From Chiloscyllium plagiosum (Eukaryota), in assembly GCF_004010195.1 (NCBI RefSeq), contig NC_057754.1, positions 1,942,306-2,006,305 of the forward strand: DNA of 64,000 bases. Direction: 5' to 3'. The position numbers and the translations under genes were made by a program. The notes below the pieces were generated by a model. The model saw nothing but the letters and a program-made list of their open reading frames with translations. It was not told the DNA's origin and ran no database searches. Below, piece after piece: positions 1 to 64,000 of this stretch; position 1 is the stretch's first letter; the number at the start of each line of letters is the position of its first letter.

Positions 1-39
1 CCATCAGTGATGTCCCAAGTCCCAAATCTAACATATGCT

Positions 40-190
40 ATAGGAGCAGAATTAGGCCAATTGGCCCACTGAGTCTGCTCTGCTATTCAGTCATGGCTGA
101 TATGTTTCTCAGCCCCATTCTTCTACCTTCTCCCCGTCTGTCTTAAATACACTGAACGACTTGGCCTCCCCAACCCTCTGTGACAGATGT
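40..190 (-). mobile_element. CR1-type LINE 3' end fragment
   Basis: Its 'taggagcagaattaggcca...cagtcatggctgatatgtttctc' matches the CR1 3' termini at 23172 and 28250. Confidence 0.6.
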
Positions 191-1517
191 GCTGATTTGT
201 GATTTGGACACATTTGGCTTTCCTTACAGCCTGAAGAGCAAATGAAGAAAATTTCTCAAGCTGCCTGAGCTCCTTGCAATAATACTTCTGATGCAACTCC
301 CAAGATCTGTACAAAAACAAACTGGGGTGACTCTAATAGAATTCAGTTAACAGTATTGTACAATTATCTCATATTGTGCAAATTACAAATATTATTGCGG
401 CAGAGTACTAATAACTGGCTTATTTTATCATATTCCCTTGAAGTTTAGTGTTGGTTTGAGTAAGCCAGTGTTTTTACTTTGAGTCTTTTAATTTAAATAA
501 GATTTGAATTTTACATGTAAGTGAACAAACTGCATATTTACTGCAAGGCTGCACAGACCTCATTACAATTTGCTTTCTGCTGATTGTTTTTCCACTCTCT
601 ATATTATAAAGAAACTCTCTTTTTAATCCTTGTCTACTGATCGTATTCAGCTTTAAATTGAATACCCTGTGGTATCGATCCTTTGTGCTGTGCTGAGATC
701 CACCTTAAGAAATCGAGTTGACCCTTTAGGCTTTGAACCTTCACACTGAACAGCAAGTGATTGAATTAAATGCACAGTCCTGATATTTTAAAAAAAAGAT
801 AGTGTGTACCTAATGAGCAGCATTCGCCTCTATTTGATCCCGAACTGCTATAGATACTGCCCTGTTAGTTTAAAGACTGAAAAGAGGATTATTATATGTG
901 AGAGAAGACTGGATTGGTGATTATGATAAGACTTCGGAGTATCCTAGGCTGTTATCAGTAGCAAAGAAGTATCAAGGGTAGCAAACACAGAATCCCAGCA
1001 CAGTCTTTTTAGGAGGAGATTTTGGAAGTTTTTTTTAATCTTTTGAGTGCTGTACTTAAAAATTTGTTTCAAACTGTTTCTGTTTCTGAAGGTGCCCTCT
1101 AAATGTCATCAAATTCAACTTCTCATGGAATGTTCAGTAAGTGCACCAATTTTATTTGGCCAGTTTCTAATTATATCCATTTTCTCTGGCTACAAGGTGA
1201 AGTAGGCTCAATGCTGGTCTTCAAAAACCACAAAAAAAGCAGTAGCTTGTACATGTATCATTGCAAACATCTCCAGGTGTTTATACAAAGCAAGATGAAT
1301 GTCTCCTCTGCTGCACGTAAGAGTCTAAATGAAATTACATGTTAACCAGTTCATCGTGGACATGGACTTACAGCATTAAACCCACCTTAATTTAACACAA
1401 AGTTAGCACATTCACTGAGAACGTGAGAGAAAAATGTGTAGTACATTGGTCTTTGTTATGCTTAATGGACATCAAAACTAAGATATGTTATTGAAACAAT
1501 ATCAGTAAAGATTCAAT

Positions 1518-1698
1518 CTGTATCTAACTCTGTGCTGTACCTGTCATGGAAGTGTTTGATAGGAACAGTGTAGAGGAAGCTTCACTCTGTATCTAACCTT
1601 GTGTGGTACCTGTCCTGCGAGTATTCAATGGGGACTGTGTAGAGGAAGCTTTACTGTATATCTACCTCTGCGATGTGCCCACTCTGGGATATGTTGAT
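1518..1698. repeat. 69-bp tandem repeat, about 2.6 diverged copies
   Basis: The unit 'ctgtatctaac...tgtagaggaagcttYact' restarts at 1518, 1587 and 1656, a spacing of 69. Confidence 0.85.
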
Positions 1699-2479
1699 AC
1701 TGACTTAAATAGAATATTCATCAATCCAACAGTACCATCCTTGATGAGCATACAAAACAAATGTTATAATGATACTTCTTTTGTAATTTTGGCAGTACAA
1801 TGGTTAAACAAAATAACCAAGCTAGCAGGGTAAAGAAAAATGTAGGTTACTGCTGTCTAGAGAGTAGTTTATTGTAACCTAAATATAGGTTTGTGCTTGT
1901 GAGAGGTTGAAATTGGAATTCCTTTTTCTTTTTTCATATTTCATTCATTATCCGGCATTATAATTTATTTCTCTTCCTTCTGTGGGTCTCTCTGGGGCCC
2001 ACAGCTGAGACTGAACAATCTTCTCCTGAAACTGTGCTTTAACCTGCCTTGACATCATCAAATAGACTTTCTGCCCCATCACTAACATGGAGGAAATGCA
2101 GAGCATCTCAACCCCAACTCACCCCATGGCTTCCCTGGCAACTGCACATGGATTTAATCGATGAACTCAGCTAATGGTGTAGTAATAACTTTCATTTACC
2201 TTTCTTGTTCCAGTTCCAGTTCCCCCTTCTGAAACCTAAATAAAATTTACTGCAAAGACAGCAGCCATTCTGACCATCTGGTGTATACTGATCCAAATAT
2301 TCCATGGATCTCCACCCAGCCGCCTTGACCTAACAATATCAGACTCTGGGTCTTCCTTTATTTATTATGGGAAATGAAAAATTGCTGGCAAGGCCCACAT
2401 TTATTACCAATGTCTAAATGCTCTTGAGAGCATGGTAATGAGCCACCATATTATTGCTCTCCATTTGGTGTGGGTGAAA

Positions 2480-2820
2480 GCTGGCAACATAGTGGTAATA
2501 TGACTGAAGTAGTAATCCAGAGGTCCAGGTTAATGCTCTGAGGACAAAGTTCACATCCAAACACAGCAGCTGTAGGAATTTAAATTCAGTTGATAAATTT
2601 GGAATATAATAATGTGAACCATAATTGTATTTTAAAGCTCAGCAGGTCTACTAATGTTATTCAGGGAAGAAAATCTGCCATTTTTAATTGTTCTGGCCGA
2701 GTTTGTTCTGTGACTCTAAACCGTAGTGCAATATGTTGGCTCTTAATGGCACTTTGTAATGGCAAGTGGGTAATTAGGGATGGGAAACAAATGTTGACAT
2801 TGCCAGTGACACATTCCTTT
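2480..2820 (+). mobile_element. tRNA-headed SINE-like element with CR1-type 3' tail
   Basis: The head 'atagtggtaatatgactgaagtagtaatccagagg...gttcacatcc' is A/B-box-like. The tail 'gggtaattagggatggg..aaatgttgacattgccagtgac' matches LINE 3' ends at 21577, 32345 and 38805. Confidence 0.6.
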
Positions 2821-3394
2821 GCCTGGCTAAGCTTCACTCTGAAGAACTTTGCTTTTAACTCATTTCACTTTCTTTAAGTCAAAAGGATGGCCATAGGTAC
2901 CTGCATAGGTTGCAGTTATACCTGTCCCTTTGTAGGGTATGTGGGGCACTCTTTGTTCCAGTCCTACTTCAGCCCCAACCCATAACTCTATCTCCACTAT
3001 AGTAATGATTTCCCTCTTTCGTCTGGAATTAGAAAAGTTTATCAATTTTACTTTCAATTTCTATTTCTAGGGATAGGCTGACCACCAATATCCACTACAA
3101 ACCCACCGACTCTGACAGTTACCTTGACTATACATCCTCACACCCCACGACCTGTAAAGATTCTATTCCATTCTTCCAGTTCCTCCATCTCCGTCATGTC
3201 TGTTCTGATGATGCCAACTTCGACAAAGGGATCTCCAAAATGTTCCACCTTCTTCCTTAACTGAGGATTTCCCAGCACTGTATTTGACAGGGCCCTTGGC
3301 CTGCTCTGACCCATTTCCTGCACTTGAGCCCTCACCCCCATCTCATCCCTCCCACAATAGTGCTAGTGTCCCCCTTGTCCTCACCTACTATCCT

Positions 3395-3601
3395 CGAGGA
3401 GAAAGTGAGGACTGCTGATGCTGGAGATCAGAGCTGAAAATGTGTTGCTGGAAAAGCGCAGCAGATCATGCAGCATCCAAGGAGCAGGAGAATCGAAGTT
3501 TCGGGCATGAGCCTGAAGAAGGGCTCATGCCCGAAACGTCAATTCTCCTGCTCCTTGGCTGCTGCCTGACCTGCTGCGCTTTTCCAGTAACACATTTTCA
3601 G
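3395..3601. mobile_element. Fold-back PLE 3'-end insertion (HHR family A)
   Basis: Inverted arms of about 80 bp meet near 3512. The 15-bp TSD is ctcacctac(t/c)atcct at 3380-3394 and 3602-3616. Confidence 0.85.
3513..3540 (+). ncRNA. Minimal hammerhead ribozyme core (family A)
   Basis: Sequence is CTGAAGA-A-GGGC-TCAT-GCCC-GAAA-CGTC. The 5' arm of helix I is lost at the inversion junction. Confidence 0.7.
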
Positions 3602-4332
3602 CTCACCTACCATCCTACTAGCATCCACATCCAGAGGTCTATTGCCACCATTTCTGCCACCTCCAGTGGAATACCATCACCAGACACACATTTCCCTTCC
3701 CTTCCCTTGGCAACCTTCCACCTGGTCCAGTCCTCCTTCACTCCCAATACTCCTCCACAGCCCCACGACACCTTTCTCTGTAACCGCAGAAGATGTAACA
3801 CATGTCTGTTTACTTTCTCTCTCCTCAGTATCCAGTAGCCCAAATACACTTTCCAGATGAATCAATGCTTTACCTGCACTTCACTCAAACTAGTCTACTG
3901 CATTCATTGCTCACAATGTGATCGTCTCTACATTGGGGAAAAGAAGTGTAGATTGGGTGACCATCTCACAGAACACCTATGTTCTGTCTGCAAAAAAGAC
4001 CCTGAACTGCCAATTGAACACTCTGCCTTTTTCCCTGCCCAACATCTCTGTCTTAGGCTTGCTGCAGTCCTCCAGCGAAGCTCAGCACAAGCTGGAAGAA
4101 CAGTGCTTCATTTTCCGCTTGGGAACTGTACAACCTTCTGTACTCCGTGTTGAGTTCAATAATTTTAGGGCTTGAGGAACCTTCTCCTATTTATTCTCCT
4201 TGTCTGACTGTTGTCCACTCCTTTGTCTGTCCAACTGTTCCCCTTTCATTGGACTCTCTCTCCACCTATCATTTACTCCTTACCCCCTTTGTCCACCCTA
4301 ACTTATGCATAAAATGCTTTTCCCTAGCTACC

Positions 4333-4366
4333 CTGAAGAAGAGTCATTGGACCTGAAACATTAACT
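4333..4366 (+). ncRNA. Degenerate minimal hammerhead core (family B) at a PLE 3' end
   Basis: Sequence is CTGAAGA-AGAGTC-ATTG-GACCT-GAAA-CATT-AACT. Helix II is mutated relative to the copies at 20740 and 55414. Confidence 0.5.
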
Positions 4367-6925
4367 CTAATTTCTCTCCACAGATGCTACCAGACCTGCT
4401 GAGTTTTTCCAGCAATTTCTGTTTTTGTTTCTGATTTCCAGCATCTGCAGTCATTTATTTTTTGATTTGCTGGGCTTTCAGGTTTGGTATGGAAACCAGA
4501 TCAGAGATGAAACTAGAAAGTTCCTGAGTTTTGTGACAGAAGGGTTTTCCTCCAAATGGCACACTGTGGAGGTATATATGTGGGCCACAGAGAGGAATAG
4601 ATTCCAACTTGTCTCCTGTTTGTTATTAATGAGTTAATCTCAGTTGAAGAAACAGTTGAGAGGCTATATTTGGTATCTACACACAAGAATGGATGAGAGG
4701 AAAGCCAGCTAAAGCCTCATATTGATTGATATTGTAGGTTTGGGGCATGTCTCATCAGGACAAGCTCCAGTCTGGGAGTAATTGTCGTCATTGCCAAGGT
4801 GACTGGTTAGTTAAGTTGTCCATACAGCTAGTAAGTGGGTCTGATTAATGCCAAAGATATGGCAATATGACTTCCCGTTCCAGTTGAAGCAGATTTAGGG
4901 GCCTGACTATTCGGGCCTAATCTTAAAAATGTCATGGCAGTTAGCCATGGTTAGGTCAATAAAGACCTGCCTTTGGTCAGACAGCAGGAGAAAAGATATG
5001 ATGTATTTAATTAACGTGAATTTAAAATGAAACACAGTGACTTGAAACTACAGGAGTTTAATGGAGCATGTGAGTCACTAGTTTCTTTCGAAATGGAATT
5101 GAAAGCTAATCCCAAATGTTGGGTATTTATGAAATATAATCAATTTTCATCACAATGTAATTTATACACTTTGCACTGAGGTTAGCAGGAAGACGTCTGC
5201 TGCATTGTATCCCATCATTCCCAGGTGCTGCACAGTTTTGGTTTGTGGTTTGGAAGGCAGCAATCCTCTGTAGTTTTCACACTCATCTTTGATGACTTGG
5301 TTCTCGTATTGTCAGCAGCTTCAGCAGGCAGAATTTTCTGCGCTTCACTGCTTCTGTGAAGAGCAGGTGCCACAGGGTAATTCACTGAAAAGTAGAGGAA
5401 ACTTAATTACAGGATGAGAAACCTTTGGTTGAATGTTTCAAACAAGTTACAAAGTTAACAGAGATTTGGTAGAATCAATAGCACTGGATCTTTGACATGG
5501 ATTTGGATAGTGCCACTCCAAAGGCCTTGAAAGCAAACTTGAGTTTTGTGGAATTGTTTAGCAGATTTTGCTTTGCCGAAGGGACTGATTGTATTTGCAT
5601 AGACAAAAGTGTCATTCATGAATTAGTGCCTGCAGAGAGCACAGTCAGAAATTGAGGCCAAGAAAAGCTCACTGTTATGGCCATTACATCTTACATTTTT
5701 ATTCAGTATTGGGGAGCAATGTGAAAATTTACTTAAGACACGAGGATGTGTGCAGATGTTCTGGATCTTGTATCAAATGAATAGGTTATGATTATATCTG
5801 GATATAGTGGAGAAATAGTTCTTTATTTGAGCCATGTTGTCAAGACTATCTTTTTTGTGTTTTTTTTTAAATTGTGAACAGGACTGAAATGAGAACTAAC
5901 TTGTTTAAAACCAGAGCTTTGCAAGGATTGCTGCATATTGTGAAAAGCAAATAACCAGACCCTCATGGCAGGCATCATTTGGACAGCTGCTTGAACCAAC
6001 TATAATTTAAGTTTAGGTTGCAGCTGAACTGGAACTGTGAGGGGACAAATACAGATGCAGCTTTGGTTGGCAACAAGGAGTTGATGGATCTATGGACTAG
6101 TGACCAATTATTGTCCACAAAGGCATTTTGCCTGCCAGCAACTGTGAGATTGGTTCTTGGGTAACTATACAGCTTGGAGCTGGGTACAAGATACGGAGAG
6201 AAATGTTCAGATATCAAATAGCTCAGGTACTGTCTCTCTGTTCTCTGCAGTCAAAACTCCCTTTAAACCTGAAAAGAAGGTTTAGTTTTCCTTAACAGTT
6301 GCTGTAAGTTGTGACTTTTTCAACTGAAAAGGTAGAGACCACTTTAAGAGCACCACCCACCCTATGCCTCTTGCAAACCAGTGGAAGCACTCAGAAATAA
6401 AAGGCTGAGAAGAAACCTTCTAATGAGCAAAAACAATTTCAACAGATGTTATGAACTACTGAACTACTTTCCCAATTTTCTTCCATCCATTTTCCTTCCT
6501 TACCTGCATCTATCTGACTGTCTGTCTGTGTATAAGGGGGAGTTTACAAGGAAATAAAGTTTGAATTGGTGGTGTTCTATGCCGATGAGTTATAACCGTT
6601 TACTTGTAGCTACAGTCTAATTACTTGTAATAAATAGTAATTTGGGTGGCACGGTTGCTCAGTGGTTAGCACTGCTGCCTGACAGCACCAGAGACCTGGG
6701 TTCAATTTCACCCTTGGACGACTGTCTGTGTGGAGTTTGCACATTCTCCCTGTGTCTGCGTGGGTTTCCTCCCAGTGCTCTGGTTTCCTCCCACAGTCCA
6801 AAGGTGTGCAGGTTTTGGTGAATTGTCCATGCTAAATTGGCTATAATGTTAGGTGCATTAGTTGGAGAGAAATGGGTCTAGATGGATTACTCTTTGGAGG
6901 GTCGGTGTGGACTTGGGCCAAATGG

Positions 6926-7057
6926 AGGAGAAAGTGAGGTCTGCAGATGCTGGAGATCAGAGCTGGAAATGTGTTGCTGGAAAAGCGCAGCAGGTCAGGC
7001 AGCATCCAGGGAACAGGAGAATCGACGTTTCGGGCATAAGCCCTTCTTCAGGAAGGG
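6926..7057 (-). mobile_element. PLE 3'-end insertion (HHR family A) inside the SINE
   Basis: Perfect 14-bp TSD cttgggccaaatgg at 6912-6925 and 7058-7071. A stub of an inverted arm, 'gaagggctt', sits at the junction. Confidence 0.85.
7024..7051 (-). ncRNA. Minimal hammerhead ribozyme core (family A), intact
   Basis: The minus strand reads ttc-CTGAAGA-A-GGGC-TTAT-GCCC-GAAA-CGTC-gat. Confidence 0.75.
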
Positions 7058-8099
7058 CTTGGGCCAAATGGCCTGTTTCTAACTGTAGGGAATCTAATCT
7101 TAAGTACAAAAACCTGGTCTGTGCTTTCTGCCAACTTGGGTCTGAAAATCAGGTAAGTGGGGGAATTTTGTGTACTTAATTTAAAACCTTTAACAGTTTT
7201 AATGGCTGTGGGAATAGCGGAGCTTGATTTCCAGCACACTACTCCAGTGAGCTGTGACAACATCAGTTAATATAGAAATAAGCTATTGCTTTTTAGGTAG
7301 AAGCATCTCTAAGCATGTGTCAGCTTTGACTCAATGGAGCTTGAGCGCACCATCTAGACGAGAAGTTCTCAGCCAGCATGCTGCAAGGTGAGAAGTATGA
7401 GTCGCAAAATACTCAGGAAGCAGTGCTGCTTCGCATAAATCTTTGATGCCACATATGCTTGGACATTCATTCCTGCACATGTATGGAAGATGGGAAGTTT
7501 ACTTGTTATGCAACTTGCTTCCACATGTGCAGGCACAATATCAAGGATCATATCTCCAGAATGGGAAGAAACTGTGCATGTGTAGTGAAGAGGTGCCCAG
7601 TTGTTGAACAACCGTTGAATCAGCCTGCCACATTCGAACAGATTTAAAGGTGAATGCTTTTGGAAGTTTTTTAAAATTAGGCCACTGATTTAAGTCTTAG
7701 AATAGATTCTGAAAAGAAATTGCTAAGCTTTCCTGTCAAAGAGATGATTCCTCTTCTAATTCCTCATCAGTTGATGAAATGTCAGAACATAAAAAAAACT
7801 ATTCAAAGGTAGTCCAATGAGCTATCTGGCCTTAGGATTTTATCACTTGCCCCTTCCCTCAATGTCGCATCTGCAGAGAGAATTTGGCAATTAGTTGAGT
7901 TGGGCAGATTTTGAAAATGTGTCTGTTCTCACAGTCAAAGATGGTGTATACTTTTCTCATTAAAAGAAAAATCAATTTTCACAGATGCTAAAGCTGTTTT
8001 GTCTCATCTTTGCAGACCAAGATGAACAACCATTGAAATTTGGCATTCCCTGTAGTTGCAAAAACCAAAGACATTTCTTAATCATACTGGACACTATTG

Positions 8100-9200
8100 G
8101 ACAATATTTATATGCATTCAGGCAGTGCGAGGGTCTGATAACCAAACAGACTTATGTTAAACCTTGGTAGAAATAACTTGGACAATGGTCTTTCTCCATT
8201 GTGCCTTGGTGGCAGTTGCTCCAGGTTTTAACGCATCCCTCAGCACAAAAGTCCAGGACCTCGAATGTGCCAGTCTGCAGCACCCGGTCGAGGTCAACTC
8301 TTTACGCTGGAAGATCAACAAGTGTTGGACAGACCAAAGAGCATCTTTCACCGAGCCGATGATCCTCCAAACTCAGACGATGATGTGCATTCCAGAGAAC
8401 AGACTGTAGAGCACAGAGTCCCGTATCACGGAGATGCTGGGACGAATCTCGACAAAAACCATTGCATCTTTCTCTAGATTTCCTTTGCAAAGGCACATTC
8501 CAGAAGGAAATGTGTGAGAGCTTTTCACCAAGCACAGCCACTTCAAGGTCAGTGGTGGTGCACAGAGATCTGGCAAATGTGGAGGATCTGACAGGCAATG
8601 TCCTTCTCACTGCCAGCTAAGCTACATCTTGGTGCATGTTGGAAAGTTCTTGCAATGGGGAACCATGTGACATGATCCACCCTCTCTTTTTCCCACAGGG
8701 TCTCGAGGACACTCTCTTTGCAACTTTTTCCATGAAGATCAGGTTAAACGGAATTGTCCAACTACTTGGAACCAGATTCACCCTTCACAACACTGGGGAC
8801 AGGTAGCGCCTCATTACGTGGTGACACTTGGTGTTTGCGTACTGAAGGTCTACAGACAGCTAGATGCAGCCACACACAAAGATATCATCAATATGAGGGC
8901 AGCAATGAGTACATGTTTTCCCCACCTTATCCAGAGTTTTGCAAATGGTGACCTTGTCGACACGAACCATGAAGTGGAAGATGGCTCGGGTGACTGCAGC
9001 AGCACAGACTTGGGGAATGGGCCAGATCTGCGCCACGCACAATAACAGAGTACCTCACACCTGTTGACCAGGCTTTTACCTGCAATGGAGAGGGAGCAGT
9101 GCTCCCATAAGCCCAGTGTCTGCCTTACCTTGGCAATATGCTCCTCCCAGGTTTGCCACTTGCCCCAGCCCTGACTCCTCCTAACCATGTTCCCAGCACC
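8100..9200 (-). mobile_element. Tx1-type (L1 clade) LINE ORF2 3' fragment, decayed
   Basis: Post-RT motifs 'WEEHIAKVRQTLGLWEHCSLSIAGKSLV', 'VAQIWPIPQVCAAAVTRAIFHF...LDKVGK' and 'RRTLPVRS' precede a zinc-knuckle region. The frame is shifted. Confidence 0.8.
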
Positions 9201-9239
9201 TTCAGGTAATCTGTCCTGACAGTGAAGGGGATAAAGGAT

Positions 9240-9590
9240 TGGTCAGCTCAGTTCTCAAAGAACATAGTATGCCTTCGTATTGAAAAGGTCGGTAACCACA
9301 GATCTCGGCTAATCTTATGTGGTTTTTCAATGAGGTGTTAAACCAAGGTCCTGCCTGCACTAGGTGAGTGTGAACAATCCCATGGTATTCAAAGAAGAGC
9401 AGGGGAGCTCTGCTACTGTTGTGAATTGACATCAACCTCTCAACTAGCACAAAAACATTATGGGACTGTCATCATATTACCGTTTGTCATCTAAATTGGC
9501 TATCTTGTTTATCTGCGTAATAGACCCACATGAATTGTATTGCAGAGTGCGTCCTGAGATGTGAAAGGTACTGTGCAAATGCATGCTGTT
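9240..9590 (+). mobile_element. Deu-domain SINE (SacSINE1/AmnSINE1-like), old
   Basis: 'atgaggtgttaaaccaaggtcctgcctgcactaggtg..aatcccatggtattcaaagaagagcagggg' resembles the Deu core as I recall it. The tail 'gtcctgagatgtgaaaggtactgtgcaaatgca' is L2-like. Confidence 0.6.
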
Positions 9591-10269
9591 TTTGTTTTAT
9601 TGCATACACCGTGTAGTATTGTGTGAATGATTATCAAAGTTATACTGGACCTGGAATGTTAAACTTTGTTTCTCTCTCAGCAGAATTGCAAACCTGGCTC
9701 ATTTTCTCCCTGTTTCTATTTCAAATGTGCAGTTTTTTTGTTTTTATTATATGTATATTATGACAGTTTGATATTGGTTGGACGGTACAAGGGTACTTGA
9801 ATTTGTCGAGATTCAAGTACTCCATCCTTGTAACTAGCTCCTTTCCTGCCATTCTGGTTTAAGCTTCACTGAATTTCTTTGCCCCAGAAATAAGCTCTGG
9901 AATTCCTTTGCAACATTTGTCTGCCTCTCTCTTTATCATACAATCACAAAGGTGTTGTGGTGTGGCTGGAGACCATTTGTTTGCACAGACAAAGTGTTAC
10001 TTAAAACCTGTCTTTGTAAGCAAGTTTTGGACACCTGTACCTAATAATTCTGACATGGTTCTGTGTCAGATTTGAGACCTTGTGGCACAGTGGTAATGTC
10101 CCTACCTCTCTTCCAGAAGATCTGGGTTCAATTTCCATCTGCCCTAGAAGTTTGTCACAGCATGAGCAGTTTTGGGCCCTTACCATATAATGGCATTTCA
10201 GGCAGTCTAGAGTCGGTTCACTCAACTGAAAACAGATATGGAGGGACTGTCTTAGGAGGGGAGATTGTG

Positions 10270-10688
10270 TAAATGGGTCCATACTTTCTGGAATATAGAA
10301 GGATAAGAGTCAGCCGTATTGAAATATACAAGATTCTTAGTGGAATTGATATAGGTGTGGAAAGTTGGCCTTCCTTTATGGGAGAGCAAAGTGAAGTTGA
10401 GGGTTTTCAGATCTTATTGAATGGTGGACAGACTCGATGGGCTGAATGGCTCCACTCCTATGTTTTCTGTCAGAGGGTGGTGTGTGTATGGAATGAGCTG
10501 CCAGAGGAAGTGGTGGAGGCTGGTACAATGACAACATTTAAAAGGCATCTGGATGGGTATGTGAATAGGAAGGGTTTAGAGCTGGCCAAGTGCAGGCAAT
10601 GGGACTGGATTAATTTAGGATATCTAGTCGGCGTGGAAGAGTTGGACTGAAAGATCTGTTTCCATGATGTACATCTCTATGAATCTAT
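10270..10688 (+). mobile_element. Two adjacent CR1 3' fragments
   Basis: 'EIYKILSGID' and 'QRVVCVWNELPEEVVEAGTMTTFKRHLDGY' are followed by the CR1 3' UTR. Confidence 0.85.
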
Positions 10689-11512
10689 AATGGTCTTTTG
10701 TCCAAACTGGTTCATTAAAAAATCACTTGTATCAGATTTTATCTGATAATTTCTTTGTTGAAATACAGTGAATGTTTTGCTAGGTTAAATCTAAATGGTT
10801 GTCCTCTTTTCAGTAGAATATTGGATACAGTGTACTGAACGAGCTTTGCGTCATAACTCAGTATGGAACACTACATTCCGAAACCTTGACACAGTTGAGA
10901 CACTCGTTTGGTGAACTCGAGCCTTTAAGTGCAGTTGAATCTGAGACATTTTGCAAACACCATTCTGGGTCCGAAATTGAAATTCTAGCACAGTGGCTTT
11001 ACTGATTCTTGATGCATTCTCCAGTTCCAAGCACTCACTAAAGAAATATGTTCTGCTTGATAGTGATAAACATTCATTTTATATAAGAGTAACTGACTAT
11101 TAAAAGCAATCAAAAATAACTTTTCTTAGAGTTAATGGTACATCCATGTCTCTTTGTGAGACTTTCCTCATCCTCTCACTTATTATTTATGACACTAGGT
11201 TTTAGATGATAGATTTGGACTTATTTTCGCATGTACTCAAGTACAGAGGTACAAAGGTGCCTAGGTACAAAATCTTCGGTACAAAGATAGAAAAATGAAG
11301 AGGTAAGTTAAAAAGTTCAACGCTACAGTTCTTCTTAGTTAAAAGTAGAACAATAAAGAAATGAACTTAAAAGTTAAACATTACAGTCCTTTCTTAAACT
11401 GTAGGCCTACAAAAACTCCATGCTGGGCATTCCCCATGAGGGCTTGTTCTCCCCTGCGCTGGGCATGCTTTCACTGGTGCTGGGCAAAGTTTTTTACCTG
11501 GGCTCTCCAGCT

Positions 11513-14500
11513 GCTTCACCGCTGACCACCATCCAGGCTCACCTGTGCTTCACCACTGATCACCCTCCGGGCTCGCCAGGCTTCACCACCGACCTCAGCT
11601 TCGCCACTGACCACCATCCAGGCTCACCAGGCGTCACCACCTACTTCAGCTTCACCGCTGACCACCATCCGGGCTCACCAGGCTTCAAAACACTGACCTC
11701 CACTTCACCGCTGATGACCATCCGGCCTCACCAAGCTTCACCACTGACTTCCGCTTCAGCTCTGACCATCATCCGGGCTCACCATGCTTCACCACTGACC
11801 TCCGCTTCACCGCTGATGACCATCCGGGCTCATCAGGCTTCACCACTGACCTCCACTTCACCGCTGATGACCATCCGGGCTCACCAGGCTTCACCACTGA
11901 CTTCCGCTTCAGCACTGACCACCATCCGGGCTCACCATTAACCTCCGCTACACCGCTGACGACCATCTGGGCTCACCAGGCTTCAACACTGACCTCCGCT
12001 TCATCGCTGACCACCATTCGGGCTCACCAGGCTTCACCACTGACCTCCGCTTCAACGCTGACCACCATCCGGGTTCAACAGGCTTCACCACTGACCTCTG
12101 TTTCAGCGTTGACCACCATCTGGGCTCACCAGGCTTCAACACTGACCTCCACTTCACCACTGACCACCATCCAACCTCACCAGGCTTCACCACTCACCTC
12201 CACTTCAGCGCTGACCACCATCTGGGGTTCAACAGGCTTCACCACTGACCTCCGCTTCACCGCTGACCACGATTCGCGTTCAACAGGCTTTGCCACTGAC
12301 CTCTGCTTCACCGCTGACCACGATCGGGTTCACCTGTGCCTCCCTGCTGACCATCTTCAGGGCTTGCCAGGCTTCGCCAACGACCTGTGTTTCACAGCTG
12401 ACCACCATCTGGGCTCACCAGGCTTCACCACTGACTTCCGCTTCAGCGCTGACCACCATCCGGGCTCACCAGGCATCACCACTGACCTCCGCTTCAGTGC
12501 TGACCACCATCCGGGCTCACCAGGCTTCCACACTGATCTCCACTTCACCGCTGACCACCATCCGGGCTCACCAGGCTTCAACACTGACCTCCGCTTCAGC
12601 GCTGACCATGACTGGGTTCACCTGTGCCTCCCTGCTGACCACCCTCAGGGCTCGCCAGGCTTCGCCAATGACCTGTGCTTCACCGCTGACCATCATCGGG
12701 GCTCACCAGGTTTCACCACTGGCTTGTACTTCACCGCTGACCACCATAGGGGCTCACCAGGCTTCACCACCACTGACTTGTGCTTCACTGCTGACCGTCA
12801 TCGGGACTCACCACGCTTCACACCGACTACCACTTCACCGCTGACCACCATCAGGGCGCACCAGACTTCACTACTGACCTGTGCTTGACCGCTGACCACC
12901 ATCCGGGCTCACCAGGCTTCACCATCAACCTGTAATTCACCGTTGACCGCTGACCACCATCAGGGCTCACCAGGCTTCACCATCAACCTCTGTTTCACTG
13001 CTGATTGCCATCGAGGTTCACTAGGCTTCACCATCAACATCTGCTTCACCGCTGACCACCATCCGGGCTCACCAGGCTTCCACACTGATCTTATCTTCAC
13101 CGCTGACCACCATCCGGGGTCACCAGGCTTCACCACTGATCTCCGCTTCACCGCTGACCACCATCCAGGCTCACCAGGCTTCACCACTGACCTCCGCTTC
13201 AGTGCTGACCACCATCCAGGCTCACCAGGCATCGCCACTGACCTCCGCTTCAGTGCTGACCACCATCTGGGCTCACCAGGCTTCACCACTGACCTCCAAT
13301 TCACCGCTGCCCACCATGCGAGCTCACCAGGCATCACCAAGACCTCCACTTCACCGCTGACCACCATCCGGGTTCAACAGCTTCACCAGTGACCTCTGTT
13401 TCAGCGCTAACCACCATCCGTGCTCACCAGGCATCACCACTGACCTCTGCTTCTCCGCTGACCATGATTGGGTTCACCTGTGCCTCCCTGCTGACCACCC
13501 TCAGGGCTCGCCAGGCTTCGCCAATGACCTGTGCTTCACCGCTGACCACCATCGGGGCTTACCAGGCTTCACCACTGGCTTGTACTTCACCGCTGACCAC
13601 CATAGGGGCTCACCAGGCTTCACCATCAATGACTTGTGCTTCACTGCTGACCATCATCGGGGCTCACTACGCTTCACACGGACTACCACTGCACTGCTGA
13701 CCACCATTAGGGCTCACCAGACTTCACTACTGACCTGTGCTTGACCGCTGACCACCATCCGGGCTCACCAGGCTTCACCATCTACCTCTAATTCACCATT
13801 GACCGCTGACCACCATCAGGGCTCACTAGGCTTCACCATCGACCTCTGCTTCACCGCTGATGACCATCCGGGCTCACCAGGTTTCACCACCCACCTTCAC
13901 TTCAGCGCTGACCACCATCAGGGCTCAACAGGCTTCACCACTGACCTCCATTTCACCGCTGCCCACCATCCGGGTTCACCAGGCATCACCACTGACCTCC
14001 ACTTCACTGCTGACCACCATCCGGGTTCAACAGGCTTCACCACTGACCTCTGCTTCAGCGCTGACCACCATCCGGGCTCACTAGGCTTCACCACTGACCT
14101 CCACTTCACCGCTGACTACCATCCAGGCTCACCAGGCTTCAACACTGACCTCCGCTTCAGCGCTGACCACCATCTGGGCTCACCAGGCTTCACCACCGAC
14201 TCTGCTTCAGCGCTGACCACCATTCGGGCTCACCAGGCTTCAACACTGACCTCCACTTCACCGCTGACCACCATCCGGGTTCAACAGGCTTCGCCGCTGA
14301 CCACCATCCGGGCTCACCAGGCATCACCGCTGACCATGATCGGGTTCACCTATGCCTCCCTGCTGACTACCTTCAGGGCTTTGCCACTGACCTCCACTTC
14401 ATCGCTGACCATCATCCGGGTTCAACAGGCTTCAACACTGACCTCTGCTTCACCGCTGACCACCATCCGGGCTCACCAAGCTTCACCACCGACCTCCGCT

Positions 14501-14682
14501 TCACTGCTGACCACCATCGGGGCTCACCATCAACTTCTGCTTCACTGCTGACCGCTGACTGGCATCAGGGTTCACCAGGCTTCACCACCGACCTCCACTT
14601 CACCGCTGACCAATGACCACCATCGGGGCTCACTAGGCTTCACCACCGACCTGTGCTTCACTGCTGACTGCCATCAGCGCTT
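11513..14682. repeat. GC-rich 51-bp tandem array (VNTR/minisatellite), about 60 units, with higher-order blocks
   Basis: Unit ccaccatccgggctcaccaggcttcaccactgacctccgcttcaccgctga is 51 nt, giving a 17-aa period in the ORF track. It contains the internal sub-repeat gcttcaccRctgacc twice. Confidence 0.95.
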
Positions 14683-15062
14683 GCACTGTGCCCCAGCTGC
14701 TGCCACCCTCTGTTGCTGCAGCTGCTCCATAATTGAATTCTCTCCAGAAGATAAGTAAAAATAGCACTAAAAGTTAAAAAAGAGAAAAACGAACGAGAGA
14801 ATAGATAAAAAGGTCAATACTAATGATCGAATAGTCAATTCTAAAAGACAGTATGCAAACAGTTATTTTGCAGAATTTCCCCTACAGAATACTGAAAATG
14901 GAGATTGTAGCAGTCTTCAAAACCCAGTTATTCCATCATTGTGAGGGCAACCACAATAAAGCTGAGCATTTAACAGTTTTGAGTGAGGACAGTGCAGGTC
15001 TGAAGCAATAGATCAGCTACCCTCTCAGTGATCTGTGGTAAGAGGGCCATGGGGAAAAGGAG

Positions 15063-15363
15063 GGGTGGCATGGTGGCTCAGTGGTTAGCACTGCTCCCTC
15101 ACAGTGCCAGGATCCCAGGTTCGATTCCAGCCTCCAGCGACTGTCTGTGTGGAGTTTGCACATTATCCCCGTGTCTGCGTGGGTTTCCTCCGGATGGTCC
15201 TGCTTCCTCCCACAATCCAAAGATGTGCAGGCCAGGTGAATTGGCCACACTAAATTGCCCGTAGTGTTAGGTGCATTTGTCAAAGGGAAATGGGTCTGAA
15301 TGGATTACTGTTCGGAGGGTCGGTGTGGACTTGTTGGGCTGAAGGGCTGTAGGGAATCATCTA
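15063..15363 (+). mobile_element. HE1-type V-SINE, near full length
   Basis: tRNA head with 'tggctcagtggttagc' and 'ggttcgattcc', then the V core and tail. Confidence 0.9.
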
Positions 15364-15385
15364 AAAAGCATTCCAAAATGTCAAA

Positions 15386-15582
15386 GAGCTGCCAGAGGAA
15401 GTGGTAGAGGCTGGTACAATTGCAATGTTTAAAAGGCATCTGGATGGGTAAATGAATAGGAAGGGTTTAGAGAGATATGGGCCAAGTGCTAGCAAATAGG
15501 ACTACATTAGGATAGGTCGGCATGGATGAGTTGGACCGAAGGGTCTGTTTCTGTGCTGTACTTCTCTATGAGTCTCTGACTC
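15386..15582 (+). mobile_element. CR1 3' fragment
   Basis: 'gagctgccagaggaagtggtagaggctggtac...ctctatgagtctctgactct'. Confidence 0.85.
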
Positions 15583-15943
15583 TAAAATGCTCAGCCTGCA
15601 ATTGCGAACAGCTGAGAGACGAATGAACGTGCAAAATTTCACTTCCACAGAAGATTTAAGGCAATGTGTCAATTGAATAGAGATCATATGTAAAGAGGTA
15701 GCTTATTTTGGAAACGTCTAAACAAACATTATTTTGTGTGGTTCGAAATGTTCTCATGGCAGCGTGTTTTTTTATTTGTTGAATTTTGTGAATCATCTTA
15801 TGCTTTAAATCCTGCAATTCAACTTGTGTGTTTATGATTTGAATTCTCTCAGATATTAGGTCCCAGTAGATTGGTAACTAGCAACAAAGATTTGCGCTGG
15901 AGGGCCAGTCTCGATTGCCAAGTCAGTTGGTGAAAGCTAAGAT

Positions 15944-16339
15944 GGAGTGTGGTACTGGAAAAGCACAGCCGGTCAGGCAGCATCTGAGGAGCAGGAGAGT
16001 CGACTTTTCGAGTGTAAGCTTAGAGAGGTGCCCACACCTCAGAAGGCTGTGGAGGTGGAGGAGATTACAGGGAAAGGAGAGGTCAGAGAGAGTGAACATG
16101 GGATAATCTAGATATTGATTGATTGGAAGCTAATGATGGTGAGCAAGCACAGGTGTAACAGTTGGAGGTCAAGACCCATCATAAACACTTAAGCATGGAA
16201 GTGTCGGCCATCGTTTCAGTTTCAGTGCCCAGAGAACTCTGCACAATGAAAAAAGTAGAACTCTCCCTAATGTCCTGGCTATGCTTTTCTAGCACCACAC
16301 TTTTTGACTCTCTAGCATCTGCAGTCCTCACTTTCTCCC
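15944..16339. mobile_element. Fold-back PLE 3'-end insertion carrying a captured 264-bp local sequence
   Basis: The family A minus arm (15944-16020) and plus arm (16281-16339) flank 16020-16283, which is the reverse complement of 16957-17221. The imperfect TSD is aaagctaagat / acagctaaggt. Confidence 0.8.
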
Positions 16340-16459
16340 ACAGCTAAGGTTGGCAGACTACGCACTAAAAAACTCTCCGCATGTGTGGAAACATACTCTG
16401 GAGTCAAAGAGTTGGTGCCTTTGAGGGGAAGTGAGAAAAGTATGTTGTTTACGCGAATA

Positions 16460-16878
16460 AGCTAGGATGAAGGGCTTGTCATATGAGGAGCAGGTGAAGA
16501 TGTTGGGTCGATACTTAAAGGGATTTAGAAGAATAGGGGAGGATGTGATTAAAGCTTACAGGAATTGGGAGGCCTGGATAGAGGGACCTGGGGAAGATGT
16601 TTCCACTATTAGGAGAGACTAGGACCCGAAGACACAGCTTCAGGATGAAGGGACAACCTTTGAGAACTGAGTTGAGAAGGAATTTCTTCAGCCAGATCGT
16701 GGTGATTCTGTGGAACTCACTGCTGCAGAGGGCTGTGGAGGCCAAGTTATTTAATGTACTTAAGACAGATATAGATAGGTTCTTGACTGGTGAGGAGAAT
16801 GGGGTTGAGAAAGAGATCAGCCATGATCGGATTCAGTGGTCTGAATGATCTAATTTTACTTCTATATCTTATAGCCCT
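16460..16878 (+). mobile_element. CR1 3' fragment
   Basis: 'MFPLLGETRTRRHSFRMKGQPLRTELRRNFFSQIVVILWNSL'. Confidence 0.85.
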
Positions 16879-17089
16879 ATCATCTTGTGTCTTTAAAATG
16901 ACTGTATTGACTTCACTTCCTCTGTAGCTGTTTCAATAGCTTAATCTAATTTCAAACATTGGCCAGGATATCAGGGAGAGTTCTACTTTTCTCATCATGC
17001 AGAGTTCTCTGGGCACTGAAACTGAAAAGACGGCCTACACTTCCATGCTTAACTGCTGGTAATGGGTCTTGACTTCCAATGGTTACACC

Positions 17090-17465
17090 TGTGCTTGCTC
17101 ACCTTTATTAGCTTCCAATCAAGCAACATCTAGATTATCCCATGTTCATTCTCTCTGACCTCTCGCTTCTCTGTCATCTCCTCCACCTCCACAGCCTTCT
17201 GCGTTGTGGGCACTTCTCTAATTCTGGCCTCTTTTGCATTCACACTTGTAATTTTCCACTGTTGGCAGCCATGCTGTCAATTACCAAGGCTGAGAGCTCT
17301 GGAATTTCCTCTCTGTATCTCTCTATCTCTGGCTCAAATTCCTCTTCCAAAATACTCCTTACACTTGGTTAACCTAAATGTTTGGATCTCTGACCTCATA
17401 TGTGGCTTGGCATCATATTTTGTTTTATAACCCTCTTGTAAAAGACCTTGAGAACCTGTCACTAC
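17090..17465 (+). mobile_element. Old L2-like LINE 3' remnant
   Basis: It resembles the remnants at 32435-32665 and 61530-61815, including 'ctaaactctggaattcc' type motifs and the L2-type tail. Confidence 0.45.
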
Positions 17466-18924
17466 GGCAAACTCAGGGTTGGTGTGCTAACCACTGAGCC
17501 ACAGCTGACACTGGATCCAGTTTGCAATATTGTACAGTGGGACAGAGCTTTTCAGTTGAGATTCGGAATAGAAATTTGGAATGTAGGCAACAGTAAACTG
17601 GGATCAAAGTTATTAACAAGACAGTTTGTAAAATGTCACCGCTCACGGAGACATTCTGAGAAATGAACCACGTGAACGAAGAAACCTATAGATTTGGGGA
17701 TGCTGGGCTTTCACTGTCAAGATCATTTAAACAAACTGGAAATCAAATAAAGACATGATCAGGATTTGTGCAGTGATATTTTTATGCCTTTAAACCAGCT
17801 GTTCTTTTATTGGGTAATCATTTATTGGGTTTTACTGAATAATCACTGAAGTCAGATATTTTTTTTTCTCATGACCTCTTGCACATTAACTCAATATTTC
17901 TTTTTATGCCTCATTTCTTAATGCAGTAAAAAAAAGTTCTCCAATCAGTTTTTACATTTATTCAGCTGTTAATCAGACAAGTGAATGTAACTATGTAAGC
18001 TTTGTTTAGCAAAGATTGAAAAGGATTCAGCGCCATGTTGCCCCTGCCTCTGTATAAGCATAATAGTTCTGAATATCTAATTGGCTGCAACCCATACCAA
18101 AATGTCAGAGTGGAGTAAAAAGTTGCTTAATTATGTGTAAAATGTTCTTGGACTCAAAAGGCGAGAGACAATGGCTGTTGATGGGAGGACACAATGTAGT
18201 GATAAATGGATTAAATTACAGTTATCTGGTAATGGAGATGTGACAATGTGGAAGATAATTTTTGGCAGATTATGCAAAGGGATATGATTGAAGTTACATG
18301 AACAAGAATATTTAAGTATAGAATTTGAGAGAGAGGGAGGTAGTGGGACCCACAGAGACACAAGACTATCGAATACTGGCAGATCTACATTTTATTGTGT
18401 TAATACAGTTTATCAATGAAAAGTAATTGCTGCAATAGAGGCTTGTTAACTGTAACTAAATCAGGATATCAGTTCGATTCGTTGGAATTCTAGATTAAAA
18501 TGAGCTGGTCTGTGAAAGGCTCTTTATGACTGCTGACTTGAATTTTAAGTAGTTTTTAGGACTGTGTACCTTGTGCCCTCAGCTATCACATCTGACAGAT
18601 CCTGTCTGTTAGATTTTTGCTCAAGGACTGTTTACCCAAGGCTGTCCAGAATAGCTCCAAAATAATAAATATGATTTTTAAAAATCACAAGCTGTGTTGG
18701 CATATAGACCACTGGGGATGGCAAATGGCATTAAATATTTTTCATTTTTTCATTCCTTTATCTCCTTAAACTCTCAATATTGTCTCTCTCTTTAAAAATA
18801 TATTGTTTCTGTACACAACCTGCTTGGCTTTAGAATTTGCAATTTTTTTCCACTTTCTTTCTCTGAGTGGACATTTCTATTTCTGCTCCATATCTGAGAT
18901 CTGTACTATCCTGAACAATAAGGC

Positions 18925-19995
18925 TTATTCTGTCAGGCTGTTCCAGTACAGCTGCAACATTGGTATCTCCCCAACAATGTGAAAAGCTGACCAGGAAATT
19001 CCTGAGCACAAAAAGTGTGACACATCCAACGTGACCACTCAGTGCCCTAACACCGTAATCTTGATCATCACGAAGTGATGGAAGGGGTCATCAACAGTGC
19101 TGTCAAGCAGCACTTACAAAGGAGTAATCTGCTCACTGATGCCCAGTTTGGGTTATGTCAGGGCCACTCAATTCCTGACTTCATTACAACCTTGGTTCAA
19201 ACATAGATTTTAAAAAACCCTGAAATATGGACAAAGGAACTGAATTCCAGAGGTAAGATGAGAGTACCAGACTATGACATCAGGGTAGTATTTGATCTTG
19301 TCTGACAAAAATGATCTCTAGCAAAACTGGAATTGATGGGAATCGGAGAAAAACTCCCCACTGGATGGAGTCTTTATCTACCACAAAGGCAGGTGATTGT
19401 GGTTGTTGGAGGTCAGTCATCTCTGCAGGAGTTCCTGAAGATAATATTCTAGGCCCATCTGTCTTCAGCTGCTTCAACAATGATGTTCCCTGCATCATAA
19501 GGTCAGAAACTGGGATACTCACTAATGATTGCACAGTGTTCAGTATCATTTGCAAGTCCACAAATACTGAAGCAGTCCATGTCCAGATGCAGCAAGACAT
19601 ATACACCATCCATGGTTGGGTTGTTAAATGACATATGTGTCACACAAGTGCCAGGCAATGGCTATCTTCAGTCGGAGGGAATCTAGCCATCATACCTTGA
19701 CAGTCAGTGATGTTATCATTGCTGAATCCTCCAAAATTGATAGCCTGGGGGTTATCATTGATCTGAAGCTGAACTGGCCCAACCATATAACTACTGTACC
19801 TTCAGCAGCAGATCAGAAGCTAGGAATTTGATTTGATTCACTATTGTCACATATACCGAGATACAGTGAAAAATGTTGTTTTGCATGCTCGACAGCCAGA
19901 TCATATTTTGTAAGGAGTGACTCATTTCATGACTCAAAGCCTGTCCAGCATTTATAAGGCACAAGCATTACAACTGTGATGGGAGGAATTCACTG
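18925..19995 (+). mobile_element. CR1-clade LINE RT fragment (second family), decayed
   Basis: 'SAGVPEDNILGPSVFSCFNNDVPCIIRSETGILTNDCTVF' is a degenerate GVPQGSVLGP...FADD RT motif. Confidence 0.85.
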
Positions 19996-20739
19996 GCAGT
20001 TAAGTCCAACTGCATCACAAATCGCATTAGTGGTGTTATTTTGAAGTAGTTACTGAAATGATTAATTGTTTCCCTTTTGTATTGCTTATCAGGGATAAAA
20101 GAGATTTTTGCCAACCTTCTTAAACTCAAAATTATCCATTTATCATAAAACAAAATGCATTCTTAAAACAAGCATTTAAACTGGGTAATATTTGAGGAAT
20201 AATTTGGAATTAGGATTATATCCCTTATTAATCCCAAAGTAAACTCTCACAACACAAAAAACAACGAAGACTCTGCTGAGATGATATTTTAAAGGGGCTG
20301 AAGATTAACACCTTTATTGACAAATGGTCTCAAATGTAAGAGAATTTAATGAAATCTCGCAGACGTCTGGAATTATTATTGACAAAATCAAATTGCTGAC
20401 AACTGCAGACCAATGAAGATCTTCCAAACAGGTTCAGTTTAAATGAAAATCAAGCTAGTTTGAAGTCTTTGGATAGTGGTCACAATTTAGCTTCTCTGTG
20501 TTTACAAAGTAGACAAAATACTAAGATGTGAAAATGTTATCAGTTTTCCAAACACTTCAATAAAAGGAGAAAAGAGAGCCTTTCGCCAATTCTAAGGGTT
20601 TTCTTCCATATAACTTCCTAGGTTTGTGAAGGAGAAATTAAATTTCCAAAGAGTTGTTATGCAGTCATCAGCACAGGGACCTCCTTAATCCTTTCCAAAG
20701 TCAGGTTTTCCAGTAATTAAGGGCAATTAACCATATCTT

Positions 20740-20868
20740 TTGAGGAAGGGTCACTTGACCCGAAACATTAAGTCTGATTTCTCTCCACAGATGCTGCCAG
20801 ACCTGCTGAGCTTTTCCAGCAATTTCTATTTTGTCTCTGATTTACAGCATCCACAGTTCTTTCAGATT
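20740..20868 (+). mobile_element. PLE 3'-end insertion beginning at an HHR core (family B)
   Basis: tTGAGGA-A-GGGTC-ACTT-GACCC-GAAA-CATT is followed by the same tail as 4365-4455. A possible TSD is ttaaccatatcttt / ttaaccacaccctt. Confidence 0.75.
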
Positions 20869-21124
20869 TTAACCACACCCTTTATCTCCCTAAAAGCTTT
20901 GCTTGGTTATTCCCCAAATCTTTGACTTTCTGTAATCAACGTGCAAATCACAGCCCCATTAAATTGTTGAACTTATTTTCAAAGAAATTGCATGAGTTTC
21001 CTTCAAACCCTTTATAAGAGGCCTTTTTAATTCAGAAAGTGTGCAAATCATCCAATAATCTCTAGTTTTTGTCACATAGGCCATAAAAACAAGTGTGTGT
21101 TCTGAAAGAAAACAAGTCAGTAGC

Positions 21125-21640
21125 ATGATGGATACCCTCCAGTTGTCTGGATGAGTGCAGCTCCAGCAATATACAAGGAGACTCATGCCATGGGATAAAG
21201 CAGCCTGCTTGATTGGTACCCAATCTAATACCTTCAACATTTACATCCAGTACTACTGATGATGAATGGCAGAAATATATACCTTCTACAAGATGTAGTG
21301 CAACAAATTGGACTCATTCCCTTGCACCTACTGAACCTGTGATCTCTATCATCTAGTTGGATAATGACAGTGGATGCATGGATAATTCTAAGTTGCAACT
21401 TTCTGCAATTTCCCCTACAAGCCACACACCATCCTGACCTAGAATTATATCATTGCTCCTTTTCTGTGGCTGGTAAAAGAACTCCCTGGAAATACTGTCC
21501 TAACAACCCTATCTTGAACCTATACCACATGACTTCAGCTGTTCCAGAAAGCAGGTCATTTCCACCTCCTCAAGAGCAAATAGAGATGTGGAATAAATGC
21601 CAACCTCGCAAGTGATGATACATCCCCTGAATGAATTAAC
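21125..21640 (+). mobile_element. CR1-clade LINE 3' fragment (second family)
   Basis: Homologous to 31945-32410 and 38390-38868. Confidence 0.7.
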
Positions 21641-21714
21641 ACTAAAAGATAGGTTCCAGCTGTAATACTGTGGCTAATTGTGGGAACCATACCTTGTGAT
21701 GAATTTCATGGCAT

Positions 21715-22130
21715 GACTGAAGGTGTGGAGGAGATTTACTCAAATGGGCAACATATTAAAGACTTCAGTTACGTTGGGAGATTAGAGAAACTCAGGTTAT
21801 TCTCCTTAGACCAGAGAAGTTTAAGTGAGATTTAATAGAGGTGGTCAAAATTTAGATGGGCAAAGTAGGAACTGTTTTAAATGGCAGGAGAGTCAATAAC
21901 TAGAGTGCACAGTTTTAGGATGATTATTGAAAGAACCAGGAGCAATGTGTAAAAATGTTCTTTTTATATAGCAATTTGTTATAATATTGAATGTGCTACC
22001 TACAAAGGTAATGAAAATTGATTCAATAATAATTTCCAAGAGGAAATTGGATTTATAATTGAAAAGGAAGAAAATGCTGCTTTATGAGAAATAAGCGGCG
22101 GCTGAAGCTAATTGGGTAGCTCAGAGAACC
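21715..22130 (+). mobile_element. Old CR1 3' fragment
   Basis: 'ggagagatttact...ttagagaaactcaggttattctccttagaccagagaag' resembles the CR1 ORF2 C-terminus. Confidence 0.6.
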
Positions 22131-22873
22131 CACACATAGGCATGTGGGCTTCGTCCTGTGCTGCATTCTCTTATGGTTAATGAGCACCAGTACAGGTCAA
22201 AGCTAATCCATTTCCTACCGTATATGTTCATGAAAATAACTATCTCAGCTAGATGCAAAAATGTAGCAGTGAAAAGCTTGGCATAGGGTGAATTTTCTAG
22301 CACTGTTTTCTGTCTGGCATAAAGTGATGCATTTCCCTTGTTGCAAACAAATGAGATGGGGTTCATCAGTTCCCGTCTTTTGAACCTCCCTACTTAGCTG
22401 CATCAAAGACTTAAGTTCTTTCTAGCATGTGGCTGTACCTTTCCTCAATTAAAATGTAATTAATTGTTTTCACCAGAAACACCAAGAACAAATGGTTTTC
22501 CTGAGTGAAAGAGAGAATAATTTTATTAGCTGCTAATCTCGAGTAAAGTAATAAAGATCTGTTATCAGGTATCACATGGGCTCACATGCAAATACATATG
22601 TGAAGTTAAAAGGGAATAGTGTCCATTATATAAAGGAAATTAAGTTTAAACTTCTTAAGGTGACCTTGATACGTGTGAGTTTAACCTGAGACCACAGTTG
22701 GTTAGTTGATTTCTAGGACTGTCAGCAGTAGAGAATGTTGCAGTTGTGCTCTGAATTATTAGTGCCATTATATTTCTTTCCAATTAGTATTGCCACAGAA
22801 CACATTTTAATCTTGAAAAAAAGAGAAAGTACTCAGCCTGTGTTCGGTGCTGTAGCCTTCATCTCGTCCAGCC

Positions 22874-23140
22874 TTGTGTGTGTGTGGAGTTTACATGTTC
22901 TCCTCATGTCTGCATGGGTTTTCATTTGGTGCTCTGGTTTCCTTCACAGTCCAAAGATATGTAAGTTAGGTGGATTTGCTGTGCTAAATTGCCCATAGTA
23001 TTCAGGGATGTGTAGGTTAGCCATGAGAGATGCAGGGTTATAAGATAGGGGGATGGTCTGAGGTGGGATGATCTTTGGAGGGTTTCTGTGGACTTGTTGG
23101 ACTGATAGCTTGTTTCCACACTAGGGGTTCTATTCTAATC
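22874..23140 (+). mobile_element. HE1-type V-SINE, 5'-truncated
   Basis: V core 'gtgtggagtttacatgttctcc...cacagtccaaagatatg' plus tail. Confidence 0.8.
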
Positions 23141-23171
23141 GATTCTATTTCCCTCTCTGCCACAGACCAGG

Positions 23172-25200
23172 AGACCATAAAACATAGGAGTAGAATTAGG
23201 CCATTCAGCCCATCAAGTTTGCACCACCATTTGATCATGGCTGATGTTTTTCTTGACCCCATTCTCCTGCCTTATCCCCATAACCCTGGATTCTTTAACC
23301 AATCAAGAACCTATCTATATCTGTCTTAAATAAACTCAATGACTTGGCCTCGACAACCTTTGCAGCAATGAGTTCCACATATTCACCATCTACTGGCTGA
23401 AGAAATTCCTTCTCAATTTAATTCGAAAAGATTGTCCCTTCACTCTGAGGCTGTGCCCATGGGTCCTAGTCTCACCTACTAGTGGAAACATTCTCTCCAC
23501 ATCCACTTTATCCAGACCTCTGAGTGTTCTGTAGATTTCAATCAGATCCCTCCTAATTCTTCTCAACTCCATTAAGTACAGACCCAGAGTCATCCTCCAC
23601 TTGAACCTACTCTGGACCCTGCAGTCTGACCAGAGACTAACACAGCGTCAGCAATTCATTTCTGCTTTTATCTTCTAGTCCTCTTGAAATGAATGCTAAC
23701 ATTGTATTTGCCTTCCTAACTGCCAACTGAGCCTGCATATTAACCTTCGGACAATCCTGTACAAGGACCCCCAAGTGCCTTTCTGCTTCAGACTTCTGAT
23801 GTCTTTCCCTCTGTAAACAAAAGTCTTGATTCTTCCTACCAAAGTGCATATAGAGTCATAGAGATGTACGGAACGGAAACAGATCCTTCAGTCCAAAGAG
23901 TCCATGCCGACCAGATATCCCAACCCAATCTAGTCCCACCTGCCAGCACCTGGCCCATATCCCTCCAAATCCTTCCTATTCATGTATCCATCCAAATGCC
24001 TTTTAAATGTTGCAATTGTACCAGCCTCCACCACTTCCTCTGGCAGCTCATTCCAGACACGCACCACCCTCTGCGTGAAAAAGTTGCCTCTTAGGTCCCT
24101 TTTATATATTTCCCCTCTCACCCTAAACCTATGCCCTCTAGTTCTGGACTCACCCATCCCAGAAACAATACTTTGTCTATTTACCCTATCCATGCCCCTC
24201 ATGATTTTGTAAACCTCTATAAGGTCACCCCTCAGCCTCCGATGCTCCAGGGAAAACAGCCCCAGCACGTTCAGCCTCTCCGTATAGCTCAAATCCTCCA
24301 ACCCTGGCAACATCCTTGTAAATCTTTTCTGAACCCTTTCAAGTTTCACAACATCTTTCCGATAGGAAGGAGACCAAAATTGCACGCAATAGTACAACAA
24401 TGGCCTAACCAATGTCTTGTGTAGCCGCAAACATGACCTCCCAACTTCTGTACTCAATACTCTGACCGTAAAAGGAAAGCATACCAAATGCCTTCTTCAC
24501 TATCCTATTTACCTGTATATCTACCTATATATCCTCACACTTTCCCATATATATTCTATCTGTCACATTGCCCATTCTCCTTGCCTGTCCAAGTCCTTCT
24601 GCAGCCTTCCTGCTTCCTCAACACTACCTCCAACTATCTTTGTGTCATCTGCAAATTTAGCAACAATGTCCTCTGTTTCTTCATCAAAATTGTTAAGAGT
24701 TGTGATTCTAATATGGCCCCCTACAGATCTCCACTAGTCATCAGCTGCCATTCTAAAAAAAGACCCCTTTATCCCTACTGTCTGCCTTCTGCCTGCCAGC
24801 CAATCCTGTATCCATGTCACACCTTGCCCCAAATGTCACGAGCTTTTTTTAAAAAAATTAGAATTAGAATTAGAAACAGGCCCTTCGGCCCAACAAGTCT
24901 ATACCGACCCTCCTAAGAGAAATCCACCCAGCCCCATTCCTCTAACCTATATTTACCCCCGACTAATAACCTATTTAGCAGCCTCCTGTGTGGTACCGTG
25001 TCCAAGGCCTTCTGGAAATCCAAATAAGTCACATCCACTGGCTGTCCTTTGTCTAAATTGCTCGTTACCGCCTCAAAGAATTTGAACAGATTTCTAAGGT
25101 ATGACCTTTGCCTGATGAAGCCGTACTGGTTCAACCCTATTTTACCATGCAGTTCCATGTCCTCTGCAATCTCATCCTTAATGATGGTCTCTAAAATCTT
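23172..25200 (-). mobile_element. CR1 LINE remnant (RT to 3' end), interrupted by a younger CR1 and a SINE tail
   Basis: Minus-strand ORFs read 'NQYGFIRQRSYLRNLFKFFEAVTSNLDKGQPVDVTYLDFQKALDTVPHRRL', 'HFGRKN...LGVLVQ' and 'RRIRRDLIEIYRTLRGLDKVD'. Confidence 0.9.
23851..24515 (-). mobile_element. Younger CR1 (HER1-like) 3' fragment nested in the older CR1
   Basis: 185-aa ORF 'LVRPLLYYCVQFWSPSYRKDVVKLERVQKRFTRMLPGL...WNELPEEVVEAG' with a ctctatga tail. Confidence 0.95.
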
Positions 25201-25951
25201 TCTAGCTTGTTTGTGTATTGTCTGCAGAAGTTATGTCTTTAAGCTTTTTGATTGGAGGTGACATTCCATCTTCAACATATGAACATTCTCATAAAGGTGT
25301 AAATCAAAATAGGAGATGGAGATTCATTCCCCTCTGTAGGGAGGGGCAGGGTTAGTGGCTGGTTTAATTGGTTTTGAATCAGATGTTAATTTCAGCTCTG
25401 CTGACCTTTTTTAATCCAGGGTTGGTTACCCTGAATCTTGGTTACTTGTTGGGTGATGCCTGTGGCTATTCTAATTCTCCCTTTTTAAGATCATTTCAGT
25501 CCATGAAACTCCTAGATATTAAGTCGGATGATAACATTTAAAAATCAATAGTCCAATTTATATCTTATGCCACCATGTACATACAAGATTAGGAATTTAT
25601 TGTGACATTTTTGTAACATTCTCTGGACAGGCTGAACAATCTACTGTGTTTGTCTGTATGGCTGAATATGATGAGGATTTAGATTATTAGTGGTGTCATG
25701 AAATTATGTTTTTTTTCCCTGTGCATGTGAGAGTAGGGTTACACTTGTTTTAATTTGTTCCATCCATGTAGAAATTGCTGTTCAAAAAGTATTTTTAATT
25801 AACATGTTCAGACATGATGTGACACATTTCAATGGCAGGTAGGACTTGAACCCAGACCTCCTTGTCTAAGGGTAGAAATACTACTACTGTATCACGAGAC
25901 CCCAGACTGTTGCTCAGTGGCAACCAATGGTGTTGAAGAATACAAACTCTT

Positions 25952-26142
25952 CCAGTCCAAAGATGTGTAGATTAGGGTAGATCAACCATGCGAAATTGTC
26001 CATGTGTCAAGGATGTGCAGGCTAGGTGGGTTAGCCATGGGAAATGCGGGATTACAGGATGGGGTGGGAGGGGGGATGGGTCAATGTGGACTTGATGGAC
26101 CAAATGGCCTGCTTCCACAGTGAAGTGATTCTCTGATTCTCT
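25952..26142 (+). mobile_element. HE1-type SINE 3' half
   Basis: 'cagtccaaagatgtgtagattaggg...tggacttgatggaccaaatggcctgcttccaca'. Confidence 0.75.
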
Positions 26143-29100
26143 GATGTCGTCAATAGCTGGACTGCATCACTAAAAGGCTGATTATTTGGCCATTTTACAT
26201 ACTGCTGTTCACAGGACCTTAGTGTGTATGAATTAGCAGCTGTGCATTACTATGACTGCATGTCATGAGCAACCATAGTCCATTAAAGTGATTTTAAACA
26301 TCTTGAGATCAGGAAAGGTGCAATATGATACAATTTCTTTATTCAAGTGAAGAAGGAGATCAAACAAGAACCTGACTTCATGGAGTTCTGAAGGTGCAAG
26401 AGGCTTAAAAGCTGCTTTTTAGGGTGAGTTTATTGTCAAAGTATTCCCTGTGTATGTGTGCGAGACAGCATGTCATGTTATTTGTTGTTGATTTTGTGAG
26501 GGTGTATCTCTGTATCTTGTGAGGGAGTATCAGCCAATCTTGGTTGCTTAATAATACTCTTTAACATTAATTGGCAGAAGCTGATGCCATTTAGTAAGGG
26601 CTTTCTTTGCAGTGGAGATGTTTTTGCAGAAGTGCATAATTAGATAGTTCATGTCCTATGTATTACCCTCTACCTTAGAAAAAGGAATTGGTTACCCTTG
26701 GCCTTGTTTAAGTGCTCACAAAGTGTACTTTCAAATAGTTAAAATTCAATGTTTCCATTTATTCAACTGAAAACCAGAACTGGGGAGTGAGCATTCTGTT
26801 AAGTGAATAGCAATTATGTAAACATCAAAAAGCTCATTATTTGTAATTATCAACTCTGTTGCTCGACAAATAACATTTATTTGAATGAGAAACTAAACAG
26901 TAGTTACAAAAGTCCACAATGTGGGCGGAGGACAGCGATCACAGTAGAAAAGGACAGAGACTAAGTGGAAGGTAAGCTAAAGCCCTTCTGCTTTTCCTGG
27001 CCTACACAGATCTCTGGAATAGGAACTTAATTTCTGTAGCTGGCAGCTCTGGTCTCCAGTGCAAGCACCACTGGATAGCTCTCACACAGAAAAGCTCATG
27101 TGATAACTGTTAATTTTGGGATTGGGAGCCTAATGTTAACATATTAATGAGCTGCTCCATCTCTCTGCAGCAGATTGCCACACACTGCAAAAGCTTCCTC
27201 TCTGAACCCTGCCAGGAGTATCCCTCACATGCTTGCTTGTTTTCATTCTTCCACTGGTCGCAGTGGGAGGACAGTCAAAGCTACACAGGTAGCATCGGGT
27301 CAAGAATAAATAGAATGTATCCTGAAGTTGGTTAGACATTGTTGGCTTCTGATGAATTTCTAGAGTTTAGGTAGAGTTCTTGGTAGAATGCGTTGAATGT
27401 CACCCATGGAGTAAAACAATTTGAAAGGGTAAATTACTTCCGTTTTAATCTCCCTCATTGCATTTACCAGCTTGACCTTTGTAGATAATCAACCAAGTAA
27501 ATGTCAAATTATCCTCCATAGGAAAAGAGGGTAGGATTAATGACAGAATGAAGTCACAGTGCTCCTGTGCGCTTCCTGTCAGCTTGGTGAATTGTGGGGT
27601 TATTGGAAGTCAGGACACAGACTTCATTGAGCTTTTCGTTTCTCAGCAACATACTGTAAATTCTCAGTTTGTGTTCCTGGACTCTAGTGGTTTCAGCTTG
27701 TCTCCTTGAACTAGGAACAGGAAGGGATCTGTAAAGGATTCTCAGTCCTGATTGGTTTCCTTTACATCTCCTATAATCACTGTACTTCATGAGATGTGAA
27801 TTACAACATTGCAATAGAACCTAAGAAACTGTGTGAAAAGAGTTTTCAGATTCAAAGTGTGGTGGTGGAACAACAGGTTATTCCTAAGCCTTAGAAAGAA
27901 TGAAAATGTACAAAACATAAATTTGCCTTGGAAACAGATAAGAGAAAGTAGGCAGAATTTTATTAGTTATATGCTGGTCCTGATGCAACTGGAAGTATGC
28001 TGTATTCTTCCTTCTGGCTTTTTCCCATGTGATTGCCGTTCAAATTTAAGATGCTGACAGCATGTACCTGGAACACACAAGACCACAAAGTGAGGGAAGC
28101 TTCTCGCTGGGGAAATCAGCTATTGACAGGTACAAGTGGGCTATACAAAGCCTCCTTGTCAAACAGGGAGACTCTGCAACATGTCAAAAACTTTCCTGTT
28201 AAACTCCATTGACATTAACATAAGACTTATTAAGAGAACAAGAGCAAAGACTTGGGAGCAGAATTAGGCCATTTGGCCCGGTAAGCCATCTTTGCCATTT
28301 GATAAGATCATTGCTTTCTGACTGTGGTTTTAACCCCACTTTCCTGTCTGCCTGTCCAATATCCCTTAACTCCTTTCATGATCAAAATTCAATGTGACCC
28401 ATCTCCAAATTGATTCAATGACCCAGTCTCGACTATTTTCTGAGGAAGATTGAAAATAAGAAAAAAGCACAACAGCTTACACTGGGATTTATGAGTTCCT
28501 ATCTCTGTTCTTGCCTACAGGGCAGAACCCAAAAATTTCAGGCCACTGTGTTTAATTCTAGGCACTACCTTTTGGGAAAGATGCTAATCAGTTGAAGAGG
28601 ATGTACAGTGTACAATGTCCGAATGCTATCAGGAATGTGGGACCTCTAACAAGATGACACAGTTTGTTCCTTAAATGTAAATTTTACTAAATGTACATTA
28701 TACTGGTTTAATTTTGCACATCGTTACTTATTGACACTACCTTAGTTAGAGAGCTAGATGTGCTGACATAACTCATGCCTGGCCTGTGATTAAAATTACA
28801 ATGAGTATTTCCTTTATAGTGAAAAGAGCAATGTTTTGTTTTTGTGGTTTTTCTTTATTGAATGTTTATGTCAATGTGCAGCATTGTATTCACCATTCTG
28901 TGGGACATAGCTGAACTTTTCAAGTTCAGTTGAATCTCCCAATCACAAGGATGTTTTTGTGAACATTGTCAGTGGAGGTAATTGAAATGTTCTAAGTGTA
29001 CTCAAAGTCCTGTAACAACTCTATGAGCCAAAACTCTGAGATGAACCCACATGTACTGACCTTGCTCTTTAAGTCTCTAATTTCCTTACTTTGACTGACC

Positions 29101-30029
29101 CCACAAGTTTCCAACACATCCCAAACTCCAGACCCTTCCCTCCGACACTCCTTTTATGTCTCAGACTCCACCGTCAGACCTTTGGATCCCTATTCACCTC
29201 GACTTCACTCCCCTCCACAGATTCACCCTTGCAAATCCAAACTTCAGTGCAATCTGGTATTCTCCTCCTTCCCTCCCATGTGCTGTAGAGTTCAACAAGA
29301 AAGTTTACTAAACACAGGACAGCACAAAGTCAGCTGGTCATGCTGCTTTTAAACAACATGAAATGGGCACAAGGAGATGCTTGTGTGCTCGAGTCAAGAT
29401 TAGAGTGATGCTGGAAAAACACAGCAAGTCAGGCAACATCCGAGGATTGACTTTATTGTGAAGGTAGGACTTTGTAGTAAAATTTTATTGTAATTAATAT
29501 TCATAGAATGTAAATGTACAAAACCCATCACAGCATGAGCGCACCACAAACATTCTGCTAACTTGTCTAAACCTCTTAACCTGGAAAGTAAGGAAATGGC
29601 AATTTTGCATCCTGCCTAACTCAGTGACCCTGTAGGCCATGTTTCCCACAGTTACAGGCTCCATAAAATGCTCCCTGTTTTCTGTCTAGATTCCTCCCTT
29701 GATCTACCTTCTCAATTACAGCTTCTACATTAAATGTTTGCCCTCTCTGCAGTATGTCAGCCAAACTAATTCGTGCTGCTAATGAGTTTTCTCACAGACG
29801 GCGTGTGCACAAACACTGGTGGAACAAAATAATATGCTGGTGTTTATGTCCAAGGCCATAGAAAATGTTTTGAACAGTAGGAAACAATTAAAAACAAACA
29901 AACCTGCTTGAGGAACACTTACAGTTGTGTTACAAAACTTGTTTTATTTCTGCCACTGTTTCTTTCCTCGTTCTCTTGAATAGGTTGACTTCTGCTGAAA
30001 TGGATAAAATACTTAATTAATTCTTATGT

Positions 30030-30245
30030 GTGACGTGGGCAGCACTGGCAAGGCCAGCTTTTGTTAACCTTTCTTAGTTCCCCTCGAACTGAGTGCCTCT
30101 AGGACAGTTAAGAAACAATCACATCGCTGTGGGTCTGTGGTGACACATAGACCAGACCAGGTAAGAGCAGCGTATTTCTTTCCCTAGTGGGACATGAGTG
30201 AACTAGATGGATTTTACAATCATTGACAATGATTCAATGGTTGCC
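30030..30245 (-). mobile_element. SINE-like element of the 2480-2820 family, 3' part
   Basis: Reverse complement of the body and tail at 2640-2820. Confidence 0.6.
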
Positions 30246-30476
30246 AGTCACAGAATCACAGAATTGTTATTAGATTGTTATGCTAATGGAAAAAGCGACC
30301 ACTGCATAGTCCCGTGAAGATGAAATCTGTCTTCAAATTGAGAATACCCTCAATTGGTAACTATTGTTATCACAGTGCTAAATGGGATATGATTTGGCGA
30401 TGCCGGTGTTGGACTGGGATGTACAAAGTTAAAAATCATTCAGCAGGTTATAGTCCAATAGGTTTAATTGGAAGCA

Positions 30477-30511
30477 CACTAGCTTTCGGAGCGTCACTCC
30501 TTCATCAGGTG
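30477..30511 (-). ncRNA. Minimal hammerhead ribozyme (family C), intact
   Basis: The minus strand reads CAC-CTGATGA-A-GGAG-TGACG-CTCC-GAAA-GCTA-GTG: helix I CAC/GTG, helix II GGAG/CTCC, NUH = CUA, and palindromic AGCT in place of helix III. Confidence 0.8.
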
Positions 30512-30738
30512 ATTGTGGAGGACACAATTCTAAGGCACAGAATTTATAGCAAAAATTTACAGTGTGATGTAATTGAAATTATATATTGAAAAATACCTTG
30601 ATTGTCTGTTGAGTCTTTGATCGAACAGATGAAAGATTCAACAGACAATCAAGGTTTTTTTCAATGTCTAATCTCAGTTACATCACACTGTAAATTTTTG
30701 CTATAAATTCTGTGCCTTAGAATTGTGTCCTCCACAAT

Positions 30739-30773
30739 CACCTGATGAAGGAGTGACGCTCCGAAAACTAGTG
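30739..30773 (+). ncRNA. Minimal hammerhead ribozyme (family C), one substitution
   Basis: Sequence is CAC-CTGATGA-A-GGAG-TGACG-CTCC-GAAA-ACTA-GTG. Confidence 0.7.
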
Positions 30774-30864
30774 TGCTTCCAATTAAACCTGTTGGACTAT
30801 AACCTGGTGTTGTGTGATTTTTAACTAAATGGGATAGGTTTTGAAAAAAGATCACCTCAACTTT

Positions 30865-32410
30865 GCACATCCATTAGCAATGTTGGCCATCACCAGCAGC
30901 AGCAAAATTATATTCAACCACAATCTAACCTCATGGCTCAGTATATCTCCCAATCTACCATGATCACTAAGCCGAGAGAGGAACCTGGTTCAGTGCAAAG
31001 TGTGGGTACATGCAGCACAAGATATACATTAAATGAAGTGTCGATCTCATGTACCTACAGCACATGACTACCTGCATGCCAAACAGCAGAATCAGTAAGT
31101 AACAGACAGAGGTAAGAAATTCCACAACTGATGGATCATATTCAGGTTCCAGGTCCAGTCATGCTCAGCAATCAACAGTGGTGGACAAGTAAACAATCAG
31201 CAGGAGGAGAACACTTCATAAATATTCTCACTACAATGATAGGGTGCCCAGCACATCCGTGCAAAAGACAAGGCTGAAATATTTGTAACAACCTTCAGCC
31301 AGAAGTATCAAGTACATGATCCATCTCAGCTTTCTTCAGAGTCTCCAGCATCACAGGTGCCAGTATCCAGCCAATTTGATTAACTTCACATGAAATCAAG
31401 AAATGGCTGAACACACTGAATATTAGAAAGTCTTTGTGCCCTGATGACATAAAGGCAACAGCACTGAAGACCTTGGCAGAATTAGTTGAATCCCGAGCCA
31501 GGTTGTTCCACTAGTTCCAACACTGGCATTTTCACATCAATATGAAAAATGGTTGAGATGTCATATCTGCATAAAGCAGAATGACTTCAACTTGGCCATT
31601 TATTGTCTTATTATTTACACTCAGTTATCAACAGAATGATGGAAGGGGTTGGCCGACAGTGCCATTGAATGGCAATTGCCCAGTAATTATCTGCTTGTCG
31701 ATGCTTGAATGGGGTTTCATCTGTGCCATCTCACTCCTGAACCTACTTCGGCCTTGGTTCAAATGTGGACAAAAGAGCTGAACACCAGAAGGGAGATGAG
31801 TAACTGAATTCCCTCATTATCGACCTCCATTGACCAGAAATTGAACTTGACCAGCCATGCAAACATTGCAGCTACGAGAGAGGTCAGAGTCTAGGAAATT
31901 GGTGACAGATAATTCATTCCCTATCTCCTGAAAATATGTCCACGGAGTGTTATCCACTTGGCTAGATGGATACAGCATCAAAAACACTGAAAGAGCTAAA
32001 CATCATCCAAGGCAAAGCAGCTTGCTTCACTGGCATGTCATTCTAACAGCTTCAACATTAACTTTTCTCCAGCATCAACGCATAGTGGCAGCATGTGCAA
32101 TAACTCACCAAGGTTCTTGCAACAGCACTTCCTAACCTGCAAACTTGACAGCTTTGAAGGATAAGGGCAGCAGATGCATAGGAACACCACCAACTGCAAA
32201 TTCCCATCCTGACGAAGAATAGCTGTTCCTTCATTGTTGCTGGGTCAAATTCCTGGAACTTCCTTCGTAACTGTATTGTGGATGTTCCTATAATACCTAG
32301 GCCCTTCAGTGGTTCAAAAAGGCAGCTCAACATCATCATCTTATGGCCATTTTGGGATATGTAATAAATGCTGGCTCAGTCAGTGATGCTGATATCCTGG
32401 GAATATGAAA
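30865..32410 (+). mobile_element. CR1-clade LINE remnant (second family) with internal deletions
   Basis: Homologous to 18925-19250 and to 21125-21640, and it ends in the same 3' tail. Confidence 0.75.
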
Positions 32411-33038
32411 AATCGGTTGAGAGTATCACTATGGCACAGAAGCCAATTGGTGGCTGTGCCTTCAGTTGCCTTGGCCCTAAACTCTGGATTTTCCTCCCAA
32501 AACCACATTCCCCTTCTTCTTAGCATCTACATTTTTGTATAAGTTTTTGACCAGTGGCTCTAATTTTTTGCCTTACGTGGCCAGTTAGTCATTTATGCCT
32601 TATGATGCTCCTGTGAAGTGCCTTAGAAAATTTTATTCTGTTGAAAGCATAGATATCAGTTGTTTTTGTTCCTTTAAGCAGATGCCCTGAGGGGAGTTAT
32701 TACCTCAATGATATTAGCTCATTTATTGAAGTCTTTTTAAAAAAATTACAATGTTTTTGTGCACATCATGTTTGGGTTGTTAGTTTTAACTCTTGAGAAT
32801 GTCCAATGTTCATTCCTCATCTCAAAGTGAGATATTGGACAATAGTTTGCTTCATTGTGGTACAGTTTGGCTTTGTAACCAGCATTAATATCAAGCTGAT
32901 CAAACTGCCCTCCACTGCTCTTGAATTACATTAATGACCAAAATATCACTATTAATGGGACTGGAATGGACTGGTGCTTGCTGAATTAGTCTCAGACTCC
33001 ATAAAATACATCCTATTTCATCTCTAATCTTCCTTCCT

Positions 33039-33566
33039 TAGAGTCATAGAGATGTATAGCATGGAAACAGACCCTTCGGTCCAACTTGTCCATGATGACC
33101 AGATATCCTAAATTAACTTAGTCCCATTTGCCAGCACTTGGCCCATATCCCTCTAAACTCTTCCCTATTCATATACCCATTCAGATGCCTTTTAAATGTT
33201 GTAATTGTTCCAGCCTCCACCACTTCCTCTGGCACCTCATTCCATACGTGCACAACCCTTCGCAGAAAAATGTTGCCCCTTAGGTCTCTTTTAAATCTTT
33301 CCCTTCTCACCCTAAATCTATGCCCTCTAGTTCTGGACTCCCCCAACGCAGGGAAAAGAACTTGTCTGTTTAGCCTATCCATGCCGCTCATGATTTATAA
33401 ACTTCTATAAGGTCACTCCTCAACCTCCAACGCTCCGGGGAAAACAGCCCTAGCCTATTCACAGCCTCTCCCTAGAGCTCAAACCCTCCAACCCTGGCAA
33501 CATCCTTATAAGTCTTTTCACAATACCCTTCTTATGGAAGGGAGACCAGAATTGCACACAATATTC
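33039..33566 (-). mobile_element. CR1 (HER1-like) 3' fragment
   Basis: 'GESRTRGHRFRVRRERFKRDLRGNIFLRRVVHVWNEVPEEVVEAG'. Confidence 0.9.
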
Positions 33567-35509
33567 ACCCTTGCCAATTCCTCCCTGAATTTGTTGACAC
33601 ATTCCACTCTCATTGCTTCTCCAGGAATTCAGTTCAACATAATCAGAACACTCTCTATAAAGTAATTATATCTAAATGTGCCTCAGCTCCGAATTTCTTC
33701 CATTTGAATTGCTAGCTTAGGTATATATTGGTTGAACTGATTTTATTTCCATTTCCAACATTCATGTTTTCTTTATGTTGCTAGTGGGTGTAGATGTTAT
33801 TCTTTTTATTAATCCACTTCAAACCAATTGCAATAGCTGTGCTCTGTCAAGAAGAGGCTAAGCTGATTACAGATTATTCTGTAATTGAAAATTACTTATA
33901 AAAAGAGCTCCACCTTGATCTTGACTTTTAAACCAAATTCTGATCCTCCAGGGTGTGTGTTCTACTATGATCATGTTTTAATTTAAAAGCACTGAAGCAT
34001 TTGGAGCAATAATCAATTGGCTGTTGCATTTTTAGGTCCAATTTGCACAGCCTGAGACAGCAGAAAGAGTGAAGAGCCTTGGATGAACATCATATTGACA
34101 GCAAGGAGTCCATATGTTCTTTATGTGGCTGACTGTGATCACAGTATCATGGTTATTAACAGCTGCTTTTTTGGTAGCCATGCATTTTTCTTTGGCAGCC
34201 ATGACTTCTATTCTCTGTCAGTTATAGAGTTAGTAAGGCCTTAATTAGTCTGTAGCCAAGTTTGAAAGAAACAATGTAGGATGACTTTGTCATTGAATAT
34301 CACATCCTATTTTATTAAAACAATCAGAGGGGCTGTAATGGAATTGTTGAGCTACTGCTATTTTCATTCCAGCCAATATGGTGATTCTTGCTAATTCTGA
34401 CCTTCTTTCTTTGTTCTTCAAAAGCAAGTGGTTCTTTTGCTTTGGAAGCACTGTTATTGGTGTTTTGATTGGAAGTACAACCTGAGATATTTCCCTTCTC
34501 CCTCTGTGCGGAAAGACCTGACAGTCAGGTCTTTATGACAGTCATAATGACTTAGGTAGGTTTGAGAGCACACTGAGTACTGGAGGCCCCATCCCTGGTC
34601 CCACCTTACCATTCATCAAATTCCTCACTTTGCTGTTTCCTATCAAACAAATTAGTCATTGTTTGCACTTCCTCTGGATGAATGGGATCGAAGATGCAGA
34701 TATTTTTCAAATGACCTCGCATTAAGTAATTTCAGATAAGTTGCCTCAAATAATCTGTTTTGTGGTTTGGAGATCTGATTGGTCTCTACTGGAAAGGTGA
34801 CAGCTGGATGGCTATCATAGATAACTAAAAATGCCTGGAGCAACTTTACATTCAATCAATCCATTTACACAGAATCTCAACTATTACAATCAGGATTCAT
34901 TGTCCTGGGTGTTACAATGGCCAGATAGTTATTGGAGCAGTGCAGAATCGGCATTATGCCTCAGGACCCTGTGGAATTCCAGACACAGCAGACTCTGTGG
35001 GAATTGTCTGAGAAATTGAAGATTCTGATGGGCAATTCCTTGAATCTGGGACTCTCTTTGGTGGGGGGGGGGAGTAAAATCCTTAATGTCAGAGAATTCA
35101 GAGGGTTCTATGAGGATTCTGTTTCTGTTAAATGAATAGTTACCCAGAAAAGGTTAGATGTTTAAAAACCTAGCTGCCTTGTTTAGTTCCCTCTTATTAA
35201 GCTGATCCCCCAACTCACAATGCACAAACCCTCAACTACACATCTGCTGCAAATGGATACAATGTGACACTAACCCCATCTTGGGATGCCAAACCAATCC
35301 TGTTGTATCCGACTCTCTGCTGGCCCTCACAGCAACCTCTCCCCCTCAAATAAAAGAAAAGTCTGCATGAGTGCCAAGATTCGGCACCCAACCTACCAGC
35401 CACTGACTCTGATGCACTCCACAAATACTGATCCTGAAATCCCATCTGTCCACACCCCAACACCTTCCTCATCCACACCTCTCTGCATGCCAACCTTGTC
35501 ACTCCCCTT

Positions 35510-35728
35510 GGAGAAAATGACGACTGCAGATGCTGGAGATCAGAGTCAAAACTGTGGCGCTGGATAAGCACAGCCGGTTAGGCAGCATCCGGGGAGCAGG
35601 AGAGTCGACGTTTCGAGCATAAGCTTTTCATCTTACCTGATGAAGAACTTATGCTCAAAACGTCAACTCTCCTGCTCCTCGAATGCAGCCTGAGTGGATG
35701 AGTTTTTCCAGTGCTAGAGGTTTTGACA
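35510..35728. mobile_element. Fold-back PLE 3'-end insertion (HHR family A variant)
   Basis: Inverted arms meet near 35633 with back-to-back HHR cores: minus GATGA-AAAGC-TTAT-GCTC-GAAACGTC and plus CTGATGA-AGAAC-TTAT-GCTC-AAAACGTC. The TSD is unclear. Confidence 0.8.
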
Positions 35729-37248
35729 CTCGTCAGTTGGCCATAAGACACCTCTTACCCACCAGCTCTGACACCCTTTCGCCACATCTCCCCCCATCAC
35801 TGCCAGCCCTGACATCTCCCCTTCCCCGCGGGCCCTGAACTCCCCGCACCTCACAGGCCACCACTGTTGCTGACCTTGATAACCCCTTCACCACATCCCT
35901 GACCACTCCCTCACCATTGTAGGGACACCTCGCTCCCCAGATGCTGGCAACTTGCTTTGCAAGAAAAGAGAAAGAAGAAAGGAGTGGTTTACAAATGGCT
36001 TAAAATCAAAGATGTCGGAATTAGTCCATGTGAATTAGACACTGGAGTAAGACAATATTTATTTAATATTCTTTTAGTTGATGGCGCACAGAAAGGTTTC
36101 TTGCGGTAGCTCAGACACTGTTGAATTATTGGTGAAGATGTAGCAGTAATAAAAATACCTACTTTGGTTTAGCACTAACTAATCTGTGGTTTTAATTAGA
36201 CTTCTCACACAAGGTTTGGGGAAACACACCACTGCCTACTTTTTAAAAAGGGAAAATAAGAGCATTTCAAATAAAAACCCCTACAATAAGCAGAAGAGAC
36301 TAACAGTACAGATAATTCAATTCAGCTCTCCCTCTTATCTGTGACACTCCTCTTTTCCAGAGACAGCCTGAACCTGATCAATCTTTTCTGATAGAACCAC
36401 AGTCCCAATGGTTGAACATTTAAATCTAAGTACAAGGACTTCAAGAGTGGGAGGTACATCTTTTCACAGTGTTGAAGATAATAGATTTTTATCAATAAGG
36501 ATGAAAATGCAGACAAAATTTCAGATGAAGGCTGCCTCCTGGAATATGCTATAAGCCCTGTACTATTTTAATTTGACAGTAGTACTGTCAATCTCAATCG
36601 GCAAATTTTGAATGTGAACAGCTACACGACCTGAGCACAATATCATCGTTGACAATCCAGTGTGGCAATGAACAAATGTTGCAGTATTAAAGTTCCTATC
36701 GTCAAGGTAGACATAGAAGTTCTGTAACCCTAAAAGTCTGGAGTGTTCAAGACAATATTAATTCTTCAGTGGTCACATAAAACAGGGTCATCATATTTGC
36801 AGTTTAAGAGACAAGTTAATCATCTGTGAAGTGTTTGAAATGAGAAAAGTAGCATGGAAATGGACAATTCTTTTCCTTTCATACCATACCAAACACTTAA
36901 GTCCCTTTCAATTCTAATTTCAGCAGACTCTCATTACCCGATAGATAGTCTTTGAATGCCGGTCGAGTAAGCTTTATCCCAAGTACTGCATATTGAATAT
37001 TTTTATAACTAATGTAAAGATTATTTTTCTGACACCAATCTATTGTAGCAATTTTATTTTGTATACCACAGCAGAGATCAATATATTACAATGTTAAGGT
37101 GGTAATTTACAGTTCCACAGAGATCAGATCTTACCTATCAAGTCATTCAACGAATAGCACAGAATATACTCTTTTTGTTCTTTTCTATTCTGTCTCCTTG
37201 TTTCATATAGCATGATAAGCACTCAACTCCATGGCGTTATGTTCCTTA

Positions 37249-37453
37249 GCTGAAAACGTGTTGCTGGAAAAGCGCAGCAGGTCAGGCAGCATCCAAAGAA
37301 CAGGAGAATCGACGTTTCGGGCATAAGCCCTTCTTCAGGAATGCCCGAAACATCGATTCTCCTGTTCCTTGGATGCTGCCTGACCTGCTGCGCTTTTCCA
37401 GCAACACATTTTCAGCTCTGATCTCCAGCATCTGCAGCTCTCACTTTTTCCCT
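37249..37453. mobile_element. Fold-back PLE 3'-end insertion (HHR family A)
   Basis: Inverted arms meet near 37342. Perfect 13-bp TSD gttatgttcctta at 37236-37248 and 37454-37466. Confidence 0.9.
37311..37338 (-). ncRNA. Minimal hammerhead ribozyme core (family A), intact
   Basis: The minus strand reads cattc-CTGAAGA-A-GGGC-TTAT-GCCC-GAAA-CGTC-gattc. Confidence 0.75.
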
Positions 37454-37559
37454 GTTATGTTCCTTACTCAAGCTAAAACACTTGTTCATCGTTCATCTCT
37501 TCATTTTTAGTTAAAAATCTTCTCTCACTTATATCCCTTTTCCTTGATTGACTGACATT

Positions 37560-37785
37560 ATAGGTTGTGGGGTTGTCTTATAGCAAAAGGTTAGACAGGC
37601 TGGCCCTGCATCCATTTGGAGGAATATTAGGTGTTTTTATTAAAGCTTGAAAGACCCTAAGGGGATGTTGACAGGGTGGATGCTGAAAAGCTGTTTCCTC
37701 TTGTGTGAAAGACTACAACAAGGGCCATTGTTTAAAAATATGGGAACTCTCATTTAAGATGGAAATGCAGAGTTATTTCTCAGGA
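37560..37785 (+). mobile_element. Old CR1 3' fragment
   Basis: 'ttgacagggtggatgctgaaaagctgtttcctcttgtg...catttaagatggaaatg'. Confidence 0.65.
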
Positions 37786-37789
37786 ATTA

Positions 37790-38295
37790 TAGAGTCCCAG
37801 AGATGTAGAGTATGGAAACAGATCCTTCGGTCCAACTTGTCCATTCCAACCAGATATTCTGAAATAATTTAGTCCCATTCACCCGCATTTGGCCCGTAGG
37901 TCTTTGAGTCCTTCCTAATCATGTATCCATCCAGATGTCTTTTAAATGTTGTAACTGTACCAACCTCCTCCACTTCCTCTGGCAGCTCATTTCCCCACAC
38001 ACACCACTCTCTAGATGAAAAAGATGTTCCTTAGGTCATTTTTAAATTTTTCCCCTCTCATCCTAAATCTATGCCCTCTGGTTATGGACTACCCTGGGGA
38101 AAATACCTTGACTATTCATCTTATCCATGCCCCTCATGATTTTATAAACTTTTATAAGACCACCCCTCTTTAGGAAAATTGCCCCAGTCTATTCAGTCTC
38201 TCCCTGTAGCTCAAACCCTCCAACCCTGGTAGCATCCTTGTAAATATTTTCTGAACCCTTTCAAGTTTAACAACATCTTTCCTATAGCAGGGAGA
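37790..38295 (-). mobile_element. CR1 (HER1-like) 3' fragment
   Basis: Near-collinear with 23851-24370. Confidence 0.9.
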
Positions 38296-38309
38296 ACTAG
38301 TCATATAAT

Positions 38310-38868
38310 ATCAGTGGCGAGGAATTCTGCAACAAGTAACTCATCTCCTGACTGTCCAAAGCTTTTTCACTATCTACAAGGCGCAAGTCAGGAATGTGAT
38401 GGATACACTTAACTTGCATGAATGCATGAAGCTCCAACAATGCTGAAGAAACTTAAAACCATCCAGGACAAAGCAGCCTACTTGATTGATACAACATCCA
38501 CAAAACTTCACACTCTCCATCATTGACACTCAGTAGCAGCAGTGTGTATCACCCACAAGATGCACTGCAGACATTTGCCAAGGCTCCTTAGACAGCAGCT
38601 TCCAAACCCAGACTATTGTTATCTCGAAAATCAAGGGCAGGAGATACTTGGGAACGCCACCACCTGCAAGTTTCCCTCTAAGGCACACACCACCCTGACT
38701 TGGAAATATATTGCTGTTCCTTCAGTATCACTGGGTTAAACTCTTGGTCTTTTTTCTATCTGCAGCAAGTGGATTACAATGGTTCACGGAGACAGCTTCT
38801 GATAGGCAGTTAGCTATGGGCAGGAAATGCTGGTCAGCTAGTGACACCCACATTCAAAAAAAAAATCA
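38310..38868 (+). mobile_element. CR1-clade LINE 3' fragment (second family)
   Basis: 'HKMHCRHLPRLLRQQLPNP...TTCKFPSKAHTTLTWKYIAVP' plus the shared 3' tail. Confidence 0.8.
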
Positions 38869-41800
38869 CAACTACATCCCTTTGAAAAGTGACATTTTAA
38901 CAACTCTGGAGAGGGTACATTAATTCAGAAGCTTACATTGTACTCGGCCATGCCACAATGCAGACAGCCAGACTGTGCTTTAACCTGACTAGGTGAGGCC
39001 AATTCCACTGAATCTGATTGAAACTGATGAGTTAAATCTCTCCTTTTCACCCCTCACAGACTTACACACGCCATTAAAGAAATGTATAATTATTTGAGAT
39101 CAAAGCTGAAAAAAAATGTACTGGGCATGTATGTTTGGTTGAGTTTTGTTTTGAGGGTGATGGATAGTGAAAGTATCTGTAGCTCCATACCCGAGATTAG
39201 GGTTTAAAGATTGGGATGTCCAAATGATTAGAAAAAGCGATATTGTATTCTGTTCTGGAGGGCAGGTTACTTGCAACCACTCAGGAGAATAGATTGGCTG
39301 CCACAGGTGAATGTAGAGGCAGACAGGGTTATCCCTTTGGCTGAATCAAAATGACAAACAGCTGCTTGTGATTCAGGGCACACAGGAACTAACCTCATTG
39401 TACCAGCACACGGCAGACAGGCTGCTGGTCACACAGCAGCTGCTTCCAGGTTCAAATGTCAGGCCTATTTGTGAAATGCTTAGGCCATACAGGACCTACC
39501 TTTTTTTCATGGTTTGCAGTTTTGTTTTTAATTTAACATTTCCTTGACATTTTCCTGTTTTTTTTAACGCCCTTCATGGTGCCTGACCATCCCGTCACAG
39601 GGAATAATACATTAGTTTGGTTTTTTTTATTCACATGATGAATGAGGTAATTCTCTTTTGCTCATGCTGAAGAATATGTCTAGAATCAACCCAACTAGGA
39701 TTAAATGAATTTTAACACACATAAGAAAAAAGAAAATTTGAGGTTTGTAGCAAAGATAAGCCTCTCAGTTGGTGAAGAGATGTTAAGCAATTTCATTCTA
39801 GATTTCTATTGACCCATAAACAATTCAGCCGTTTGCAGTCCTCCACTGGGGATACAATTTACCTAAACTGTAATGTATTTGTCAAGTGGTTGGCAACAAG
39901 ATGTATGTTAGATAGTACAAAGTGTGAACGATTTGTTCCTCTTAACCTAGCATGTACTCTACACATACAGGATTGACCCTGAGATGCACATGAATCATAC
40001 AGTACTTGGGCGTGAGTGAATTATCAATTTTGCAGCGGTATACACCGCCTCCTTTTTTGTTGCAAGTTTGGTTCCGTTCTTTCTTGAACTATGATTCCAC
40101 AGTGGGTTGCCTTTATGTGCTGAGGCTTGTGACCATCAGGAGGGGTATCTACCACGGCAGACATTTCAGATGGGTGTGATTCTCTCCTCATTCAAAGCCA
40201 CTCTCATGCAGTCTCCAGCTGCTGTTAATATGGAACAATCAGGAATGAGAATCCTGTTCCATTTTAATCTCGATTAACACACAGCAAAATTGCTGACTTC
40301 AGGCTCCTTCTTCAATTTCTGACAGTGGCTCCCACTTTGAAAACATGACTGCACCTCTGTAAAGCACTTTGAGATGTTCTGAAGTTCCATGATGCGATAT
40401 TAATGCAAGAATTTTATTTCTCTCTCTCATATTTTCTGTTCTTTTTCCTTTCACTTTCATCCATTGCAAATATGTCTCCATCTTAAACTGATCTGAAGCA
40501 TGGCTATCTTTCAGTTTGATGCAATTGTACAGTTTTTCCTGTACCCTTGATGTTTTACTGTGAGCTTTATATCAAAAAAAGTCAGTTCTGAGATTTGTGT
40601 GTGTGATTTTTTAAAAGCTAAGGTAGCTGTTGCCTCCAAACAGCTGATGTGCTGAGTAGGATTTAGTTTCAGTCATACTGTGAAGGATTGCAAGTGCTGC
40701 AATGGCTTAGTGACCTTTATCAAGCCCCTGTACACATTGGCGGGTTAACAGTGTTTCAGATTAAAGTCAAGCCTCCCTCTGGTAGTTTTATGTAAATACT
40801 CCAGATCGGCTGGTTTATTCTTCCTAGTGCCCAGAGGTTTGTACCAGCCTGAGCCAGGGAATTGGTGAGCTCTCTTTCTTTCGTAACTGTTGTTACTCCA
40901 GACTGTGTTGAGCTGCGCTGAATACACAGCAAGTTGCTGTGCAGACATGTGTTTGGGGCTGTCTGAAAGCTGAGTCTTTTATCAGTCACTGTTCCAGCTA
41001 CCCTGTTTATACAATCCTAAAGCTAGGATTAAAAATGGTGTATATTCTATGTATAATTACCTGCTTCCACAAAATAAATAGTAATGTTTCTTTCCAAATC
41101 CAATGTAAAATAATGTCCGTGCATGCTGGTGCACTGCAAAGTTTGTGCAAATTGTGTGTTCTTTCATCAGAGTTGATTGAAAAACACTATTTCCTGTACA
41201 AATATCATATCACTGAGATACCCATGGGCTATCCTTTCCTTGCTGTTGCAGAATTTACATCTCCTTGACTTGGAGAAAGGAATGTGTTAAATGGAATGAC
41301 TCTGTAATGATAGAGTATGTACATTGAGTTGATGTGACAAATAATCTGACACTTGCCAGCACTTTAAGAGAATCTCGTCATTGATACCATTTTTCAAAAT
41401 AAATTAGATATTTAAAGTGAGCTAGGTTCATTTCTTAGTCGAAAATGATTTTTTTCCTTGCCTGATTTGCTGCAACAATTTCCTCCTGTCCTGAAGGCAT
41501 TGATACTGTCTTGGTGTAAAGTATCGGAGGCATGGATTCTTGATGAAGTGTGTATTTTTCACATTTACAAGCGTAAGAATTAGAAGCAAGTGTAGGCCAT
41601 TTGACCTCTCTAGTCAAATTCAATATCAGCTCCACCATTCAATAAAATGATGGCTGCCTTGATTATAGCCTTAATTCTACTTTTTGATACATCTCCCCCT
41701 CCCTCATCCAAAACTCTTGTAGGTTAAAAATCTGTCCAATTCAACTTTGAACATACTGTATTTAGTGACACAGCTTCCTGTATAATAGCAGATTATAACA

Positions 41801-41934
41801 AATAAACAACCCTTTGAGAGAAGAAATTCTTCCTCAAATAGCACACCTTTTCCATCTGAAATAGGGGACCCTTTATTTTGGAACTGTGCCCTACTCTAGA
41901 ACATTCTGGGGGATGTAATGATATAATGATCATG

Positions 41935-42413
41935 TCATCATTAACCCAGGAAGCATCCAGATAATGATTTGGTGGCCAGGGTTCAAGTCCCATCATGGCA
42001 GATGGTGGAATTTGATTTTCAAAAAACATTAGAATTTTAAGTTGAACCCATTGTCAATAGTTGTAAGAGCCTATTTGGTTGACTAATGCCCATTAGGGAA
42101 AGGAAAATGCCATCCTTACGTGATCTGGTGTAAATGTGACTCCAACCCAGAGCAAAATGATTGGCTCTTAACTGGCTTCTGAAATTGCCCAGCAAGCCAT
42201 TCAGCTATATCAAACCATGGAAAAGTTTCACATGTGGATTAAAATTAAATGGACTACTGGCATCAGCAGCAAACTGCTGACCCTGGAAAGTCCTCCTTAC
42301 TAACCTCTGGGGGGCTGGTACCAAAATTGGGATAGCTGTCTCACAAACTAGTCAAATAACAACCTGATATAGTCAATCTCAAGGAATCATACCTCAGAGA
42401 TGATGTCCTAGAC
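41935..42413 (+). mobile_element. LINE 5' end: SINE-like head running into an APE-endonuclease N-terminus
   Basis: 41950-42190 is homologous to 2515-2765. 42312-42413 translates as 'GLVPKLG*LSHKLVK*QPDIVNLKESYLRDDVLD'. Confidence 0.65.
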
Positions 42414-45400
42414 AAGTGGTTCTTTACCTTTTCAGTATCAAGATGCACTTCAGTGAGGCAAACAATTCCACGGCAATTCATAACATGGTACTGTTTGTCT
42501 CATTGAAATGCACAACCACTTCTCTCAACTGAATGGATTGCTCATAAAACATCACACTTACTTGCACTTACTATGGTTACTAAGAGAAAAATCATAAGCA
42601 AAATGCCACTGTCTTCCATTGTAAGCACAGATACACTTTCAAAATCTGCTCAGCCAATTCTAACTATTCTTGGAAAATGGATCAGAGCAAAACCCAACAC
42701 AGAAAATTGCAATTTACTGGGTTAGCGGGAAACCTGGGCCTACTGGTGTGTGCAGAACCTTTTTAATTGGAGGAGGAATTGATGAGAGGGCCACCTGCAA
42801 ATCTTACTCCATTGTCAAGTTCTCTCTCTTTTTTTTTTCATGAACATCAATGTTGAAAATACTAACTCTCAGAGATATGTTGTTGGGACGGCGAGAGTAC
42901 AGCAATAACATGGTCAGAGATCATAAGATATTTACATACTGCAGTCAGCCAAATGACTACAAAGTCACCTCTCTGAACTTCAGCTTCATCTGTAGCTCTT
43001 CATAGAGTCATAGAGATGTTCCTCTTTTTCTTTAACATCAGCTTTCGTTATGAATCAGAAGACAGTGAACTAAATAGATTGCGTATCCAGTCTTAGTCTT
43101 CCACATTTGTTGAACGGAAGTAGAATTTGAACTTCTCTTGCAGTTCTTTAAGATGTTTGAATGTGTGGCTGTGCAGCTTGACTGCTGCCTCATTCACTGA
43201 CAATATGGTTAGAGAGAGAGATCGCAAGTGAAGTCCCTGCTGCTGTCTCATTTTTGACTTGAAACCTTGAGGTATTTCAGTGGTAGTCAGGATTGTCTTG
43301 TTCTTGCTCTGCATTTTAGTATTCAGCTCATTCAGATGGCTGAAAATGTCATTGAGATTTAACATCTTAGCCCACCAGTAATCATTAAATAGTAACTCTC
43401 TCCATAAGGTAGTTCATGTGTTGTTGAAATCTCCGTTAGTCCTGTCTGGAGCTCATGAAAGACCATTCTCCTGCAATAACCATTTCACCTCAGTGTGTAA
43501 CAGTAAGTCCCAATGCTTGGCCTGATCTCTGCACAGAAAATAGTGAACAAACGTGATTTCAATTGTCCTGACCTGATGTAATTCATGATTTTCACAGCTT
43601 GGTCTCATACTGCAGCTAACTCTGATGGCATTGTTTTGGCTGCAACAGCTACAAGATGGAAGATGATTGGGTGATCTGAATGTCAGGATTTTGCTCTTTC
43701 ACCTTACTGACAAATCCTTTGCCTTTCTCCATCATGGAGGCTCTAACGGATCCCTCAAGTAGGTATCTGTTACCCAAAATATTTGTTCACAAGGTACATG
43801 ACAGAGCAGCTTCTTATAGAATTTCTCCTGAATGGAGTTCCCATCAATGTACTAAATGTTGTCCAACCGCTGAGAGTATGATCTCATCAATGTGTGAAGG
43901 ATACTTGCCACTAGTAGCTAACTTCTCTTGCATCATCACTTCGATATTAGCTGACATGTTGTCAATTTGCTGTTTAACTGTGTTTTCGGAGAGTAGAATT
44001 TTATCGATCTGAAGCATCAGCCCCAAGCATTACACCTACAATATTTTTACATGCAGGCATGCTAATGGGTTTGGAAACGGCATGAGACTTACTTGATTTT
44101 ACTACATGTTCAGCCACCAGGTAACTAGCTTCTTGAGTTTTATCCATCACTTGTGCACACTCCATCAGATGTTGCCTCCTCTTCTCTCAAGCTCTTGAAA
44201 TTCTGAATATGTTTATTTGCAAGAGATGGGTGTTTGATCTGTAAACGTTAGTTTACTTGGTACCATCACAGTGTCTGCCAGCTTCTTTCTGCAGATGAGA
44301 CATTCAGGCAAGGACAAACAGCACTTCTTGTCCATGGAAATCCCAGGACCAGATAGCTCTCATTGCACTGTCTCTGAACAGTTCTTGCTTTCAGATGTTT
44401 CATCGACTGAATTAGCAGAGGAGTCACCTGTTTTGAGAAGAAACTTTTCATTTCTTCTTAGATTTAACATTTGGAGAAGTCGAGTCAGAGAACCATTGAG
44501 TCATAAAGCATGGATACAGACCCTTCAGTCCAACCTGTTCATGTCAACTGTTAACCCAAACTAAACTAGTTCCACCTGCCTATGCTTGGCCCATATCCCC
44601 ACTAAACATTTCTTATTCATGTACTTAACTAAGTGTCTTTTAGATGTTGGAACTGTACCTGCAACCACCACTTATAGAGTCATAGAGATGTACAGCATGG
44701 AAACAGAACATTCGGTCCAACCCGTCCATGCTGACCAGATATCCCAACCTAATCTAGTCCCACCTGCCAGCACCTGGCTTATACCCATCCAAATGCCTTT
44801 TAAATGTTGCGATTGTACCAGCCTCCACCACTTCCTCTGGCAACTCATTCCATACCCGTATCACGCTCTGAGTGAAAAAGTTGCCCCTTAGGTCCCTTTT
44901 ATATTTTTCCCCTCTCACCTTAAACCTATGCCCTCTAATTCTGGACTCCCCGACCCCAGGGAAAAGCCTTTGTCTATTTATCCTATCCATACCGCTCATA
45001 ATTTTGTAAACCTCTATAAGGTCACACACATCCTCTGGAAGTTCAATCCACACATGAACCACTCATGTCATTTTAAAATCTTTCTCTGCTCACCTTAAAA
45101 ATATGACCCCTTGTTTTGAAATCCCCCACCCTAGGGAAAAGATACATGCCAATCACCTTATCTATACCCCTTCATGATTTTATAAAACTCTATAAGGTCA
45201 CCCCTCAACCTGACATTCAGATCACCAATGCATCCTCAAATAATTCAAAAATATTCACTTTAAAGTTTGTGCTGAGGTAGAATTGTGTCCAGACAGCCAG
45301 TTCAATCGCTGTTTCAATTGCATGCCTTTTTACTATGCATGCATAGTTCCTTCTCAGAACATGCTTGGTCCTGTTCATGAGAAGGTGCCAAACCTTTGTC

Positions 45401-45477
45401 TGTGCATATATCAGATACCGCAACGTAAAGCAGCGCTGCTCCCATGGATTTTGCAGCATACTGGTTGAAAATCTCTG
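42414..45477 (-). mobile_element. Decayed hAT DNA transposon (Buster/Charlie type; ZBED5/ZBED8/FAM200-like transposase), interrupted by CR1 fragments
   Basis: Minus-strand fragments read 'RQCNESYLVLGFPWT', 'LSENTVKQQIDNMSANIEVMMQEKL...IDE', 'LNDIFSHLNELNTKMQSKN' and 'TTYL*ELVFSTL' (about 42850-42885). TIR-like ends are aagtggttctttacc (42414) and ggttgaaaatctctg (45463-45477). The 8-bp flanks do not match, so the right end is tentative. Confidence 0.8.
44496..45212 (-). mobile_element. Nested CR1 3' fragments
   Basis: Two CR1 termini ('gagtcata' at about 44499 and 44677) and 'WNELPEEVVEAGTIATFKRHLDGY'. Confidence 0.9.
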
Positions 45478-45581
45478 ATAAAACTATTCAGATCACTGGA
45501 TTGCATGCTGTTCCACTGGCACTAGGCCAGACTCCTAACTTTGCATGTTGTTTTAAGCAGGTGTACAGTGGATATTCCAGG

Positions 45582-46091
45582 AGTGATGCAACTGGTCAAA
45601 GTACTGTTTAAACAAAACAGAATTTATTTGCAAGATTAGCGAATGAAACACAAACAAAAGAAAACAGAATATAGAGTAACTTTACCTCTCCAAAACCCCA
45701 ACAGACTAACCCCACCTAATAATGCTGCTCCAAATATTTGCAACAATCCCCATAAACACCCGTTGGCAAAAAAATAAGGTAAAATCAATCACAGGGTCTT
45801 ATAGGAGAGAGATGTTCAAGAGAGAGAGGATCAGTGTGGACCTGCTTCTTTGGATCCAGCAGCTTCACAACAGACTGCCCCGCAGTTCTGAACCCAAACC
45901 AAACCACACCAGAGAAATGCTGAGCTGGGAGAACTGGCCACTCCCTTTTCATTGTACAGGTATTTCTTTTAAAACTTAAAAGCTTTCTCAAGTAGATCAA
46001 CCCCTGACATATCGGAGCCTGTGTCTTTACGATCTCCTGAAAAAAAAAATCAACAACAACCTAACCTTGTTAAATGATTAGCACCATCACA
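45582..46091 (-). mobile_element. Probable solo LTR
   Basis: About 510 bp with inverted termini (a)gtgatg...catcaca, a minus-strand AATAAA near 45623, and ccag present on both flanks (one-base ambiguity). Confidence 0.45.
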
Positions 46092-47451
46092 CCAGTCAGG
46101 AAGAATTTGCCCTGGAAAACTTCAACATTGACCCTGAAAGCCACGTTGCTAAACTGCTCTTTTGTTCTAATTTCTCCCTCTCCATTTTTAGTAAGCTTTG
46201 TAAAGTGTTTTCAATTGTAATTTATTGTCGAACTCATTGAATATAGGTACATCAGAACATAGGAACAGGAGTAGGTCATTCAGCCCCTTGGGCCTGATCT
46301 GCCATTTAGTGAGATTATGGCTGATCTGTGGGCAAACTTCATGGTGTAAAATCTCTGACTACATTTTATCTTCCTCCTCTGGAAACCAAAAGCGCAGAAA
46401 CCAGCTTCAGTATCTCACTGCTGTGATGCTAGATCAGATTAATACATTTAGTACCGAAGGATCTTCCTGGCTGTTTTAGTTGAGCTCTTGTCTTAAATAT
46501 CTGAATTATTAGAAGAACTCAAAAATGTATGCGTTTTAATATTTCTAATATATTCTAAACAATTGGGGAAATTTGCTCATGATCCATCCTTGCTGGGAAT
46601 GCAGTTCCAGCAACATCCTGTTTTGTGTTTAACAAAATAGAAGATGTTTTGTAAATGACATATCTGCATTCCAAAGCACACTTCCTTGCTTTACTTTCCA
46701 GAAGCATCTTCTTCAAACACTGATATCGCTAATAAGGAAGCATACTGACTGGAAATGACTCTTGAAGTTTATGGGGAGGTACTGTCAAAGTCCACATTTG
46801 AAAGCATTGTAAATGATGCAAAAGTGTATCGAGGCATTTCAGTTTGTGTCAGGATGTGGTCAGACCAAGAAAGAAGATATGGATAATAGATTCAGCCTTT
46901 TCTCTTTCCTGCAGTCACAAGACAAGATCAATGAGTTTTCTCTAGGCTCTATTCTTTCATCATATTAATGATCTCCACTCATCATCTAACCTCACTGCTC
47001 TATCTCTGATGACTTCACCCGAGACTTATCTACTCACTTCAGATCTTATTCCCATTGTGCTCAATACTCCTGACATTACATCGTCTAATGATTGATTCTC
47101 TACACATTAATCTCATTCATGTCCTTTGATGGAGAATGAGAGTTCTTTCACTTCTTCATTATCTTTTCACCTCTTGATTTCTAACCACAACTATTATCAC
47201 TTACCTATGGCTGCTTCACCCTTGGTACTTCTCCATACCGTAATATTTTTTGCATCCCAGTACTTGTGGGCTTCCTACATTTCCCTCAGGTTAAAGTTCA
47301 AGAAAGATGGCTTCTTCTGCTAAACTAGTTTTTCAAAGCTCTACACTTGTTCACTGTTATAACAAAATAATTTAGTAGTCTCTTGATCTGTGTCCCTGTT
47401 TATGATTGTGTTAAATAGTGAGAAAGCAGAAATGCTTTCTCCCCTAACCAA

Positions 47452-48760
47452 AAGACCCAAGAACTATGGATGCTGGAAATCAGAAACAAAGACAAACATT
47501 GCTGGAACTCAGCAGGTCTGGCAGCATCTGTGGAGAGAAAAAAAAGAGTTAACCCTTCTTCAGAACTGATTGTAGCTGGGAAAAGGATGGTATATATGAT
47601 AAAGAAGGTATGGGGCAAGAAGTAAGTGATAGATGGAGATGGAGCCAACAGAGAGGAAAACAATTGAGCAGACAAAGGAAAGGTAAAGGTCAGCCTGGGT
47701 GAATGAATAGCTGCTAATGGGCATCATTTGTAGCTGACAATGGGTTGATTGTGTTAGCAGCCTATGTAATGACAGGTTTATAGGTAAGGACTTGGGAGAA
47801 GGTGTTCAGGGCCCTACATTTATTGAACTCAGTATTGAGTCCAGAATGCTGGTTCTTCGAGCTGGCTGTAAGATTTTCTGAAGTACTGCAGTCAGCCCGA
47901 GGCAGAGATTTTGGCAGGGGGACATGTGGTGGCGTGTTGAAAAGGCAGGGGATTGGAAACTCATGGTCATTTTTGAGGACAGAATGTAGGTGTTCTGCAG
48001 AAGTGGTCACCCAGTCTGCATTTCATCCCCCACATCGTGAGCAGAGAATATAGCAGACTAGATTGAGTGAAATGTAAGTAAGTCCCTCCTTCACCTGGAA
48101 GGCATGTCTGGGACCTTGGATAGTAAGGAGGGAGGAAGTAAATGGGCAGGTGTTACACCTTCTGCCTTTGTATAGGAAGATGCCGTGTGAGTGTTGGGGT
48201 ATTGGGACCATGGTATCCTGAAGGGATTGGTCCCTCTGGAAGGCTGACAAGGGAGGGAAACAGAATGTTTATCTGGTAGTGGCATCCTGTTGGCGGTGGC
48301 GGAAATGACGGCCAATGATCCTTTGGATGGGATGGCGAGTGAGGACAAGGGGGACCATTTCGCTATTATAAGAGGGAAGAGAGGGAGTGAGGACCAAAGT
48401 GTGGGAGATGTGTCGGACCCAGCTGAGGACCCTGCCAACCGTGGTGGTGGGAAATCATTGGTTGAAGAAGAAGGTGGACATTTAGGAGGTACCCTTGTCA
48501 AAGTGGGCATCATCAGAAACAGATGCGACGAAGATGAAGGAACTTGGGAAATGGAATAGAGTCTTTGCAGGAAATAGGGTGTGAGGATGTGTAGTTAAGG
48601 TAGCTGTGGGAACTGGTGAATTTGTAGTGAATATTCATGGCCAGTCTATCCTGAGAAATGAAAACAGAGAGGCGAGGAAGGGAAGGAAGGAGTTAGAGAT
48701 AGTCTGAGTGAAGGTGAGAGTGGGATGAAAATTGGAAGCAAAATTGATAAACTTTTAAAA
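47452..48760 (-). mobile_element. Decayed Penelope-like element 3' part (family B tail)
   Basis: Reverse-complement homologue of 3000-4455: 'GRRCNTCPFTSSLLTIQGPRHAFQVKEGLTYISLNLVCYILCSRCG' and 'SGLNTEFN'. Its HHR core is internally deleted (47545-47568). Confidence 0.9.
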
Positions 48761-49371
48761 TTCTGTTTTTATATCGTTTCTTCCTTTTTCTGTGATATCT
48801 GCCCAAGGCTTGCATGCTGCTCCTGAATCTGGGGAAACTTTCTTGTACTCCTGATGGGATTATAAGAATAAGTTTACTGATAGTTGAACCTTCTGTCACC
48901 TTGAGCACTTAACCTCTGTCCATTGTAAATTCATTATACATTTTCTTTTTGATACTTCAATGACCAGTCCTCTTGTTTTCTTCTTGTACTTTCCTGTCTC
49001 CTATCTCGCCATGTTCAAATCAATATTTAGCATGGTTTCTCATATTTCCACTCTTACCTTTCCTTGAAGTTCAAATGATGAAACTCTGTTTTCCACATGT
49101 TTTTGTCTCCCCTCCCATTTTTCATATTTTTAAAATTCAATCTTATGTTGCCTAAGTATTATTTCTTTATTTACCTTGTTAATCAGATAGTGCTGCCCTT
49201 TACATTGGCTTCTCAATTTTCAGAAGTACTTACACTTCTATACAGTACAAGGATGATTTGGAATCCCAAGTTCTCTGTGCATCAAATCCTGAACACAAAA
49301 CTGACTGCATTTTCTGGGATTAAATAAGAAAATCTCATTTGGAGAAGATTTTGTGTGGAAATGGCAAACAT

Positions 49372-50412
49372 TTCATTTATATAAATGATTTGGATGTTAA
49401 CATAGGAAGTATAGTTAGTAAGTTTGCAGATGAACCAAAATTGGAGGTGTAGTGGACAGTGAAGAAGGTTACCCCAGATTACAATGGGATCTTGATCAGA
49501 TGGGCCAATGGGCCAAGGAATGACAAATGGAGTTTAATTTAAATAAATGTGAGGTGCTGCATTTTGGAAAGGCAAATCATGGCAGGACTTATACACTTAA
49601 TGGTAAGGTCCTGGGGAGAACTACTGAATAAAAAGACGTTGGAGTACAGGTTCACTCTCCTTGAAAGTAGAGTCGCATGTAGATAAGACAGTGAAGAAGG
49701 CCACCTCCAGCAGGATGTCACTGCCAGATACATATTCTGCTTCCCTCCCTCGTTTGGTATGCTTTCCTTTATTGATCAGTGCATTGAGTAATAGGAATTG
49801 GAAGGTCATGTTGCAGCTGTACTGGATATTGGTCAGGCCACTTTTGGAATACTGTGTGCAATTCTGGTCTCCCTGCTACAGGAAGGATGTTGTGAAACTT
49901 GAAAGGGCAGGAAGGATGTTGTGAAACTTGAAAGGGTTCAGAAAAGATTTACAAGGATGTTGTCAGGGTTGGCGGCTTATAGGGAGCAATAGGGAGAGGC
50001 TGAACAGGCTGGGGCTATTTTTCCTGGAGCGTCGGAGGCTGAGGGGTGACCTTATAGGGGTTTATAAAATCACGAGGGGCATGGATAGGGTAAGTAGGCA
50101 AAGGTTGGGGGAGTCCAAAGATAGAGGGCAGAGGTTTAAGGTCAGAGGGGAAAGATTTGAAAGGGACCTAAGGGACAACCTTTTAACGTAGAGGGTGGTG
50201 CATGTGTGGAATGAGCTGCCAGAGGAAGTGGTGGAGTCTGGTACAATGACAGCATTTAAAAGGCATCTGGATGGGTGTACGAATAGGAAGAGTTTAGAGG
50301 GATATGGGCCAAGTGCTGGCAAATGGGACCTCAATTAATTTAGCATATCTGGTTGGCATAGAAGAGTTGGACCAAAGGGTCTGTTTCTATGCTGTACATC
50401 TCTATGACTCTA
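49372..50412 (+). mobile_element. CR1 (HER1-like) fragment, RT end to 3' UTR
   Basis: 'ataaatgatttggat...aagtttgcagatga' (INDL...KFAD) and 'LVRPLLEYCVQFWSPCYRKDVVKLER'. It contains a 29-bp tandem duplication near 49880-49937 and a foreign 50-bp insert. Confidence 0.95.
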
Positions 50413-51277
50413 ATATCTTCAGTTGTGACTGAGGTATACCTTCAGGAAAAGATTGAGATGCATCATTAGAATAATGTGTTGGAACTTACATTACCTGTAA
50501 TCAAACAAAATCAAAAATAGTTATTCTTTATTAAAATGTAACCACACACAAACTGACCATTGACTTTAAATACAACATGCACAAAAAGCTCAACGAGAAA
50601 GATGGGACAGAGATAAGGACCACTAACAATGTGGTAGCAAGGATTTAACTGTTCATTTCTCATGAAATTCTCCTGACAGAAATCTTTAAGGTTATAGTGC
50701 AGTTCAGTATATAGAGCATGTATTCCCTTTGGTTTGGTTCCAAAGACAACAGATGTATCCAGCTGAGGGACTTTAGAACTCAGAAGGTGGGTACTAAAAG
50801 ATGTTATGATTTAAGATTTTCTTAAAATTTAATTGCTATCATGAAAAATGTCAGAGTCTGGGAAAAGCCCATAGTCTAGGTCATCATTGAGTGTGGTACA
50901 ACGCCATCCTTTAAGTGGCTGCTGCTGCTGCCCAAGTTATGATCCAGTAAATCATAGTGTCTTTGTCTGATGATATTGATGAGGCTTTTGGATGAAGTAT
51001 TAAACTTGGACACCCTCTGCCATCATAAGTGGATGTGAAAGATACCTGTAACAGTATTTGGAAAAGAAACAGGAAACTATTCCCTGCCTTGTATTTATCC
51101 ATAAACCAACAGGTGAAGCTAGTAAAAGATAGGTCGCGGTGAAAATACTCAACTGGCCTGATAGCATTTATGGAGGGAGAACCCAAGTTAACATTTTGAG
51201 TCAAATGTGAATCAGGACTCACCTAAACATGAATTATATAGCCCTTATCACCGTGTTGCTGGTGGGAGTTTTCTCAG

Positions 51278-51471
51278 TGTCGATAAAGTGTGGAGCTGGA
51301 AAAAGCACAACAGGTCAAGCTGCTTCAGAGGAACAGGGAACCTTTCATCAGGTTCTGACCTGAAACGTTGCCTTCCCTGCTCCTCAGATGCTGCTTGATT
51401 TGCTATGCTTTTTTTCAGCTCCACACTTTATCAACTCTGACTTTCTAGCATCTGCAGTCCTCACTATCTCA
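51278..51471. mobile_element. Fold-back PLE 3'-end insertion, older
   Basis: Inverted arms meet near 51352 at HHR remnants ('ttcatcagg' and 'gacctgaaacgttg'). The 12-bp TSD is gagtt(t/g)tctcag-like: gagttttctcag at 51266-51277 and gagtttgctcag at 51472-51483. Confidence 0.8.
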
Positions 51472-52840
51472 GAGTTTGCTCAGGAGCAACTTGTCTCTTT
51501 AAAGCTTACAACAGTACAGTAATGAGAGGAAGAAATTGTGCCCCGTAAGATGGTTTTGTGGTTTCCCAGTATTGGAAGCAGGTGGATAGAGAGAAGGGAC
51601 CAAAAGGTTTTTTCCATGCTCCTTTACACTGTCTGCTTTAGTAAAGAAGTACACAACCTTTGAACAAAATTCTCTTTCGCTATTCATCCACTGGCAATGC
51701 CAGCACTTATTGTCCACTCCTGGTTCCCTTTGAGAAGCTTGAGGTGAGCCACCTTCTTGAATACAACTGAGTTGCTTGCTCGCTAAACCCAGAGAACAGT
51801 TAGTGGTCAACTAACAGTCAACAGTGGGCCCTGAAGGCATGTGTCTGCCAGACTGGAAACAAATGGTAGATTTCCTTCCCTAAGGGATTCTGATGAACCA
51901 GGTGGTTTCTTTACAAGCCATCCAGTAGTTTCATATTAACAGTTGCTGATAAATAGCTTTTTATTTCAGATTTATTACATTCTTTACCTGTTGCCATATT
52001 GTGCAATATCAGCAATCAAGGATCTTCACGGTGCTTGATAGCAGCCAACATTTTAGTGTTGTTCCCAAATCTTGGACCTATTCTGCTTTTTAAATTGCCT
52101 GCAATCCCTCTTGTTTTCCTCTTGGTTTGCTGCACTCCAGTCACTTCCAGATGGTCTAGCTTCTCTCTCTCCTAAGAACATGCCCAAATGATAGGAAATG
52201 TCATTTTGCAAAAAAGTTCTTCTCATTGCTGGCTTCCCTCAAAACATCCTCATTAGTTCTGTGTCATCATCATACATCTTAGAAACAGCATCTCAGTTGA
52301 GTTTAGTGTACCTTCCATTGTCTTGTCTGTATCCAATTTCCATGTTCAAGTCATAAAGCTGACCAGATGTAACATTCTGCTATTCTCTTTCTGCTTTCTG
52401 TAGAGAGATTCTTAGTTCTAATATGGTCTGAGGTGTTGGTGAGGGTTTGGTTTGTTATTTATTGTTAGGTTTATTTCATTAACTGTAATTTAATGCAACT
52501 GCTGTGCTGAAATTTGAACTCATATCTCCAGAACATTTGTCCAGACCTGTAGTTCACTAGTCCCACAATATTCTCTCTATCCTATATCCACCAGTAGGGA
52601 ATGTTAGCTCTAGATTGTCCAGGATACAAAGTGAAATACAGCTAGCTGAATGTGATATATTTACCAAGTACAGTAGAATCCTATTGTTGCCCTTCCCTGC
52701 ACCATCACACATACAGAAGATTCTCTCCTTGACAAAGGGACATTGAATACACATTTTCGTGGAGATACCTACAATGCAAGGGGCAGGTAGGCCAATTTGC
52801 AGCTTTTATGAAAGGAAGAAAGCACAGTTGTATCTTGTCA

Positions 52841-53159
52841 TTAGGTTAGATTAGATTCCCTACAGTATGGAAACAGCCCCTTCAGCCCAACAAGTCCACA
52901 ACGATCCTCCGAAGAGCAACCCACCCAGACCCATTCCCCCACCCTATATATACCCCTGACTAATGCACCTAAAACTATGGGTAGTTTAGCACGGCCAATT
53001 CACCTGACCTGCACATCTTTGGATTGTGGGAGGAAACCCAGTCAGACACGGGGAGAATGTGCAAACTCCACGCACACACAGTTGCCTGTGGTGGGAATTG
53101 AACCTGGGTCCCTGCTGCTGTGAGGCATATGTGCTAACCACTGAGCCACCGTGCCACCC
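52841..53159 (-). mobile_element. HE1-type V-SINE, full length
   Basis: Reverse complement of 15063-15363 with a (tctaa)n tail. Confidence 0.9.
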
Positions 53160-53394
53160 AACTTGCTTGCTTGCCATTTATTAGTTTGCTCATCTGCTGT
53201 AAATGCAACTCAAAGGGCGATTTTTTTCCATTATTTGGCAATGTTTGTTTGAATGAGATTCCCGGTTTACTATGACCTCCATTGGCATTTCACATGCAAT
53301 GTTCCACTCTTCTTCTTTTAATCATGCAACTGGCTTCTTTAGTGCAGATATCGTGGAATCATTCAGCAGGAGAGGGGAGCAAGGGAAAACAATC

Positions 53395-53745
53395 TCTCCA
53401 CATATAATCCTGACAAGTCCCATAAGAATCTTGTATATTTCAATGAGGTCGCTTCTCATTCTCCTAAATTCCAATAAGTACAGGCCCAACCTAGTTGACT
53501 TCAAAAGACAGCCCCTCCATAATGGGATCAGTGTAGTGAACCTTGGTTGAATTGCCTTGAATGCCAATAAATCTTTCCTTAGATAAGTGACCCAAAATTG
53601 TTCATGATATTCCAGCTGTGGTCTGACTAGTGCCTTTCATTGTTTTAGCAAAACCTTCATTCTTTTATACTCTATTCCTTTTGAAATAAAAGTCAACATT
53701 CCGTTGGCCTTTCCTATGATGTGCTCAACTTTTGTGATTCATGCA
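53395..53745 (-). mobile_element. CR1 fragment
   Basis: 'RLGLYLLEFRRMRSDLIEIYKILMGL'. Confidence 0.8.
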
Positions 53746-55344
53746 TAACAGAAGAGATCCTTTTTTAAAGTAATCATTTTGTGATCGGGTGGGGGGGGTG
53801 GCATAAGTGAATAAAGAAGTGGAACCAGTTCATGCCTCTTCACCTGGAAGCTTGACCATTTCACGTATCCTGTCTGGAACTATAACAAATTGGGAGATCC
53901 TCACCTGGGATTTGTGCTATTCTCCTCAGCTACTTCCCATGGTGGGTAGTTCCACATTCTCATCATGCTCTAGCTAAATGGTTTCTTAGCTGAATGCTGA
54001 CATAAGGGCCATTAAAAAATAAAGCGAGGTGTCACATCTGCTGCTGACTCCTAGGGGCACGGTTTCCTGAGAATACGATGCCCAGTGCTGGTGAGAAAGA
54101 GGAAATGGAAGATGTGCGAAGTGTTTTATCTTGCTGGCCACACTCAGGATATGGCTCCTCTTGGAGCCCTGTTTTGCAGTGCTGGGTGTGAAAGGGTTGG
54201 CAGTCAGTGTTCAGTACAGCTGCTTCCAAGTGGCACAAGTGATAATTCTTGGTCGTTTGCTTACACACAGAGTTTTGATTGCATGCTTGTACTCATTTAC
54301 ATATCTGTTTGTGCATTGGTAAAATATCAAATTGAAATCCATACAGGCAGCTAAACCTGGGAAACCTTCTCTGCAGATCTTTAGATGTACCATTTAGCTG
54401 GCCGCATGCAACGGAATTCTGACGGAGAAGCAGATAAAGGAGGCAGACTGCTTGGCTTTTTCATAGCTTATTTAAATTGATTCATTGCATGATGTGCCAA
54501 CATTTCAAATATATTCTGACAGAATTCTGAATATTTGAGTGTCCCCTGTATCCAATGACAGCAGGCAGAATAAGTGAGATGAAGAGAAGGCAGAACTTCA
54601 CTTGTTCAAATCGCCATGAATATCTGAAGGTGAGAGATTGTAAAGAGGAGTGAATGGAGCTCTACATGTGAAGGTCCCCATGATCATCAAGATGGTCACT
54701 CATGGCACTGGCACTCAGAAACAAGGGCCAGTATCAGTAGACAGAATACAAGAAAAGGAAGAATTGTCTCTCTTCATAAAACTTCAGCAGAAGATCCTTT
54801 GTTCTTCTCTGTCAGGAATTCTATGCTTCCACTTTTAACATTGTGTTGAATTGCTGCAGCTTACTTCAAAGTTCAGCAGGCTCCCATCCTTGATGCACCC
54901 TGGCTGACAGCAAACCACATGTCAATTGACCTGAGAGTTTCAACAGGTGGGCTGTGAAACTCTGTCAAGATCACAAACAAACTTAGAGGGAGGAAATTAA
55001 AAGTGCCAGGAATGGCTTCCCTGTGAATTTCCATGTTGCCAAAACTGCCATCATGGTTCCAGGACTGCCAAAGCACTGGATATGCTTTGAATCTTCTTGA
55101 AATTGGTTCCAGGACTCAAATGCATATTCTCTCAGATCCTGAACATTGATACTTATCGAAAAGTATGACTCCAGATATCAGGTGAAGCAACAATTAGATT
55201 TGTCTGCATTGTCCTTCATTGTAAATTAGCCTACCTACCAACACCCATAGCCCAGAGTGAAACATGAAGAATGGCCATTTGAGTAATGTATTGAGTGAAG
55301 CTTTGGAAGATGCATCCCAGCCAGGTTGTTCAAACAAGTGGGGA

Positions 55345-55448
55345 GAAACAAAAACATAAATTTCTGGAAAAGCTCAGCAGGTCTGGCAGTATCTGTGGAT
55401 AGAGTTCAGAGATAATGTTTCGGGTCCAGTGACCCTTCCTCAGAACTG
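55345..55448 (-). mobile_element. PLE 3'-end fragment ending at an HHR (family B)
   Basis: Reverse complement of the 20740-20835 type sequence. Confidence 0.75.
55410..55447 (-). ncRNA. Minimal hammerhead ribozyme (family B)
   Basis: The minus strand reads AGTT-CTGAGGA-A-GGGTC-ACTG-GACCC-GAAA-CATT-ATCT. Helix I is AGTT/AACT in sister copies. Confidence 0.7.
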
Positions 55449-55879
55449 ATTTTTGGTAGGAAGTAGTTTTTTAGGTTTCTGATTTCCAACATCCTCAATG
55501 TTTTTTTTAAAGTAGAGAGAATAATTGAAACAATAAAGATTTGGGGCGTTGGGCCCATTAGACATGACAAGTTGTAGTTCATATGTCCTTGTTTGCTATG
55601 ATCTGCCTATACTACTTGCAAAACAAAGCTTTTCACTGTACGTAGTGTGCATGTTACTACAATAAACCTTGATGCTGTAAACAGCTAATAAGTGTATTAC
55701 ATGAACACACAGTGAAAGCTTTGTTTGCTGCATCTGTCTCATGTTGATTACTTTCAGACAATATGTTTTAATATTTCTGTAAGAAAACAAAGTGAAATAC
55801 AGGACTTGAAAAGACTCCTTTCCCTCGCTGGATGTTCAGGTCACAGGCCTGGAATATTTCCTAGTGATTATTCTTTATC

Positions 55880-56592
55880 ATGTAGAGGATACCTTCTCCT
55901 GCTACCACAAGAAGTGCAAAACCTGCACCCACACCTCTCTCCTCACCTCCGTCCCAGGCCCCAAAGAATCCATCCACATCCAACAGAAATTCACCTGTAC
56001 TTCCACACACATCATTTACTGTATCTGTTGCACCCGATGTGGTCTCCTCTACGCTAGGGACACAGGACGCCAACTCGTGGATCATTTCAGAGAACATCTC
56101 TGGGACACCAACCCCACTGCCCTGTCGCTGAATACTTTAACTCCCCCTCCCACTCTGCCAAGGACATGCAGGTCCTGGGCGTCCTCCATCGCCAAACCCT
56201 AACCACCCGACGCCTGGAGGAAGAACGCCTTGTCTTCTGCCTTGGGACCCTCCAATCACACGGCATCAGTGTGGATTTCACCAGTTTCCCCATTTCCCCT
56301 CCCCCCACCTTATCCCAGTCCCAACCTTCCAACTTGGCACTGTCCCCTTGAACAGTCCCACCTGTCCCATCTTCCTTTCCACGTATCTGCTCCACCCTCC
56401 TCTTCGACCTCTACCTCTTTCACCTCTACCTTCATCTACCTTTCCCCTTTGCCCCACCTTCTCCCATTTGTCTCTCAGTCCCCTTGGCCCACAAACCTCA
56501 TTCCTGATGAAGGGCTTATTCCTGAAACGTTGATTCTCCTGCTCTTTGGATGCCGCCTCACCAGCTGTGCTTTTCCAGCACCACATTCTTCG
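55880..56592 (+). mobile_element. Penelope-like element 3' fragment (GIY-YIG and family A tail)
   Basis: 'CKTCTHTS...FTCTSTHIIYCICCTRCGLLYARDTGRQLVDHFREHL' and 'RRLEEERLVFCLGTLQSHGISVDFTSF'. A degenerate HHR, CTGATGA-AGGGC-TTAT-TCCT-GAAACGTT, lies at 56504-56531. Confidence 0.9.
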
Positions 56593-56944
56593 AGAAAGGA
56601 TGCTTATGAAGAATGAAGCACTTTATTGTTTCACATCAGGACATACAATTAGTTTGGCATTACAGCCTCTGAAGGACTTCTTATTTAAGATTTACTTTAA
56701 AATGATCTGAACTCACTTTGAGGTGTTCATGGTAAATATGATCTTGAAATATAATGTAAATCATCTGTTTTCATAATGCACTGAATAATAACTGTATACC
56801 TCAAAACATCTATTTTGGCACATTGAACATTTGCAAAGAATGCAAATGGTTTTGACAGCAACTAATTTGCAACTAATTTTCTCCAAGCTTTTTGTTCCTA
56901 CCCTTTGTTTTTATTGCTGTGGAGAAACTGTCCATTAGTAATTA

Positions 56945-57078
56945 TGATGTGGAGGAGCTGATGTTGGACTGGGATGGGTAAAGTTAAAAATCACACAACA
57001 CCAGGTTATAGTTCAACAGGTTTATTTGGAAGTCAAATAAACCTGTTGGACTATAACCTGGTGCTGTGTGATTTTTAA
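56945..57078. mobile_element. Short fold-back PLE insertion (family C tail, no HHR)
   Basis: Inverted arms of about 45 bp. Perfect 12-bp TSD cattagtaatta at 56933-56944 and 57079-57090. Confidence 0.85.
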
Positions 57079-57120
57079 CATTAGTAATTACGCAAGAGCC
57101 TTTAATTGTGATTAAAGGCT

Positions 57121-57333
57121 CAATATACCGGCCAATATACAGGTCCAATATACCGGCCACTACAGCAGACAGCTGAAACTGACAACCGGAAGCGGCAGGG
57201 ACAGGCCACTATAAATGCCGGAGTAAACACCATAGAAGCGCTTCACAGGAGGCTCTCAAGCACTGAGGATGTCACCTAGACAGGGGACGAAACGTTTGCA
57301 ACAAAAACTTCCAGCTCGGCGAACAGAACCACA
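57121..57333 (+). mobile_element. PLE terminal fragment of a fourth family (HHR family D)
   Basis: 'ccaatataccggccacta' (PIYRPL) resembles a PLE ORF end. It is followed by a TATAAA near 57210 and an HHR. Confidence 0.6.
57260..57299 (+). ncRNA. Minimal hammerhead ribozyme (family D), intact
   Basis: Sequence is GCA-CTGAGGA-T-GTC-A-CCT-AGAC-AGG-G-GAC-GAAA-CGTT-TGC: helix I GCA/TGC, long helix II, palindromic AACGTT, NUH = GUU. Confidence 0.8.
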
Positions 57334-58024
57334 GCTTCCTTAAGTAAATTGAGCTGTTACCTTTTTATAGAATTAAATTTAATGCAGTGAGGACTTTTGA
57401 TGCTGTGAGCAAAATACTGTGGATCCTACAAATCTGAAATTAAGACAGGCAACATCTGTGGCTTGAGAAACCAAGACGACACTTCAGGTCAATGATCTTT
57501 CAGCAGAATAGCATTAAATATTTTTATTTCTTTAAAATAACCAGAGCACAGCCGATGTCTGTTTGTATCGTCCGGGATTATAGACTAAAGTTCTATTTCG
57601 ACGAACCTGTTGTAATACAGCTGCCAACACTATATCAAATAAGTACAACATTGGGTTACTTCTTTCAAGTTGGAGTGCTTGATGTGTTCTTATAATGTGC
57701 ACTGCAATTTGAAAGATTATCTATGACATATGTTTACATGTAATTTGGACTGCTGCTTTGTGCAATTGACTTAAAGGATTTTAGAGTACAGAAGATGACC
57801 ATTCGACACACTGTGACTGTAGTGGCTCCTGAAAGAGCTATCCAGCTAGTCCCACTCTCCAACTCTGTCCCTTTGGCCCCCTAAATTAATCACTTTCAAA
57901 TATTTCCAACATTCTAGCTTGAGTCCAAGAACTCTGAAAAGTGAATTGAAATATACAGTAAATTGGAGGTTTAGATATCCAAACTAAGACCTTCTAGTTG
58001 GCTGAGAGAGAAAGCTTCCATTTC

Positions 58025-58350
58025 GTACAAACCCCACAGTGCGGAAGCAGGCCATGCAGCAAATCAAGTCCACACCATCCTTCCAAAGGGCATCCCACAC
58101 AGATCCATTCCCCCACTCTATCCCTGTAACCGTGCATTTCCCATGGCTAATCCACCTAGCTTGCAAATCTCAGGCAATTTAGCAGGATCAATTCACCTAA
58201 CCTGCACATTTTTGGACTGTGGGAGGAAATGGAGCACCCGGAGGAAACCCAGACAGACACAGGGAGAATGTTCAAGCTCCACAAAGACAGTTGCCTGAGG
58301 CTGGAACTTGGGTCCCTGGTGTTGTGAGGCGCACAATGCATTAACCAGCC
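58025..58350 (-). mobile_element. HE1-type V-SINE
   Basis: Reverse-complement V core 'tttggactgtgggaggaaatggagcacccggaggaaaccc' with the tRNA head at 58290-58350. Confidence 0.85.
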
Positions 58351-58840
58351 GCATCATTGATAATCTTCTGTTTTTTCTCTTTATTCTTGTATGTGATGTG
58401 GGTGTCATTGGCAAAGCTGGCATTTTTTACTCATTGCTAGTTACCATTGAACCAATTAGCTCCCTGGGCCATTACATAATACAGTTAAGAGTCAACCAAA
58501 TTGTTATGGACCTGGAAACACAAAGGTTTACTGTGATCATTTTACTTAATGGCAATTTTTTATAAAGAACTATACATGTTGTAATCACTTTGTCTTGCTG
58601 GACTATAAGTATGTTGTCATCACCTTCTGTATCTTGCCAAAGTTGTTGTTCTTCATTAATTTGAAGACAGGGAGCGCAGAGTAGCTTTTGACAGGTAGGG
58701 ACACTCACAACAAGGCCTAACCTGTCACCACATAGAACCTTTATAAAAATGATTACTAGATAATCATAAGGAGCAAGGAGTTGTGACTGTGTTTTCCTCT
58801 ATCTGAACCCTGGTACATTCCATCCAATATCAAGCTTTTT

Positions 58841-59243
58841 TAGATTAGATTAGATTAGATTCCCTACAATGTAGAAACAGGCCATTCAGCCCAACAAGTC
58901 CATATAAAGGTTTATAAAATCACAAAGGGATGGACAGGGCAAGTAGCCAAGGTCTTTTTCCCAGATTAGGGAAGTCCAAAACTAGAGGGTATAGGTGAGA
59001 GGGGAAAAATTTAAAAGAGACCTAAAGGGCAACATTTTCAAACAGAAGATGGTGCGTGTATGGAATGAGCTGACAGAGGAAGTGGTGGAGGTTGGTTCAA
59101 TTACAGCATTTAAAACGTATCTGGATGGGTACATGAATAAGAAGGCTATGGGGGTTATGGGCCAGATGCTGACAAATGGGACTAATTTAATTTAGTATAT
59201 TTGGTCAGCACGGATGAGTTGGACCGAAAGGTCTATGACTCTA
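58841..59243. mobile_element. HE1 tail (minus, 58841-58903) abutting a CR1 3' fragment (plus, 58906-59243)
   Basis: A (tagat)n tail is followed by 'FKRDLKGNIFKQKMVRVWNELTEEVVE'. Confidence 0.8.
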
Positions 59244-59689
59244 ATTGCTACTCTGGATGAGTTGTGCTAGCTGAATGTAGACCACAAATCAGTCCTGGGA
59301 CTTTCCTATGGCTCAGATTCAAATGAGACAGATTGTTAATTCTGAGCTGTATCCATAACAAATGGTTAGTGGCAGCAGTCTTGGCTTGTGAGTGTTGTGT
59401 ACTCAGCTCTACCCCAATGTTAATGTTGTCAGGAATTCTTTTAAGTTACAACCATGCAGTTGCAAATCACTTGTGTTTTATTGAATGCTGCCTTCCAGCT
59501 GACAGTTCTCAAATGTAAAATTATTTGTTTGACTAAGTTTCCTCTTTTTAACAATTTGCAGCTATTATTTTGGCAAGCCCTGTTATAATGATACCTGCAG
59601 CGTGATTGAATCCGAAACTGAACAAGATAATTCCATTGTTGCTGAAACTGTGGATGTATTTTCTGTATAGTGCAACTGGTTGAGGTCGA

Positions 59690-59898
59690 CAAGGTCAGAA
59701 GTCACACGACACCAAGTTATAGTGCAACAGGTTTATTTGAAATCACAATCTTTCGGAGCATTGCTGCTTTGTCAAGTGAAGTGATGAAGGGCCACGCTTC
59801 GAAAGCTTGTGATGTCAAATAAACCTGTTGACTATAACCTGGTGTCATCTGACTTCTGACCTTGTCCACCCCAGTCCAACACCGGCACATCCACAACA
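59690..59898. mobile_element. Fold-back PLE insertion (family C variant) with two degenerate HHR cores
   Basis: Inverted arms meet near 59780. The plus core is 'gTGATGA-AGGGCCACGCTTC-GAAAGCTT-GTG'. The 13-bp TSD is tggttgaggtcga / tggttggggttga (59677-59689 and 59899-59911). Confidence 0.8.
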
Positions 59899-60409
59899 TG
59901 GTTGGGGTTGATGAAAGTAATTTTGAATGGTTGATTGACACCCTGAAGTTTTGCAAAGTTAGTTAATAGGGTCAAGAGGTTTTGCATTTAGTTGATGACT
60001 TTCTTCAGGATACAGAATGCATTGATTAGTTTTCAAAAGGGCAGGTTGCTGAATTGCCCAAATTTGTAGGCAGTACCAAAGTGGAGACAAGAACAAAGAA
60101 TGAAAACTAATGTCACAAGTTCAAACAAGACCTTGACAAGCTGGTATAACTTAGTGTTGAGGATTGCAAAGTGACAGCATTTATCAGTGGGTACAAGGAG
60201 ATGTTGTGCTAAAGGGAAAAGCAGTGAGCGATCCGAACAGGGGAGAGACATTTCAGTGGAAGGAAAGGGAAATTTGTAGCTTCTGCTTATGACATGCAAA
60301 CCTCCCTTCCTGCACTTGTTTCAGATAATGCTTTAAGACTCAGAGACAATAAAGCTGAAAAATCTGGCTTTGGATAGCTACTTTCAACTCCAAATTTTTA
60401 AAAATTATG

Positions 60410-60745
60410 TCATAGGGTGTGGGTGTCACCCGCAACATCAGCATTTATTGCCAATTCTTAATTGCTCTTGAACTGGGTACCTTGGTCGTTTATTTCATTG
60501 GGCAGTTAAGAGTCAGCAACACTGGTCTGGTTCAAGGACAGCAGATTTTCTTCCCGAATTTATGAACAGGATAGTTTCTGCCTATGCTTTCATGGTCACC
60601 TTTACTGAGACTGACTTTGAATTCCATGTCTATTGAGTTTAATTCAGTTTAGCTGTTGCCATGACAGGATTTGAACCTATGCCCTCAGAAGCGTGTGTTG
60701 GTCCTCTAGATCACTAGTCCAAGTACATTACTACTTCCCCACTGC
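60410..60745 (-). mobile_element. tRNA-headed SINE-like element (2480-2820 family)
   Basis: The reverse complement shows the head 'tagtaatgtacttggactagtgatctagagg...ggttcaaatcc', the body and the shared tail. Confidence 0.65.
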
Positions 60746-60951
60746 CAACCAAGAAGCCTTTGGATGCATTCATGGTTATGTTTTTGTGTACGTAGTTTGA
60801 TTAAATGGCCATTCTGAGTGTAAGATAAGCAGACCATTGTGAGTTTGTACTTTCCTTTCCACAAAACCCCTGATTTCCACACTATAGTGTGGTCCTATCT
60901 ACATAACTTTAACATCATCTTTTGAAACCCTCATCTATGCATTGATTACTA

Positions 60952-61075
60952 GGGGAAAGTGAGGACTGCAGGTGCTGGAGATCAGAGTCAAGATTAGAGT
61001 GGTGCTGGAAAAGCACAGCAGGTCAGGCAGCATCCGAATGAGCTTGATGAAGGGCTCCTACCCGAAACAGCGATC
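60952..61075. mobile_element. PLE 3'-end insertion (family A) with an inverted HHR stub
   Basis: The minus arm (60952-61037) is followed by plus 'tTGATGA-AGGG-CTCCTA-CCC-GAAACAGC'. Confidence 0.7.
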
Positions 61076-62715
61076 TTTCACACATTGCTTCCTATGTTGG
61101 CTGGTGTACATTGCCTCTCTTCTGGCAACATCTTGATTTTGGATTTCTCTGTTCTTATCTTTAAACTGTCACCCTAGCCTTGCTCTGCCTCTGTAACTGG
61201 AGTCTGGAAAATAAAACAAAAAAAATGGATGCTGAGGATCTGAAACAAAAACTGTTGGGAAAACTCACCAAGTCTGTTGGCAGCATCAGTGGAGAGGAAG
61301 CAGATTTAACATTGAGTCCAGTGATCCTTCTGAGGTTCTCCATCAATTTCTGTTTCTGTTCTGGAAAGCTCTACAAGGAAGTTAATTTCATAACTGTTTT
61401 TGAAATGCAGTTGGATGTAGGTATTTGAAGATGAGGAAATTGCAGGATTTGGGACAGACAGCACAGTAGTGTGGATACAGATGGTTGCTCTTTCAGAAAG
61501 CCTAAAAGATCTTTCAGTGACGTATATTTTCTATAATTCTAACCTCTTTCACCCAGAAGCCTCTAAGATCTCTGTCTATCTCCCCACTATTGGAGGCCTA
61601 AATCCCTAAGCTCTAGAATTCACTGTCTAACTTTCCTCCCCTCTCACTTCTTTAGCTTCCTTTAAATTATTATTTAAACCCTACCCTCTTGAACAAACGT
61701 TTGGTCACCGAATATCTCTTACTGTGTCTCAGTGTCAAATTGTATGTAGCGATGCTTCTGTAAATTGATTTCGGATATCTGTCCTATATTGAGACACAGT
61801 ACAAATGCAGGTTGTTATATGGTTAGCCTAATATCCAATTATTTCAAAAATGAGAAAGCTGTAAACAAAGTCCAACGAAGCATACTGTGAATCACCCACT
61901 GCTGTAGTTAACTACTTAGCTTATTAACATTACAATACAGAACTAAGTTAATGGAAGATGAGGACTAAGAAACATCAATGAATGGACAGACATTTCCATT
62001 GCTTATTTTGAGAGTAGGTGGCAATTCTGCTGAGTTCAGTTCCTTTCTGAGGAGCACACAGTGTAATTTAAATAGCCAGCAATTAGCTGCTCACATTATT
62101 TGAGCTGTGTCTGATCCTTTGCTGCTTCATGAGATTTGGCTGAAAGAAGCACAGTCTTCTGTAACTTGGCACCAATTGAGCTCTTGTTTTTTTCTTTCTC
62201 TCAATGCCAGGCTCCCGTCAGGAGCCAAATAAAACAGAACGGCAGCCAAATCTGAGCATTGGGTGTGAAATCCAGCCGAGTGGCTCATTTTGCACATGGT
62301 TTCACTGCATGCTCTTTGTTCTGAAATGCACAATGACCTGGTGAGTGCAGCAGAATTCAGTGCAGCCTGAAGAATTTGGAATTTCTGAATCACATTTGTT
62401 CAGTTCATAACACAGAAACCACTACATTTTCAGCTTCGTTTTCTTGAAATGCTAAGGGTGAATTTATCAAAAGGTTCAGATTACATCAACCCTTATTCAA
62501 TGCTGCATTGTTCATGTCATTTGCCCAGTCTGCCAGACATGCATTGAGCTGTGTGTATGCTTGTCAGTTTCCTTTCCTTTGTAAATTTTACTGCCAATTG
62601 TAGTTAATATCTCCTGATATATCTCATGAAATTCAAAACCAATCCAGTTTTTAAATTTGAAGTTTGAGTGTGCAGGTGAATGCAAGTGGAGAGGGAGTGG
62701 AATCATGGTCACAAA

Positions 62716-63377
62716 GTCATAGAGATATGCAGCACAGAAACAGACCTATTGGTCCAACTTGTCCATGCTGACCAGATGTCCTAAATAAATCTAGTCTTAT
62801 TTGCTCGCATTTGACCCATTTCCCTCTCAACCCTTCCTACTCATATACCCATCCAGATGCCTTTTAAATGTTGTAACTGTACTGACCTCCATCACCTCCT
62901 CTGGCAGCTTATTTTATACATGCATCACCTCCTGCGTAAAAAAAGTTGCCCCTTGGGACCCTTTTAAATCTTTCCCTTTCATTTTAAACCTTTAATTTTG
63001 GACTCCCCTACACTGGGTAAAAGTCCTTGTCTATTTACCCTATCCATGCCCCTCATGATTTTATAAAGCTCTATAAAGTCACCCCTCAGCCTTCAGGGCT
63101 AATAGCCTTAGCCTATTCAGCCTCTCCCTATAGCTCATACCCTCCAACCCTGGCAACATTCTTGTCAATCTGTTCTGAACCCTTGGAAGTTTCACAACAT
63201 CTTTCCTATAACAGGGAGATCAGAATTGCATGCAGAATTGCAATAGTGGCTTAACTAATGCACTGTACAGTCGCAGTATGACCTCCCAGGTTCTTTACTC
63301 CTTGCATTGCCCAGTAAAGGCAAGCATACCAAATGCCTACTTCACTATCCTATCCACCTGCGACTCCATTTTCAAGG
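62716..63377 (-). mobile_element. CR1 (HER1-like) 3' fragment
   Basis: Collinear with 23851-24515 and includes 'LKMESQVDRIVK'. Confidence 0.9.
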
Positions 63378-63759
63378 AGGGATGGTGAGCTGGAGAAGTT
63401 AATTTGAAGGGATAAAGAAGGTAAAGAGAAGTGGGATGAGAGAAATAGGAGTGGTGGTCAAGATGGAATGTCATCCGGGAGAAGCAAGCAAGTGGAGATG
63501 ATGATAGAGGTAGTATAGAGGGCAGGTAGGCAGCAGATAGATAACAGAGGAAGGGAATGCAAACAGACATAATTTAGATCAGTGAGCGAGCCATTGAAGG
63601 AAGTCTGGGATGGCAATAAAATGGAATTATTGTGACGGTTAAAGCAAAGTATGATAGGAAGAGCCTGCAAAGAACCATCTGCAGCTAGTGGGGATGTGGG
63701 GTGTTGAGAGTTAGAGTGAAGTGTGGAAAGTAGATTAAGCAGGAAGGATGAAGCTATTA

Positions 63760-64000
63760 ACATGGAAGGTTTGAGTAATAAAGAAAGGCTGGATAAGCTG
63801 GGATATTTTTCACTGGAGTGTAGGAGGTTGAGATATGATCTTACAGATGTTTATAAAATAATGAGGGGTACAAAAAGTGTTAATGGGAGTAGTCTTTTCC
63901 CTAGGATGGGGGATTCCAAGACTAGGGGTCACATTTTTAAGATGAGTAGAGAGAGATTTTAAAAAGATCTGAGGGGCACATTTTTAACACAGAGGGTGGT
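63760..64000 (+). mobile_element. CR1 fragment running off the window end
   Basis: 'MEGLSNKERLDKLGYFSLECRRLRYDLTDVYKIMRG...SKTRGHIFK'. Confidence 0.9.

Follow-up and report, generated by a model that had tools for sequence, protein, structure and literature searches.

The window analysed here, a 64,000-nucleotide stretch of Chiloscyllium plagiosum contig NC_057754.1, carries hammerhead ribozyme cores scattered in short copies on both strands. This raises the question of whether the cores are independent ribozymes or parts of something larger, and of how so many short copies were made.

Hammerhead motifs in the window and their families

All sites named in a preliminary description were found in the 64-kb window. 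A strict descriptor (CUGANGA-N-helix II of at least 3 bp-GAAA) returned nine sites, compared with a mean of 0.48 and a maximum of 5 in 200 dinucleotide shuffles; eight of the nine were sites already described and the ninth (61232) resembled a chance match. With 35607-35664 taken as a single entry, 13 sites had been listed. The list was partly confirmed: both catalytic boxes and U16.1-H17 were kept at nine (3513, 4333, 7051, 30508, 30742, 37338, 55443, 56504 and 57263), and four were broken, namely 20740 (C3U), 35637 (G12A) with its partner arm, 59780, and 61044 (C3U, no NUH). The 15.2-16.2 pair and three contiguous helix I pairs were additionally kept only at 30508(-) and 57263(+). The window contained 27 tail-bearing arms, including decayed or core-less ones absent from the list (Table 1), and target duplications of 12-17 bp were present at 6 of 12 tested insertions, with one of 7 bp at a further insertion. 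An Rfam search of the window gave no hammerhead matches, even at E-values up to 10. The motifs are real minimal type I hammerheads, mostly decayed here, and belong to a known class described in 2014, the min-HHR (type I) in end fragments of Penelope-like elements (PLEs).

Table 1. Hammerhead-bearing copies and related fragments in the window (+ and -, strand;., both strands; TD, target duplication; "new" marks copies absent from the preliminary list)
Feature	Position	Strand	Details
Family B element, 5′-truncated, broken	2818..4445	+	RT and GIY-YIG remains 2818-4166, linker CX4CXXC; CATAAAA (TATA-like) ~25 nt above core; core 4333-4362 lacks the 5′ strand of helix I and has a damaged helix II; tail (tblastn, translation)
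Family A head-to-head fold-back nested in B element	3395..3601	.	+ arm core 3513-3540, inverted arm in place of helix I 5′ strand; TD 15 bp, 3380-3394/3602-3616, 1 mismatch
Family A solo mini-copy	6926..7054	-	Begins 3 nt upstream of C3 with an intact core (7051-7024); tail of the long type; TD 17 bp, 1 mismatch
Family A arm, decayed (new)	15948..16030	-	Core mostly gone
Tail-only partner of preceding arm	~16274-16336	+	
Family B solo mini-copy	20740..20853	+	Core 20740-20769 with C3U
Family A tail-only fragment	29391..29446	-	No core
Family C head-to-head fold-back	30390..30824	.	Intact core with a 3-bp helix I at 30508-30480 (-); second core at 30742-30770 (+) with an altered 15.2; both arms with TATAAA at -40 and ATTAAA at +40 relative to C3; one long and one short tail; TD 12 bp
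Family A fold-back, old	35512..35712	.	+ arm core 35637 G12A; - arm core 35634 lacks C3 and U4
Family A fold-back	37249..37453	.	- arm core 37338-37311 intact, start 5 nt above C3; + arm begins within helix II; TD 13 bp
Family B copy (new)	47468..47600	-	Deletion of the GAAA box and of the 3′ strand of helix II
Family A fold-back, decayed (new)	51278..51471	.	TD 12 bp, 1 mismatch
Family B solo mini-copy	55343..55450	-	Starts TCAGTT; core 55443-55414 without the 15.2-16.2 pair and with little of helix I left
Family A 3′ part	55891..56590	+	Linker CX4CXXC and GIY-YIG remains 55891-56339; pyrimidine-rich 3′ UTR; TCATTC; core 56504-56531; short tail
Family C tail-only fold-back	56945..57078	.	No core; TD 12 bp
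Family D (Poseidon-like) end	57145..57334	+	ORF C-terminal remains 57145-57237; TATAAA at 57210; core 57263-57296 intact; ATG at 57269 (helix II start); short tail end
Family C fold-back, old	59683..59888	.	Cores broken in both arms
Family A tail (-) fused to broken core (+)	60954..61071	.	Core 61044-61071, C3U, no NUH, no tail
Family B fold-back, decayed (new)	61242..61361	.	

Comparison of the four families (A to D) revealed that pairs 2.1-1.1, 2.2-1.2, 10.2-11.2, 10.3-11.3 and 15.2-16.2 differ among them with pairing retained, which bears out the earlier statement that the helices vary between families yet still pair. An unpaired base after A9, G10.1-C11.1 and a paired helix II were present in all four, and the predicted pairing probability of G10.1-C11.1 was 0.93-1.0 in families A to C. 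The palindrome said to replace helix III was likewise found: 15.2-16.2 is palindromic, with no loop 3, in the majority sequences of A, B and D (CG) and of C (GC), and is frequently lost via CpG decay. In predicted cofolds of two copies, the lowest-energy fold was not the dimeric helix III. Helix I is typically 2 bp plus a U.U mismatch in family A (2 bp, U.U and A-U in its commonest subfamilies); family B and a single A subfamily have 4 bp, and C and D have 3 bp. The helix I ascribed to family B (AGUU/AACU) is the family majority at other loci but is not intact in any of the three window copies; the CG palindrome, also the majority elsewhere, is intact in none of these three.

Parent elements and genome-wide numbers

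In every family the motif lies downstream of a frame encoding a reverse transcriptase (RT) and a GIY-YIG endonuclease (EN) and is followed by a 70-125-nt tail that stops preferentially at either of two points. Rather than standing alone, every motif forms one end of an element with RT and GIY-YIG. Their earlier assignment to four PLE families of minimal type I hammerheads is supported. Family A frames matched RVT_1 above the cut-off and GIY-YIG slightly below it (E 3e-4), family C and D frames had RVT_1 and YIGET/YIGQT motifs, and the coding part of family B was found as remains only (tblastn). The A, C and D proteins are only 26-31% identical but have the hammerhead core in common. At one locus (L110), two direct hammerheads 3,383 nt apart flank a single ORF. 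Pseudo-LTR (pLTR) arrangements comprised this direct pair and 58 close inverted pairs, and one-sided tails and target duplications were present.

The segment that links RT to EN carries a CX2-5CXXC motif, CNRRRCNTC in A and B and CHGRRCKTC in C, which Nematis shares. By this linker motif, families A, B and C appear Neptune-like. Family D lacks the linker zinc motif and its ORF starts inside the hammerhead, as in PAc, the Poseidon element of Anolis carolinensis (Frangieh et al. 2024, PMC11167929); by these features it is probably Poseidon-like.

A generic core pattern had 164,626 matches in the genome compared with 113 for the control, and exact 30-mers matched 32,185 (A), 4,868 (B), 39,458 (C) and 17,656 (D) times. 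Extrapolation from 835 kb gave ~1.0 million end fragments, in agreement with the very large population that had been proposed.

Copy 5′ ends and RNA reads

The 5′ ends of copies cluster just above the core in families A, B and C. Of 126 core-bearing A copies, 73 start 0-6 nt above C3, 18 in the following 53 nt, 24 farther up and 11 within the core; among tail-anchored A arms, 65/130 start between -6 and +11 and four at the cut (+28), three of these with core remains. The start of most A copies is an initiator-like site ~30 nt below a TATA-like box, and a box lies 29-33 nt above the start positions in B and C (TATA or TATA-like; TTTAT in A), these calls being based on consensus motifs. The commonest start in family C is -3 (11/70), with only 7/70 at -8/-9. 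Family D showed no pile-up: all 31 copies that could be placed begin more than 27 nt away from C3, and a single unplaced copy begins ~20 nt up.

The base 5′ of the family A ATTC-core (-4) was G in 68, A in 19 and T in 13 of the first 100 of 5,220 matches, whereas one base further in, as a control, it was C in 45, T in 41 and G in 14 of the first 100 of 5,526 (G versus T, Fisher p 6e-12; counted by hand, first 30 rows re-checked). No fewer copies started at -3 (5,526) than at -4 with a non-reference base (5,220). At the family B start the counts were G47 A19 T34, with 12 of the 47 G rows resembling one duplicated locus, and in family C a G was present in 3/4 short copies starting at A(-8). In the most abundant A subfamily, GATTC also stands immediately after the cut.

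RNA reads showed the family fragments to be transcribed. In run X19, of which 2% of reads were examined and whose source organism may not be the species of the genome, family C RNA was polyadenylated ~30 nt past the predicted cut, with reads running through the uncut site. Poly(A) reads numbered 360 and 435 after +57 and +60, 12-15 nt beyond ATTAAA, where the genomic sequence is not A-rich. The signal is common only in C (64/86 copies; A 17/192, B 1/45, D 0/44), and family C fragments may donate poly(A) sites to host RNAs. The X19 poly(A) reads may derive from host genes. RNA ends at the NUH sites, named earlier as the sign of cutting, did not appear in this sample: there was neither a read-depth step nor a read end at the predicted cut, in a poly(A)-primed run poorly suited to cut products.

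Origin of the short copies and comparison with known systems

We favour, with a probability of about 0.7, the reading that the motifs are carried by end fragments of four Penelope-like families and that most short copies are likely reverse transcripts of the front end of an uncut, probably capped RNA. The end repeats would contain an LTR-like U3-R-U5 unit, of whose capped, uncut leader the short copies would be strong-stop copies. A promoter in the pLTR would set the transcript start 4 nt above C3 in A and B and 8 nt above it in C, placing the beginning of helix I at the cap or close to it. The protein of the element would nick target DNA and prime within the RNA at either tail end, and copying would run back through the uncut hammerhead and off the RNA 5′ end, adding a C opposite the cap. 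The strong-stop cDNA could then be joined to the target, giving a solo mini-copy; be joined to a second cDNA primed off the other strand, giving a fold-back whose two tails are one long and one short; or, in a strand transfer step that we infer, pass to a matching RNA 3′ end, whereupon the body would be copied and a pLTR formed. The hammerhead would be selected in active master elements, where it may cut off the capped leader or shorten the RNA at its 3′ end, probably as a dimer or aided by protein, and the dispersed copies would be passengers decaying neutrally. A more tentative extension, which we hold at somewhat under even odds, is that Neptune-like pLTRs are built LTR-style, by an internal target-primed start, run-off at a capped 5′ end 4-8 nt above the hammerhead and a jump to the polyadenylated 3′ repeat; failed jumps would account for several hundred thousand strong-stop copies, and the hammerhead would be an R-region switch decapping or deadenylating the element RNA.

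The preliminary description had suggested that intact copies might cleave host transcripts. Some 1.6e5 motifs do fit an intact generic core, the fragments are transcribed and all 11 core positions are intact in 16/20 long copies from a young A subfamily, but the dispersed core decays at a neutral rate, as fast as the tail (23/532 vs 162/2595 changes within subfamilies; base-matched expectation 27, p 0.11). At least three contiguous helix I pairs remain in just 12/94 core-intact A copies, and the predicted probability of the helix I closing pair is 0.00-0.27 once 30-60 nt of tail is included. Close neighbours formed 66 head-to-head, 10 same-strand and 11 convergent pairs (87 pairs in 864 kb), with no same-strand pair in the window; being mostly on opposite strands, they cannot form cis dimers and form long hairpins instead. 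Solo copies showed no strand bias in five regions (host genes not located), and according to PMC4209133 monomers were inactive and dimers weak in vitro. Neutral decay, head-to-head hairpins and the lack of RNA ends at the cut leave wholesale host-RNA cleavage unsupported, and we regard it as very improbable. Slightly less credible still is that the mini-copies propagate by themselves, as non-autonomous retrozymes or SINE-like elements replicating via circular or tandem RNA. Units of 90-130 nt at very high copy number would suit such an origin, and retrozymes derive from PLE pLTRs (bioRxiv 10.64898/2026.07.22.740005), but the window lacks head-to-tail unit arrays, same-strand neighbours are as scarce as noted above, mini-copies starting at -4 have no upstream TATA, their 5′ flanks differ from copy to copy, and their subfamily marks are those of long ORF-bearing copies.

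A more serious, though still unlikely, alternative is that these are ordinary 5′-truncated Penelope fragments, the pile-up and the G arising from endonuclease target preference or microhomology (a GAT or GATT target end; self-pairing of the TTC/GAA core) or from RT stalling at the hammerhead. Most solo copies share the G and AT/ATT with the target duplication (~8/10 G-bearing solo rows), which indicates that target preference contributes and may explain part of the G signal; the anole enzyme prefers 5′-ATT-3′ according to PMC11167929, and C-TTC junctions from fold-back microhomology account for 45/100 starts at -3. Against this, pile-ups without ATT occur in B (AGTT) and C (ACAA..CAC), the TATA boxes of these two families are spaced as expected, one base away G shows no enrichment, and in 5/9 fold-back junctions with G the other arm does not template it (judged by eye), target DNA not being involved there.

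The favoured reading, copying of an uncut leader, was compared with known systems. Min-HHRs in the pLTRs of metazoan PLEs were described by Cervera and De la Pena (2014, PMC4209133). They share with the present motifs an unpaired base between A9 and G10.1, G10.1-C11.1 and a palindromic 15.2-16.2 without loop 3. In both cases a genome holds more than one covarying family, truncated elements leave mostly single motifs, and opposite-strand pairs lie 100-700 bp apart. Helix I, short in both, is 4-5 bp there, a length reached here in B and one A subfamily. The counts given there are ~4,000 (coelacanth) and ~9,000 (Xenopus). The class being known, the motifs by themselves are ordinary save for how many there are, over tenfold the numbers published for vertebrates though obtained with different descriptors. 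The searched supplementary table names no shark, and the parts of the paper covered report no link of the hammerhead to transcript start. Beyond this class, the A start site at the core, the position-specific G and family C poly(A) after an uncut site fit strong-stop copies of a capped, uncut leader; we found no publication stating a hammerhead at the transcript start or a strong-stop reading for these elements.

For PAc, PMC11167929 describes internal priming at two tail ends, cutting of both strands, uncut RNA as the main substrate and protein-assisted cleavage. Family D resembles PAc in the ATG at the start of stem II, the missing linker zinc motif and two tail ends 37 nt apart, and the uncut template and absence of RNA-seq ends at the cut are further likenesses; the PAc model, in the parts of that paper covered, has no strong-stop or strand-transfer step. 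Neptune-like A to C have copies starting at the hammerhead, whereas Poseidon-like D does not. Inverted-pLTR insertions with a one-sided tail are known from EN+ PLEs (Craig et al. 2021, PMC8557442; Arkhipova et al. 2013, PMC3846280), which share the head-to-head inverted 5′-truncated copy, a 30-40-bp tail at one end only, target duplications and a pLTR with TATA and Inr-like sequence. Their palindromes are attributed there to endonuclease resolution or self-priming on an antisense template, whereas the fold-back tails here (n=58; 39 long+short, 19 short+short, 0 long+long vs 6.6 expected, p 0.001), together with the G at the junction, suggest a pair of primed cDNAs copied from a sense leader. 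In full-length LINE-1 and SVA insertions a 5′ untemplated G has been interpreted as copied cap (PMC9341517, PMC4859970).

If the junction signature is likewise a cap, the transcript start of three families would have been mapped from DNA alone and the ribozyme would lie within the first 40 nt of the mRNA, which would explain its very short helix I. In LTR elements, minus-strand strong-stop transfer consists of synthesis primed close to the 5′ end of the RNA and a subsequent jump to the 3′ repeat. Family C is like them in that TATA, putative start, poly(A) site and putative priming site follow one another in the order U3-R-U5; unlike them, its primer would be nicked target DNA and not tRNA, the short product would itself be integrated, a ribozyme lies in the R-like region and an integrase is absent.

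Hammerhead motifs and the elements that carry them

Analysis of the window with a strict descriptor revealed nine matches, against 0.48 in shuffled sequence, and hammerhead sites were recovered at the positions where the preliminary description had placed them. Nucleotides are numbered by the usual hammerhead scheme (C3, G12), and signed positions are counted from C3. Both catalytic boxes and the NUH triplet were retained at nine of the 13 listed sites and not at the remainder; two of the 13 had, in addition, an intact helix III pair and a helix I with three pairs in a row (table). The helices reported for family B proved to be the family majorities, although none of the three B copies in the window carried them whole. 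An Rfam scan of the window (E up to 10) returned hairpin-type chance matches only and none to a hammerhead family, and the broken reading frames of the window had no Pfam match. The motifs belong to the class described by Cervera and De la Pena (PMC4209133).

The claim of a very large population of ribozyme motifs was borne out across the 3.56 Gb searched, as a generic core pattern had 164,626 matches compared to 113 for the reversed control. Exact or near-exact patterns matched 32,185 times for one 30-mer of family A, 4,868 times for B, 39,458 times for C and 17,656 times for D, each with a control count of 0. A search anchored on the tail (the stretch 3′ of the core) rather than on the core found 243 arms in three regions of unselected DNA totalling 864 kb (835 kb once N is discounted; a further 11 candidates touching edges or gaps were excluded), approximately one per 3.4 kb. 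This corresponds to roughly 1.0 million arms in the genome if the three surveyed regions are typical.

The flanking DNA linked the motifs to Penelope-like elements. Linker and GIY-YIG remains lay upstream of one family A core in the window, and longer relatives of this family encoded RT and GIY-YIG within one frame. At locus L110, part of which reads N, a pair of hammerheads in direct orientation, spaced 3,383 nt apart, flanked an ORF, the frame of which stayed open through the first hammerhead and its tail. One family B core formed the end of a broken RT/GIY-YIG-type element into which an A fold-back (two head-to-head inverted arms) had inserted, and the genome also yielded elements of families C and D that have RT frames. 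A CX4CXXC linker was present in A, B and C and absent from D; Craig et al. (PMC8557442) give such a linker for Neptune and Nematis. The ATG of family D lay at the start of helix II, as in the anole Poseidon PAc (PMC11167929). Among named proteins, those of bamboo and carpet sharks came closest to the family D protein (85–88% identity). Outside carpet sharks its best named relatives were tapeworm and fluke elements (40–52% identity), a likeness which, judged from sequence, may reflect either horizontal transfer or annotation bias.

Features of the window and of other loci of the genome (the latter with an L prefix)
Position	Strand	Feature
3395–3601; L169, L183, L196, L326		Penelope-like ends, which often insert into or beside other Penelope-like elements, including those of other families
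4333		Family B core ending a broken element
11547–14675		GC-rich 51-nt minisatellite, ~61 copies with a higher-order block structure; crossed by open frames that reach 408 aa
16020–16279 / 16962–17221		Inverted repeat pair of 260 nt, 682 nt apart; adjoins a decayed family A pair
23854–24496, 33039–33427, 37790–38351, 44489–45211, 49984–50340, 58927–59183, 62712–63275		Numerous 3′ fragments of a single abundant LINE family
23930–24496	-	Translation presumably resembling a CR1-type ORF2 C-terminus
30390–30824		Family C fold-back
30508	-	Site keeping helix III pair and three helix I pairs
30590–30660		Axis of the family C fold-back, within a natural 3′ UTR hairpin ~90–120 nt above C3
47468–47600		B-type end
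47924–48763	-	Additional Neptune-like body of greater divergence (35% identity with the family A protein); possibly belongs to the B-type end
56504		Family A core with linker and GIY-YIG remains
57263	+	Site keeping helix III pair and three helix I pairs
L101:6001–6516		Tandem repeat of 120 nt within the 5′ portion of a long family A frame, which stays open; either an element feature or an assembly artefact
L315:525–2285		Family D protein
L325:4981–5014		Strand-switch joint of the family C fold-back, recurring in DNA and RNA runs

State of the dispersed copies

The further suggestion that the dispersed copies act as a population of working ribozymes was probably mistaken, as judged from core decay, weak helix I, the orientation of neighbours and read ends in X19, an RNA run that may be of another species. 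In long family A copies the non-CpG core had 23 departures from the subfamily majority among 532 positions and the tail 162 among 2,595; the 23 core differences compare with a base-matched expectation of 27 (p 0.11), in a test on 54 of 81 copies chosen by their upstream body and grouped in three clusters, each of at least 6. The pooled comparison of core and tail (5.5% vs 13%) combines different subfamilies and was for that reason discarded as evidence on selection acting on copies. Both G12 and the helix III palindrome lie within CpG, and helix I had at least three contiguous pairs in 12 of 94 core-intact A copies. Same-family neighbours no more than 2.5 kb apart (n = 87) were mostly head to head (66), the others being convergent (11) or same-strand (10), and the head-to-head pairs of the window were predicted to form hairpins of −107 to −304 kcal/mol. 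Family A reads of X19 came from both strands and gathered their ends at no site.

The A, C and D proteins were 26–31% identical to one another, so the fixed core and changed helices would reflect selection along master lineages. Coding was rejected as the cause of core conservation, as the core is kept across families with differing frames, and so was a splice acceptor above the core, no upstream exon being common to the copies. Solo copies (single arms) showed no strand bias in five regions, where counts were small, and a Pfam scan for host exons in 144 of the 401 non-repeat open stretches of at least 40 aa gave no match.

Starts, ends and the poly(A) site

The start lay 0–6 nt above C3 in 73 of 126 core-bearing A copies. 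In 18 others it fell within the 53 nt beyond that and in 24 higher still; the remaining 11 started within the core, a figure that includes some mis-hits on the inverted arm. Tail-anchored A arms (n = 130) started between −6 and +11 in 65 cases and at the cut in four, three of the four with core remains. The copied RNA was thus mostly uncut. The A at −4 is surrounded by TCATTC in family A and TCAGTT in B, which we take to match the initiator consensus; TATAAA or CATAAA in B, and TTTAT in A, lie ~30 nt above it, and family C has TATAAA 32 nt above A(−8). The peak of loose ends at −4, which stems partly from subfamilies with other upstream sequence, was left out as proof.

In A copies without the element's own C at −5, the base before ATTC had the composition G68, A19 and T13 (first 100 of 5,220 matches), compared to G14, T41 and C45 at a control one base further in (first 100 of 5,526). 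When 29 junctions were read by eye, most solo copies had the G within the target duplication; at fold-back joints with a G it was untemplated in five of nine. Family B had a weaker excess (36 G vs 19 A without a duplicated locus, p 4e-4), and three of four short C copies starting at A(−8) carried the G. In LINE-1 an untemplated 5′ G has been interpreted as a copied cap (PMC9341517, PMC4859970). If the short copies are reverse transcripts of an uncut, probably capped RNA front end, a C incorporated across from the cap would base-pair with a G in the target, and would look untemplated in cDNA-to-cDNA joints. Target preference combined with fold-back microhomology is a rival source of both pile-up and G. 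Against the cap reading, family D lacks any pile-up of starts at the hammerhead and family C has its main start at −3.

Tails had two preferred ends in each family, about +90 and +122 or more in A, +85 and +120 in C, and +73 and +111 in D, which resembles the internal-priming result for PAc (PMC11167929). Head-to-head pairs within 700 nt (n = 58) comprised 39 with a long and a short tail, 19 with two short and none with two long (6.6 expected), which suggests that the two target strands were primed at different sites.

For a family C copy, 360 and 435 reads of X19, which may be host transcripts and may come from another species than this genome, carried A-runs after +57 and +60. These began 12–15 nt beyond ATTAAA, in a place without A-rich genomic sequence, and depth on that strand stayed at 1,000–1,190 through the predicted cut, showing no step. 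The signal was present in 64 of 86 C copies, including both arms of the fold-back in the window. TATA, start, hammerhead, poly(A) site and priming sites follow one another in U3-R-U5 order. A polyadenylated 3′ end without the tail would require priming in the 5′ copy, and then a jump to reach the element body.

Relation to described elements

Open-licence literature yielded no shark families or numbers for Penelope-like hammerheads, some of which may be listed in the supplements of PMC4209133, PMC11167929 and a bioRxiv retrozyme preprint. It likewise yielded no statement of a start-site pile-up with an extra G, of the cap/strong-stop reading or of a poly(A) site behind the hammerhead. Motif class, palindrome and opposite-strand pairs (PMC4209133), internal priming on an uncut template (PMC11167929), and both a promoter in the pLTR, or pseudo-LTR, and one-sided tails (Craig et al., PMC8557442; Arkhipova et al., PMC3846280) are already published. 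Compared to these, the shark families and their numbers, the G-marked pile-up of starts and the poly(A) site are the apparently new parts, and the start-site/cap signature provides a testable mechanistic lead.
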